DNA of 64,000 nt, taken from Mobula hypostoma (Eukaryota). Positions 1 to 64,000 of this stretch are shown piece after piece. Below the pieces are notes generated by a model, which worked only from the letters and a program-made list of their open reading frames with translations, had not been told where the DNA came from and did not search any database. The stretch spans positions 71,426,001-71,490,000 of the forward strand of contig NC_086097.1 of NCBI RefSeq assembly GCF_963921235.1. The letters are read 5' to 3'. How positions within the stretch are numbered: the first letter of the stretch is position 1; the number at the start of each line of letters is the position of its first letter. A program made the position numbers and the translations under genes.

Positions 1-1000
1 TCCAAAGTTGAACAATAGCCCCTTATCTTTAGCTCAAACTCAAACAGGCTGAAAGCAGAACAGACTGCTCTTATAGAACTGCTAAAATTCAACTTCCTGC
101 AGCATAGAAGTAAAAACCTTAACCATGGTGTTGCACTTGTGATTAGATTCTGAATGCAGTGCAGGATCTTGAAATGGGAGTTGATGATTGGTGAGAGAGG
201 GAAAGATGTATTTAATGTGGAAGAGCTATCATTTAGCCTACTTGAGGACCTATTCGAGGTATGTTCCCAATGTTAAATTATTTAGCCTGGGACCTTTGAT
301 TAATGATGGAGTGGGCCTTGCACACTGTGAAGGTTTGCTTCTACATCAGTGAGCCAAACCATGCATGGGCCACAGCAGAATTCTTTTAAATCATGAAAGA
401 GGCATTAAGATGTGAATTGTAGACTAATGGACATTATTACAAGTCAAACACACAAAGTACATGAAGGACTCTTGGTTCAATGCACAAGTTGCAAATTTCC
501 TCCATTAAAATTTTCATTGGAAATCAATTGTGAGGTACATGAACATTGTCCTCTGCAACAGGATTTCTGGGCCAGCTTTATTCATTAAAGAAAACTTTGG
601 TGATCAAATAAAGAACACTGTTGTGATGTTTGAAATGATTGTTTAGCCCAATTACTCCCCTTAGCACTGATTATGGGCAGATAACTACGCATGTGCATTA
701 ATCTGTTCTCTCTCTCTCTCTCTTCAATATGATTACACCAGTTAAAGCCACCTCCGCTTGTGTGTCTTTATTTAATTGATATGTAGTTGTACAGACACAA
801 CAAATTGGCGACAAGTGAAAACCTGAATGTCAGCAAATGTCACCAACTGCACAGACAGTTACAGGACGACAGACTTCGGAGGAAGGGGGAGAGACAGTGA
901 GAGGAAAGAGTGAATCAGTATGGAGAAGACAGTCACTGACACCAACAAAGGGCACATGATTAACTGTATATACACAGTGAAAGATGCAGAACTAGCAAAA

Positions 1001-4000
1001 TTAAAGTGAAAATAACGTGACACTGGCCTTAGTCAGGGAAGTTGACAAATTTGATAGTGCTAATGAAGACCGTGAACAGTATATCAAGAAGGTTGAAATG
1101 TATTGTAATGCAATTGACCTGGATGAGGAAGAGAAAGCCTCCATGCTTCTTCGCTTAATGGGTGCTAAAACGTACAATCTCTTATAAATTAACAACTCCT
1201 GAAAAGTCAACAAACAAGAACTTCGATGGAATTGTTGCAATCTTACAGAACCACTTGAGCCCAAAACTACCAATAATAGCTGAAAGATTTAGACTTCAAA
1301 GAAGGAACCAGAAAAGGAATGAAAGCACTTTTGTATACTCTGCAGTACTGTGCAAACTTTCTCAATACTGTGACTTTAGAGATGGATTTTCTGACGCATT
1401 AAGAGACAGGCTTGTACATGGCATGCCTAGTCAAAGCACTCAAAAGAGGCCACTGTCTTAAAGAGACCTACCCTTGGAAAGGGCATTGACCATTGCATAA
1501 AGTGACTGAATGTGAAATTGAATCAGATAACACAGAGTCTGACAAAAGTGAACTGGCATGCCTAGAACTGTATAGCATTACAAAAGCAGATCACAAAACA
1601 TATGGATCACAACAGATGTGTCTGATGTAAAACTGAAAATAGAGCTGGTTACAGGGTCAGCTTTGTCCATAATTTCATACACAGATGACAACAGACTGTT
1701 TTCTAAGCTGCCCCTTGAAAAGACTTCAGTGATGCTAAAGGCCTACAGAGGTGAGGAAGTTTCTTCCAAAGGCAAACTGAAAGTGAATGTGATGTACAGA
1801 GGCGTACCAACGAGACTGGCACACGATCAAAGCTCTCAATGTGGCATTAATAAGCAACTGCAGCCCAGATGGTAGCACTGATCAGTGACTGTCTCAGCTG
1901 CTTAATACTAATGAGAAGGTTTGAGAAGGGGATTCGTAATCTCAGGGGCATGAAGGCCAGAAATGAACTGGACGAACTGCAACACCAAGATTCCATAAAG
2001 TGCGTCCAGTGCCTTACGCACTACATCCTAAAATGGATCATGAATCTTCACAGCCTGGAGGCATCTGGCATTCTCTCCAAGGTTGACTGGAGCGATTGGG
2101 CCATTGCCATTTGCCCAGTGATCAAGAAAGGAAAAGCTGGAACTTTTTGCATATGCAGGGCTTTCAAAATGAGCATCAACCCTGTGCTGCGTACTGTGCA
2201 GTATCCTCTGCCACAACAGAAGACATTTATGCATCTTTGGCAAGCGGGGACATGTTTTCAAAGATTAGCTTGTCAGCAGTCTATCTGCAAATGGAGACTG
2301 AGGATTCAAGCAGGAAGCTCCTCACAATCATCCCTCACAAAGAACTGTTCCAGAACAATCATCTCATCTTTGGCGTTGCATCAACTCCATCAATTTGGCA
2401 AACAGCCATGGACCAAGTGTTCCAAGATATCCCAGAAACATAACGTTACCTTGATGGCATCATTGTGACTGGCAAGAATAATGAAAAACACCTCCAGGAC
2501 CTTGGTAAAATGCTTAGCGGTGTGACTGAGTATGGTCTGCGCACAAAGAGAGAGTAATGTGAGTTTTTCATCAATGAAACCTCATATTGTGGACATGTCA
2601 TTGACAAGCAGGGCTTACATAAGTCACAGGAGAAGATTGAAGCAGTGCTACAGAAAAATGAGTCACAACTCAGGTCATATTTGAGCCTTGTAAACTATTA
2701 CCACCAGTTTTTCCCAAACATTGCTACAGTGCTGCACCCATTGAATGCACTATTGCAAACAGGAACAAAGTGGGAATGGTCAGAAAGATGTGAAAGAGCA
2801 TTCAAGGAAACAAAGGAAATAAGAGATGAACTGCTCACCTAATAAGATCTATCTCTGCCCATCAGACTGGCGTGAGATGCATCCCCTCATGGCATTGGAA
2901 CTGTTTTGTCACACACTATGAAAGATGGATCTGAATGTCCGATTGGATTTGCTTCAAGATCACTGATGAGCACTGAATGCAACTACGCACAGATCAACTG
3001 AAGAGCCCTTAATCCAATATGGGGAATAAAGGAGTTCCACCAGTACCTCAACAGACAAAAGTTTGCTCTTGTGACAGATCACCAGCTCCTTGTGTCCATT
3101 TTCAATCCCAGGAAGGGAATTCCAGTGATGACTGCTACCCGGTTACAACATTGGACACTATTCCTAGGAGCCCACTCTTATCACATAGAGTTCAAGGGTA
3201 GCAAACAACACAGCAACACTGATGACTTGTCGTCTCTTCCACTATTGGCAACTGAAGAAGAAAAGTCTTCATTCTGTGACCCAGCAGAAGTGTTCCACAC
3301 TGCATTGGTGGACCACTTGCCGGATTGAAAATTTGGTCAAAAGCTGTTCAGGATGGCACAAAGTTCAAAGTGCACGCCCGGAGGCACCTTTACACATGTG
3401 GGAGTGGCCATCATCAATATGGCAAAGAGTGCTTATTGACTTGCTGGGCCACTTATGAACTCCACGTTTCTTTCCTTTATTTTTGCGTGTGCCTGCATGC
3501 GTGCGCATCTGTGCATGAGTGTCTGCGTGTCTGTGGGTGCATCCATGATGTCTTTTTCAAGTCACAGAGAGAGAGAGTGAGAGAGAGAGAGAGAGACTGT
3601 GTGACACGCCACTCCTCACTCAGACATTTTCACAGTATTTCCCCTTTGTTTTACAAGGTCGAGTTGCGATCTCGACACTCAACCTGGCACGGATGGAAAG
3701 CGTACTCGGGGGCGGACCCGACTAGCTTTGAACCCGGGAACCTCTGCTCCGGGGTCCGGCACCAACGTCGTTGCGCCACCAGCTGGCCCAAGAACTCCAT
3801 GTTTCTGATTGCTGTGGATGCGCATTCGAAGTGACAGGAAGTTATACCAATGGAGTTAACCAGCTCTGAAAAGACTTTTTCCGCTCTGAGGACTATCATC
3901 TCCAGAAACAGCATACCTGAGCGTATTGTGAGCAACAATGGACCACAAAATACATCAAAGGAATTCTGACTATTCATGAAAAAAAATGGCATCAAACATT

Positions 4001-4320
4001 TCAAGTCAGCTCCTCACTACACAGCAATAAATGTGTTAGCTGAAATGTTTATCCAAACCTTCAAGAAGTCCTTTAAAGTGATGGACATTTCTCCACATCA
4101 CAACGTAGACAATGTCCTTTTTGTGTATTGGAACTCTGCTCTTGTGATGACAAATCAAACACCGGCAATGCTGTTCATGAGCAGGAATCTGAGATCTCAC
4201 ATGGACCTCCTGAACCAGAACTACAGAGGGAAGTGCAGAATAAACAGTTCAGCCAGTTGCCAAGTGAATTAGCAAGGAGCATCAAGATTGGACAGGAAGT
4301 CCTAGCGCATGATTGCTGAG
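1001..4320 (+). pseudogene. Disrupted Gypsy gag-pol
   Basis: ORFs 1162-1461, 1618-1875, 1869-2468, 2096-2443, 2645-2842, 3071-3328 and 3976-4272 are successive pieces of gag, protease, RT, RNaseH and integrase in different frames. Confidence 0.85.
3472..3791 (-). mobile_element. tRNA-derived SINE inserted in the Gypsy integrase
   Basis: 15-bp TSD GAACTCCA(C/T)GTTTCT at 3457-3471 and 3792-3806. The minus strand begins GGCCAGCTGGTGGCGCAACG (A-box-like) and contains GGGTTCAAAGC (B-box-like). It has an internal (GA)n tract and an A-rich 3' end. Confidence 0.8.
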
Positions 4321-5388
4321 AAGACAAGTGAACACTCAGTAAGACAGCTACAAGAACTGGACCACTGACATACATTGTTTATGTTGGAGATCATACATAG
4401 AGACATCATGTGGACCAGTTCCAGGATGCTCAGTTGAAGAATACACCTGAGTCAACTGCATCCAACAAGATGGACACATTACAGCCACTGGATTTACCTC
4501 TCAGTGATGATTATGTCTCTAACAGCAATGTGACACCTGCAACAGAGAAAGATGTCTTTAACAAGATGCCTACCAAACCTGATACCCCTCCACAGGTCCA
4601 GAGGAGCTACCCTGAAAGAAACAGAACACCACCCAAAAGACTGAATCTTTAGTACCGTGAAGTTAGTTATGGACTGTTATTGTGAAAGCATGCTTATTTG
4701 AATGTGGGTTGTGAAAGGGAAATTGAATGTTTTGTTACATATACAGTTCTATGTTACATTAATCTCAAGGGGGAGGAAGTGTAATGTGAATATACCAGTT
4801 AAAGTCACCTCCGTGTACATGCCTTTATTTAATTGATATGATATGTACAACCGTCACTGTGGCAAAAGGTGGAATGATAATGTTAAAAGGTCATTTTTAG
4901 TAGAACAATTGCAGGGTTTTCAAGCCATTATATTATAATGCAAACCCAAGAAAGATAGCAAAGCAGTAATATTATCATTTCATTCACATGACATCATAAC
5001 TGTGAAGACTAAAAAGTTTGGATTGTTTCTATCTGCCATCTGACCCTACTTCATGGTATTTTCTTTAAATAAATTTTCTTCATAAATTAACCATATTTTG
5101 TCTTCTATTTTGCATCTATCATCAGTTGGCATCACTGTATGTTGCCTTTAAGTTTGCTAATAAATAATTCAGTGTTTATTACCAGCAAATTGTGTGGTTA
5201 GACGTTCAAATATATTTTTTTTAGTGTGAAGTTCAATTAAAATGATGGAAAATTTATGCCACATTAGATATTCAGTCCATTGTGTCTGTGCTGGTTGTAA
5301 ATGTAGCTAACCTAATCCCATCTTCTAACAATAGGTTCCACTGTCCTGCAAGTCACAGTTCTTCAAGTACACATCCCTGTACTTTTAA

Positions 5389-5595
5389 GCAACACACATA
5401 AAAATTGCTGGTGAACGCAGCAGGCCAGGCAGCGTCTATAGGAAGAGGTACAGTTGACGTTTCAGGCCGAGAACCTTCGTCAGGACTAACTGAAAGAAGA
5501 GATAGTATAGATGCTGCCTGGCCTGCTGTGTTCACCAGCAATTTTTATGTGTGTTGCTTGAAATTCCAGCATCTGCAGATTTCCTTGTGTTTGCG
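5389..5595. mobile_element. Non-autonomous fold-back Penelope-like insertion
   Basis: 13-bp TSD CCTGTACTTTTAA at 5376-5388 and 5596-5608, with ~50-bp inverted arms. The sequence matches the 3' terminal repeat of the GIY-YIG-encoding PLEs at 16242 and 23808. Confidence 0.85.
5452..5487 (-). ncRNA. Minimal hammerhead ribozyme motif (stem I mismatch)
   Basis: Minus strand reads AGUC CUGACGA AGG-UUCUCGG-CCU GAAA CGUC AACU. Confidence 0.65.
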
Positions 5596-6064
5596 CCTGT
5601 ACTTTTAAAGTATGCTGATGACTCCACCCTCAATCACTCTATCAGACAGTATTTTCCAGCTACCCACCATTCTCTGGTGAATAAAAAAGATATCCTTGCC
5701 TCCCATTAAATTATTCTACCAATTATTTCATAAATACATTGCCTCGCTTTTGACCCCTCTGCTAAGGAAACAAAGTCATTCCTATTACTTCATCCAGATT
5801 TCCTTTGTACAATGGTACATAATGGTAACTTCAGAATGATACTTCCTCATTGCAACACAACAAATTTGGAGCAAGACCATCAGAATTCTGAACCTTACTG
5901 GTTTGATCCAATTTTTCAGCAGAGAGTGAAAAAACAAAATTTCTGGTAAATGACAAATTGTGATGTACAGTGTTCTTCTTGAATTACAGTTAGTATTCAG
6001 AGCAAAACTCTGTGCCACAATTCATTGTGCTCTTATTAAAGATAACCAATGTAATAAATAACCA

Positions 6065-6301
6065 AACAACAGGAATTTTGTAGATGCTGGAAATTCAAGC
6101 AACACACATCAAAGTTGCTGGTGAATGCAGCAGGCCCGGCAGCATCTCTAGGAAAAGGTACAGTCGACGTTTCAGGCCGAGACCCTTCATCAGGACTTCG
6201 TTAGTCCTGACAAAGGGTCTCGGCCTGAAACGTCGACTGTACCTTTTCCTAGAGATGCTGCCTGGCCTGCTGCGTTCACTAGCAACTTTGATGTATGTTG
6301 C
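6065..6301. mobile_element. Palindromic Penelope-like insertion
   Basis: 15-bp TSD TGTAATAAATAACCA at 6050-6064 and 6302-6316. The ~100-bp inverted arms surround a 5-nt spacer at 6198-6202. Confidence 0.9.
6162..6197 (-). ncRNA. Minimal type-I hammerhead ribozyme
   Basis: AGUC CUGAUGA AGG-GUCUCGG-CCU GAAA CGUC GACU with an intact core. The opposite-arm copy at 6203-6238 (+) has a mutated core (CUGACAA). Confidence 0.8.
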
Positions 6302-6361
6302 TGTAATAAATAACCACAAATTTTTAAAGATCTTAATTGTAAAATAAATTGCATTCATATA

Positions 6362-6915
6362 CACTCTGTGGCCATTTATTAGGTACCACCTATATTTAAT
6401 AAAGAGGCTACTGAGTGTATATTCATGGTCTTCTGCTGCAATAGCTTATCCACCTCACGGTTTGATGTGTTGTGCATTCAGAGATGCTCTTCTGCACATC
6501 ACTGCTATAATGTGTGATTTTCTTTTTGAGTCACTCTCGCCTTCCTGTCAGCTTGAACGAGTCTGGCCATTCTCCTCTGACCTCTCTCATTAGCAAGGCA
6601 TTTTCGTCCATTCACTGGATGTTTGTTTTGTTTTTTGCACCACTCTCTGTAAACTCTAGAGACTGCTGTGCATGAAAATCCCAAGGGATCAGCTGTTTCT
6701 GAGTTACTCAAACCACACCATCTGGCACCAACAATCATTCCACAGACAAAGTCTCACTTAAATCACATTTCTTCCCCATTCTGAAGTTTTGTCAGAACAA
6801 CAAATGAACCTCTTGACCATGTCTGCATGCTTTTATGCATTGATTTGCTGCCACATGATAGGCTGATTAGGTGTTTGCATTAACGAGCAGGTGTACAGGT
6901 GTACCTAAAAGAGTG
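6362..6915 (-). mobile_element. Tc1/mariner-derived non-autonomous element
   Basis: TA-CACTC(T/A)GTGGCCA..TTATTAGGTAC terminus. The minus-strand remnant MIVGARWCGLSNSETADPLGFSCTAVSRVYREW resembles the Tc1 paired-like HTH. The other end is AGGTGTACAGGTGTACCTAA. Confidence 0.8.
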
Positions 6916-7654
6916 AAGTCCAGAAATGAACACAATAGTCCAGGTGTGGCCGACCTAATGTTTTATAAAGTTGCAACATGACACCACTGTTCTGTCATTC
7001 AATGCTATGGCTAATGCAGGGAAACATCCCACATGCTTTCTTCATTAATGTAGCTACCTATGTTATTCCTTCAGGATTCATCGACATACCCTTTTGTTTC
7101 TCTGCTCATCAATGCTCTTTTGCGTGTTAGTATTACTATGTCCTACTCTTATTTGACCTTGGAAACTGTATCATTTTGCTCAATTCCACTTTTCGTTGGC
7201 CTGCCCAGTTTGATAGCAGATTAGTATGATGGTGTGACCAAGGAAAGCATCCACTCTGTCACAAATTTTTTTGTATCATGTGGAACTTACTAATTGTACC
7301 TCTTGCATTCTCATCCATGCTATTAATTCATAATCACAAAAATAAAGAGTTATACTGCACAGAAATTAGCCCTCAGCCCAACTCATCCATGCCAACTGTG
7401 TTGTCCCATGAGCTAGTCCCATTTGTCTCTGATCAATAACCTATGTCCTTGTGTTTTCAACACTCTCTTGCTGTGTAAAACACAGTGTAGTTTCAGCCTG
7501 TCTATGTCCCACAAGATCTTTTATACCTCTATCATATCGCCCCTCAATCTCCTACATTCCAGGGAATAAAGTCCCTTTCCTTCTCATTCAGGCCGCTAAG
7601 TCTAGGCAACATCCTGGTAAATATTTTCTGCATTGTATCCAGTTTATTAACTGC

Positions 7655-8780
7655 CTTACGAGCCTGTAACAAAATACATTGATGAAGGTAGAGCAGTGGA
7701 TGTAGTGTATATGGATTTCAATAAGGTATTTGATAAGGATCCCCATGCAAGGCTCCTTCAGAAATTAAGGAGGTATGGGATCCAAGGAGACTTTGTTTTG
7801 TGGATCCAGAATTGGCTTGCCCACAGAAGGCAAAGTGTAGTTGTAGAGGGTTTGTATTCTGCATGGAGGTCAGTGACCAGTGGTGTTCCTAAGGATCTAT
7901 TACGGGACCCATCCTCTTTGTAATTTTTATAAGTGACCTGGATGAAGAAGCAGAAGGGTGGGCTAGTAAGTTTGCTGTTGACACAACGGTTGGGGGTGTT
8001 GTGGATAGTCTGGAGGGTTGCCAGTGGAACATCAATAGGATGCAGAACTGGGCTGGGCAGATGGTGTTCAACCCAGATTAGTGTGAAGTAGTTCATTTTG
8101 CTAGGTCAAATTTGAAGGCAGAATATAGTATTAATGGTAAGACTCTTGGCAGTGTGGAGGATCAGAGAGATCTTGTGGTCCATGTCCATAAGGACACTCA
8201 AAGCTGCTGCACAGGTTGACAGTGTTGTTACGAAGGCGTATGGTGTGTTGGCTTTCATCAGCTGTGGGATTGTTCAAAAGCCCTAAGGTAATGTTACAGC
8301 TATATAAGACCTTAGTTAGACCCCGCTTGGAGTACTGTGTTCATTTCTGATCACCTCACTACAGGAAGGATGTGGATACAGTAGAAAGGGTGCAGATGGG
8401 ATATCGAAAGATGTTGCCTGGGTTGGAGAATGTGACTTATGAGAATAGGTTGAGTGAACTTGGCCTTTTCTCCTTGGGGCAACAGAGGATGAGAGGTGAC
8501 CTGATAGAGGTGCACAAGAGAGGCATTGATCGTATGGATAGCCAGAGGCTTTTTCCCAGTAGTTGAAGTGGCTAACACGAGGGGATATAGTTTTAAGGTG
8601 CTTGGAAGTAGGTACAAGGGGGATGTTGGGGTAAGTTTTTCACACAGAGAGTGGTGGATGTGTGGAATGCACTGCCAGCGGTGGTGGTAGAAGCGTTTAC
8701 AATAGGGTCTTCTAAGAGACTTTTAGATAGATACATGAAGCTTAGAAAAATAGAGGCTATGCAGTAGGGTAACTCTAGGC
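7655..8780 (+). mobile_element. CR1 LINE 3' fragment (RT C-terminal half), inside older minus-strand CR1 remnants
   Basis: DVVYMDFNKVFDKDPH, VTSGVP, LEYCV and LGLFSLGQQRMRGDLIEV motifs. Confidence 0.85.
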
Positions 8781-9404
8781 AGTCTCATCCGCACTGTCCT
8801 CACTAATATACGTTGACTCTACAAAACAATTAGTGAGACAGGATTGCACTCACAGAAAGCCATGATGTCTATCAATAATGTTTTATGAAGTGTAAATAAA
8901 GCTTACCCCTTGAAAGGTTTCTTGTGTAAAACATTTTCTAAGATAAATCTCACTGGCTGCGAGTTATCTATCTTATAAACCAACAATCCATCTTGAATAA
9001 AGGAACCAAATTTGCTACCCTCTAGTCATCTAGTATCTCACGTGTGGGTAATGAAGATGCAAAATCTGAATCAGCAGAAAAGATCATGGAAAATCCCACA
9101 TTTAGAATTGACTGAATCTTTTTGCTGATTTCATTGATTTTGCATTCATTGTACTGATATTACAAATGTAAAGATGGACAATCATTACCTCAGTAACTTC
9201 AATCTCAGAAAACAATCTGTGGCACGCCATATCGGAAGGAAATGTAACTTTATTTAACTGATTTTGGACATTGCTCACAAGGACTAATTTACTGCCTAGC
9301 CCCAGCTACTCTTAATCAACTGCCTTCTCAAATTGCCACAGTTCCTCATGTGTAAAATTTCAGTGAATTTGAGTTTAGACCCAGGGTGAATAAATGACAA
9401 TATA

Positions 9405-9830
9405 CACTCAGTGACTACGTTATTAGGTACACCTGTACACCTTCTTGTTAATAGAAATATCTAATCAGCCAATCAGATAGCAACAACTCAATTACGTGTA
9501 GGCATTGTCACGTGGTTCCGTTGTTGTTCAGATCAAACATTAGAATGTGGTAGAAATGTGATCTAAGTGACTTTGACTGTGGAATGATTGTTGGTGCCTG
9601 ACGGCGGTTTGAGTATCTTAGAAACTGCTGATCTCTGGGATTTTCCTGCATAATAATCTCAAATGTTTACAGGGAGTGGTGCAAAAAACAAGAAACAAAA
9701 GAATGCAGTGAGCAGCAGTTCTGTGGGTGAAAATATCTTGTCAATGAGAGAGGTCAGAGGAGAATGGCAAGATTAGTTCAAGCTGTCAGGAAGGCAACAG
9801 TAACTAAAATAACTACGCATTACAACAATA
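9405..9830 (+). mobile_element. Second Tc1-derived copy, truncated and inverted relative to 6362-6915
   Basis: TA-CACTCAGTGACTACGTTATTAGGTACACCTGTACACC terminus. The body is reverse-complement similar to ~6530-6910. Confidence 0.8.
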
Positions 9831-9839
9831 ATGCCTTTC

Positions 9840-12140
9840 AAGATTGGGAGCAAGAGAAGAGATCGGAACTCATTAACAAGGCCAATTGAAAATAAGACAG
9901 GCAAGCGGAGCGGCCTTTGTTGGAATGGACAGTGTTAGAATGGGGTTTTGAAGCATTAGCTCTTCAAGGATTCAGTGAAGAGAGGCTTGAGTGAGAGAAG
10001 GTGAAAAGCTGTACATAGACCTTTTTTCAGTTTATTTATTGTTTCCTTCTTTATAATTGTGCAGTTAGAGCAGTAGGATTGCCAGGCAGGATAGTTGAAT
10101 GCTTCTCTTGCAGGATGTGGGAAGACAAGGAGAACTCCAGTGACCCTGACGTCTACATCTGCAAGACATGCATCCAGCTGCAGCTTTTAACACTCTGCAT
10201 TAAGGAGTTGGAACTGGAACTGAATGAACTCTGGATAATTTGGGATGCTGAGGCTGTGATAGACAGAACATGTAGAGAAGTAGTTACACCCAAGGTGCAG
10301 GACACAGGAAACTGGGTGACAGTCAGGAGAGTGAAAAGAGTTATACAGCCAGTGCAGAGTATCCCTGAGGCCATTCCCATCAACAACAAGTATCTCACCT
10401 TGGATACTGTTGGGGGGTACGACTTAGCAGAGTGAAGTCCCAGCGGTCAAGTATAGAGTCTGGCATGAGTCTGGCTCTATGGTTCAGTAGGGAAGGGGGA
10501 GAGGAGGTGAGCTGTGGTGATAGGGGATTCATTAGTTAGAGGTTCCGTGGACAAGAACAAAATTCCTGGATGATATGTTGCCTCCCGGATGCCAGGGATG
10601 GGAATATCTTGAATTAAGTCGTCAGTATTCTTGATTGGGAGGGAAAGCAGTCAGAGGTAATGGTCCATATAGGTTCCAATGACAAGCAGGGAGAGGGGTG
10701 AAGTTCTACAAAGTGAGTTCATGGAGTTAGGTGCTAAGTTAAAGGACAGGACTTCCAGGGTTTTGATCTCAGGATTGTTACCCATGCGTTATGCTGGTGG
10801 GGCCAGAAATAGGAAGATCATATAGTTTAACACATGGCTAAGGAGTTAATGAGGAAAAGGGCTTCAGATTTTTGGATCATTGGTCTCTCTCCAGGGAAGT
10901 AGGGACTAGTATCCCAGCGGGACTACATGGGGGGGAGCGTGGGGTTAAACTAGGATTGCAGGGGAATGGGAACCAGAATGCCAGAACAGATAGTAGAATG
11001 TTTGTGGAAACAAATGTTGTTAGGACCTCAGACAGTAAAGTAAAAGGTTGAGCATGGCGGGACTAATGTTTTCAGTTGTGTGTATTTCAATGTAAAATGT
11101 ATTTTAGGAAGGGTAAGTGAGTTTGACATGGTCAACACGTGAAATTATGATACTGCAGCTTTTAGTGAAACTTGGTTGCAGGAGGGGCTAGACTGGCAGC
11201 TCAATATTCACGTTTTAGATGAGATAGAACAGGAGGGATGAAAGTGGAGTGGTGGTGTTACTAGTCAGGAAAAATGCCACAGCAGTGCTCAGTCAGGACA
11301 GGCTGGAGAACTCACCTAGTGAGGCTTTATGGGTGGAACTGAGGAATAAAAAATGTTTGTTTACATTAATGGGGTTATATCATAGACCACCCAACAGCCC
11401 ACAGGATTTAGAGGAACAAATTAATACAGAGCTCACAGACTGTTGCAAGAAACATAAGGTTGTAATAGTGGCTGATTTTAACTTTCCACAAATTGACTTG
11501 AACTCCCAAACTTTAAAAGGACCAAATTGGATAGAATTTGTCAAATATATTTAAGAAAGTTTCCTTAACCCTTACATACTGTTCGGGTCAAATTTGACCT
11601 GTTTTGACATTTGACAGCAGTAAAAAGACCCTAAACGCCATTTTTTAAGCTGAAATTTGATGATTTTTCCTAAAGTGACGCAAAATGTGCAAAAATGAAA
11701 ATATTTAAAAATGTTATACTTTTGTACAGGTGCTACAAATTTTTGTACATTGGGGCTGTTCCAGGTCAAATTTGACCTGTATCTATTGAAATGGATTTTA
11801 GATCTCTGAAACATTAATTAAGGATTAATCACCCATTTATTAATGTCAGATAGACTATTTATACATTCTAAATAGATCTGTGGTTCAAAATTTGGTATAG
11901 ACACTTGTTATGAGGGGATTCTTGGGCCAGGTCAAAATTGACCTGGACCATACTGTGAAGGTATAGAATATGAACAGGTTGCCTGGGTTAATCAGTACAT
12001 AGAAGTCTTAATGAGTGTGCAATACTTGATCTGCTATTAGGGAATGAGACAAAGCAGGTGACAGAAGTTTGTGTAGGGGGACACTTTGCATCTAGTGATC
12101 ATAGTACCTTTTGTTTTAAGGTAATTATAGAAAATGATAC
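9840..12140 (+). mobile_element. CR1 LINE 5' portion: ORF1 (Zn-finger/leucine zipper plus SGNH esterase) and ORF2 endonuclease, decayed
   Basis: ORF 10079-10435 has CFSCRMWE..CKTCIQLQLL..IKELELEL. AVVIGDSLVRG at ~10511 and VHIGSND at ~10660. APE motifs LWVELRN, YHRPPNS and ADFNFP lie in 11249-11554. Confidence 0.85.
11569..11987. mobile_element. piggyBac-like MITE inserted in CR1
   Basis: TTAA duplicated at 11565-11568 and 11988-11991. Termini are CCC...CTGTTC and GAACAG...GGG. Removing it restores the CR1 reading ESFLNQY. Three internal GGTCAAATTTGACC palindromes. Confidence 0.8.
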
Positions 12141-13469
12141 TATTTCCAAATCAGAATGGGGCATGACTGGGTGGGAACCTATAATTGATAGTATTTCCAT
12201 GTGCTTCCTGCTTTAGTTCTTTTTTGAGGCAGAGTTCACATTTTTAGGAGGTGCTTCTGGAGAGGTTAAGGACAGTAGTGTCAGATCATTCTGTGGATGG
12301 CTCCGACTGCAGCCACTAAGCCCTTGTAATGGACGGAATAAATGTTTTGAGTGGTTGATGGGATGCCCATCAAGTGGGCTGCTTTATTTAGAGTTGTAGC
12401 TGTATTCATCCAATCACCTGGAATGCATTCCATCAGCTCTTGGCTTGTGCCTTGTAAATGGAACATTTAGGGGAAGAATCACAAGATAATCAATCCTTGA
12501 TCTGATCTTGTACCCACAGCATTGACATGGTTGATTCAGCCAAAGCTTCTGGTCAATTCTGATCCCCAGGTTGGTGACAATGGAGCTTCTGGCACAAGAT
12601 AATATGAGGTTACCTAAATAAAAGAAATGAAGAAAAATACAATATACCACTTGAGATCTTGGAAAGTATTTTAAAACATGCTGGAGACAAGGAATATGTC
12701 TTAACAACACACACAAAATGCTGGAGGAACACAGAGGGCCAGACAGCATCTATGGAAAAAAGTACAGTCAACGTTTGAGGCCTTGACACTTCGGCAGGAA
12801 TATATCTGTCCCATTTTTCGTCTTTCTGTCTGTTGCCTCCTGCTCTGGTAAAACAAGGCTCAATGCAGGTTTGAGGAATAGCATTTCATGTTCCACGCAG
12901 TCTTCCAGGTTCAATATTAAATTATCCAATTTGAGGTAACTCACTCTTTCAGTTTATATCTGAAAGGAACATTTCTGCCTGTTATCATTGTGGCTGAGGT
13001 TCCTTAAAAATCTTTTTAATTAGTATAGTCTGGCCTGTGGAGCATATTTTACAGCCTGGCTATTAGCAATACAATACAGACAAAGGAGACTAATTTGATA
13101 CTACCTGCTCTATTAGTTCATTTGGTCTAGCCCTAGAAGAGATGCTGCATTGTAGAACCAAACCATCTCCCAGCATTTTTTTTACCAAATTGTTTTCTCT
13201 CTTTCTCAATTATAACCATGAATTTTTGATCTGAAACATCCACTATATCTCTTTCTACCCACACTGCCTAACCTGCTGATTGTTTTCAATATTTTCTAAC
13301 TTTGTTTAAGATTTCCAGTTTCTACAATTGTTTTTTTTATTTATATTACTGGATAAAGTGGTTGCATTGTAGAGTTTGTGGTGAAGATTTAGAAATCCCT
13401 ATTAAAACTAAGGAGATAAATCAGCATCAAATTTACAAGACTTGTACTTGAGGATTTGAACGGCCAGAT

Positions 13470-13753
13470 TTGGGAACAGCTTCTTTCTAACTGTGATAAG
13501 ACTGCTGAACGGATCCTGACCCGGATCAGGGCCGTACCCTCCAAATATCCGGACCTGCCTCTTTGTTTTTTTGCACTACCTTACTTTCCATTTTTCTATT
13601 TTCTATTTATGATTTATAATTTAAATTTTTAATATTTACTATCGATTTGTAATCCAGGGAGTGGGAAGAGCAGAATCAAATATTGCCGTGATGGTTGTAC
13701 GTTCTAGTATCAATTGTTTGGTGACAATAAAATATAAAGTAAGTAAAGTAAGT
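13470..13753 (+). mobile_element. Rex1/Babar-like LINE 3' end
   Basis: AACAGCTTCTTT....TGTGATAAGACTGCTGAAC ORF-end motif, then GACAATAAA and a (TAAAG/TAAG)n tail. Confidence 0.55.
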
Positions 13754-14391
13754 AATTAACAATCTCCTTAATTACTTAGATCTGTGTTATCAAGTTCCAT
13801 TAAAAATCTTCCAGTTACTTTTTGTAAAAGAGGCAGAAACAGAATATTTTTCATTTACAGTTATATTTTCTAATTTTACCTTTTAAAGTATTTCAATGAA
13901 ACAAATATTTCTGCACAAAAATGTGTAAAATATTAAGTTCAAATATGTTTATGTTTATATTGACCATTATCAAACAGCATGTCTTTACACTGTGTGAACA
14001 GTAGACACATTATCTTCTGCATATATTAATAGATAGAACCTTCATGTCAAAATGTACATTATGTGCTGACTGCTTTAAGAACTACAAAGAAAATTTCATC
14101 CTTTAGGTTTGCTGTGTAAAAACAGTTTGTCTCATTATGCAGTTTGTTCTCTAAAGGTGGCAGAAAAAACTATTCAAAAGGTTAATATTTGCATTGCCTC
14201 TGTCTGTTGTCGAGCTATCTCCATTCCATAAAGCTTTGCATTTAACTAACATGTGTGAAAATAGCTGTTCTATTCAGGTTTACAGTATAGGGAATAGTAT
14301 TTCAATGCTAAATGCCAGATAAATTCTATTCATCCATCAAGCATAAATGATTTCAGAGCACTTTAAAATCCACAGCATGACATGTACCTAC

Positions 14392-14473
14392 CTTGCCTTG
14401 ACAATGTTCTAGTTCTTTCAGAATCCCTATTGTCCTAATATTCATAAGCCAGTTGTAGCACTGTTCAACATTG
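14392..14473 (-). CDS. Candidate internal coding exon of an unidentified host gene (NVEQCYNWLMNIRTIGILKELEHCQGK)
   Basis: Acceptor cattcattttacag, then 82 nt open in one frame, then donor AAG|gtaggt. Phase 2 in, phase 0 out, in a non-repetitive AT-rich context. Confidence 0.55.
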
Positions 14474-16303
14474 CTGTAAAATGAATGATTTTCAAACCGC
14501 TAAATAATGATAAAATTTGCACATTGCCTGCTAAGTGACTTTTGTAACAATTGTGTGACAATTTCTGAAATATAAACCATTCAAAATCGCTCGATTTTAT
14601 TTGACTTGCACATTGGGGAACAGTTTTTTTTATAAAGAATAAGCCTATTTTATAGAAAATTAAAAGCAAAATATTTAACGTGTTCAAAAATAACTACATT
14701 TTTTTATTTGCTTCATTCTTCAGGAAGAATAGAGCTACTATTTAAATGTACAAACAAATAATATATTAAGCGTTAGCGGGCGATGATAACACACTACATT
14801 GCGGTGCCATCTTTTAATCTTTTGGGTTTGAATCTACAATTAATAATCTGAGAGTCTAGTGAATTTAAAAGGGATTTATTTGAAACTAGTTCTTAATATC
14901 ATTAATGTGCCACAGTATCATGTTGTAGCAATGTCTCAATTTAGTTCTTTATTAAGACTTCTAAATAGGCACATTTTTACTGGGCAACCATAAAGATACT
15001 CAATACACTTCAGAAATTAAATTGGGATGAATTTGTTACAGAAAAATTATGAAGTGTATTCTTTGTAACTCAGCACTCCTGTGCAGACTCTTGACATACA
15101 ACCAATCAAGAGACCATTTTACTCAGGTACAAACCATGAGCATACCTACTCGATCTGTAAATTAATTACTATTTATTCAATTTGTTCGAACACTCTGAGA
15201 AATCTATACCCCATACTATCATTTTTATCTTCTAAGTATTATTTGCTAGCAGTTGGTACATTGGTTTATTATTGTCACATATAAACCAATCAAAATCAGT
15301 GTACAGTGAGGTACAATGAAAAGTTTATTTTGATTACCGTCGAGACAAATCATTTCATTCTGACCGTGCATTGACATACTATAAGGCAAAACGATAACAG
15401 AATGCAGAATGAAGTGTCACAGTTTCAGAGAAAGTGTGATGCGGGTAGACAAGAAGGTACAAGGCCATGACAAGGTAGATTATAGATCAACAGTCCATTT
15501 TATTGTATAAAAGGTCTGCTCAATAGACATCACAGCAGGATAGAAACTGTCCTTGAGCCTGGTGGTAGATGATTATAGGCCTTTGTATCTTCTGCCCAAT
15601 GGAAGAGAGAATGTTCAGGGTGGGTTGGGTCATTGATTAAGTTGGCAGCTTTACTAAGGTAGCGAAGCGTTGATTGTAATAGAAGGGAGGCTGTTTTTTT
15701 AGTGATGTGGTGAGCTGTGTTGACAACTCTCTTCAGTTTCTTGCAGTCACAGGCAGAGCACTTGCCATACCAAACCGTGATGCATCCAGATGGGATGCTT
15801 TCTCTGGTGCACTGATGAAAATTGGTGAGGGTCAAAGGATGCATGCCAAGTTTCTTTAGCCGCCTGAGGATGTAGTGGTGCAGGTGAGCTTTACTGGTCA
15901 TGGCATCAATGGAGTTGGAACAGGACAGGCTATTGGTGATGTTTACTCCTAGAAACTCAAAGCTCTGAATGCTTTCAACCTCAGCACTGTTGATGTAGAC
16001 AGGAGCACGTGCACTTCTCTCCTTCCTAAAGTCAGTGACCAGTTCTTTTATTTGCCGACATTGTGGAAGCAGTTGTTGTCATGACACCAGGTTTCTAAGT
16101 TCTCTATCTCCTTATGGGGACTTAGTGTTATTTGAGATTCAGCCCACTATGGTGGTATTATCTGAAAACTTGTAGATGGAGTTAATGCAGAATTTTAGAG
16201 TATGTGTCTGAGGATGCAGCCCTCTTGTGCATCAGTTTGGACAACACACATCAAAGTTGCTGGTGAACGCAGCAGGTCAAGCAGCATCTATAGGAAGAGG
16301 CGC

Positions 16304-16339
16304 AGTCGACGTTTCAGGCCGAGACCCTTCGTCAGGACT
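16304..16339 (-). ncRNA. Minimal type-I hammerhead ribozyme
   Basis: AGUC CUGACGA AGGGUCUCGGCCU GAAA CGUC GACU, intact. Confidence 0.82.
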
Positions 16340-16632
16340 AACTGAAGGAAGAGTGAGTAAGGGATTTGAAAGCTGGAGGGGGAGGGGGAGATGCAAAATG
16401 ATAGGAGAAGACAGGAGGGGGAGGGATGGAGCCGAGAGCTGGACAGGTGATAGGCAAAAGGGGATACGAGAGGATCATGGGACAGGAGGCCTAGGGAGAA
16501 AGACGGGGGGGGGGTGACCCAGAGGATGGGCAAGAGGTATATTCAGAGGGACAGAGGGAGAAAAAGGAGAGTGAGAGAAATAATGTGTGCATAAAAAGGA
16601 GTAACAGCTGGGGTACGAGGGGGAGGTGGGGC

Positions 16633-16959
16633 CTAGCGGAAGTTAGAGAAGTCAATGTTCATGCCATCAGGTTGGAGGCTACCCAGACGGAATATAAGGT
16701 GTTGTTCCTCCAACCTGAGTGTGGCTTCATCTTTACAGTAGAGGAGGCCGTGGATAGATATGTCAGAATGGGAATGGGATGTGGAATTAAAATGTGTGGC
16801 CACTGGGAGATCCTGCTTTCTCTGGCGGACAGAGCGTAGATGTTCAGCAAAGCGGTCTCCCAGTCTGCGTCGGGTCTTGCCAATATATAAAAGGCCACAT
16901 CGGGAACACCGGACGCAGTATATCACCCCAGTCGACTCACAGGTGAAGTGTTGCTTCAC
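16633..16959 (-). pseudogene. PLE GIY-YIG endonuclease domain fragment
   Basis: VIY...YIG motif with CxxC, plus the conserved R, H, E and N residues of PLE endonucleases. Confidence 0.85.
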
Positions 16960-19900
16960 CTGGAAGGACTGTTTGGGGCCCTGAATGGTGGCAAGGGAGG
17001 AAGTGTAAGGGCATGTGTAGCACTTGTTCCGCTTACACGGATAAGTGCCAGGAGGGAGATCAGTGGGGAGAGATCAGTTTGGAGATGGATTTGCTTGGAT
17101 TTACAGTATCGTTGAAGGCAGAGCTGTAGTCAAGGCATTAGCGTATGTATCTTTACTGCCCAGATGCTTCAAAGATGGTGTCCGCCATAGACCTGTTTCA
17201 GCAGTAGGTGAATTGAAGAGGAACAAGGATGTCAGGGATGCGAGCCATGACCCACTTCTCCTAGCACTTCATAATGGAGGATATCAGAGGCAGCAGGTAG
17301 TAGTCATTAAGGTTCATTACCTTGTTTTTCTTAGGTACTGGGATGATAGTAGTGTTAATACAGGTAGGAACCTCAGAATGAAACAGTGAGAGTTTAAAAA
17401 CATCTGCAATCACCTCTACCAGCTGATCTACTCAAGATGTAAGGACACAGCGAGTGATGGTGACCAGGCCAGATGCTTTCCATGAGTTCGCTCTCCGGAA
17501 GACTGATCTTGCATCTGCAATGCTGACTCGGAATCGAGGTGCATTGGTAGCTGTCAGGGCAGGTGTGACATTCCAATCCTCTTCTGTTCAAAATATGGAC
17601 AGACTGTGTTGAGCTCACTGGGGAAGGATGCATTGTTGTCAGTAATGCTGCCTGACATTGTTTCGTGGTACATTATAGCAACGGTTGCACTGATCTGGGA
17701 CTCAATTTTGGACAAGTTTTGTCTATTGGCATCTAGGAGAGCTTTACAGACACCATATCTTGATTTATTTTGTAAATATCAGGGCCATCTGACTTTTGAA
17801 CACTGCAGTGCTTGACTTCAAGTAGAGAGTGGATCTCCTGGTTCATCCATGACTTTCTCTTTGTGAACACCTGGACTGTCGTCTTTGATGCACAGTTTTG
17901 AACACACTTGCTGATAAAGTCCATGACAATGGGGACATACTTAAATTGGCTACTGAGTCTTTGAGCAGGGACCAGTCTACTGACTCCAAGTAATTGCGTG
18001 GAAACTCATCTATTTCCTCAGACCAGCACTGTACAACTTTCTGTTCTGGAGCCTCCCATTTCAGCTTCTGTTTGTATGCAGGGAGAAGGAGCACAAACTG
18101 ATAGTCTCATTTACCAAAGTGTAGGAGGGGAGTAGGTGTGTTCGGTTGTGTAGCAATAGTCAAGGGGGTATTTGGGCCCCGGGTGGGACAGGTGACATGC
18201 TGGTAGTATTTTGCCCACTCTTGAAGATGGCCTAGCTGAAGTCACCGATTACTGTGCTTAAATACTCTGGGTATCCTGTTTCATGATGATCATGGAGTAT
18301 ATTTCATTGCATACAGGCTTCATGTCTACCTGGGGTGGAATGTAGACACCTGTCAGCATAGCTGAAGTGAACTCCTAAGGCAGCTAATATCTAACTATTA
18401 GATATTCCAAGTTGGAACTCCAAACATGCAGATTTTAATTTGGTTAATGCTGAATGTTACCTCAACATTTGCAAATTTATTTTAGTTTTTTATCTTTAAC
18501 AAAGCTTATAATGAAAATTACTCGGTTACTGTACACACAGAAAAAATGTTGCTTATCAAAATTAATAATTTTTCATTGTAGCATGCCTATCTTAAAATAA
18601 CATTAGCAATGCAAAGCATGAGCCATTGTCCATGAAAAAAATAAAGAGATGAAATGTTTACAAGTAACAGAGAAATTCAAATAAAGGCATATCTGCCAGG
18701 ATACTATCTTAAAAAGAAAAGCTTTTTAATGTGAAAATATTTTGTTGCCAGCATTTAACGGAATTTGTTCAGAGATTCTTTTATTAAAATTTAATGAATA
18801 ACATAAACTTCAAATGTATTAAATGGTGCAGTAAGTTCTCCTCAAAGTAGTGCTCAACTGTATTAATGGAGATGAACATCAGTTTGCATACCAATTTATG
18901 GCTTGCACATACAATTCCAGGTTTTTATGTCTCATAAAAATGATTTTTTTTAGGTAGGTTTCCACCACCTTTTCAACACCACATCAAGTTCATTGCTCAG
19001 TATAGTAAAAGGACCACAAGACCATAAGCCATTGGAGCAGAATTAGGCCATTCAGCCCATCGAATCTGCTCTGCCATTCGATCATGGTTGATCTCTGATC
19101 CTACTCAACCAACACAATACTCTCCTATAAGACCACAAGACAAAGGACAAATTGATGTTTCATAGGACTCGATGGTTGTGTGACTCTTCTTCACATTCAT
19201 GTGCTTAATTTAGAACTGGGAACTAGAAGCACAATTTCAAAATTAGCAGTCTGTAGTTTTTGCCAGCATTGAGAAGAACTTCTCAGTGTTAGCAAAAAAC
19301 TATGAAAAGACATTAGTAGATTTTCAGAATAGATGTGCAACTAGCTCTTAAAGTACTATATAGGAAAATGCAATAATGCAAAAATGCAATATAGGAAAAT
19401 GCTAAGAGTGGGAGATGATCTGATGGTTAGCTGATGTGAGTCTTTGAGATTTTAAAAGGGTTTGCTAGGATTAATGCAGAGCAAAAGCTCTGTTTCTGGG
19501 CTAAACCAGACTAATGGGCCGTTATGATAAAATAGGCAGTTATAAGTACAATAAGGAAGAAGTTCCCAAAGTTTTTTTAAGGTAGCACCCTTCAGAATGA
19601 TTTCACTTTTTATATCATTATGTCATCTCTCAAAAATTACAAACATTGAATAAAATACTGTTTTGACAATGACGCCATCCCCTGGCTACACCCCGCGCCC
19701 AAATGCTGCCTGCCTCAAAGTTTGAAAACCTATGGAAACAGAAAAATATGGATAAATATATACCAAATGTAATTCAAGGAAGTATACTACTGATCCTAGT
19801 TTGAGGGGGTCTTCTAGAATACTGTGTATACCTTTGCATGTAGAGTCAGAGTCAAGTTCAAAGTTCACGTTTATTATTAAAGTATTTATACCGTATACAA

Positions 19901-20369
19901 CCTTGAGACTCACCTTCTTGCAAAGCAAATAAATAGAATTCACTATACAACACACACACAACTGCCACTTATCCAATTTGCAGAAGAGGACAAATAGCAC
20001 AAATAGTTTAAAAAAACTAAACAAAAACACACGGAACACGAAGTGCAGTGTCACTGAAAGTGAGTCCACAGCTGCTGAGGCAACTGAAGCCCATCCAGGA
20101 GCCCGATAACTGCTCCCGAACCTTTCAGCATGGGACCCAAGACTCCTGCACCTCCTGCCCGATGATGGCAGTGAGAAGAGAGGGAGGCCAGTCCAACGCA
20201 GGCAGACAGCACTGAACACCTGTTCATTTGCCGCTCTTGTCCTTGATGAACTTAATTGTGCTTGTCACTTTCATTGGCATAGAGTAATGAAGCAGACCAG
20301 GGGTTCATCTTCCATTGTCAGCTGTCAATTCAGCGCCCACCCCCAGCGATGGCCGTCCCAGAAAAAGCA

Positions 20370-21690
20370 CAGAAACAGGCCATTCGACTAATCTAGTCCA
20401 TGACAGACTGTTATTCTGCCTAGTCCCATTGACTTGCACTCCATACCCCTTCCATCCATATACGTATTCAAACTTCCCTTAAATGTTGATATCAAACCCA
20501 CCTCCACTATTTCTGTTGCTGCCCATTCCACCTTCTCACTACCCTCTGAGTGAAGACGTTCCCCCCTCAGGTTGATCTGAAATATTTCACCTTTCACTCA
20601 GCCTCAGCAGAAAAAAGTCTGTTTGCACTTAAACCATCTATACTCCTTATAATTTTGTATACCTCTATCAAATCTCCTCTCATGTTCTAAGGAATAAAGT
20701 TCTAACCCATTTAACCTTTCCCTATAACTTAGGTCCTCAATAACCAATGTGACGAAAAACCAAGTTATCAGAAGATTGATGCTGATGAGAGATATAAGAG
20801 AGACAAATGGAGAAACGTTCAAAATGTTAATGAGAAAGAAGAGAGATTAACGAAAAGAGACACAGTTCTGAGTATTGACAGACCGGTTGCTTTGAACCTG
20901 AACTGTTTGAAGTTTGATGGGCAGGCGATACCCCAGCAGGGGGATAAAAGGAACAGGTTCGCTAAGGCACGACACACACCACGAGATCACGATATAACGA
21001 GACCCTGGAAGAGCGGTGTGCCACCACAAGTTGGTGGAAGTTTAGAGGTCTGGTTGCGGGAACATACCATAGATGCACAGGGTGAAAAGGTATGATCGGC
21101 AGGAACCTGGTGTGTGTGTCCGCCCTTGCCTGGGTGCTGGGTTCACCGCGGAAGAACCCTCATATCTGGAACAGAGGGGTCACAGTCGGTGATCACAGAA
21201 GACGTAAAAAGGTTCGCCCGAAAGCTAACTGCGAAGAACAAAGGTCTGTGTGAATCAGAATTTGCATATTATCTCTCTCTCTCCAACGGCACAACAGCGA
21301 TTACTGAGAACTGTACTAAGCTGAACTGAACTCTGCATCACTTGAGACTGATCATTTTACCCCTAGACTGCGATAGAGCTTGATTGATTCCTATTATCCT
21401 AGTTCTGTGTACATGTGTGTTTTATCATTGCTAAGCTGTTGCATTTATATCCTTACGATTAGAGTACTATGTTACTTATTTCTTTAATAAAACTTTCTTA
21501 GTTCCAGTAATCCAGACTCCAACTAAGTGGTCCATTTCTGCTGGTTTGGCAATCCAGTCACGGGGTACGTAACACCAGCAAAATCCTTGTAAATTTTCTC
21601 CGTAGTCTTTCAACCTTATTGATATATTTCCTGCAGGTAGGTGACCAGAACTGCACACAATCTCCAAACTTGGCCCCACCAACACCAACT
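20370..21690 (-). mobile_element. CR1 3' fragment interrupted by a solo LTR
   Basis: EDLSYRERLNGLELYSLE and LEIVCSSGH remnants on either side of the LTR. Confidence 0.75.
20748..21574 (+). mobile_element. Solo LTR (827 bp)
   Basis: TGTGACG...CGTAACA inverted termini, near-TSD CCAA/CCAG, TATA-like GATAAAAG at ~20943 and AATAAA at ~21486. It splits a contiguous CR1 sequence. Confidence 0.8.
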
Positions 21691-22915
21691 TCATGCATTT
21701 AAGGTGAGAGAGTTTAAGTTCAGAAGACATGTGAGGGGCAAGATTTTCTTTAAACACAAAGTGGAGGGTGCCTGGAATGTGCTGTCAGGGTGGTGGTAAA
21801 GGCAGATACATTAGGGACTTTTAAGAGATGCTTAGATAGGCAGGTGAAGGTGCGGAAAGTGAAAGTATATGAAGGTTGCATAGGCTGACAGGATTAGTTT
21901 AGATGACCATTTGATAATTTAATTAGTTCAGCACAACATTGTGAAAGTCCTGTTCCTGTGCTGTACTATACTGTGCTGTGTTCTTTATGTGCAATATTTC
22001 ATCTGAAGTCCAGGTGCATTGCCATGAGGGAGAAGGAAAGTGAAATTAAAGTCCCTCCCCCCGCCCCGTGTGTGCGGAAAGATAGACAGGAAAATAGAGC
22101 AGGGTAAAATAAAGCTAATGATATATCAAGTTATTATTACAAATCAGCACCTAGATGATTACAGAAAGTTCAGGCAGAAGTTAAAATAAAATAAGAGGGC
22201 AAAGAGAGAGCATCAGAAAAGGTCTGAAGCAAACATAAATGGGAATCCATGATATTCTACAGGAAGATGACCAAAAAAATATTGCAAGAGGAGAGGTCAA
22301 TCAAAGAAACAAAGGAAATGTTCTTATGAAGACAGAAGGCATTGCTGAAATTTTAAATGAGTATGTAACATCAGTCTTGACCAAGGAAGAGGCAGCTGCT
22401 GAAGTTTCAAAAAAGGAAGAGGTCGTTAACATTTACATTAGACTAACTGAGAAACCATAGATGTTGGAAAGGTCAGCTGCATCTAAAATGGATAATCACC
22501 TCATCTAGGTGGGATTCATCAATATTATGAACGGAAGTAACAGAGAAAATCTCAGAGGCCCATCAAGACATTTATAATTTTAGGGCCACTGCCAGAAAAT
22601 TTAAAAGGAGTATGGAGTAAACCTAGGAACAGAAATCTGTTTAAGTCTCGTGATGGGGCAAGTTCTTGAAATAAAAATCAGTAACAATTAACATGTGTGG
22701 ATGGATTGCATTGAATTTCCTTAAACATGACATATGTGATTGTAACTCGTTAGAGTTTTTAATGAAGAAACCATAGAGGGATGATGAAGAAATTACAGCT
22801 GATGTAGTGTATATGGACGTTCAAAAGAGTCAGTGAAGTGCCACATGAAAGGCTTGACAACACGATGGAATAAATAGAGCTGAAGAAAGAATACAAAAAA
22901 GTTGGCTAAGTAAAA

Positions 22916-23584
22916 GATTAGATTATGAGGACACAGTCCTCGTTTATTGTCATTTAGAAATGCATACATTAAGAAATGATACAATGTTCCTCCAGAGTGA
23001 TATCACAAAAGAAAGGACAAACCAAAGACTAACACTGACAAGACCACATAATTCTAACATATAGTTACAGTAGTGCAAAGCAATACCATAATTTGATAAA
23101 GAGCAGACCATAGGAACGGTAAAAAAAAGTCTCAAAGTTACGGTCGACTCCCGATAGTCCCCGATAGCAGGCGGCAGAAGGGAGAAACTCCCCCTGCCAA
23201 AAACCCCCAGGCACCGACAGCTGTCGATGCATTGGAAGTACCCAACTACAGCTGACTCTGAGTCCGTCCGAAAACTTCGAGCCTCCGACCAGCCCTCCGA
23301 CACTGAGCACCGAGCACCATCTCTGCTGAGCGCTTTGACCCCGTCCTCGCCGCTGAGCAACAAGCAAAGCCAAGGACTCGGGGCCTTCCCCCTCCGGAGA
23401 TTCTGGATCACACAGTATACGCAGCAGCGAAAAAGGCATTTCAGAAGTTTCTCCAGATGTTCCTCCATTCTCTCACGTCTGTCTCCATCAAATCAGGATT
23501 GTGCATGGCACCCTACTTGACAGATAACAGATATCATTCACCGGAGTGCCCGCGCAAACTGCATCGCGCCGCCATCTTCTCCTC
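22916..23584 (-). mobile_element. Non-autonomous LINE-mobilised (Rex1-like 3' end) element inside an old CR1
   Basis: The minus strand starts GAGGAAGATGGCGGCG (CpG-rich) and ends GACAATAAAC...TAATCTAATCT. Flanks at 22080-22915 and 23585-23650 are decayed CR1 ORF2. Confidence 0.55.
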
Positions 23585-23807
23585 AGAAGAAAAAGAGAAT
23601 AGAGGTTAAAGATCATTACTCCGGCCAGAGGAAAATGGACTGCAAGTTCTGTAAACAGAACAATATTTTGTTTCATTATCATCATCATCATCAGGTGCCA
23701 TGCCCAGTTTGAGCTTTGTTTGCCATGGCCCGCACATTCCTGTTTTGGGTCAAGTGGATCCATTCATTGGCATTCATTTCCAGTTCTCTGGCTGCTGTCT
23801 CCATCAT

Positions 23808-25366
23808 GACACACATAAAATGCTGGTGAATGCAGCAGGCCAGGCAGCATCTATAGGAAGAGATACAGCCGATGTTTCGGGCCAAGACCCTTCGTCAGGA
23901 CTAACTGAAAGAAGAGGTAGTAAGAGATTTGAAAGTGGGACGGTGGGGGGGGGGGAAGATCTGAAATGATTGGAGAAGACAGGAGAGGGTGAGATGGAGC
24001 TAAGAGCTAGAAAGTTGATTGGCAAAAGGGATACAAGGCTGGAGAATGGAGAGGATCCTGGGACGGGAAGCGTAGGGAGAAAGAAAGGGGGAAGGGAGCC
24101 CAGAGGATGGAGAGCAGGCAAGAAGTTATAGTGAGAGGGACAGAGGGAGAAAAAAGAGAGAGAGAAAAAAGGGAAAAAAATTACAATAATAAATAAATAA
24201 ATAAATAAATATATATAAACAAGTGATGGGGCATGAAGGGGAGGAGGGGCATTAATGGAAGTTAGAGAAGTCAATGTTCATGCCATCAGGTTGGAGGCTA
24301 CCCAGACAGAATATAAGGTGTTGTTCCCCCAACCTGAGTGTGGCTTCATCTTTACAGTAGAGGAGGCCATGGATAGACATATCAGAATGGGAATGGGACG
24401 TGGAATTAAAATGTGTGGTCACTGGGAGATCCTACTTTCTCTGGAGGACAGAGCGTAGGTGTTCAGCGAAACGGTCTCCCAGCCTGTGTCAGGTCTTGCC
24501 AATATAAAGAAGGCCACACTGGGAACACCAGACGCAGTATATCACCCCAGCCGATTCACAGGTGAAGTGTCGCCTCACCTGGAAGGACTGTCTGGGGCCC
24601 TGAATGGTGGTAAGGGAGGAAGTGTAAGGGCATGTGTAGCACTTGTTCCGCTTACAAGGAAAAGTGCTGGGAGGGAGATCGATGGGAAAGGATGGGGAAG
24701 GGGAAAGAATGGAAAAGGGAGTCACGTAGGCAGCGATCCCTGCGGAAAGCAGAAAGGTGGGGGGAGGGAAAGATGTGCTTAGTGGTGGGATCCCGTTGGA
24801 GGTGGCAGAAGTTACGGAGAATTATATGTTGGACCTGGAGGCTGGTGGGGTGGTAGGTGCGGACAAGGGGAACCCTATTCCTAGTGGGGTGGCGGGAGGA
24901 TGGAGTGAGAGTAGATGAGCGTGAAATGGGGGAGATGCGTTTGAGAGCAGAGTTAATGGTGGAGGAAAGGAAGCCCCTTTCTTTAAAAAAGGAGGACATC
25001 TCGTTCGTCCTGGAATGAAAAGCCTCATCCTGAGAGCAGATGCGGCGGAGATGGAGGAATTGTGAGAAGGGGATGGCATTTTTGCAAGAGACAGGGTGAG
25101 AAGAGGAATAGTCCAGATAGCTGTGAGAGTCAGTTGGCTTATAGTAGACATCAGTAGATAAGCTGTCTCCAGAGATAGAGACAGAAAGATCAAGAAAGGG
25201 GAGGGAGGTGTTGGAAATGGACCAGGTAAACTTGAGGGCAGAGTGAAAGTTGGAGGCAAATTTAATGGTCACATTCCACGTCCACGTCCCATTCCCAGCT
25301 GTGTTCACCAGCATTTTGTGTGTGTTACTTGAATTTCCAGCATCTGCAGATTTCCTCGTGTTTACA
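23808..25366 (-). mobile_element. 5'-truncated Penelope-like element with a short inverted terminal arm
   Basis: 10-bp TSD TCTCCATCAT at 23798-23807 and 25367-25376. RT thumb (LPFLDLSV..TDVYYKPTDSHSYLDYSSSHP) and GIY-YIG (VIYCVWCSQCGLLYIGKT). An inverted copy of the 3' repeat lies at ~25298-25364. Confidence 0.92.
23867..23902 (-). ncRNA. Hammerhead motif variant (GAAACAUC)
   Basis: AGUC CUGACGA A-GGG-UCUUGG-CCC GAAA CAUC GGCU. The core is intact but the stem III palindrome is disrupted. Confidence 0.6.
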
Positions 25367-25580
25367 TCTCCATCATCATTTGTCTTTGTCTTCCTCTTGC
25401 TTTCTTCCCTTCAACCTTTCCCATAACTACCGTGCATTCAAACTCCTCTTTCCTAATCACATGTCCAATGAAGTTATGTTGCCTTTTCATGATCTCCTAC
25501 ATTATTTCTCCTTTTGTTTTTGCTCTGTTCATGACATCCTCATTAGATATTCGTTTTGTTCATGATATTATTTGCATCCT

Positions 25581-27003
25581 CCTCAAAAAAGGAGGGAGAG
25601 AGAAACCAGGGAATTATAGACCGGTTACCCTGACATCGGTGGTGGGGAAAATGCTACAGTCAGTTATCAAAGATGTGATAACAGCACATTTGGAAAGCGG
25701 TGAAATCATCAGACAAAGTCAGCATGGATTTGTGAAAGGAAAATCATGTCTGACGAATCTCATAGAATTTTTCGAGAATGTAACTAGTAGAGTGGATAGG
25801 GGAGAACCAGTGGATGTGGTATATTTGGATTTTCAAAAGGCTTTTGACAAGGTCCCACACAGGAGATTAGTGTGCAAACTTAAAGCACACGATATTGGGG
25901 GTATGGTATTGATGTGGATAGAGGATTGGTTGGCAGACAGGAAGCAAAGAGTGGGAATAAATGGGACCTTTTCAGAATGGCAGGCAGTGACTAGTGGGGT
26001 ACCGCAAGGCTCAGTGCTGGGACCCCAGTTGTTTACAATATATGACTTAGACGAGAGAATTAAATGCAGCATCTCCAAGTTTGCGGATGACATGAAGCTG
26101 GGCGGCAGTGTTAGCTGTGAGGAGGATGCTAAGAGGATGCAGGGTGACTTGGATAGGTTAGTTGAGTGGGCAAATTCATGGCAGATGCAATTTAGTGTGG
26201 ATAAATGTGAGGTTATCCACTTTGGTGGCAAGAACAGGAAAACAGATTATTATCTGAATGGTGGCCGATTAGGAAAAGGGGAGGTGCAACGAGATCTGGG
26301 TGTCATTGTACACCAGTCACTGAAAGTGGGCATGCAGGTACAGCAGGTGGTGAAAAAGGCGAATGGTATGCTGGCATTCATAGCAAGAGAATTGGAGTAC
26401 AGCAGCAGGGAGGTTCTACTGCAGTTGTACAAGGTCTTGGTGAGACCACACCTGGAGTATTGTGTGCAGTTTTGGTCCCCTAATCTGAGGAAAGACATCC
26501 TTGCCATAGAGGGGGTACAAAGAAGGTTCACCAGATTGATTCCTGGGATGGCAGGACTTTCATATGATGAAAGACTGGAACGTCTCAGCTTATACTCACT
26601 GGAATTTAGAAGATTGAGGGAGGATCTTATTGAAACGTATAAAATTCTAAAGGGATTGGACAGGCTAGATGCAGGAAGATTGTTCCCAATGATGGGGAAG
26701 TCCAGAACAAGGGGTCACAGTTTAAGGATAAAGGGGAAACCTTTTAGGACTTAGATGAGGAAAAACTTCTTCACACATCTGTGGAATTCTCTGCCACAGG
26801 AAACTGTTGGGGCCAGTTCATTGGCTATATTTAAGAGGGAGTTAGAAAGGCCCTTGTGGCTAAAGGGATCAGGGGGTATGGAGAGAAGGTAGGCATAGGG
26901 TTCTGAGTTGGATGATCAGCCATGATCATACTGAATGGCAGTGCAGGCTCGAAGGGCCGAATGGCCTACTCCTGCACCTATTTTCTATGTTTCTATGTTT
27001 CTA
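25581..27003 (+). mobile_element. Young 5'-truncated CR1 (RT) nested in RTE
   Basis: Open RT NYRPVTLTS..YLDFQKAFDKVPH..GVPQGSVLGP..FADD and a (TTTCTATG)n tail. Near-identical by eye to 38320-39761. Confidence 0.93.
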
Positions 27004-28819
27004 AAAACTACATCTCTGCTGCTTCAATTCGTTTCCTCATGTTATTAGATATTGTCCAACATAACTGGATAAACGTAACATTTCATTACTCTGAGGCAGG
27101 TTGTCATGCCTAGTTCAGTATTGGTCAGTATACTCTTCATTCTCGTAAAGGTGTCTTTTGCCATCCCTATTCTTCTTTTGATGTCCATGTCGCCCCTGCC
27201 ATCTGATGTCACCCAGCAAATGTTCTGTACTTGTTTTATGTCTTCCCCATTTATTCTCAGCCTGCAGATAGGATTCTTATTCTTTTTGGATATCACCATA
27301 CATTCTGTTTTTTTGCAATTGATAGATAGACCCATTTTTGCACTCTCTTCAACAACTATATCAATTAAGTTTTGTAATTCTTCCTCCATACTTGCAATTA
27401 GCATAGTGTCATCTGCGTATCTGAAATTATTGATGTTTTCACCGCCAACTTTGATTCCCAAGATGTCTCTTATTTTTTGTAATATTGTTTCACTGTACAC
27501 ATTAAATAAATCAGGGGAGAAAACACATCCTTGTCTAATGCCCCTCTTGATTTTCATTAACTGACTCACTTCTCCATCTATTCTTACAGCGGCAGTTTGT
27601 TCCCAGTACAGATTTCATTATAAGAAGGTTATAGAACTGCTTTTATAAGGTGGGAGATGGTGGGTAGGGAAATCAGATGTGTGCAGAAAGACTCGCAGAG
27701 TGTATTTATTGCAGGATATGTAACTAAATTCAGATTGCAGATCTGTGATTCCATAGTGTATTGAATTGCATATGTTAAATGTAAGGCTGAAAAACAGAAA
27801 GAAATCACATACTCTGAGCTGACTTCTTACATACTGAAGGCCTGGCAATCAGAATAAGCAAGATCCGAAGCCAGTGGAAGACAAGCTTGAGCTATGGGAT
27901 CATGCAAGCAAGACTGGAGATGAAAATTGGCAGAGGGAACTGATGAAGGCCTGCAGTGACAGCTTGGCCACGGACCAAAATTTGGCTGTAAAAGTACGAG
28001 CTTTCTACAACTAAGTCACTGTAGTCAGTAACAGGGAGCTTGCTGATCAAGAAGCAGAAGTTATATACATTCTCCCTGTGACCACATAGTTTTTATCCTA
28101 TTCTCCAGTTTCCTCCCACAATCTAAAGAAGTACCAGTTGCTAGGTTCATTGGGCATTGTAAATTGTTCTGTGATTAGGCTAGGGTTAAATCAGAAGATT
28201 GCTGGGCGTTGCGGATCAGAGGGCCAGAAGGCCTTGTTCCGTGCTGTATCTCAATAAATAATATTTTAAAAATTAATTAATCTTCAATTTATATGAAGAT
28301 AAATCGTCACAGAATAAGAAAGTCTGTATTTCTATTAATTCCCCAGGTCAGATTAGTAAAACTAGCATTAGTTTAAATCCTGTGTCACTGGTAAATGTAG
28401 ATAGATTTAGCAGAAATAATTGCCTTATACTTCCACAGGGGTCACTACCAGCACCGTCACTTCTTGGTGACTTGGATTTGAAAATACAGGGCATAATTTC
28501 TGAATATGTAGATGCCACAGGATTTGGATGGGTGAATCATGGAAAGTGAGTCAGTAAGCAGAAGATCGCATATAATGCTGGAAAATACAAAATGTTATAT
28601 CTTGGTAAGAAGAATGAGAAAAGGAAATACAAACTGGAGAACACAATTGTAAGAGAAGTAAAAATCATAGGTTATATGTGCACAGTTCTTTGAAATCATC
28701 AGTTGAGGCTTGGGAAGGTGGTTAGAAATACATCTTGATCAGGGGCTTTTTAATTAGAGGCATTTGAGAACAAAAACCAAGAAATCATAATAAACCTTTA
28801 TACAAAAATACATAGGTTT

Positions 28820-30415
28820 CAACTGAAGCTACCAAAACTAGAGAGAAGGTTCTTGGGAAACAGAAAGGTCTGAAGGTAGATAAGTCACCTGGACCAGATG
28901 GTGTACACACCAGGGATCTGAAAGAGGTGGCTGAAGAGATTGTGGAGGCATTAATAATGATCTTTCTAGAATCACTAGATACTGCAATGATTCTGGAAGA
29001 CTGGAAACTTGCAAATGTCACTCCACTCTTCAAGAAGTGAGAAAGGCAGAAGAAAGGAAACTATAGGCCAGTTAGTCTGACCTCAGTGGTTGGGAAGATG
29101 TTGGAGTCAACTATTAAGGATGAGGTCTCAGGGCACTTGGAGGCACATGATAAAATAGGCCATAGTCAGCAAGGTTTCTGCCTGACAAATCTGCTGGAAT
29201 TCTTTGAAGAAATGGCAAGCAGGATAGACAAGGGAGTTTCAGTTGATGTGTACTTGGATTTTCAGAAGGCCTTTGACAAGGTGCCACACATGATGCTGCT
29301 TAACAAGCAATGAGCTCATAGTATTACAGGAAATATTCTGGCATGGATAAAGCAGTGGTTAGTTGGCAGGAGGCAAAGAGTGGGAATAAAGGGAGCATTT
29401 CCTGGTTGGCTGCCGGTGACTAGTGGTGTTCCGCAGGGGTCTGTGCTGGGACCGATTCTTTTTACGTTACATGTCAATGATTTAGATGATGGAATTGATG
29501 GCTTTGTTGCAAAGTTTGCAGACAATATGAAGAAAAGTAGTTCAGAGGAAGTAGAAAGGCTACAGAAGGACTTAGATCAGAAAAATGGGCAAAGAAATGA
29601 CAAATGGAATACAGTGTTGGGTATTGTATGGTCATGCACTTTGGTAGAAGAAATGAAAGGGTTAACTATTTTCTAAATGGAAGGAAAATATAGTAAAACT
29701 GAGGTGCAAAGGTACTGGGGAGTCCTTACGCAGGATTCTCTAAAGGTTAATTTGTAGGTTCAGTCTGTGATGAAGAGGGCAAATGCAATGTTAGCATTCT
29801 TTTTAAGAGGATTAGAATATAAAAACAAGGATGTGATGTTGAGACTTTACAAAGCACTAGTGAAGCCTTCCTTAAAGTATTGTGAGAAGTTTTGGGCCCC
29901 TTTTCTTAGAAAGGATGTGCTGAAACTGGAGAAGATTCATGAAAATGATTCCAGTATCGAATGGCTTGTCATATGAAGAGCGTCTAATGGCTCTGGGCCT
30001 GTATTTGCTGGAATTCAGAAGAATGAGGAGTGGCCTCATTGAAACCTGTCAGATGGTGAAAGGCCTTGAGAGAGTGGATGAGAAAAGGATGCTTCCTATG
30101 GTGGGAGAGTCTAAGACCAGAGGACACAGCCTCAGAATAGAGGGGCGTCCTTTTAGAACAGAAATGAGGAGGAATTTCTTTAGCCAGAAGGTGGTGAATC
30201 TATGAAATTCTTTGCCACAGGCAGCTGTGGAGGCCAAGTACTTATATATGTTTAAGTCAGAGGTTGATAGATTCTTGATTGGTCAAGCATGAAGGGATAT
30301 AGGGAGAAAGCAGGAGATTGGGACTGAGAGGAAAATTAGATCAGCCATGATGAAATGGCGGAGCAGATTCAATGGGCTGAATGGCCTAATTCTGCTCCTA
30401 TATCTTATGGTCTTA
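28820..30415 (+). mobile_element. CR1 RT fragment, decayed
   Basis: KSPGPDG, LDFQKAFDKVPH, GVPQGSVLGP and KFAD motifs, with a TCTTATGG tail. Confidence 0.88.
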
Positions 30416-30509
30416 TTCGTTTCTCTGTGCCATGGTTTCCAAACGATGTAAAGGTTTTAAGTGTGTTGAGGGGATTACATAACATGATCACTAGAATGAG
30501 ACTAATTAT

Positions 30510-31735
30510 TCAATTGAATTGAATTGACATTATTACTTACCTCCTTCACATACATGAGGAGTAAAAATCTTTACGTTACATTTCCATCTAAATGTGCATT
30601 GTGCAATTTACAGTAATTTGTAATAAATAGTATGCACAACAGGACAGTCAATATAACATAGAAATACAATTATATCAGCATGAATTAATCGTTCTGATGG
30701 CCTGGTGGAAGAAGCTGTCCTGGAACCTGCTGGTCCTGGCTTTTATAGATAGTAGCAGCTGGAACAGTTTGTGGTTGGGGTGACTTGGGTCTCCAATGAT
30801 CCTTTGGGCCCTTTTTACTCACCTCTGTAAATGTCCTGAATGGTGGGAAGTTCACATCTATAGATATGCTGGGCTGTCCACACCACTCTCTGCAGAGTCC
30901 TGTGATTGCAGGAAGTACAGTTTCCATACCAGGCAGTGATGCAGCCAGTCAGGAAGCTCTCAATTGTGCCCTTGTAGAAAGTCCTTAGGATTTGGGGACT
31001 CAACCAAACTTCTTCAACCATCTGAGGTGAAAGAGGCGCTGTTATGCCTTTTTCACCACACAGCCGGTATGTACAGATCACGTGAGGTCCTTGGTGATGT
31101 ATATGCTGAGGAACTTAAAGCTGTTCACCCTCTCAAACCCAGATCCATTGACGTCAATAGGGGTTAGCCAGTCTTCATTCCTCCTGTAGTCTACAACCAG
31201 CTCCTTTATTTTTGTGACATTGAGAGAAGGTTGTTTTCTCAACACAACTGTGTCAGGGTGATGACTTCTTCTCTGTAGGCTGCCTCATTATTATTTGAGG
31301 TAAGTCCAATCAATGTAGTATTGACAGCAAATTTAATTAGCACATTGGAGCTGTGGGTTTCAACACAGTCATGAGTATACAGACAGTAAAGGAGGGGGCT
31401 TAGGACACCACCCTGAAAGGCACCTGTGTTGAGGGTCAGAGGGGCAGAGGTGAGGGAGCCCACTCTCACCATCTGCTGACAATCTGACAAGAAGTCTAGG
31501 ATCCAGGCAGGGTCAAGGCCAAGGTCTCTGAGCTTCCTGTCAAGCCTGGAGGGAATTATGGTATTGAATGCTGAACTGTAGTTCAAGAATAGCATTCTCA
31601 CATAAGCATCCCTCCTCTCCAGATCTGTAAGGACAGTGTGTAGAGCTGTGGCTCTTACGCCATCTGTCAATTCACATGTTACCTTGGTCTTTTTGGGTAC
31701 AGGGACAATAGTGGATCTTTTGAAGCAGTAGGGCA
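30510..31735 (-). mobile_element. Rex1/Babar-like LINE 3' fragment
   Basis: TALHTVLTDLE..YVRMLFLNYSSAFNTIIP, GAFQGGVLSPLLY and FYKGTIESFLTGCITAWYGNC motifs, with an (ATTCA)n tail. Confidence 0.85.
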
Positions 31736-32699
31736 CTCTATACTAAGAGGGGTAGAGATCAAAAATCACACGGATAAACTGGAGAAGCTAGAGCTGTTTT
31801 CCTGGAAACACAGAAAGTTGAGAGGGGATATGATGAAGGATCAGATTTCAAATCACAAAGGAAACAGAAAGCATTGCCATTAATAGTGGGGCTAAGGAGC
31901 AGACAAAGCAAAGGTTTCAGCAAAAGATCCAAATCTGACATGAGGAAAGTCTCTTCTCACTCAGCAAGTGGTTAACATCTGATATATTCACATAATAGAG
32001 GTGGAATACATCATAGCACATACAAGAGATCTGGAGAAGCAACTGAAAGGAAAGATTGTAATGGGCAAAAAGATGAAGACACAAGAGATGGGAACAGACA
32101 TAGAGACTAGCTGAATTGTTCCTGTGAGGAACACATGTAGACTCCATGGGTTGTCTTCTCTGTGTTGTAACCATTCTATGAAAAATATATTTACTCAGTT
32201 TTGCTTCTGGCCTCTTATTGGTTAGACCACCCTTCCCACAGTGTTCACAACCCTTACACAACATCTTTTTACCAAACTCATGTTTACTTCCATTTGCAAC
32301 TCCAGACCAAAGATCACATCATATTCAAAACATCCCCCAAGCTTTCTTTCTCTTTACCCCACCTTTGTATACTCCATAATGGTGTAGCAGGCAAAGACCT
32401 TCACTTTCCTGAAAGGGAGCTGGAGTAAAATAAGTTGACTATATTAACTTACTGGATGCCAATCAGTAACACAAGGCCTTGTGATGTTGAAGCTCCTGGT
32501 TGAGGTCCACAAGCAAAACATCCGAGCATGCTGGACATGATAATAATATTGGAAGGTACACAATGTTTGCAATGTATATTTAAAGATTGCTCAAAGTTAT
32601 AGAGTTCTTTATACTACAGTGAAACTTGTGTGAAAATGTTCTTTCCTAATCGGCAGAACCATGATCACATGTGAGGTAAGAGTGACTTGAGTGAATCGG

Positions 32700-33490
32700 C
32701 ATCCTTGATGGCACTAAACGGAATCTCCTTTGCTTGCATCTTCGGAAACAGCTCTATTTCCATCTTTAATATCTTTATTTTTCCCTTTCAGGGTTCTTTT
32801 GAAGACCCTGACCTGGAGTTACACACGGACTTCAGTTCTTTGCAGGAATGAGACCCACTCTCGAGGTTTCATGACCGGCCATTATTCAACATGCCAAGGG
32901 CGTGGCCTAAAAGCTTAGCTCACCTTTGGAGGTCCGAGCGCTCGTGGCTCTGGAGACGGACGAATCGAAGGTTGGTGTCCTGGCAGGAGTTCGGTGTGTT
33001 GTGGGAGTTAGGAGATCCCTGGCTGTGTGCCCAGAGACCTGAGATCTTTGGGCACAGAGCTTGGAAGAAGTGATGCAACAGACTTTTAACATGGTAAATC
33101 AGTGAGTTGTTTGTTATGTCTCCCCTCTTGCTGTGAAATGGAGACACCATTTTCTCACTTATTAGGGGGAGAGAGAGAGCCTGTGGTATGTCAAATACTG
33201 GGTGAATGAGTAGACTTTGCAAGTCTGTGTCTTTGCTGTTGCTTTGCTGCACACTTGAGAGCTCAGTGGTGGGTGCCGATACTTTTTTTTTGCTAGTGGG
33301 GGAGGGGAGATCGTTGCTTGCTGCTGCTTATGCATGAGAGGGAGGGGAGCTGGAGGGGACTTTGGGGTTCTAACTGTCATTCACTCATTGGGGGCACTCC
33401 TCTGTTTTCATGAATGGTTGCAGAGAAAAAGCATTTCAGAATGTATAATGTATACATTCTCTGACATTAACTGTACCTTTGAAACCTTTG
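32700..33490 (+). mobile_element. Probable non-autonomous retroposon (SINE-like)
   Basis: CpG-enriched block with a GATGGC start and a Rex-like 3' end (CATTTCAGAATGTA..CTGACATTAA..CCTTTGAAACCTTTG). No coding motif. Confidence 0.4.
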
Positions 33491-34737
33491 TAGAATGTGA
33501 GAAATTCAGTAATCATGGAGCATTGTTTCTTGGAGTTACATCTGTAGGATAGAAACCTGCCACTGCTCAAGATGAAATTGGTAGTCTGTGTAGTCATAGA
33601 CACAAGAGATTCTGCGGATATTCATCTGCTTGGTAAGAGTGGCTATTAGATATGATATACTTTTTTTGCTGGGAGCAGTGGAAATGAGCAGAAAGAAATA
33701 CAGTATTTGCTGAATAATGGCGCCGAGGGAAACCACTTGGAGAGATGTAAATTGCCATGGTTCCTATCCCCACTGCTGGTAGATATGGAAGGATGTCAGG
33801 TAATGAGGAGGTGTAATTGGCTTGAACTTTACACACCCTTCTCCGTGAAAACTGTGCCTCCTTTTGCTGGAATTAGATACTTTCAAACCCACTCAGCTAA
33901 TAGTATACTCCTGACCTCTATCACTCAAATGCATTTGGAGAATACGGTCTAGAATCATGTCCGGCGACAAACTAGTTCCCAGAAAAATCCAATCAGAGTT
34001 GAATTACTTTACTTCAGGAAACATCTTGGCTGACAGAAACAATTTAATGTGTTATACGAATGCAGCAGCAAACCCTGGACTGAGACAAACATCAGCTTAT
34101 CTCCAAGTATTGTGGATGACTGGGGGCCTGTGACTCATCTATGACTATTCCTGCTGCTAATACTATTTTTTGGTATGGATTGGTTTGAACATTGAATCAA
34201 TAGGTCAACAATAAAGTTACTTACTCTCAGTGAAGACTGCTGTCAAGCAAGGTAGAACCTTTGTCCCAATGTTTTCCTGTTTGTGTGCAAACAGAAGCTG
34301 AGATCCAAGACATCACTGATTCATTCACATATGAGAGGATGAGTATTACACTCAAAATGTACAAGATGAAAGCTACTCTCTGAACCCATCCCCATTAACT
34401 TCTACCAATTAAGACTCATGGCAAGACACAGGAAAAGCATGGAAAAGCCACGTTCCAAACCTGGGGAGCCACTTCTGGTGAAGGTATGTATTGGTAATGA
34501 ACTTTACCGTCATCCTTAATTAAGGAACTGGGTACTTAAAGACCGTCTTCAGAGTTGGCACAAATTCATGGCCTACCAGTTACGGTGATGCCTGCTCTGC
34601 TATACTTCGAAATCTTCTTGAGCAGACATTAGAATCAGAAAACAACAGGAATTCTGCAGATGCTGGAAATTCAAGCAACACACATCAAAGTTGCTGGTGA
34701 ACGCAGCAGGCCAAGCAGCATCTATAGGAAGAGGCGC

Positions 34738-34773
34738 AGTCGACGTTTCAGGCCGAGACCCTTCGTCAGGACT
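34738..34773 (-). ncRNA. Hammerhead ribozyme, tandem unit 1
   Basis: AGUC CUGACGA AGGGUCUCGGCCU GAAA CGUC GACU. Confidence 0.82.
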
Positions 34774-34816
34774 TGGTGAACGCAGCAGGCCAAGCAGCAT
34801 CTATAGGAAGAGGCGC

Positions 34817-34852
34817 AGTCGACGTTTCAGGCCGAGACCCTTCATCAGGACT
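34817..34852 (-). ncRNA. Hammerhead ribozyme, tandem unit 2
   Basis: AGUC CUGAUGA AGGGUCUCGGCCU GAAA CGUC GACU. Confidence 0.82.
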
Positions 34853-34922
34853 TGGTGAACGCAGCAGGCCAAGCAGCATCTATAGGAAGAGGCGCAGTCG
34901 ACGTTTCAGGCCGAGACCCTTC

Positions 34923-34956
34923 GTCCTGACGAAGGGTCTCGGCCTGAAACGTCGAC
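34923..34956 (+). ncRNA. Hammerhead motif on the inverted arm
   Basis: GUC CUGACGA AGGGUCUCGGCCU GAAA CGUC GAC, with a 3-bp stem I. Confidence 0.7.
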
Positions 34957-35109
34957 TGCGCCTCTTCCTATAGATGCTGCTTGGCCTGCTGCGTTCACCA
35001 GCAACTTTGATGTGTGTTATTAGAATCAGATTCAGGTTTATTATCACCGACATATTGTGACATTTGTTGTTTCATGGCAGCAGTACAGTGAATACAATAT
35101 GTTTCTTTA

Positions 35110-35595
35110 AGGTTATTATAGCCAGGAGATGTAGGGGGAAAAAACTCCCACTACTTTCCAAATGCTCCCAATGATGTGCATTGCACATAACATCTGACAA
35201 CCAAGTCTAGCTCCTAGCCTTCACATGTGCTTAGATACTAAGCCCAAGGGAACCATTTCTACTGGCAGGAGAAGGGGCAAAAGCAATTTAATGGTTCCTT
35301 AAAATCAATCGCTTCAGGCATCATCTAGGAGAAAGAAAACTCTGATCTCAAACCTCCGCGGTCTTGCAGCTATAGTCACTCGTGCGGAGGGCTTCAGGAG
35401 TAAACCCCAAGGAAATATTGTATCGGTCTCTGCTGTTCCTTTGGATTCATCATCTGTGTGGAGAGGACAGCCTGCTGCCTGGGCAACAGCATGCTCTCCA
35501 TATTGTGCTGCTCTGCCTTGGGTACCAGCTTGTGTAACACGTAGATAGCTAGGACACAATATCCATGGTCAACCTCAATTATGGAGGCCTCAGAT
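35110..35595. repeat. Interspersed repeat with a related, inverted copy at ~52912-53420
   Basis: Shared blocks in opposite orientation, e.g. ATATGGAGAGCA.GCTGTTGCCCA and GGGTTTACTCC..AAGCC. Confidence 0.6.
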
Positions 35596-37010
35596 ATACA
35601 GTATATATAGGATACAAGATATACAGTATAATAAATATTACATATATAAAGAAATAGTGCAAATGAGAGCAAAATGGAAAGGTAGTGTTCTTGTGTACAT
35701 GGTTCATTCAGAAATCCAATGGCAGAGGTGAAGAAACTGTTTCTAAGATGTTAAGCACTGTGCCTTCAGGCTCCATATCTTCTCTCTGATGGCAGCAATG
35801 AGAAGAGGGCGTGTCATGGGTGGTGCGGATCCTTGATAATGGATGCCACCATTCTGAGGAACACTTTTGACCTTCTGTCCACCAACAGCTTCAACACAAC
35901 TGGTTCTTTAAACCATTGCAATCTCTTTCTTGCCAAAATTATTCACGCCCACCAAGATCATCTAAAAAGGAGAAAGCTTCATACAAATTTCTTACATTGT
36001 AAATCAGTTCTTCAGATCTCCTCCATTTCATCCACGCGTCAGACCCAATATGCAGGAAAATGATTGAGTATTGTGTGTCTAACTCTGGTGATATCAACAA
36101 AGATTATCTGCTCTGTCCATTCACTCTCGCAAAATTTTAACTTTTATTCTAAGCACTTAATCCCCTTAGCTAAACTAGTCAATGAAATCCACCACTTATT
36201 CCTTTGATCTCTTCCTATTCCAGTTCTTGAGCACCCAACCGCCTTGTGTTTCATTGCCGCCAAATATCATATGTGGTCTTTAGCACTACCTCACTTTCTG
36301 CAGAATATTCCTTCATACATTCATCCTAAAATACCCCTCATTAAACCACTTGTCACCAAATGCAGAAATGCAGTAAACAAACAACTTAATCAAATAATTG
36401 AAGGAAAAATAATCACAGGGATAAAGAGAAAGAGTTTGAGTGAGACGAAATGGGAATCTTCAGCAAAGAGCCAATGCAACTACAATGACCAAATGACCGC
36501 CTCCTGTGCAGCACTGTTCTACGTTGTTTTTAGTAAGCTCTTTCCTCAAAATATAATAACAAATATTTCCAGCTGATTCATTCCCACTCACTTCATGTAG
36601 TTCAAGAGTTGTGAGGTAGTGTTGCAGCTCTGGTTAGATCACACTTAGGGTGTTGTGTTCAGTTCTGGTCTCCTCATTATAGGAAGGAAGTTTTAGAGAG
36701 GATGCAGAGGACATTTACCAGGACAATGCCTGGATTTGAGAACATACCTTATGAGGAAAGGTTGAGTGCTCTTCTCGTAGGAGTGAAGATGGATGAGAGG
36801 CCACTTGATAGAGGTGCAGAAGATTATAAGTGGCATGAATGGAATGGAAAGCTAGCATCTTTATCCCAGGGCAGCAATAATCTATACCACAGGACATCCA
36901 TTTAAAGTGAGTGGAGGAAAGTTTAGGGGAGAGGTAAGAGGTAGATTTTGTTTTTTGCGTTCTAGTAGTAAGTGCCTGGAACACAATGCTGATACAAAAC
37001 AGCCATTCAA

Positions 37011-39761
37011 TATTCAGGAGGGATAGACATGAAGGAAGGGGAGGTGGGGTGGCGTTGCTGGTTAAAGAAGAGATTAACGCAATAGAAAGGAAGGACATAA
37101 GCCAGGAAGATGTGGAATGGATATGGGTAGAGCTGCGTAACACTAAGGGGCAGAAGATGCTGGTGGGAGTTGTGTACAGGCCACCTAACAGTAGTAGTGA
37201 GGTCGGAGATGGTATTAAACAGGAAATTAGAAATGTGTGCAATAAAGGAATAGCAGTTATAATGGGTGACTTCAATCTACATGTAGATTGGGTGAACCAA
37301 ATTGGTAAAGGTGCTGAGGAAGAGGATTTCTTGGAATGTATGCGGGATGGTTTTTTGAACCAACATGTCGAGGAACCAACTAGAGAGCAGGCTATTCTGG
37401 ACTGGGTTTTGAGCAATGAGGAAGGGTTAATTAACGATCTTGTCGTGAAAGGCCCCTTGGGTAAGAGTGACCATAATATGGTGGAATTCTTCATTAACAT
37501 GGAGAGTGACATAGTTAATTCAGAAACAAAGGTTCTGAACTTAAAGAGGGGTAACTTTGAAGGTATGAGACGTGAATTAGCTAAGATAGACTGGCAAATG
37601 ACACTTAAAGGATTGACGGTGGATATGCAATGGCAAGCATTTAAAGGTTGCATGGATGAACTACAACAATTGTTCATCCCAGTTTGGCAAAAGAATAAAT
37701 CAAGGAAGGTAGTGCACCCGTGGCTGACAAGAGAAATTAGGGATAGTATCAATTCCAAAGAAGAAGCATACAAATTAGCCAGAGAAAGTGACTCACCTGA
37801 GGACTGGGAGAAATTCAGAGTTCAGCAGAGGAGGACAAAGGGCTTAATTAGGAAGGGGAAAAAAGATTATGAGAGAAAACTGGCAGGGAACATAAAAACT
37901 GACTGTAAAAGCTTTTATAGATATGTAAAAAGGAAAAGACTGGTAAAGACAAATGTAGGTCCCCTACAGACAGAAACAGGTGAATTGATTATGGGGAGCA
38001 AGGACATGGCAGACCAATTGAATAATTACTTTGGTTCTGTCTTCACTAAGGAGGACATAAATAATCTTCCAGAAATAATAGGGGACAGAGGGTCCAGTGA
38101 GATGGAGGAACTGAGGGAAATACATGTTAGTAGGGAAGTGATGTTAGGTAAATTGAAGGGATTGAAGGCAGATAAATCCCCAGGGCCAGATGGTCTGCAT
38201 CCAGAGTGCTTAAGGAAATAGCCCAAGAAATAGAGGATGCATTAGTGATAATTTTTCAAAACTCGTTAGATTCTGGACTAGTTCCTGAGGATTGGAGGGT
38301 GGCTGATGTAACCCCACTTTTTAAAAAAGGAGGGAGAGAGAAACCAGGGAATTATAGACCAGTTAGCCTAACGTCGGTGGTGGGGAAACTGCTGGAGTCA
38401 GTTATCAAAGATGTGATAACAGCACATTTGGAAAGCTGTGAAATGATCAGACAAAGTCAGCATGGATTTGTGAAAGGAAAATCATGTCTGACGAATCTCA
38501 TAGAATTTTTCGAGAATGTAACTAGTAGAGTGGATAGGGGAGAACCAGTGGATGTGGTATATTTGGATTTTCAAAAGGCTTTTGACAAGGTCCCACACAG
38601 GAGATTAGTGTGCAAACTTAAAGCACATGGTATTGGGGGTAAGGTATTGATGTGGATGGAGAATTGGTTAGCAGACAGGAAGCAAAGAGTGGGAATAAAC
38701 GGGACCTTTACAGAATGGCAGGCGGTGACTAGTGGGGTACCGCAAGGTTCAGTGCTGGGACCCCAGTTGTTTACAATATATATTAATGACTTGGATGAGG
38801 AAATTAAATGCAGCATCTCCAAGTTTGCGGATGACACGAAGCTGGGTGGCAGTGTTAGCTGTGAGGAGGACGCTAAGAGGATGCAGAGTGACTTCGATAG
38901 GTTGGGTGAGTGGGCAAATTCATGGCAGATGCAATTTAATGTGGATAAATGTGAAGTTATCCACTTTGGTGGCAAAAATAGGAAAACAGATTATTATCTG
39001 AATGGTGGCTGATTAGGAAAAGGGGAGGTGCAACGAGACCTGGGTGTCATTATACACCAGTCATTGAAAGTGGGCATGCAGGTACAGCAGGTGGTGAAAA
39101 AGGCAAATGGTATGCTGGCATTTATAGCGAGAGGATTCGAGTACAGGAGCAGGGAGGTACTACTGCAGTTGTACAAGGCCTTGGTGAGACCACACCTGGA
39201 GTATTGTGTGCAGTTTTGGTCCCCTAATCTGAGGAAAGACATCCTTGCCATAGAGGGAGTTCAAAGAAGGTTCACCAGATTGATTCCTGGGATGGCAGGA
39301 CTTTCATATGAAGAAAAACTGGATGAACTGGGCTTGTACTCGTTGGAATTTAGAAGATTGAGGGGGGATCTGATTGAAACGTATAAAATCCTAAAGGGAT
39401 TGGACAGGCTAGATGCAGGAAGATTGTTCCCGATGTTGGGGAAGTCCAGAACAACGGGTCACAGTTTGAGGATAAAGGGGAAGCCTTTTAGGACCGAGAT
39501 TAGGAAAAACTTCTTCACACAGAGAGTGGTGAATCTGTGGAATTCTCTGCCACAGGAAACAGTTGAGGCCAGTTCATTGGCTATATTTAAGAGGGAGTTA
39601 GATATGGCCCTTGTGGCTACGGGGATCAGTGGGTATGGAGGGAAGGCTGGGGCGGGGTTCTGAGTTGAATGATCAGCCATGATCGTAATAAATGGCGGTG
39701 CAGGCTTGAAGGGCCGAATGGCCTACTCCTGCACCTATTTTCTATGTTTCTATGTTTCTAT
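37011..39761 (+). mobile_element. Young CR1 with most of ORF2 (APE plus RT), nested in an older CR1 3' end (36600-39925)
   Basis: ORFs 36986-38221, 38206-39012 and 39028-39663 show GVVYRPPN, MGDFN, SDH, KSPGPDG and FADD. The only visible lesions are one frameshift (~38206) and one CGA>TGA stop (39010). (TTTCTATG)n tail. Confidence 0.95.
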
Positions 39762-40199
39762 ATTTAAGAAATTCTTCGATAGTCACATGGATATAAGGAA
39801 AATGGAGGGTTTGTCTGTGTAGAAGGTTTAGATTGATCGTGGAGTAGGTTTATATAAGTAAACATCATATTATAGGCCAAAGGGCCTGTACTGTGCTGAA
39901 CTGTTTATATGTTACATGTTCTACCTCACCATTGTAGATGCAAGGCAGGCAAACCAAACTGAAATTATGGCTCATATCAACACACTGGCAAGTGATGACA
40001 CATCTGTTTTGCTCTAGAAAACGCTGATAAGTGCCTTAATAGGGTAATCTGAAGAACAAGTGCATGGAGGTGGTTGGAAGATTGTTAAAAAGTATCACTT
40101 GAGATCATATTGCTAAAAGGTATCATTTGAGATCAAAGGATTGAAAGAATCTAGTTCAAATCGTGGGTGTCTCTCCAGGAAGCCTTAAGTCCACTTTAC

Positions 40200-40760
40200 C
40201 TTCCAGAGGGGTGGTAGTGTGTGTTTGTTGGGAGGGGGCACCTCTACATCAACCTCATGGTTCCTTTCACTGTGCATGATTTGATGACAAAGATCTCAGC
40301 TTCCATTGTAACATATTCTGAGGTCTACCAAATTGTAAGTGCAGCACTGGAAACTTTGATTTCTACCAAGAGGCTTTCAGATTTCTTTGCTGGTAGAGGG
40401 CCAAAGATGAACATATCACTCCAGAAAACCTTCTTCCAACAGCCTGTTCAGTCATTTGAGATCAGAAATACTTCTGTGGAACATGAATCTCTTTTCTTAC
40501 TCAGGATCTGTGCTTTTGAACTGCTGCTGAATCAACTAATCAAAGACCTTGTTACTCAGGACAAGAGAGTGCAGGGTGGAACATCTTGGCTCAGAACTGC
40601 TCATAGTCATACAACCCGTTCTGCCATTGAAGGGCTTCCTTCTTCAATTGGTATGGAATATTGAAGATGCTGTGAGTCTTAGAATCTATCTTGTTGGTGC
40701 TAAAGTAACCAAGGAGAAATGCCTTTGTTTTTCAGGGTAGTGCTAGTCAAGATACCTTCT
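40200..40760 (-). mobile_element. Highly decayed Gypsy-type gag remnant
   Basis: Minus-strand pieces W..YDYEQF..MFHP and EPMRL occur in the order expected for a retrotransposon gag, with many stops. Confidence 0.35.
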
Positions 40761-41879
40761 TGAGATTAGCAGGAGGCTTTCACAAACTACTTCAACAAGC
40801 TAATAAAAACCTACAGATTCTGTAGATACTGGGAATATTGATCAACACACTCAAAATGCTGGAGGAACTCAGCAAGTTAGGCAGCATCCATAAAGGGAAA
40901 TAAATATTCCACATTTCAGGCTGAGACCCAAAAAAGTCAACATTTTTGGTAATGTTGTATCATAGTGAAAGCCTGGGGATCCATTAAAAAGCAAAATAGT
41001 AGCAGGTTTCTGACGGGGATATCCGTTTTGTCACACAATTGCCCTATGTTTTGAATAAAATATGTATTTCCTTTAATTGAAAAGGAAGAAAAGCTGAAAT
41101 GAAATAAAAAAAGAAACTTCTCTCTGATCTGTTGAGTATCTTTCATATTTTATGATATGATATATTATGAATTTATTTACACTTGTGCTTTGCAGTGTGA
41201 TTGTCACAATGATTTCAGTTGCTAGTATTTATTGTGTCATTGTCATGTGATGATTCACCTAAAATCTGTTACATGCAGAAGGTGGCAACACAAAAGCTGA
41301 ACTAGTAGAAAATAAGAGAACTAGATCTGTGGACCTTTTTAAAGAGAAGATAGTGAAAAGAAACTAAGGGTCAGTGTTTATCAAGTAGCAACAAGTGAGG
41401 AAATACAGTGATATTTACGCACTTGGAACTGGGATTTACTTTGACTGGTTGTGAAGAGGAGCAGAGATTGTTGTGAGTTCTACAATGAAATGCTGTCTGT
41501 CCAATGAGAGCTTAAAGACAAATAACCTTCACTGCCACTTGTTCCCTCAGAATGAATGTGTAGGTAGGTCAAATTAATTTTCCAACAAGCTGAGAAAATT
41601 GAATGAAAGGAAAAAAAAAACAGTGCCAAGTGCGGCCACCAGCATTGACAATGAAATGACCATGAAACACCTTGTGGGGTGTCTTCACTCATAGCAAAGA
41701 CAGGAAAACCTCTCACAAGTAGACAAGATATTATCACCAGCTGGAAAGGAAATTTGTTCTGTGTTAAGAGAGAAGGCTTTCAAGCAAATTAATGTAATGT
41801 TCCTGTCAGATAACAGAGCTCAACAAAGGAGAAAAGGTAGCAAAGTGATGCAGCAGGTAGAGTTGCTACAGTAGAAGAG

Positions 41880-43890
41880 GATTCTCTGCACAACAGTATT
41901 GAGTCAGTTGATAAACTGGTTTGTGCTCAAAGTCGCAGCAACCAACCTAGGTGAATGTGGCACTACTATCAGCAATTTTATCAGCAACTGTGTAGAGTAT
42001 TGTGTGGAAAAGTCAATCCAGGTGCTCCCAAATCAGAAACTACAGAATGAGGAAATCCACTCCTTACTGAAGTCCAAGTCTGCAACATCCAAATCTGGGA
42101 ATCCTGATCTATCTGGGAAATCAAGATACAATCTTTGTTAAGCTATCAGGGATGCCAAGAGATGACGCCATTCCAAAACTGAGATTCAGATCATCAGCTG
42201 TGGCAGGGCATACAGGTAATAACAAGCCTTGAGTGAACTTGGGCAGTATCAGCGACAATTCAGATGAGCTCAATGTATTCTATGCACTTTCTGAATAGTA
42301 AAGAAGTGGAATATCACCAATCACCCCGACAGCCTCCAACGTACTCAACCCCTAGTCACCATTTCAGATATCAGATCATCCATCTAAAGAGTGAACTCAT
42401 GGAAAGCACCTGACCCAGATGGTGACCCTGCCTGTGTCTTTAAACCCTGCACAGTTCAGCTCACAGGGGTATTTTTGGACATTTTAATGTCTCTCTACTT
42501 CAATTTGAGGTTCCCCTCTGCTTTGAGATCGCTTTCATCCAGGTACAGAAAGAAAGCAAGATGATGTGTTAAATGACTAATGTCCACTGGGTCTGATATA
42601 CACTGGCACGAAGTGTTTCGAGGGTTAGTCATCCCACACATTAGATCAAGTTTTCCTGACTAGTTTGACCCAATGCCATTCACCTACCACTGAAACAGGT
42701 CTATAGTGCTTTCCATCTCCCTGGCCCAAAACTGTTCTTTGCATCTGTATCTACACAGTAAGGACTCCTACATCAGACTACTGTTTATTGACTATAGCTC
42801 TGCCTTCAATACCATAATTCCAAGCAACTTCATTTCCAAATTCCTAGGTCTGGGGCTCAAACGCACTTTGCAACTGAATACTTGACTTCCTGACCAACTG
42901 ACCACAATCAATAATGATGGGCAGCAATTAAATCCATCATGGGTATCCTCAATATTGGTGCTTCACAAGGCTGCGTCCCTTGCTTTCTACCTTACTCCAC
43001 GCACACTCACCACTGCTCTAGATCTATCTACAAGTTTGCAGATGATACTACATAAATCTCAAATATAATGAGATTTATGGGCTGAATCTCAAATATAATG
43101 ATGGATCAGAGTAAAGGGGGAGGTAAAGAGCCTAGCCACATGGTACCATGACAATTATATTTCCCTAAAAGTCAGAAAAACAAAAGAGCTGGCGGTGGTG
43201 CACATGCTGCTGTCTACATCTTAAATTTCTGAGAGGGAACATCATCACTAGCCCATCCTGGTCCATCAACCATGTTGGTGCCAGAGCAAACAGCACCTCT
43301 ACTTCTGCAGGAGGCTAAAGAAATTTGGTATGCCCCCTTTGTTCTTCACCAATTTTATAAATGAACCATAGAAAGCATCCTATCTGAATATCTCGTGTCT
43401 TGGTATGGCCCAAGACTGCAAGAAACTGCAAAGAATTGTGGACATAGTTCAACACATCATAAAAATCCACCACTCCTTCATACACTTTTTGCTGCCTCAG
43501 TAAAGTTGCCAACATAATCAATGACCCCAACCAGCCTGAACGTTCAGACTTTCTGTCTTCTCCCCTTCCAATTAGGTAGAAAATAAAAAGGTGCGGAAGT
43601 ACGCATCACCAGACTCAAGGACAGATTCTATCCTGCTTTATAAGATTGTTGAATGGCCCCTTTTTGTGTTAAGATGGATTTTTGATCTGACAATCTGCAT
43701 TGTCATGGTCTTGCACCTTATCATCTGCCTGCACAGTACTTTTCCTGCAACCTCACACCACATTGTTCTGCATTCTTATATTGTTTTTCCTAGGTAGTAT
43801 CTTGATGTACCAATGTGATGAAATGATTTGTGTAGATGACATACAGTACAAAACTACATCTTTCACTGGACCATGATACATGTGACAAAA
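41880..43890 (+). mobile_element. Decayed Rex1/Babar-like LINE
   Basis: KAPDPDG, LLFIDYSSAFNTIIPS, YKFADDT and LRRLKKFG motifs. Confidence 0.8.
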
Positions 43891-44019
43891 AAAAACAAAT
43901 TACCTCACAGTTCCGGTGACTCAGGTTCAATTCAAACCTCCGGTGCTGTCTGTGTAGAGTTTGCACGTTTCCTCATAGACTCAGAGCAAGTCATAGAGCC
44001 ATAGTGCACACAGCATAGA

Positions 44020-45010
44020 AATATGCTTTGGCCCATCTAATCCACGCAAGCTTGGCCTTCTGGCCAGTCCCATCTCTCTACACCTGGACCTTACCTGTAA
44101 CCTCTAGTTCTAGTCTCACCCAACCTGAGAGGAAGAAGCCTGCAAACATGCACCCTATCTATACCCCTCATAATTTTGTCTAGCTCTATAACAGGGGTTC
44201 CCAACCTGGGGTCCATGGACCCCTTGCTTGATGTATTGGTCCATGGTTATAAAAGTTGGGAAACCCTGCTGTATAAGATCTTCCCTCAGTCTGCTATGCT
44301 CCAGGGAATAAAGTCCTAAGCTTTTCAAACGTTTCCTGTACCTCAGGTCCTCAAGTTCTGGCAACACCCTTATAAAATTCAGTTGCATTCTTTCAAGCTT
44401 CATGATACTTTTCCTTCAGGCAAGTAACCAGAACTGCATACAATACTCCAAATTTAGCCTCACCAATGCCTTATATAATTTTACATAACATCTTAATTCC
44501 TGTACTCAACACCTTATTTATGAAGGCCAATGTGCCAAAAAATTTCTTTATGATCCTATCTACTTGTTATACCACTTTCAAGAAATTATGGATGTGCATT
44601 CCCAGGGCCCCTTTGTTCTACAGCAAATGTCAGACCCCCGCCATTCACTGTTGTTTTCCTCCCAGTGCTTTGTCCTCCCAACGAACAACACCTCACACTT
44701 GTCTACATTAAATTCCATCTGCCATTTTTCAGCCATTTTTCCAGCTGTTCCAGATCACTTTGCAAACTCTGATAGCCTCCCTTGCTGTCCACTAGGCCCT
44801 CTCAATCATAATGTCATCTGCAAATTTGTTGATCCAGTTTACCACATTATCATCTAAATCATTAATACAGATGATAAACAAAAATGGAACCAGCACTGAT
44901 CCCATGACATCACTAGTTGCTGGCCTCCAGTCAGTGCGACAACCATCTGCTACCACTCTCTGACTTCTCTCATTAAGCCAATGTTGAATCCAATTGACGA
45001 CTTCATTATC
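44020..45010 (-). mobile_element. CR1 3' fragment
   Basis: GSVLVPFLFIICINDLDDNVVNWINKFADD and LEDLRYRKRLKSLGLYSLE. Confidence 0.8.
44192..44268. mobile_element. 77-bp hAT (Charlie/Buster-type) MITE
   Basis: 14-bp TIR CAGGG(G/T)TTCCCAAC and an 8-bp TSD CT(C/G)TATAA at 44184-44191 and 44269-44276 with a central TA. Confidence 0.85.
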
Positions 45011-45369
45011 AGATGGTTTCCCACAGAAACTCTGACTTGCTTCCCCAGATGTAGGGATTGGTAGATTATTCAAACACTGTAATTTGCTCCTAATGTGTAG
45101 ATAATTGGTGAAATATAGGGCAGTTGATGGCAAGAGGCTATACAGGGAACATAGAAGTGGATTAGAATAAATATTTGTATAAATTGGTTCTTCATGGTTG
45201 GTGCAGAGATGATGGGCCAAAGTGCCTATTTCTCTGCTGTCTGACACTGATGCCCATGTGTGCAGTCAAAGAGGGTCCGTTTGAATAATTTCCTAAAATG
45301 ATATTTAATGATGGGACTTGTGCAAATTGGAATTGTTTTAAATGCACCTTCAGCCTGGCACAGGGAGAC

Positions 45370-46200
45370 TCCAGCTGCAATAAATAAACATGTTGACTTC
45401 ATTATTTTGGAGGACTCTGTAAAAAGTTAACTTCATCTAGGCTTGTGCTTTGAAATCACAAATATTTGCTGCTCTGTGGTGAGGCAGGTTGTGAACACTG
45501 ACAACTTTTTTTTTGCACATTAAGGTTCGTCTTTCTCAAGGGAAGATATGTACTATTTGTTTGCACTGTGGGATGAAGTGAGTGCTCTACTCGGCTCTGA
45601 CTGTTCCCATTGTTTCAGTGATTTCCCTTGCTTAGCTAAATTAGCATACTTGGCAGATGTTTTCAACCACCTAAATAGGCTTAATCTAAGCCTGCAGGGA
45701 AAGGGTTTGACTTTGTTCCAAGTTCAGGTCAAAGGAGAACCTATGATCAAGAAATTAGAGCTGTGGTCCTGTCGTATTAATCTATTGAACTAGATTATTT
45801 CCAAAGCCTCTCAGATTTTCTTGTCACTTTGGAAATGTAGATCCCAATCAAGGTAAAAGGTCACATCAAGGAAGGAGATCTACAAATATCCAAGTATTGA
45901 TGTACTAGTATGAAAATGAAGAAAGTAATCTGACAGTGAAGTGCATGCAAATACGGCAATGAAAGAACAATCAAAAGATTTCTCTGTGACAACACTTAAC
46001 ATTAGTTTTCATACAACACCATCTGACTGACTTCTAACTAATCATTCATTCTGAGTTGCTCAAGTTGTCTGACAAGGTAAGAAAGCGCTTTCACAACTTA
46101 CTCATGTGGAAATAGATTTTCTGAGTTCATTATGTTCATATCCAAGTATTACAAGCCGGCTGATTCTGGAACCAGATCTAAGTCTGAAATTGATTCTATT
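45370..46200 (+). pseudogene. hAT (Charlie/Buster/ZBED5-like) transposase remnant
   Basis: LAKLAYLADVFNHLNRLNLSLQG..IKKLELW (45548-45793), with VNFI upstream and an F.TTY.C..FS-like dimerisation remnant at ~46090. Confidence 0.75.
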
Positions 46201-46899
46201 CAATAAATCACGGCACCTTTGAAGTGACTAAATGAGCACAGCTATAACATTCGGAAAGTTATTCGATATTGGCATTCTATCTATAGATATTTCTATTTAG
46301 CAGCAAATACACTGTGAATGATACTGTATATACTGTTCTGCTCCTTAGACTCACGCAACATAAATCACATCTGATGCGTGCAAATTATCTTCTCTTTGTT
46401 GTTACATTGGTCGCTTTTCATCAATATTTTTGCAGTTACACTCAGGAGGGAAATTAAAAGACTGTGGTGCTATAGGGATTGAAAAATATTTGTTGTTGGT
46501 GCTTTGAATGATCACCGTCTTTTCCCCCAGTATTGGGGAGTCCAACACTATAGGGTACAGATACAAGTAAGGGGGAAGAGATTTTAAAGAAAACCGAGGT
46601 GTAACTTCTAAAAACAGAGGACAGTAAGTCCCCAAAATGAGCTGTCAGAGTTTAAGGAGGATGCAGATGCAACATTTAAGAGGCATTTGGACAGGTACAT
46701 GAATGAGTAGGTCTGGGAGGCTTATAGGCCAAACCGGAGGGCGAGGGCAACATGGGAGAAGCAGGGAGGATGCTGTAGTTGTCATAGACTAGTTGGGCTG
46801 AATGGCTTGTTTTTGTGCTGTACTACTCTATGACTCCATGGCTTTAAAATTTTTCCCACAATCTTGACAAACCTTTAATATTTAGGAATTGTTTTATCA

Positions 46900-48200
46900 A
46901 ATAAGAGGTTGAAATCCTCAGTGAGGCTTCTATCTTCCCAACTTGTTTCTGTGGTCACAGTTATTAAATGCCTGGCTCAATATATTGACTTGTCAATGAT
47001 CATCCCCATGTCACCCTGTTGTTGGACGAATGCCAATTGGTTGAGATGTATATTGCTGAAGATAAGTGTATTAGGCATGGCACAGACTTCTAACTAATGC
47101 CAAATGCTTATTGCATCCAGAACGGGAAAGCTTTTGGCTGATGACGCAAGTTCCTCAAGTAAATCTCAGGTATACTCCAATTTATTGACATCTCAACCAA
47201 AGCCTTCTTCATACTTTGTTTGCCTCCACTTCTGGCTGCACGATAGACAAGGGAGGTGCTCTGATGACGAGCAGATTGTGAAGGAAGTAAGTTTCACTTG
47301 GTCACCTTGGTATGTCCAAGCATCTTCCAACATGATGGCTGGCATATTGAGCCAAAGAGTGAAAGAGAGACCCCAGAGGCAAGCACTCTCAGAACACAGT
47401 TGCTGGAATGTCACAGGCACAATACACTGTTTCAGGACAAACTTTTAATACAATATATACATACTTCACCATTTCAGAGGGTTAAAAACAAGAACCTTGT
47501 CATAACCAAACGGGGCTGGTAGGGAGTGAAGTTTCTGATTTACATGTGGAAACTATAGTGCTATGAATGCAGTATCTCTGCAAATCTGCATGCCTCTTAT
47601 GGCTGATACTCCCATATACAGTACAGGGAAGGAACACCTTTGACAATGGGGTGGAGGTTCCATGTAAACTGCAAAAGATAATATGTTTTAGCCACTGCAA
47701 TCTGGATACTAATTAGTTCAACATGACACTCAACTTCAGCTCTGCGGGCAGAGTTGTCTAACCACAGGTGCATGAAGGGAGGTTAGTCTGCAGAAGCTCA
47801 GGGAGAGTGCTAGTAGCATTGAATTGGAAAGCCTCAGCTTATATAAATGCACTGCTTCTTGGGCAGTTAGGAATAGCTCCCAAAAGACTCTTGGGCAGAG
47901 GAGAGCTTAGCCAGGATCCATTTGCAATTCCTCCTTCAGCTTTCTCTGTGTAAAAGGCAATGGCTTTGGCCCCTCTCTCCCTGTTCCAGTTGGCAATGGA
48001 TGCTAAGCAGAAACATAATTAATACACCAAGAAAATGCAACCCAAATTTTCTTCAATTCTCCGATGTTCAAACCTGTTGAATGCATTGTTTTCTTCCAAC
48101 AGGTTGTTCAAGTATTTGATGATCTCTTTAAACAGCACAAATTCAAGGATTAGTCCTTGCTCTTCAGACCATTCTCCTTGAACACAGTGACTACTACTTG
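46900..48200 (-). mobile_element. Old decayed Gypsy gag-pol remnant
   Basis: RT-like LEELASSAKSFPVLDA at ~47100-47170, with gag-like VLFK...N..EENNAFN and KAI remnants upstream. Confidence 0.4.
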
Positions 48201-48345
48201 TACTTAAATGAATCAGGTCACAGAAAAGTAACAATTCAATATTATCTCAAACTGATTTGACCACTGTACACTTCATGTACTTTATACATAGATATATGTA
48301 ATCATAATATTATCACAATCTATAGATGACAGATTAGCATTCAGT

Positions 48346-49144
48346 TTCTGAGGAAACTTGGAATCAAATTTTTAAATTGGTTAACACTTCATCGTTATGT
48401 GCCCGCCACTCTCTCCTACAATTTAAAGTGGCCCATAAGGCTGATATGACCAAGGATAAGTTGTCTCATTTTTATTTGGATATATCTCCGTATTGTGATA
48501 AATGTAATAATGGAGAAGCTTCACTCATTCGTATGTTTTTGACATGTCCGAGTCTTGGAAAATATTGGAAAGAAGTATTTCAAACTTTCTCGATACTTTT
48601 CAAAGTAAACTTTAAGCCTAATCCTTTGACCGCTTTATTTGGTATTGTTGGAGGAAAGGATATTATTTTGGAGTCATCTGACTTGCACGTTTTGGCTTTT
48701 ATGTCTCTTACGGCCAGAAGGACGCTCTTGCTTAAATGGAAAGATGCGGCCCCTCCTATTCACGCTCAATGGTTACGTGATGTGATGTCATGTTTAAATT
48801 TAGAGAAGATTCGATGTTCAATCCCTGAATCTAGCCAAGACTTTCAAACATTGTGGGGACCTTTTTTGAATTATTTTCAAAACCTTTGATTTGCTGTTAA
48901 AGCACAGCTGATGACTAATAATTTTTTTCCCCTTTTTTTCTTTACTAATCAGCTTCGGTCTTGGTAGTGGGTTAGATTTTTTTAATATAATAAAACTACT
49001 ATATTTCAATGTTACGAATTAATTAATCTGTATGAATATAAGGTAAAGAGTCTTTATATGCGATTTAGTATAATGTATTGATATATTTTTTTTCCTGTAC
49101 TCTGTATTCTTATATGTAAAATTAATAATAAAAATATTGGAAAG
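48346..49144 (+). mobile_element. 5'-truncated L1/Tx1-like LINE (C-terminal zinc-binding domain plus 3' UTR)
   Basis: ORF 48377-48889 reads QFKVAHKA..CDKC....SLIRMFLTCP..YW. AATAAA and an A-rich end. 10-bp TSD AGCATTCAGT at 48336-48345 and 49145-49154. Confidence 0.88.
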
Positions 49145-50064
49145 AGCATTCAGTATCACACTGGACTTCATTTGAAGTACATTAAACTAATCTCCACGCA
49201 ACTGAATATCTAAATTGATATTCAAAAAGTGTGACATCATATGAAATAAGATATTGTCAATTATTATTTGGAGGAGCTTGTCTACATCCATTGCCCTTTC
49301 CAGAATATCTTATCCTGATGGTTTAGGTGATTTACTTGGCACTCAATATATAAATAGGATTATCATGGTGGGCTACTTCCCTGAATAATCAAGATTACCC
49401 TGATCATCAACCTCCATTCAGGAAAATTCAGACATAAAATGTTCTCTGACCAAGGCAAGGTGGCTACCCTTTGAGAACAATCCTCTGAAATACATCAGGA
49501 ACAGAATGAGGATACAGACCATCTCAGGTCATATTTTGTGTAATGAAACACTATTGATTTATCATCTCATAGTCAAGGAATAACATAACAAAACAGTATG
49601 CAAAGTGGGACATATCAAATGGAAACTAGGATCTTAAGTTAAGGAAGAGATGCAAGTGCTTAACATGACAAAAATGATGGGGAAAATAATTTAAAAGGCT
49701 TTATTGTAGATAAAGAAAAGCAAGCATTTAAAGAAATGTTCTACGTTCAATTAATTCAAAAGTCACAACACGTAAATATTCCAAAGAAAACTATGAGAAA
49801 ACACAAAAGTGATCAATTTGTGGTTGTTCAAAGAGGTTGAACGGGAATATTAATGTAAAAGAAGAGGTTTATAACACTGAATTGCAAAAATAAATGCAGA
49901 TGCTGAAATTCTGAAATACGAAACAGAAAATACTGCAGATGTTCAGCAGGTCAGACACCACCTATAGAGACAGAAGTAAAGTTAAACGTCTCTGGTTGAT
50001 GAGTTGTCTTTATAAGAGACATTGGATTTGACATTTTGGGATGGTTTAGGTCCTAGAAAGAAAT

Positions 50065-50495
50065 TTGATGGCTCTGGGCCTCAACTCACTGGAATTCAGA
50101 AGAATGAGGGGTGATCTCATTCAAATCTATCGAATGCTGAAAGGCCTTGATACAGTGGATGTGGAAGAGATGTTTTCAATGTGGGCAAGTCTAAGACCAG
50201 AGGACATAGCCTCAAATTAGACGGATGTCCATTTAGAATGGAGATGAACAGGAATTTATTAGCCAGAGAGGGGTGAATCTGTGAAATTCATTGCCACAGG
50301 CAGCTGTGGAGGCCAAATCATTAGGTATATTTATGGCAGAGATTGATAGATTCTTGATTAGTCAGGGCATGAAGGGTTATGGGGAGAAAGCGGGAGTTTG
50401 GAGCTGAAAGGGAAATTGACCAGCCATGATAAAATGATGAAGCAGACTCCATGGCCAAATGGCCTACTTCTGCTCCTATATCTTATGGTCTTAGG
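50065..50495 (+). mobile_element. CR1 3' end (same subfamily as 28820-30415)
   Basis: MALGLNSLEFRRMRGDLI and a TCTTATGGTCTTA tail. Confidence 0.85.
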
Positions 50496-50821
50496 TCTAA
50501 GTAGGATCACCGCTACAGGTACTGTAACTGTTTAAAGGGAACCTACTTAAAACCTACAGAACATGTTGCTGAAATCAAAAGCTTTCCTACTTAGTGCCAA
50601 CCACATTAACCATTCTGTATTGTCATCGTCAAACTCTGTATTGCGCCCACTACATTGAAGTCAAAATCATTAGTACATACAAGAATGTTGTGTCTTTTGA
50701 AAGCCCACTGGTGACAGCTTTCCAGTCATATAACCATCCAGTAATCATTGCTGTCTACTTGCCACCAGAGCACTCAGAGCACTGAGTAACACAAACTATA
50801 GGAGAAATCTCCTCATACCAA

Positions 50822-51640
50822 TAGAACATAAAAAGTACAGCTGTGAACAGCCAATTGGCCCACAATGTTGTACCAATCTTGATTCCAGTTTGTACTAAAT
50901 ATCCATATCCCTCCATTCCCTTCATATTCACATGTCTATGTAAAAGTCTCTTAAACTTCACCGAACTGCTTGGTTTCACTACCGCCCCGGTAAATTATTC
51001 CAGGGATATACCACTCTGTGTAAAATTATTTGTCCCAACCTCCCAAGTAACCTTTAATTTTTTCTCTTCTAGCCTTAAGAGCATATCCTCTTGTGTTTGA
51101 CATTTCTACTCTGGGGAAAATGTCTGGCTGCCTACCCTATCTATGCCTCTCATAATTTAAAAAACCTCTATCAGGTGTCCCCTTAGCATCTGACACTCTA
51201 AGGAGAGTATCCTAAGTTTGTCCAACCTCATCTTCTAATTCATACCCTGCAGTCCAGGGAGCATCGTAGTAAACTCTACCTCACCCTCTCTGCAGTCTCC
51301 CTAGCCTTCCTAGATTGGATCAAACAGAACTGTAGGTGCAGTTTGATTAAAGTTTTATATAACTGCAGCATGACTTCTTTATTTTGATACTCAACAGCCT
51401 TACCAGTTAAAGCAAGCCTGCCATGTGCCTTCCCTACCACCTTACCCAATAACATAGTTACTTTCAATGAACTGTGGACTTGGCCACAAAGGTCTCTCTG
51501 TATCGCAGTGCTATGAAAGATCTAGCAAGAACCGTGTAGATTTTTCTTTTTATTTGACCTTCTCAAAGTGCAGCACCTCACACTAGCCCAGGTTAACCCC
51601 AACCTATCACATCGCTGTCCAAATCTGTAACTGATCTTTA
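50822..51640 (-). mobile_element. Decayed CR1 3' fragment
   Basis: EYQNKEVMLQLYKTLIK motif and a CR1-type 3' UTR. Confidence 0.7.
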
Positions 51641-53589
51641 TCCCACTTGCAACCCAGGTTAATTAAACCCAAAGATGTAATGTTAGAAAGCTCCACCTGT
51701 GGAGGGATGAAAACAGGGTTTACCAAACTTTAAAAAAACTTGAGGAAAAAAAGCTATGCAAGAACAAGGCGTGGCTGATGCAGAGAGGGAAAGCAAGAGA
51801 AATGCAGCAAACTATTCTAAACTAAAGATATAAAACTCTTAAAAGTGGAATGAGTAGTGAGTATCTGTATCCTACTTACTTGAAACCCTCAGGGTGAAGC
51901 CCCTAGAGGAGAGATGATTGTGATAAAAGATCTATTGAAGCTATGGCTATAACAAGCAGCAGCTGTAACGAGGCAGTATCAGCAGAGATGAATGTCCAAG
52001 ATCTCAACCATGTAATTGGGAACTAGTTCTGTCAAATCACACCAAGGAATTTGGTCAGGTGTTTTTTTTTGTAAATATTGTCCGAAGCGACCTTCCATGG
52101 ATGATCAACTATTTCATCCAACGAAACTAGAAACAAGATGGCGAGCCACCCAAGATGAAGCATAGCGCGGGAATGAAATGTTTCTTGACATAAAGGATTT
52201 AATACAGCTGGATGTATAAGTTTAGTTTCATTGAAAGTATCTGAATTTGATTTTCTGTAAGAACTGATTATTTTTGCAAAGACTTTGAGAAGTTACTGAA
52301 TGAGATTTACTTTGTTTAGAAGTTGTGATGTTGGAGAATTGTCATGAGAGGAGTTCAGCTGTATTGATATGTAATTTTTGAATTGAATTTCAATTTGTAA
52401 ACATACTGAATAAATTGAAACTGAAATTAACTTAAGAATAGGAATTCGATTAGTTTTCTAACTAACTAGGCATAAATAAAAAGGAAAGTTTAGTCTGTAA
52501 ACATTTAAAAAGGGAATAAAACTATATCAAACTAGTTGGAGAAATTGGAGTAACAAAGTTTATTCTAATGAATATCGCTGATTCTAAGTAAACAGGAATT
52601 AGTTTTTTGCTGATATCTGAGATTTGGAACCTGAACAGAATGTTGGAATTCTAAGTTATTCTTACTCATGTAAATATTTTGTTTACCTTTCTTTTTTTAT
52701 ATAAACAAATCTTACCTCCAGGAGTGTGTGCTTTCTATTCATTGCCTCCTTCCGATATTTAAGCTTTTGATGGCCTACTAGCACCTAGTGTAATACTATG
52801 TAATTTGACTTATTGCATGTACTTCAAACAGCATTCAAGAATTCAAGATTCGAGATTGCTTAAAGTCATTTCCAGTATGCAAGTGTAAAGGAGAAGAAAA
52901 TAATTGTCCTCTGTTGGTTGGGGTCAACCACGCATATTGCATCCCAGCTGTCTATGTGATACACAAGCCAGGGCAGTACGATATGGAGAGCAAGCTGTTG
53001 CCCATGTAGCAGGCTCACGCAGCCGAATAATCCAAAGAAACGGCAGAGCTGATACAGTTTGGCACTAGCCGCATCACAGGAGTTGCCAGGCAACTTTGAA
53101 CTCAACGTCGGACTGCCTTAGGACTTCAGTTCCGGAGTTTTCCTCAGGGTTTACTCCCAAAGCCTTCTCCATGAGTGGGTGTATCTGTAAGGCAGTGGAG
53201 GTGCCTACCACAACTGATGAGCCCCATCTGCCCGAAGTGACTGGTTTTAAGGCACCAGTAACCAACCTTTGAGCCTTCTCCTGTCAGTAAAAATGATTCT
53301 GTTGGGCTTGGTTGCTAAGCCACGTGTGAAGGCCTTAGGAGTTGGACTTGCTTATCAGAGGCTATTAGAGATGTACGCCAGTGGGAGCATTTAATAGGTA
53401 GTTGGAGCTTATTCCCACTAACACACCTGGCTATAACAACCTTGAGGCAGCAAATCCAACCTGATGCAGCACAAAAAAAAAACCACAATAAGATAAAGAT
53501 CACAATAGGAAAAAAAATACAATAAATATACATAGCCTATATAAATAGATTGGTTGTATGTCCATAAAGTGATGCTAGGCATAGGAGTA

Positions 53590-55240
53590 TGTTTTGCATC
53601 TGTATTTACTTCGAAGATGGACACAGAGTCTATAGAAGTGAGGCAGTGTGGTCATGGACCATATATAGATTAGAGGGGAGGAGGTGTTTGCTGCCTTGAG
53701 GCAAATTAGGGTGGATAAATCCACAAGGCCTGACAGGGTGCTCCCTTGGACCAAGTGGAAGGCTAGTGCAGAAGTTGCAGGGACCCTAGCAGAGATGTTT
53801 AAAACATCCTTGTCACAGGTGAAGTGCTGGAGGACTGGAGGACGACTAATGTTCCATTGTTTAAGAAAGGCTCTAAGAATAAGTCAGGAAATTATAGGCC
53901 AGAGAGCCTGACATCAGAAATGGGAAAGTTATTGAAAGGTGTTCTAAGGGACCAGATATATAAGCATTTGGATAGACAGGGTCTGATTGGGGATAGTCAA
54001 CATGGCTTTTTGTGTGGTAGGTCTCGTCTAATCAAGCATATAGAGTTTTTTGACGAAGTTGTCATGAAAATTGATGATGGCAGGGTGTTTGAGGTTGATT
54101 AAGAAGGTTCAGTCACTTGGCATTCAAGATGAGGTAGTAAATTGGATTAGACATTGGCTTCGCAGGAGAAACCAGAGAGTGGTAGGAGATAGTTGGCTCT
54201 CTGACTGGAGGCCTGTGACTAGTGGCGTACCACAGCAATCGATGCTGGGGTCTAAGCAACACTCACAACACGCTGGAGGAACTCAGCAGGTCAGGCAGCA
54301 TCTGTGGAAACGATCAGTCAATGTTTCAGGCCGGAGTATTTTGTGTTTACGATGCTGGGTCTGTTGTTGATTGTCATCTACTGCAAACCAACGATCTGGA
54401 TGGTAATGTGGCAAACTGGATCAGCAAGGTTGTGGACGACACTAAGATCTGGCATGCAGTGGACAGTGAGGAAGACCATCACAGCTTGTAGCGGGATCTG
54501 GATCAGCTGTAAAAATGGGCTGAAAAATGATAGATGGAATTTAATGCAGTCAAGTGGGAATTATTCCTTGAAAGTAGTGTCATAAATAGACAGGGTCAAA
54601 AAGAAAGCTTTTGGCATATCGGCCTTCATACAGTAAGTCAATGTATTGAGTACAGGAGTCTAGATTTTATGTTGAAATTGTAGAAGACATTGGTGATGCC
54701 TTATGTGAAGTATTGTGTCCAGTTTTGGTCACATACCTACAGGAAAGATGTAAGTAAGATTGAAAGAGTGCAGAGAAAATTTACAAGCATGTTGCTGGGA
54801 CTTGAGGATATGAGTTATAAAGAAAGATTCAGTAGGTTTGGACTTCATTCCCTGGATTGTAGAAGACTGATAGGAGATTTGATACAAAATTATGAGGAGT
54901 ATCGATAGGTTAAATGCAAGCAGGTTTTTTACACTGAGGATGGATGAGATTAGAAGTAGAGGTCACATTTTAAGGGTGAAAGGTGAAATGTTTAAGGGGA
55001 ACATGAGGGGGATCTTCTTCATTCAGAGTGTGATGAGAGTGTGGAATGAGCTTCCAATGGTGGATGCACGCTCAATTTCATGCTCAGTTAAGAGAAATTT
55101 GGATAGGTATGTGCATGGGAGGGATACGGAGAGCTGTCGTCCAGGTGTAGGTCGATGGGATTAGGCAGATTAATGGTTTGGCATGGAATGGATGGGCCGA
55201 TTGGCCTGTTTCTGTGCTGTAGTGTTATATGACTCTATAA
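53590..55240 (+). mobile_element. Decayed CR1 RT with a small PLE-repeat insertion (~54255-54335)
   Basis: GNYRPESLTS, QHGF, VTSGVPQ, KVVDDTK and KYCVQFWS motifs. Confidence 0.85.
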
Positions 55241-55474
55241 GTATTTGTACTTAAGTAAGGGTTATAAGTAAGTGACTCTGATAGGAAATGACAAAGTAAT
55301 GGTGGTGGGGGTGCAGGGATGGGTTCATGAGTGGAGGTTTTGATCAACCTTACTGCCTGAGGAAAGTAACTGTTTTTTTGTCTGGTGGTCCTGACATGGA
55401 TGCTACGTAGCCTCTTCCCTGATCAAAGTGGGATGAACAGTCTATGATATTTAAGCTGTTTTAATAATTATGAA

Positions 55475-55643
55475 TTGTGGCACGTGGCCAAATGGTTAGG
55501 GTGTTGGACTAGCGATCTGAAGGTTGTGGGTTAGGCGTCCTATTCGGGTGGGGGGGGGGGTGTAGTCTTATACTCTCAGTTGCTTTACGCCATGGAAACC
55601 GGCATAAGCACCAGCCTGATGGGCCACAAGGCTCATGACAGAC
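55475..55643 (+). mobile_element. tRNA-derived SINE
   Basis: 15-bp TSD TTTAATAATTATGAA at 55460-55474 and 55644-55658. Head reads GTGGCCAAATGGTTAGGGTGTTGGACT...AGGTTGTGGGTT. Confidence 0.8.
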
Positions 55644-57479
55644 TTTAATAATTATGAACTTTGAAGTTGCAGACAATTTGTAGGGGCCTTTACTGGTAGG
55701 TTTTCAAACACCAACAAATTTGAAAGATTAACTTTCAAATAATATGCAAGGGTCTGCATTCAGTTCACATTTACCAAGGCAAGCGAACCACAGAAGTAAA
55801 AAAAAACTCACTTCAAGAAGGCTTGTTAACTGCTTAGTCTGTTAAGCTTCAGTTACCATGGTAGCCAGTGTTGAAAACTCTACAGATTGGTATAAAAAAT
55901 CATGTCGACAATTGCTCTGTCACAGCATGGAGGCAGACCTGTTCAAAAGCAGCACACCATGAGCTTTTCTTCCCAGTTTGCACTACCCCATGCAGTCTAA
56001 TAATATCCATTTACTGGCTGCAGATTGATCTAGTGTAGAAACTTGTAACTAGTCATGTTCCAGCATTCCCCCCACCCCCAAGATGGGCATTGCAAGAAAT
56101 TGTCAATGAGGCACTTTATTAAGCAATTCCCAATTACATAAGAATGTTTTTATAATTAAACACAACTACTTTGTTTTTAATATCATGATGCTGAAATTAA
56201 AAAAGCTACCATCTAAATGTATCCTTTAAAATAGTGATGATGATACAGGGTTATGGGCAAAATGGTAACAAACATATTTTAAATTATGTCGAAATAAATG
56301 ATAACTTAAGCAGCTTAGGGGAGGCATGCAGTTTTTAGTGCAGTGTACTATTTTGTGGATGCGACTCAACGCAAAGTTGTGAGTATTTGTGTCAAGAATT
56401 GGGTCTTCAATTGGTTACAAAATTTTAAAAGCAAAACTATGAGAGTAAACTTGCAAGCATAACCTCCCATGATAGCAGGATACTTCAATGCAATTTCAGA
56501 TTCCAACCAGAGTTAATGTGTAAAGTATGGGCCCAGAGTGACGAGGGATGCAGAAGGGAATGTTTCACTTCTCTGACAGACATCACAGTATTTGAGTTGG
56601 ATACCAAACAAATTATCAAAAAAAATTCCACCCAATTTCTAGCCCACTCTCAGCTCTTCTCCATGATTGAAAGACAAATAACACTTACTTACAACATGGA
56701 GTGATTAGGTTCATTGCAGATGTTTCAACTACAGCTGGATCCTTCCAACATCAGCTCAAGTTAGCCTAATTTCCAACTGAGTCGACTCTCAAACACACAT
56801 TAATTCCTAGACACAAGAGCTTCTGCAGACGCTGGAAATCTCCCATTAATTCTTGCTATGTGCATGCATTGATGTTACATTTGCAATGTCAGTCCTGTAT
56901 TACATGAAAATAATATGTTACTGCTGCACTCCCAGCAGTTACCTAAAGACACGTGATGGGAACAAATATGCACGAGGCATTTTCAGACTGTGCACTTGGT
57001 ACAAATGTGACAAATATGCCCCATGATATATTTCAAGCTGAAAACCTATTTAACTAAACTTTTAACAGAACATGTTCAAAACGTATCTCAACCATCTACA
57101 AAATAATTAATTTTACAAAGATAATTTTCATTATTGCCTTCGGATTCACTGATGAAGGATCTTGGCTCGAAACATCAACTCTTTACTCCTTTCTATAGAT
57201 GCTGCCTGACCTGCTGAATTCCCCCAACATTCTGTGTGTGTTACTGCAGATTTTCAGCATCTGCAGAATCTCTGTTTTTGAACTCATATCTGGTTTAACT
57301 ACTCCCCCTCCCCCACGATTTCAAAAAATGCTCATGTCAAGTGGATGAGCCTTAGAAACAGGGGAATTTTTAAGCAAGCAACTCCAAAGGCAGCCCCAAT
57401 ATTGTCCTCATATACTGTATAAACAATCTGGAGTTGTGACCTTGACCAATATCATTGTTCCTAATCAGGGGTCACTAGA

Positions 57480-58150
57480 GTCAGTGATAATACTCCTCCC
57501 ATAGATTGACAGAAATAAACAAATCCAAAAATAGATTTTATTGCAGCCATACTCAATAAATCCAATAACCATAATGGAATCAGTGAAAAACCAGATGGAC
57601 AAACAACAACCAGTGCACAAAACAGGACAAGCAGTACAAATGTAAAAGAAAAAAGAAGAAATAATAATAAATAAGCAATAAATATTGGGAACATGAGATG
57701 AAGAGTCCTTGAAAGTCCGTAGGTTGTGGAAACAATTTAATGATGGATCAAGTGAAGTTGATTGCAGTTGTCCCATCTGGTTCAAGAGCCTGACGGTTGA
57801 GAGGTAATATCTGTTCCTGAACCTTGTGGTGTGTGTCCTGAAGCTACTGTACCTTCTTCCTGATAGCAGCAGTGAGAAGAGAGTGTGACCTGGGTTGTGG
57901 GGGTCCCTGATAATGGATGCTGCTTTCCCGCAATAACGTTCCATGTAGATGTACTCAATGGTGGACTTTACCTGTGATGGACTGGGCTGCATCCACTGCT
58001 TTTTGTAGCATTTTTCGTTCAAGGGCATTGTTGTTTCCATACCATGCTGTGATGCAGCCAGTCAATATAGTCAGCTTCCTATTTGCTATTTGCTAATTCA
58101 TCCACACCTTTGATATGGCCAATGTCAGTGTTGTCAGCAAACTTCATTGG
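57480..58150 (-). mobile_element. Rex1/Babar-like 3' fragment
   Basis: KAASIIRDPHNPGHTLFSLLLSGRRYSS..TTRFRN motif. Confidence 0.75.
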
Positions 58151-58263
58151 AGTAATGCTTAGCCACACAGACATAAGAATAAGCATCATTGCTGTAGTTA
58201 TCTTTTTAATTCTTTATTTTAGAACACTGCAGCTTTCTAAAAGAATTGCTATATCTTTTACAA

Positions 58264-60150
58264 GCACGAGAAAACCTGTAAATGCTGGAAATCCAAAGCA
58301 ACACACACAAAATGCTGAAGGAACTCAGCAGGCCAGGACCAGTGACCAGTGACCAATGTTTCAGGGCACAACCCTTCATCAGGACTGGAAAAGAAGGGGA
58401 GAAGTCAGAGTAAGAAGGTGGAGGGAGGGGAGAAAGAACTACAAGGTGGTAGGTGAGAGGTGAAACCGTGAGAATAGGAAGGGTGAAGTAAAGGGCTGGG
58501 AAGTTGACTGGTGAAAGAGATAAAGGGCTGGAGAATAGGGAATCTGATATGAGAGGACAGAAAACCATGGAAGAAAAGGAAGGGGGAGGAGCACCTGAGG
58601 GAGGTGATGGGCAGACAAAAAGAGAAGGTATGAGGGGGAAACAGGAATGGGGAATGGTGAAAGTGGGGGAGGGAATTAGCAGAAATCAAGAAATGGATGT
58701 TCATGTCAAAATGTTGGAGGCTGCCCAGTTGAAATATAAGGTGTTCTCCTCCAAACTGAGTATGGTCTCATCCTGGCAGTAGAGGAGACTATGGGCTGAT
58801 GTATCAAAATGGGAATGGAAATGAGATTGGGACGTAAAATTAAAATGGGTGGCCACAGGGAAATCCCGCTTTTCTGTGGCAGCTGGAGCAAAGCTCCTCG
58901 GTGAAGCAGTCTCCCAATCTACATAAAGTCTCAGTGATATACAGGAGTCCATGCCGGGATCACTGGATACAGTTGATGACTCCAACAGACTCATAGGTAA
59001 AGTGTCGCTTCACTTGAAAGGACAGTCTGGGGCCCTGAATGGTCGTGAGGGAGGAGGTGTAGGGACAGGTGTGGTGCTTGTTCTGCTTGCAAGGATATGT
59101 GCCAGGAGGAAGATCACTGGGGAGGGACGAGTGGACAAGGGAATCATGTAAGGAGTGGACCCTGTGGAAAGTGGGATGGGGGAATAGGGAAGTTGTGCTT
59201 GCTGGTGGGATCCTGTTGGGAATGGTGGAAGTAAAGGAGAATTATACGCTGGATGCAAAGGCTTGTGGGGTGGTAGGTGAGGACAAGAGGAACCCTATCC
59301 CTGGTCTGGCGGCAGAAGGATGGGGTGAGGGTAAATGTGTGTGAAATAGAATTGATGCATTTGATGACAGTGCTGATGGTGGAGGAAGGGAAGCTCCTTT
59401 CTTTGAAGACGGAGAGCATCACAGTTGCTCTGGAATGAAAAGCCTCATCCTTAGAGAAGATGCGTTGAAGATGGAGGAACTAAGAAAAGGGAATGGCATT
59501 TTTACAAGTGACAGGGTAGGAAGAGGTATAGCCGATACCTGTGAGAATCAGTGGATTTAGAAAAGATATCAGTAGATAGCCTGTCTCCAGAGATGGAGAC
59601 AGAAAACTCAAGAAAGGGGAGAGAGGTATCAGAAATGGACCAAGTAAATTTGAGGCAAAGTTGATGAAATTGACGAACTACAGGAAGCCACACCAATGTC
59701 ATCATCAATGTAGCGTAGGAAGAGTTGAGGAGTGATGCTGGTGTAGGCTTGGAACACGGACTGTTTCACATAGCTGATGAAAAGGCACGCATAGCTGGAC
59801 CAATATGAGTACCCATGGCTACACCTTGGGTTTGAAGGTAGTGAGAGGAGCCAAAGGAGAAATTGTTGAGGGTGAGGACAGAAGAGAGTGATGGTGAAGG
59901 GGAACTGGTTGGGTTGGTTATCCTTGAGGCCCTCCTGATGGGTATAGAAGTCCATAGGTATTATTAAGGTTCATAGTGCAAATGAGACAACTGGGGCCGA
60001 GGAACTTAAAGTCATTGAAACGATGACAAGCATGTGAAGTGTCTCAGATGTAGGTAGGAAGGGACTGAGCTGGGGGGATAAAACAGAGTCAATGTATGCA
60101 GACAGAAGTTCTGTGCGGTAGGAGCAGGCAAAAACAATGGGTCTACCTGT
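58264..60150 (-). mobile_element. Older decayed Penelope-like element (RT plus GIY-YIG plus hammerhead repeat)
   Basis: GRPIV, QLFLRYIDD, LPFLE, RVPLVLTYHP and PVATHFN motifs. Hammerhead variant at 58351-58386 (CUGAUGA AGGG-UUGUG-CCCU GAAA). Confidence 0.85.
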
Positions 60151-61650
60151 ATATCTTTTACTTAGTTTCAACATCTCTAGCAGAGTAGTGTTAATGGACA
60201 TAGAACATATAGTTCAGTAGAATCCCTTCAGCCCACGCTGTTGTACCAATCTGTATAAACCTACTCAGTGATCAATCTAACTCTTCCTTCCTACATAGTC
60301 TTCTTTAGTCTCCACCATTCACAGCGCTCCTATAACAGTGAAATTTAAAAAATTATCTACAGAATATGGGTATTGGTGACAGGGCTTGCATTTAATATCC
60401 ATCCTTATTCATCCAGGAGATGATGGCAGTATGTTTCTTGGGCTATGGTAATCCACAGTGAAGATGGTACCCTTGATACAATTGTTTCATTGGGTGTTAG
60501 TAGGTTTCTCCATTCCTTCAGCCACAAAGAATAGCAAACCGCTGATCAAAGCTGATACTTCTCAAACAGAAGATGCACAAAATGCAAAATACATTCCTGT
60601 TAAGGTCCCAACAGGATGCTCCATAGAATAGGGTTTTATATTTAAGGCCGCATTTAACTATTTGAAAGAAAGGCATATGATAAAACTCGGGCTCAATCAA
60701 TGAAGTAAACAATGTAGTGCGTAAAAATGCACTGAAAAGTGTTTAACCAAGTTAGGAAGGACCACAGGATTTTATGAGAAGATTTATCAGATAAAGTAAA
60801 TGAAAATAATGAGTTGTAGAAACATAAATAAACAGCATAAACATCTGTGACAAACCTGTGACTTATTGACATTGCAGAATGTGAAATAAATATGTTCAGC
60901 CATTCTGAGAAGTGTTTGTGAAAATGTGGAAGTAGAAATGGAGAATTTAAAAAATAGAATTAACATTAGAAAACAAGATGCTATTGGAAAAAAACATTTT
61001 GGTTATCTAGATCCCAGGACTAATATAGTCTACACACAGTTTGTTAAAGGAGGGAGATTTTATACAGCATAACTCAACCTTTATAAGAAATAAAAATTTG
61101 CTGGAGGGTTAGACTACATTCAGTGTAACTTTATTGTTTGGGAAAGGAGCAAAAAATTCTGTTGATTAGTCAATATGTATTGTACGCACACTTTTAAACT
61201 ATAAGGAAATTACCAAGCAAGCAATTACTTCAATTTGCCCAAAAAGCTAAGTCATAGGTGAAATGAATATGCGAAACTAAATGAATTTTTGTAGATATAA
61301 CCGGTTGAATTGATATTTGTCTTATGAAGACTTCCAGAAGATATTCAATCATCTGTCCTGTTGAAGGCTTTTCTATTCATTCAACAGAGAATTTTAGAAT
61401 ATATTGGATGAAAAACTAGAACCGTGCATCAAGCTCAACCCAACCCAGGCTTTGGCCTTTGTTGGTATGATCACTGTAACCGAACTAACTTTAATACATT
61501 CCGGAGACTGTTCAACTGTTTCCAAATGTCTCTGATAAACAGAAGAAATGTTTTAAAATAATTTTCTTTAAAAACACATTACATGGATATAAATTAGGAA
61601 CATTAGTATTAAGTACAACAAAGAAAAATGAACAAACAGGCAATAATTAC

Positions 61651-61809
61651 CATTCATAGTGGATAAGCCTTTCAAATGAATATGGATGTGCCAAAAGATT
61701 TTGAAAGACCAGAATCAAAATGCTAAATCCAATCAGAACAGGAGGACAATGCCCTTCCAATGCATCCTGCTCTTCCATGATGCTATGCATTCTCCTTGGA
61801 ACTTCCAAA
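61651..61809 (-). CDS. Candidate internal coding exon of an unidentified host gene (LEVPRRMHSIMEEQDALEGHCPPVLIGFSILILVFQNLLAHPYSFERLIHYE)
   Basis: Strong acceptor ttaccttttctttaaccattactgctatcctgttgcttctcag, then 159 nt open in only one frame, then donor ATG|gtaatt. Phase 2/2. Confidence 0.6.
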
Positions 61810-62119
61810 CTGAGAAGCAACAGGATAGCAGTAATGGTTAAAGAAAAGGTAAATAGCATGTTTCCCAAGATCAATGATGAATCCTCTTTTTGCTCATATT
61901 CTTGAAATGTGGACATAATTTCATAATTTGATGTTTCAAAATTAAATTGCAAAATAAAAACAAGTATAGTTATGGAAGACACAAGAAAATATAACAAATT
62001 GTTAGGCAAGTGACAATAGCTTTTCAGTGTGGTAGAGTGAAAGACGGGGTATTTAAGGAACACACATCAAAGTTGCTGGTGAACGCAGCAGGCCAGGCAG
62101 CATCTCTAGGAAGAGGTAC

Positions 62120-62155
62120 AGTCGACGTTTCAGGCCGAGACCCTTCGTCAGGACT
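62120..62155 (-). ncRNA. Minimal hammerhead ribozyme
   Basis: AGUC CUGACGA AGGGUCUCGGCCU GAAA CGUC GACU. Confidence 0.82.
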
Positions 62156-62964
62156 ATCTGAAGGAAGAGTGAGTAAGAGATTTGAAAGTTGAAGGGGGAG
62201 GGGGCAATCCAAAATGATAGGAGAAGACCAGAGGGGGAGAGATGGAGCCAAGAGCTGGACAGGTACTTGGCAAAAGGGATACGACAGGATCATGGGACAG
62301 GAGGTCCAGGAAGAAAGACGGGGGGGGGGGAACCCAGAGGATGGGCAAGAGATATATTCAGAGGGACAGAGGGAGAAGAAGGAGAGTGAGAGAAAGAATG
62401 TGTGTATAAAAGTAAGTAACAGATGGGGTACGAGGGGGAGGTGGGGCATTAGCGGAAGTTAGAGAAGTCGATGTTCATGCCATGAGGTTGGAGGGCTCCA
62501 GCTTCCTCTCACCCCAACCCTCCCCTCTCCATTGACACCCCCAGCCTTCCCCCTCCCCCCTCTGATCCCAGCTCTCATCCGTGCCAGGTCTTTACCATCC
62601 CCACTGACCTTCAACTGTTGGAGGCAGAATGCTCTGTCCTCAGTAAGGGCCTCACCTTTGTCCCCCTTCGCCCACACCTCAGCGAGTTCTGCATTCGCCA
62701 TGATGCGGAACTCTTCTTCCGCCGTCTCCGTCTCCGAGCCTACTTCTTCTCTGTCCCTCTGAATATAGCCCTTGCCCATCCTCTGGGTTCCCCTCCCCCC
62801 CGTCTTTCTTCCCGGACCTCTGTCCCATGATCCTCTCGTATCCCATTTGCCAATCACCTGTCCAGCTCTTGGCTCCATCCCTCCCCCTCCTGTCTTCTCC
62901 TATCATTTTGGATCGCCCCCTCCCCCTCCAACTTTCAAATCTCTTACTCACTCTTCCTTTAGTT

Positions 62965-63000
62965 AGTCCTGATGAAGGGTCTCGGCCTGAAACGTCGACT
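62965..63000 (+). ncRNA. Minimal hammerhead ribozyme
   Basis: AGUC CUGAUGA AGGGUCUCGGCCU GAAA CGUC GACU. Confidence 0.82.
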
Positions 63001-63384
63001 GCACCTCTTCCTAGAGATGCTGCCTGGCCTGCTGCATTCACCAGCAACTTTGATGTGTGTTGCTTGAATTTCCAGCATCTGCAGAATTCCTGTTGTTTGT
63101 GTATTTAAGGAAAGTGGCTTCCTGACAATGCCTTTAAACTGGCCCACCCATAATTGTGTAATTGTTATATATGCTATTAACCATGGCCAACATTGCTTTG
63201 TCATAACTCCTTCATGTATCTCTATATTAATATACTTCGACAGTCCTTGTGTAGACTGTCAAAAACCCAGAGTTTGTTATTGATCTACCGATTCGACAGT
63301 TAATGAATTCTTGCCCACTGCACAATGAGAAGGAAGCAACATCTAATGTATGCAATTTCCATCTACATGGTGGCTATGTATTTA

Positions 63385-63680
63385 GTCACTTAGCCATACG
63401 GCGTGGAGTAGGCCCTTGTGGCCTTTCGAGACATGCGTCCCAAAAACCCCACAACCCTGATTAACCCTGATTAACCCTAACCTCATCATGGGACAATTTA
63501 CAATGACCAATTAACTCTGTCTCTGTACTGTGGGAGTAAACTGAAGCATCTGCAGAAAACACATGCATTCCATGGGGAGGACATACAGCGACCCCTTACA
63601 GGATGGTGCCGGAATTGAACCTTGAACTTCGGAATATCACAAGCTGTAATTGCATCGTGTTAACCTTTGTGCTACCTTGG
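63385..63680 (-). mobile_element. tRNA-derived SINE (V-SINE/HE1-like), decayed
   Basis: The minus strand has GCACAAAGGTTAACAC and the B-box-like GGTTCAATTCC, then GGTCATTGTAAATTGTCC..TAGGGTTAA and a CR1-like tail. Confidence 0.6.
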
Positions 63681-64000
63681 ATCAAGTATTAATGATCTCA
63701 TAGCTGGGACTTCCAAATAACGTGGCTTGCATTCAGGAGAAGTTGTGGAGAGTGTTGCATGCTTTATACACATGCTTTGAGACGAGGAAATCTATAATAT
63801 CTTAGAGTTTTGCCATTGAGCATATGGAAATGCAGAAGATGTCTGCATACTGCACCTTGAATAGTGGCTGACCTTGGTTCTGGGGTGTACTCATCATCGC
63901 TCTGAAGCTTATATCACACCTAGAGGATGTTTGTTGGAGGCGAGGAGCGATAGTGTGGTGAGAAAGACTGCATAAAATGATAGAACAATTTTGCACCCTT

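Follow-up and report, generated by a model that had tools for sequence, protein, structure and literature searches.

A 36-nt motif recurs on both strands of the window (the whole 64,000-nucleotide stretch of the Mobula hypostoma genome analysed here), and the locus raises the question of whether a Penelope-like element (PLE) has seeded it with working hammerhead ribozymes, as a first-pass annotation had proposed, or with copies that are merely carried along.

Results

A predicted minimal hammerhead at twelve sites

Judged by its sequence, this recurrent motif corresponds to a known type, the minimal type I hammerhead (min-HHR, or ‘dimer-type’) at the end of a PLE. It agrees at each position with the min-HHR consensus given in PMC4209133, also in its extra base and palindrome. 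A degenerate 36-nt pattern with at most three mismatches gave 11 matches in the window and none in 100 shuffles; these matches comprise 10 of the 12 listed sites and a partial copy at 34896 without the start of the core, while sites 57149 and 58351 were recovered solely by a loose core regular expression and BLAST. In register, the copies listed at 34923 and 57149 start at 34922 and 57145, respectively. The claim that the same motif occurs at all 12 sites holds insofar as each has the motif or a decayed form of it, but eight distinct sequences are found among the twelve. Similarly, the CUGANGA/GAAA core, described as kept, passed all checks at 8/12 sites, whereas the remaining four have one core change each (G8>A at 6203; G16.2>A at 23867, 57145 and 58351). 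Stem I and one stem II pair are broken at site 5452, three of the four stem I pairs are present at 34922, and fully intact motifs are found at 6/12 sites. To speak of about ten ribozymes was thus an overstatement: the motif is present, but half of the sites have lesions and cleavage is solely predicted. The density of more than one per 10 kb is correct for sites (12 in 64 kb) but corresponds to just eight insertion events, because three insertions contain two to four copies each (Table 1).

The extra base A12 and G13 (G10.1, opening stem II) are invariant in 12/12 sites, and the palindrome at 15.2-16.2 reads ACGU in nine sites and ACAU in three. The closing pair 10.1-11.1 is G-C in two sites and G-U in ten; in four sequencing runs searched as contigs (among them X9, guessed to be RNA, and X16, DNA) the share of C at 11.1 was 16-25%. 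The published consensus has G10.1-C11.1 in >80%, although several rows carry G-U (PMC4209133 Fig. S3), and U at 11.1 was accordingly rejected as a new variant. Decay of a CpG in each copy separately is an unlikely source of this U in the young subfamily, because U stands in 10/10 young copies, of which all except one retain three other CpGs; such decay may add to U in older copies.

A putative Neptune-type carrier

The sequences attached to the motif point to a Neptune-type PLE with RT, Cys linker and GIY-YIG endonuclease. The endonuclease matches Pfam GIY-YIG above cutoff (E 5e-5), RT motifs are located upstream of it in the translated broken copy at 58260-59905, and two copies have the linker CKRNKCYTC (C-x4-C-xx-C), in keeping with the CX2-5CxxC linker between RT and endonuclease in the definition of Neptune (PMC8557442). 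The putative assignment is based on this linker motif rather than on a tree, and Nematis also has the Cys linker (PMC8557442). Neptune and Poseidon are the sole PLE clades in the vertebrate genomes surveyed in bioRxiv 10.64898/2026.07.22.740005. The named proteins most similar to the element come from skates and rays. Among full-length relatives of the N-terminal ORF piece, five of eight proteins scanned have RT and GIY-YIG; ESM Atlas gave no usable match for this piece. The motif had been placed in the 3' repeat of GIY-YIG PLEs wherever coding sequence is attached, and this was seen at 16304, 23867, 58351 and 62120, where it lies 3' of the endonuclease stop in 4/4 copies with endonuclease sequence, ~290 nt past the stop and ~65 or ~100 nt ahead of two fixed 3' ends.

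Many insertions are 5'-truncated, inverted or tandem. TSDs of 10-15 bp flank six of the ten insertions checked, with none clear at the four oldest, and a tail is present on exactly one arm in 5/5 inverted insertions. Neptune PLEs described in PMC8557442 are alike in their C-terminal GIY-YIG, Cys linker, 5' truncation, an inverted 5'-truncated copy and a 30-40 bp tail, often on one end only. Most intact motifs sit in inverted repeats able to pair them with the antisense arm.

Table 1. Insertions, motif copies and associated features in the window
Feature	Position	Strand	TSD	Content
Inverted-repeat PLE insertion	62051..63100		12 bp	Minus arm: endonuclease C-terminus, 3' UTR, intact motif 62120-62155, short 3' end. 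Plus arm: N-terminal ORF piece 62495-62743 fused to 3' UTR, motif 62965, tail
Intact minimal hammerhead motif, reference copy	62965..63000	+		Pattern match and consensus in PMC4209133 Fig. S3; stem I 62965-68/62997-63000; core CUGAUGA 62969-75, extra A 62976, GAAA 62989-92; stem II 62977-80/62985-88, 4-nt loop; palindromic ACGU replaces stem III; predicted cut between 62996 and 62997
Candidate 3' splice site	62935..62966	+		Branch-like word, pyrimidine tract, YAG; putatively ends 0-5 nt from stem I
Inverted-repeat insertion	34640..35020		12 bp	Minus arm: 79-nt tandem x2.9, intact motifs 34738-34773 and 34817-34852, partial motif 34896-34925, ends in tail. Plus arm: motif 34922-34957, 3 stem I pairs, short end
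Inverted-repeat insertion	6063..6302		15 bp	Minus arm: intact motif 6162-6197, tail. Plus arm: motif 6203-6238 (G8>A), short end
Inverted-repeat insertion	5384..5593		13 bp	Minus arm: damaged motif 5452-5487, short end. Plus arm: begins 3' of motif, has tail
5'-truncated PLE	16242..17073	-	11 bp	Cys linker and GIY-YIG endonuclease frame 16633-17073, 3' UTR, intact motif 16304-16339, short end
Older PLE insertion	23809..25363		10 bp	Minus arm: broken RT-thumb/endonuclease coding region, 3' UTR, motif 23867-23902 (C at 11.1, G16.2>A). Plus arm: short, 25295-25363, with tail
Old PLE copy, another subfamily	58260..59905	-		Broken RT and endonuclease coding region, different 3' UTR, decayed motif 58351-58386, tail
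Old short copy	57145..57279	+	none found	Decayed motif (stem I lost, G16.2>A), tail
Decayed terminal-repeat copy, absent from the first-pass list	12705..12802	-		Motif core lost
Decayed terminal-repeat copy	40805..40929	-		Without 5' half of motif
Decayed terminal-repeat copy	49895..50010	-		Heavily decayed
Decayed terminal-repeat copy	54254..54333	-		Without 5' half of motif

Stem II variation, decay and folding

The reported covariation in stem II was not borne out. In the published register a two-sided change is found in 0/8 pairs (12 sites, eight distinct rows), in a test of low power for a young family with so few distinct rows. The register of the first-pass annotation gives one covarying cell, a result reached by 391/500 shuffles, and pairs 75% of stem II cells as compared with 90.6% in the published register. 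Ten of the 12 sites have an unaltered 5' strand of stem II, both changes at the other sites break a pair, and no variants at ≥4% were listed for this strand in the four runs. AGG/CCU and GGG/CCC turned out to be two readings of the single C/U site at 11.1, each in its own register, and AGGG/CCCU reflects a single decayed copy in which one side of the stem has changed. Caution is called for, as a CpG-prone C/U site can mimic covariation when the register slips. The families in PMC4209133 are ‘full of covariations’, whereas the family here is near-uniform, without compensatory change.

It is quite improbable that many dispersed copies are selected as working ribozymes that cut transcripts of the host or of the element as dimers, whether in cis or in trans, and that the 79-nt tandem behaves as a young retrozyme by releasing small RNAs in linear or circular form. 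Such a role would fit the intact motif at half of the sites and the two intact motifs 79 nt apart (34738, 34817), for which a nested double hammerhead can be drawn, as well as the tandem joints described below, and tandem PLE-derived retrozymes have been reported in vertebrates, including one chondrichthyan genome (PMC7229834; bioRxiv 10.64898/2026.07.22.740005). The lack of two-sided pair changes argues against it, as does the decay of the core CpGs, which in the four runs change as quickly as the loop CpG (C15.2/G16.2 8.5-13.3% versus 6.1-10.3% in two large DNA runs) and suggest that copies decay neutrally. CpG decay was lower in the guessed-RNA run X9, yet just as low in the DNA run X16. 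Non-CpG variant sites number 2/36 in the motif and 13/100 after it (Fisher p=0.35); the motif is not significantly poorer in such variants, and within-family constraint therefore lacks statistical support.

Folding points the same way. The MFE structure of the monomer is an inactive rod, and the active dimer is predicted to be uphill, the forced double hammerhead of the 79-nt tandem lying 19 kcal/mol above the ensemble alone and ~39 inside its insertion, with nearest-neighbour energies that leave out the tertiary core and metal ions of the hammerhead. None of the 18 arms begins at the cut product, and 8/9 Xenopus dimer elements tested in bioRxiv 10.64898/2026.07.22.740005 failed to cleave. A search for relatives with the stems left free gave none in viral contigs, and its four metagenome-contig matches were dismissed as chance (4/4 without similarity to the family).

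The tandem resembles non-LTR retrozymes in that its units follow one another head to tail, contain a type I hammerhead each and derive from PLE terminal repeats (PMC7229834), and its 2.9 copies of 79 nt satisfy the ‘two consecutive units’ rule by sequence (bioRxiv 10.64898/2026.07.22.740005). Unlike the retrozymes described there, it appears as a single local template-jump product within one TSD-flanked insertion, its unit is 79 nt rather than 170-400 nt, and its hammerhead is minimal rather than canonical. It is known from genomic sequence alone and has no sign of independent spread.

Insertion ends at the motif

Eight of the 18 arm 5' ends fall within -8..+7 of the motif start. Tandem joints re-enter at the motif start in 5/12 rows listed for other loci. 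Among the best-supported loose ends, which head a list with 832 more, another subfamily matches across the motif and diverges just before +1 and just after +36/37 in 4/4 runs, similarity returning ~14 nt past the motif. A pyrimidine tract and YAG terminate 0-5 nt from stem I in 6/6 copies listed, and a splice-site arrangement next to the hammerhead is likewise stated for D. virilis Penelope (PMC4209133).

The arm ends and the pyrimidine tract could also reflect a sequence that is kept because it serves as a 3' splice site, makes the RT pause or switch template, or folds into a structure bound by protein, with a hammerhead chemistry that is vestigial in this lineage; we regard this reading as unlikely. 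The authors of the 2014 study were themselves unable to exclude other hammerhead functions (PMC4209133), and the G-U closing pair of most copies weakens stem II (-2.5 kcal/mol, as compared with -5.1 in the C copy, whose loop also differs). G-U closing pairs nevertheless stand in several published min-HHR rows, the full set of min-HHR consensus features is present, down to the extra base and palindrome (PMC4209133), and related motifs cleave weakly as dimers (PMC4209133) or with protein (PMC11167929). Unspliced upstream sequence is, moreover, among the listed loose ends of the guessed-RNA run.

Peptide frame and gene models

Spurious ORFs had been ascribed to the motif. SPDEGSRPETST is the exact translation at 7/12 sites, but long stop-free frames stem more from the 3' UTR: frames of >100 aa occur at 3/12 sites, each with an 80% pyrimidine 3' UTR upstream. 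The warning that the motif is mis-annotated as protein proved apt, the peptide being found in one annotated ray protein (P0116, one of three candidates), and the family leaks into gene models P0116 and P0115. It is also easily missed, as had been said: an Rfam search of the window gave no matches at gathering score, the seven matches at E<=10 in 34500-35200 include no hammerhead, and no canonical hammerhead with stem III, as in the Rfam models, was found in the window. The miRNA-type Rfam matches were rejected, falling below their own gathering scores and stemming from the perfect inverted repeat.

That this frame is the real coding start of an element ORF overlapping the ribozyme, with conservation partly at the protein level, is very improbable. 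The frame is open from the motif through the tail end in young copies, the ORF of the Anolis element begins within its hammerhead (PMC11167929), and 9/15 non-CpG variant sites occupy the third position of a codon (one-sided p=0.03, with the frame and the CpG class picked post hoc; 11/23, p=0.11, over all variant sites). However, spacings vary by 1-2 nt among subfamilies and older copies are out of frame, the consensus of the other subfamily has an in-frame stop shortly past the motif, the peptide is missing from the seven ORF N-terminus relatives examined, and the motif contains no in-frame start codon.

Discussion

The combined results probably describe a min-HHR in the pseudo-LTR of a massively amplified Neptune-type PLE (roughly 10^5-10^6 copies in the genome), kept in master elements and a passenger in dispersed copies. 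The RT-endonuclease would nick both target strands, and reverse transcription would begin at either of two sites 36-38 nt apart, giving the short end or the tail. It would often halt early, joining two cDNAs tail to tail or jumping template, and nearly all fragments would carry the motif because it is close to the RT start sites. Selection would maintain the motif in master elements, where, to judge from relatives, weak cleavage at GUC is probable, by a dimer that forms via the ACGU palindrome and is aided by protein. No full-length tandem master is among the copies in the window. The dispersed copies would be passengers that decay neutrally, adopt an inactive rod fold or base-pair with the antisense arm of the same insertion.

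The motif kind has been known since 2014, and the family here is a cartilaginous-fish member of that kind. In common with the PLE min-HHRs of PMC4209133 it has CUGANGA, the extra base, a G-opening stem II, GAAA, the palindrome, NUH and a short stem I, as well as U-rich upstream sequence, a location in the 3' repeat of 5'-truncated PLEs and second copies on the opposite strand. The Acropora Neptune row in that study has the same 4-bp stem II and 4-nt loop, but none of the 56 rows in its Fig. S3 is from a cartilaginous fish. Its counts are ~4,000 for coelacanth and ~9,000 for Xenopus, compared with ~100 intact motifs per Mb in the window. For sharks and rays we found no such report in the literature except the 2026 preprint, one search being loose and the negative hence not clean; the main text of two stingray genome papers contains neither ‘Penelope’ nor ‘ribozyme’.

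Anolis Poseidon PAc (PMC11167929) is analogous in that the hammerhead lies directly upstream of two RT start sites that set an optional tail; both strands are cut and extended, and RNA-seq ends are absent at the cut site. Insertion in vitro was unaffected by ribozyme mutants, and cleavage required protein (PMC11167929). PAc differs in belonging to the Poseidon clade and in its ORF, which begins in the hammerhead, whereas here the Cys linker indicates the Neptune clade and the motif has no conserved reading frame running across it.

A bolder proposal, which we consider rather doubtful, is that this is the largest known vertebrate ribozyme-motif family (several hundred thousand copies), in which cDNAs stop or jump at the 5' edge of the hammerhead, next to a 3' splice site, and not at the scissile bond, edge jumps building two-hammerhead tandems, i.e., retrozymes born in one step. 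If true, the size of the family would let genome sequence alone test whether and why a PLE hammerhead cuts in vivo. The family is useful as a cartilaginous-fish member with a density far beyond published counts, missed by Rfam and entering gene models, and it offers a very large natural sample of insertions, from whose 5' ends one can test for an effect of hammerhead cleavage on the form of the transposing RNA.

Identity of the motif

The repeated 36-nt element, AGUC CUGAYGA A GGGU CUCG GCCY GAAA CGUC GACU, shares with the published consensus of minimal type I hammerheads (min-HHRs; PMC4209133) the core, one extra base before G10.1, the palindrome that replaces stem III, the NUH and a short stem I. 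Judged on its sequence, it is a min-HHR of Penelope-like elements (PLEs) by every testable feature except covariation within the family, and its cleavage is predicted. The warning of the first-pass annotation that such motifs are easily missed was borne out, as an Rfam search gave no hammerhead match, which is expected for a motif without stem III. Its view of a conserved core applies to part of the sites only: six of the 12 named are fully intact and a seventh joins an intact core to three stem I pairs, and the other five carry lesions, mostly CpG transitions. The alignment published in 2014 (PMC4209133), with its 56 rows, includes no cartilaginous fish. One chondrichthyan genome was screened for tandem forms in a 2026 preprint (bioRxiv 10.64898/2026.07.22.740005), besides which a literature search, covering part of the supplements and leaving aside Lunse et al., returned no report of such motifs in sharks or rays.

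The covariation claimed for stem II was not recovered. Two-sided changes occur in none of the eight pairs of the published register (score 0.156, below the shuffle mean of 0.164), and the single two-sided cell in the register first proposed is equalled by 391 of 500 shuffles, in a test of low power with its 8 distinct rows. Stem II cells are paired in 75% of cases in the latter register versus 90.6% in the published one, and the AGG/CCU and GGG/CCC forms cited for covariation differ by a single base, C or U at 11.1. Because of the low power of the eight rows, contigs of four sequencing runs (4 of 24 listed, three organisms) were compared with positions 62920-63300. This comparison counted copies at least 80% alike, with distant subfamilies outside its scope; in the four runs, the changes within the motif listed at 4% or more comprised CpG transitions and substitutions at N7 and at 11.1, where 16-25% carry C, and none lay in the 5' strand of stem II.

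Sites and carrier element

A degenerate 36-nt pattern matched the window 11 times, compared with no match in 100 shuffles. Ten of the 12 sites listed earlier were recovered in this way, the remaining two, both decayed, having come up in BLAST and in a search with a relaxed core; the eleventh match is a partial copy beyond that list. The 12 sites reduce to eight insertions and, with four further decayed relics, the PLE family makes up ~10% of the window. Target duplications of 10-15 bp flank six of ten insertions examined, and the four oldest of the ten show no clear duplication.

Features of the window, by position
Position	Strand	Feature
1854-3834	+	Broken frames, presumably RT and integrase remnants of an LTR retrotransposon judging from their motifs; no Pfam match for the first frame
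6063-6302		Arm starts or tandem joints clustered at the motif edge; near-perfect ~100-bp hairpin that would form in any read-through RNA
~12705, ~40805, ~49895, ~54254		Decayed terminal repeats
12705-12802		Arm starts or tandem joints clustered at the motif edge
16304		Site with upstream frame for Cys linker and GIY-YIG domain
23867, 58351, 62120		Copies with the same coding region; that at 58351 extends to RT motifs
25255-25294		Unassigned stretch of ~33 nt, containing a short direct repeat, where the insertion at 23809-25363 inverts
25585-27003; 36938-39760	+	LINE copies, probably CR1-like, encoding RT and an AP-type endonuclease; 92% alike across 1.4 kb
28855-30424		Older LINE relative
34640-35020		Arm starts or tandem joints clustered at the motif edge
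34695-34925		79-nt tandem
34853-35020		Near-perfect ~100-bp hairpin that would form in any read-through RNA
34896		Partial motif copy
57145-57279		Arm starts or tandem joints clustered at the motif edge
57149, 58351		Decayed sites found by loose core search and BLAST
62495-62743		Piece matching proteins of 800-930 aa in their N-terminal part
62495-62750	+	N-terminal ORF piece fused straight to the 3' UTR, plus arm of an inverted insertion
62935-62966	+	Branch-like word, pyrimidine tract and YAG
62965-63000	+	Reference copy of the motif

In the frame upstream of 16304 the linker has the form C-x4-C-xx-C, and the GIY-YIG domain is recognised by Pfam (E 5e-5, above cutoff). RT and GIY-YIG occur together in five of eight scanned matches of the N-terminal piece, and the named endonuclease matches are one skate and one stingray, which makes a batoid host probable. 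A Cys linker is the mark of Neptune or Nematis PLEs (PMC8557442), and by this feature the carrier would be one or the other. The joint between ORF piece and 3' UTR may have arisen by template switching or by loss of internal sequence. Counted from the first base of the motif (+1), arms end at ~+96 to +100 or at +134 to +136, and the longer end is found on exactly one arm in all five inverted insertions, matching the optional tail known from PLEs (PMC8557442), which was traced in Anolis to two RT start sites (PMC11167929).

Ends at the motif edge

Of the 18 arms, which were located with motif-near queries, eight begin between -8 and +7 relative to motif +1. These clustered starts, small in number, belong to four of 12 insertions, two of them old copies in which the point where the alignment stops may not be the truncation point. 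No arm of the 18 starts at the predicted cut product (+33). Tandem joints at other loci re-enter at 62964-62969 in five of the 12 rows considered, out of 84. A pyrimidine tract and YAG terminate at this same edge in all six copies displayed. The branch-like word, tract and YAG, 0-5 nt from stem I, recur in five copies other than the reference and together form a candidate 3' splice site. In D. virilis Penelope an intron ends at the corresponding edge (PMC4209133), where the tract and YAG sit likewise here, and a similar U-rich YAG is seen by eye in several rows of the published alignment (PMC4209133).

Folding and cleavage

The predicted fold of the monomer is an inactive rod, its core base-paired to the cleavage strand, and in the inverted insertions folded (that at 62051 not among them) the motif is predicted to pair with the antisense arm. 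In the 79-nt tandem, the most favourable dimer case, a nested double hammerhead is possible on paper, lying 19 kcal/mol above the ensemble and ~39 kcal/mol above the MFE of the entire insertion, in energies that leave out tertiary contacts; the 136-nt piece has no folding advantage over shuffled sequence (z +1.1). These modelled energies agree with the weak cleavage of min-HHR dimers (PMC4209133), the protein-dependent cleavage in Anolis (PMC11167929) and the activity of one in nine Xenopus dimers (bioRxiv 10.64898/2026.07.22.740005). The scores of the two ~100-bp hairpins as miRNA precursors are sub-threshold (gathering scores); the hairpins could be a source of double-stranded RNA.

The motif in protein models

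As for the spurious frames attributed to the motif, seven of 12 sites encode exactly the peptide named, and frames of more than 100 aa exist at three, those with an 80% pyrimidine UTR attached. The motif-frame peptide lies within one annotated ray isoform (P0116; one of three candidates), and the protein model P0115 starts with repeat sequence at the 3' end of the motif (one of nine candidates); each may be an annotation error or real exonisation. A stingray VKORC1-like isoform model (P0111) starts with the C-terminal 43 residues of the endonuclease of the carrier element. Third codon positions hold nine of 15 variants (p=0.03, a post hoc choice), as they might if the motif frame were truly coding, but the frame is lost in older subfamilies and a coding role is a weak proposition.

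Abundance, decay and constraint

Site density in the window is ~190 per Mb, and that of intact motifs ~100 per Mb. Relative to unique flank, contig depth summed at the motif is 6.7 and 5.6 x 10^5 in two DNA runs, a ratio that is not copy number and that overlapping short contigs perhaps inflate several-fold. Scaled to a stingray genome of 4 Gb (PMC12946260), the density of the window, itself chosen for density, leads to the same order. As a rough estimate, the family has 10^5-10^6 copies, most of them decayed. Published counts are ~4,000 min-HHRs in coelacanth and ~9,000 in Xenopus (PMC4209133), and 126,247 canonical hammerhead motifs in axolotl.

Variant sites outside CpGs show no significant deficit within the motif (2 of 36) relative to the sequence that follows it (13 of 100, p=0.35), which counts against constraint in the master elements. 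In all four runs, however, the best-supported loose ends (832 more rows are in the table of ends) reveal another subfamily whose similarity covers the motif and is lost immediately outside it, before +1 and after +36, a pattern that suggests retention of the motif in master elements. Among the dispersed copies decay appears neutral, as the CpG at 15.2-16.2 and that of the loop change alike, in 8.5-13.3% and 6.1-10.3% of cases in the two large DNA runs and at lower, again similar, rates in the two small ones.

Follow-up and report, generated by a model that had tools for sequence, protein, structure and literature searches.

A palindromic Penelope-like mini-insertion with extra hammerhead-bearing laps in Mobula hypostoma, and tandem joins across its family

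Within the 64,000-nt stretch of Mobula hypostoma DNA analyzed here (the window; contig NC_086097.1, positions 71,426,001 to 71,490,000), a 379-bp insert at 34640-35018 carries tandem hammerhead motifs, and an earlier note had proposed that it could release a circularizable 79-nt RNA. From its sequence we read this insert as a standard palindromic mini-insertion of the pseudo-LTR (pLTR) of a Penelope-like element (PLE) with two extra laps, real and ordinary in kind. It is probably one young pLTR insertion whose triplication took place during insertion, the reverse transcriptase (RT) reaching the 5' end of its RNA and re-priming 79 bases back twice. Hundreds of such stutter products exist for this abundant retrotransposon, and the locus alone is of little importance; the survey of its family makes two PLE questions testable from genomes, namely the in vivo cutting of the minimal hammerhead and the origin of tandem arrays derived from pLTRs.

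Element coordinates are given here on the hammerhead strand (for the array, the minus strand of the window), with +1 as the A opening stem I and the predicted cut at +32/+33. Two 12-bp copies of a target-site duplication (TSD) at 34628-34639 and 35019-35030 (no strand) enclose the insert, as the earlier note had stated, and duplications of 11-16 bp flank many short family copies. The insert parses as +134..+1, +79..+1, +79..+7/10, and then an arm of +2..+97. On the minus strand lie the pLTR 3' end (+80 to +134, with an optional tail of ~35 nt; 34640..34694), which is the likely first priming site, followed by unit 1 (+1 to +79; 34695..34773; minimal type I hammerhead 34773-34738, predicted cut 34742/34741), unit 2 (+1 to +79; 34774..34852; hammerhead 34852-34817, predicted cut 34821/34820), and the partial unit 3 (+7 to +79; 34853..34925), which enters the central join and has no CUGA on the minus strand. 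The inverted arm on the plus strand is a second pLTR copy without the tail (+2 to +97; 34923..35018), and contains one more hammerhead core, the third, which is near-intact, has a stem I of 3 bp, and has its predicted cut at 34953/34954. The 79-bp period extends over 2.9 copies with 98% matches and unit starts at 34695, 34774, and 34853. The earlier description of three head-to-tail 79-bp units is thus right in starts and period, but the third unit is partial (73 bp). The 3' ends of the two arms, +134 and +97, are the two usual 3' ends of the family.

Units and arm meet in a head-to-head join (+2 to +9; 34923..34930, no strand) at the quasi-palindromic hammerhead start, likely the annealing point of two cDNA ends, and form a perfect 73-bp inverted repeat (34853-34925 vs. 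34928-35000). That hairpin had been noted correctly, whereas the absence of CUGA from unit 3, taken for a local loss, is the family's standard head-to-head join. By hand count, the same central join is present in 26 of 26 best-hit hairpin loci (L005-L030; the query contained that join), 13 in each polarity, and such an even split would fit cDNA ends annealing at the quasi-palindromic start with the two central mismatches repaired either way. The inverted arm can also be aligned with unit 1 and the adjoining tail, for 104 nt with 97% matches, a longer stretch than it shares with unit 3. The arms and units differ by one base only, and the insertion is accordingly very young; unit 2 has a single CpG-type change at 34844, the variable core position. 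Organism B shares the window flank 34300-34639 with 5-6 differences in ~335 bases (runs X5 and X6), and its contigs diverge from the insert at or just before the TSD end, with 12 and 30 letters left over. In X5, an exact junction contig was absent among the matches listed. This gives a hint, though only a hint, of an empty site in organism B and hence of a recent insertion.

Palindromic, highly repeated sequence assembles poorly, and the whole insert is spanned by no contig, so the triplication might be suspected of being an assembly artefact, a doubt that the earlier note itself had raised. However, runs X2 and X3, which may be the assembly's own source sample, both contain two junction contigs (0 and 1 difference; depths 11.1/7.2 and 8/7.2) that feed one shared contig (depth 21.3/17.7; unique flank 11.3 in X2). 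The exact contig corresponds to junction 1, and the other deviates by one base as junction 2 does. The depths of the two junction contigs sum to that of the shared contig, which is about twice the flank in X2, and the CpG-type change further distinguishes the units. In run X1 the junction contig was absent among the matches listed. With both junction variants present in short-read contigs at the expected depths, we consider the triple repeat real and an artefact scarcely credible.

The 79-bp unit is assigned, by sequence, to the hammerhead-bearing part of the pLTR of an EN+ PLE. In the 3.48-Gb genome, we counted 63,268 exact matches to an 18-base core motif and 102,736 to a 28-base pattern downstream of it. 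Longer family copies in the window continue into RT-like coding sequence, and six long copies have frames of 763-1041 aa. Two full-length copies (L257 3146-6268 and L258 3015-6134, both minus strand) contain uninterrupted 1040-aa frames in which an RT (YIDD) is accompanied by a cysteine linker and by a CxxC-containing GIY-YIG-like motif, for which the Pfam matches are weak and below curated cut-offs (RVT_1 E 3.5e-5; GIY-YIG E 1e-3). The linker that separates RT from EN is of the type common to Neptune and Nematis, as defined in PMC8557442. L258 is organized as pLTR-ORF-pLTR, the repeat flanking the ORF, whose start codon follows a short way past +138. On this sequence evidence, activity of the family seems recent. 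Similar to EN+ PLEs as described in PMC8557442, PMC3846280, and PMC11167929, it has an ORF with RT and C-terminal GIY-YIG between pLTRs, an inverted 5'-truncated copy, a 30-40-nt optional tail, a TSD, and complex tandem or inverted insertions. Unlike in those descriptions, the insert here consists of pLTR only, and its tandem unit is a 79-bp part of the pLTR instead of a pLTR-ORF partial tandem.

We also parsed 68 consecutive, unselected loci on C1. Of their 82 arms, 67 have 3' ends at +95..107 (37) or +133..146 (30); ~13 of the loci are two-armed palindromes and 0 are hammerhead tandems. For an anole PLE, two internal RT start sites on uncut RNA, matching the optional tail, are reported in vitro (PMC11167929). 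Directly upstream of the hammerhead, L258 6260-6220 (minus) combines a pyrimidine tract with a branch-point-like motif and a pair of AG sites, and this 3' splice-site-like stretch overlaps two initiator-like motifs, at -3 and +1. An internal promoter is reported for the Drosophila pLTR (PMC2377424), and in D. virilis an intron is described as ending at the 5' end of helix I (PMC4209133).

Besides the insert, the family is represented in the window by at least seven further copies, which belong to the same sub-family or to older ones and several of which have TSDs and inverted pLTRs (5377-5592, 6064-6302, 16242-17100, 23806-25363, 57149-57279, 58262-59655, and 62051-63098). The window's own 252-aa frame has no Pfam match. 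Broken LINE-type RT/endonuclease frames are located at 25333-27614, 28855-30424, and 36715-39759, and no host gene was recognized among the window's frames of at least 150 aa.

The motif itself is a minimal type I hammerhead in which the core boxes, stems I and II, and a palindromic, loopless stem III are all present. The boxes, stem I, the palindromic ACGU, and the cuts at 34821/34820 and 34742/34741, 79 nt apart, are as first reported, and the motif features match those minimal PLE hammerheads for which a dimeric fold is presumed necessary. Metazoan PLE minimal hammerheads as described in PMC4209133 are likewise type I with a short stem I and a loopless stem III palindromic at 15.2-16.2, and have an extra base after the core and close copies on opposite strands. 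They differ from those here in stem II, which in this family mostly closes with G-U or A-U. The conserved G10.1-C11.1 pair is absent from the insert, where stem II closes G-U or A-U depending on register; across the 466 copies scored, the closing pair is G-U (or A-U) in 402 and G-C in 49. Rfam gave no match in the window at the gathering score, hammerhead families included, and sub-threshold miRNA matches (E<=10) were rejected as chance, driven by the perfect hairpin.

For units 1 and 2 supplying each other's stem III, as had been suggested, a nested double hammerhead can be drawn, but its predicted energy lies 18-39 kcal/mol above the ensemble. In ViennaRNA, and in both stem II registers, the active fold lies +18-21 kcal/mol from the ensemble without the arm and +39 with it; without the arm, the competing structure is a unit-to-unit duplex, 18-21 kcal/mol below the active fold. 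With the arm, 90.5 of 91 arm bases are predicted to pair at equilibrium with unit 1 and the tail, and the state with the arm on unit 3 is 20.5 kcal/mol less stable than the ensemble. Folding thus predicts that the arm pairs with unit 1, which the earlier note had named as a case against its own reading. The energies leave out tertiary contacts, trapping during transcription, and any help from proteins, and are uncalibrated on a known active dimer. Minimal PLE hammerhead dimers and trimers are reported to cut weakly in vitro (PMC4209133), 8 of 9 predicted Xenopus dimers are reported not to cut (10.64898/2026.07.22.740005), and an anole PLE hammerhead is described as cutting only with protein (PMC11167929).

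Could the locus nevertheless work as a retrozyme, cutting twice, with its 79-nt RNA circularized and able to spread? A nested double hammerhead from units 2 and 1 is geometrically possible, the arm would meet unit 3 first during transcription and could be trapped there, and the family hammerhead probably cuts. By the operational definition in the preprint 10.64898/2026.07.22.740005, i.e., two or more successive units that hold a complete hammerhead and a motif MFE below -5 kcal/mol, the array falls within retrozymes: it has two consecutive full units, and 56-nt pieces of units 1 and 2 have MFEs of -14.2 and -12.4, although those folds are not the active one. The label "retrozyme-like" therefore holds in this loose sense, but not in the functional sense of PMC7229834, which involves a monomer family spread over loci (the junction here is found at this locus only), a canonical hammerhead in a monomer of ~220-350 nt (here minimal and 79 nt), and monomer RNA made in both linear and circular form. 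Metazoan non-LTR retrozymes (PMC7229834; 10.64898/2026.07.22.740005) are similarly described as tandem pLTR-derived units, each with a type I hammerhead, and 79 bp is inside the preprint's unit range of 51-972 bp. Expressed circle-forming retrozymes, in contrast, are reported to have monomers of ~300 bp, each present at many loci and for the most part carrying canonical hammerheads, with RtcB ligation of their larger monomers in vitro (PMC7229834), whereas the monomer here is single-locus, minimal, and hairpin-embedded. Against release and spread of a 79-nt circle also stand the costly active fold, unfavorable to the unit-to-unit duplex even without the arm, the closure of stem II by G-U or A-U instead of the conserved G-C, the weak cutting of minimal PLE dimers and the inert Xenopus dimers cited above, and the free 18-nt end of the arm, a putative toehold for unit 1 that would draw the arm away from the less stable pairing with unit 3. 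Further, the units are bounded at +79/+1 and not at the predicted cut, +32/+33. Given these models, a working retrozyme at this locus is very unlikely.

Four overlapping searches for tandem joins of the family gave 83, 161, 126, and 83 matches, with 100 matches listed for each of the 161 and 126, and from the matches listed we parsed 190 distinct loci after leaving out duplicates, 26 plain hairpins, and two unrelated loci. Backward joins are present in 182 of these 190 loci, and the parser estimated 69 different periods for them, ranging from 27 to 217. Among the matches listed, 70 of the 182 tandem loci re-enter at +1 or +2, a profile shaped in part by ascertainment, as the search patterns admit only re-entry up to +25 (before +3 in one search) and exit from +35 onwards. 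A period of 79 occurs in 1 of the 182 tandem loci among the matches listed, namely the insert at 34640-35018, and a few loci exit at +78..81 via short homology, giving periods of 70-80. The junction 16-mer has four exact matches in the 3.48 Gb: two here, one by chance, and one in an old unrelated copy. The search for other 79-bp-period arrays that the earlier note had recommended thus found the +79/+1 junction at no second locus, either by genome-wide 16-mer or among the 182 listed loci. Back-splicing was rejected as a source of the joins, since exits vary freely and no splice donors follow.

Several arrays contain more than one join. Of 46 such arrays among the matches listed, 33 keep one period and 13 do not; seven of the 13 have clearly unequal joins (L002, L047, L071, L073, L178, L236, and L244), mostly differing by 1-8 nt, and the other six have unrelated second joins or one-base differences in old arrays. 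The unequal joins in the seven arrays fit repeated jumps on linear RNA and not a closed circle, judging from sequence. Untemplated bases are present in 16 of 52 loci re-entering at +1 or -3, ending in G (10), A (3), or C (3), in a count that scores multi-unit arrays as templated and to which a T before +1 is invisible. An extra G is a signature of cap copying in LINEs, and the G-rich untemplated bases would fit a copied cap, an RNA start at +1 or -3, and an RT jumping from that end. The capped start at +1 is something that we infer only, and the spot also resembles a 3' splice site.

Taken together, we favor the following course of events. Both nicked target strands would prime cDNA on element RNA that begins at +1, probably a capped start; the RT would reach this end and jump twice, landing either on a free 3' end or on a short homology at +78/79; and the two cDNAs would anneal at the self-complementary hammerhead start. 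The tandem junctions hold +1..+6 in the orientation missing from the arm centre, and therefore the first duplication was made at insertion and not by copying of DNA after the palindrome was complete. RNA transcribed across the locus would form mostly a long hairpin and release little or no 79-nt RNA; the locus would therefore be a dead-end by-product and raw material for satellite-like "retrozymes." Template jumping with added nucleotides is reported in vitro for R2 and other RT classes, which are classes other than PLE RT (PMC8857657), and concatemers from linear RNA are reported for DRT2 (PMC12039810). Both systems resemble the insert in making tandem cDNA without a covalent circle, by analogy only given the different RT classes, and DRT2 is described with one programmed period, whereas the period here varies by locus. 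For head-to-head joins of this kind, Arkhipova et al. propose self-priming, with an antisense template as a possibility (PMC3846280).

The two joins at the insert are identical and alone do not separate jumping, a circle, and later DNA duplication. One RT jump could have made two units, with the third added afterwards by unequal crossing-over or replication slippage, as the identical joins would allow; the sister arrays L077, L102, and L165 are long, diverged minisatellites, and the preprint 10.64898/2026.07.22.740005 favors local amplification by unequal crossover. We nevertheless regard a late third unit as unlikely, because a very young insertion leaves little time and the seven arrays with unequal joins indicate that repeated events at insertion occur. 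The earlier note had thought of repeated or rolling reverse transcription, and repeated copying is indeed the likely origin, but rolling on a closed +1..+79 RNA (or DNA) circle, or ligation of RNA pieces before copying, is in our estimate quite unlikely. The exact period and blunt join, together with the 33 of 46 multi-join arrays that keep one period, speak for it, and circular templates have been proposed for PLE tandems (PMC4209133), as pre-ligation has been used to explain LINE-1 chimeras (PMC8857657). However, the array begins in sequence outside any such circle (the tail, +134..+80) and ends in a standard join, closure would be at +79/+1 and not at the hammerhead cut, a capped +1 is not ligatable, and other loci have unequal joins and extra G. 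Repeated jumping during insertion, if it is what happened, would provide a circle-free birth mechanism for animal "retrozyme" arrays, with 34640-35018 as a newborn three-unit example. The locus also carries a warning that a tandem hammerhead array recognized only by its sequence is not necessarily a retrozyme that makes circles.

Short laps that return to the start of the hammerhead (96 matches, all listed) bear on whether the hammerhead cuts in vivo. Their period histogram is 28:3, 29:3, 30:2, 31:2, 32:17, 33:6, 34:3, 35:6, 36:8, 37:10, 38:20, 39:16. Period 32 thus accounts for 17 of 96 laps against a neighbor average of 3.6 (Poisson p 2e-7 vs. seven neighbors chosen post hoc), and as 6 of the 8 laps at period 36 run -3..+32, 23 of 96 end in the cut register. 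Few laps are shorter than these: 27 matches spread over 15 spacings, of which 7 fall at a single homology. The 25 loci that were read (23 in register and 2 one base off) include several sub-families and both arm types. In eight of them, G replaces C+32, the outcome to be expected of a two-base overhang placed on an RNA 3' end at +32. We rejected the idea that the peak stems from a single spreading master that already contained a 32-bp duplication, given the several sub-families, both arm types, and some private variants common to the neighbor unit.

The +32 peak (including L263-L270 and L373-L392) is likely a fossil of in vivo hammerhead cleavage. Its simplest cause would be a free RNA 3' end made by the hammerhead, and ligation before copying would imply the same cut. 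Counting against this reading are the larger peak at 38-39, just past stem I, where there is no cut site, and the position of the cut site at the centre of a 6-base palindrome. If the 3' cleavage product served as template, a matching peak of cDNA stops at +33 would be expected; among the 100 hairpin joins listed of 1,484, ~11 stop at +33 by hand count, about half of these with GTC homology, and other homology stops are similar (+24: 7; +22: 5); among the unselected arms, 1 of 82 stops at +33. Anole RNA-seq is described as having no ends at the cut (PMC11167929). More broadly, the joins could form a replication fossil record, in which the RT jumped from capped 5' ends to free 3' ends and the +32 peak would record germ-line hammerhead cutting; this we put forward tentatively, at somewhat less than an even chance. 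If true, the peak would show PLE hammerheads to be active in vivo, for which the papers cited here describe evidence as lacking. Comparable lap-peak evidence was not found in the main texts and listings searched, and the tables of the preprint 10.64898/2026.07.22.740005 may list such arrays. For two sub-families, the 38-39 peak fits a cDNA fold-back making a 4-base palindromic homology, an account that does not extend to the youngest sub-family.

Some family arrays have grown much longer than the insert. Minisatellites of 7 to >25 units with periods of 36-62 bp are present at L077, L102, L165, L152, and L214, the old ones with diverged cores, and may be hammerhead-derived satellites in the making. 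At G000:C90:4119653-4223765, eight near-identical copies of an older-subfamily tandem join follow one another at distances of 3.5-48 kb, probably as parts of some larger tandem duplication.
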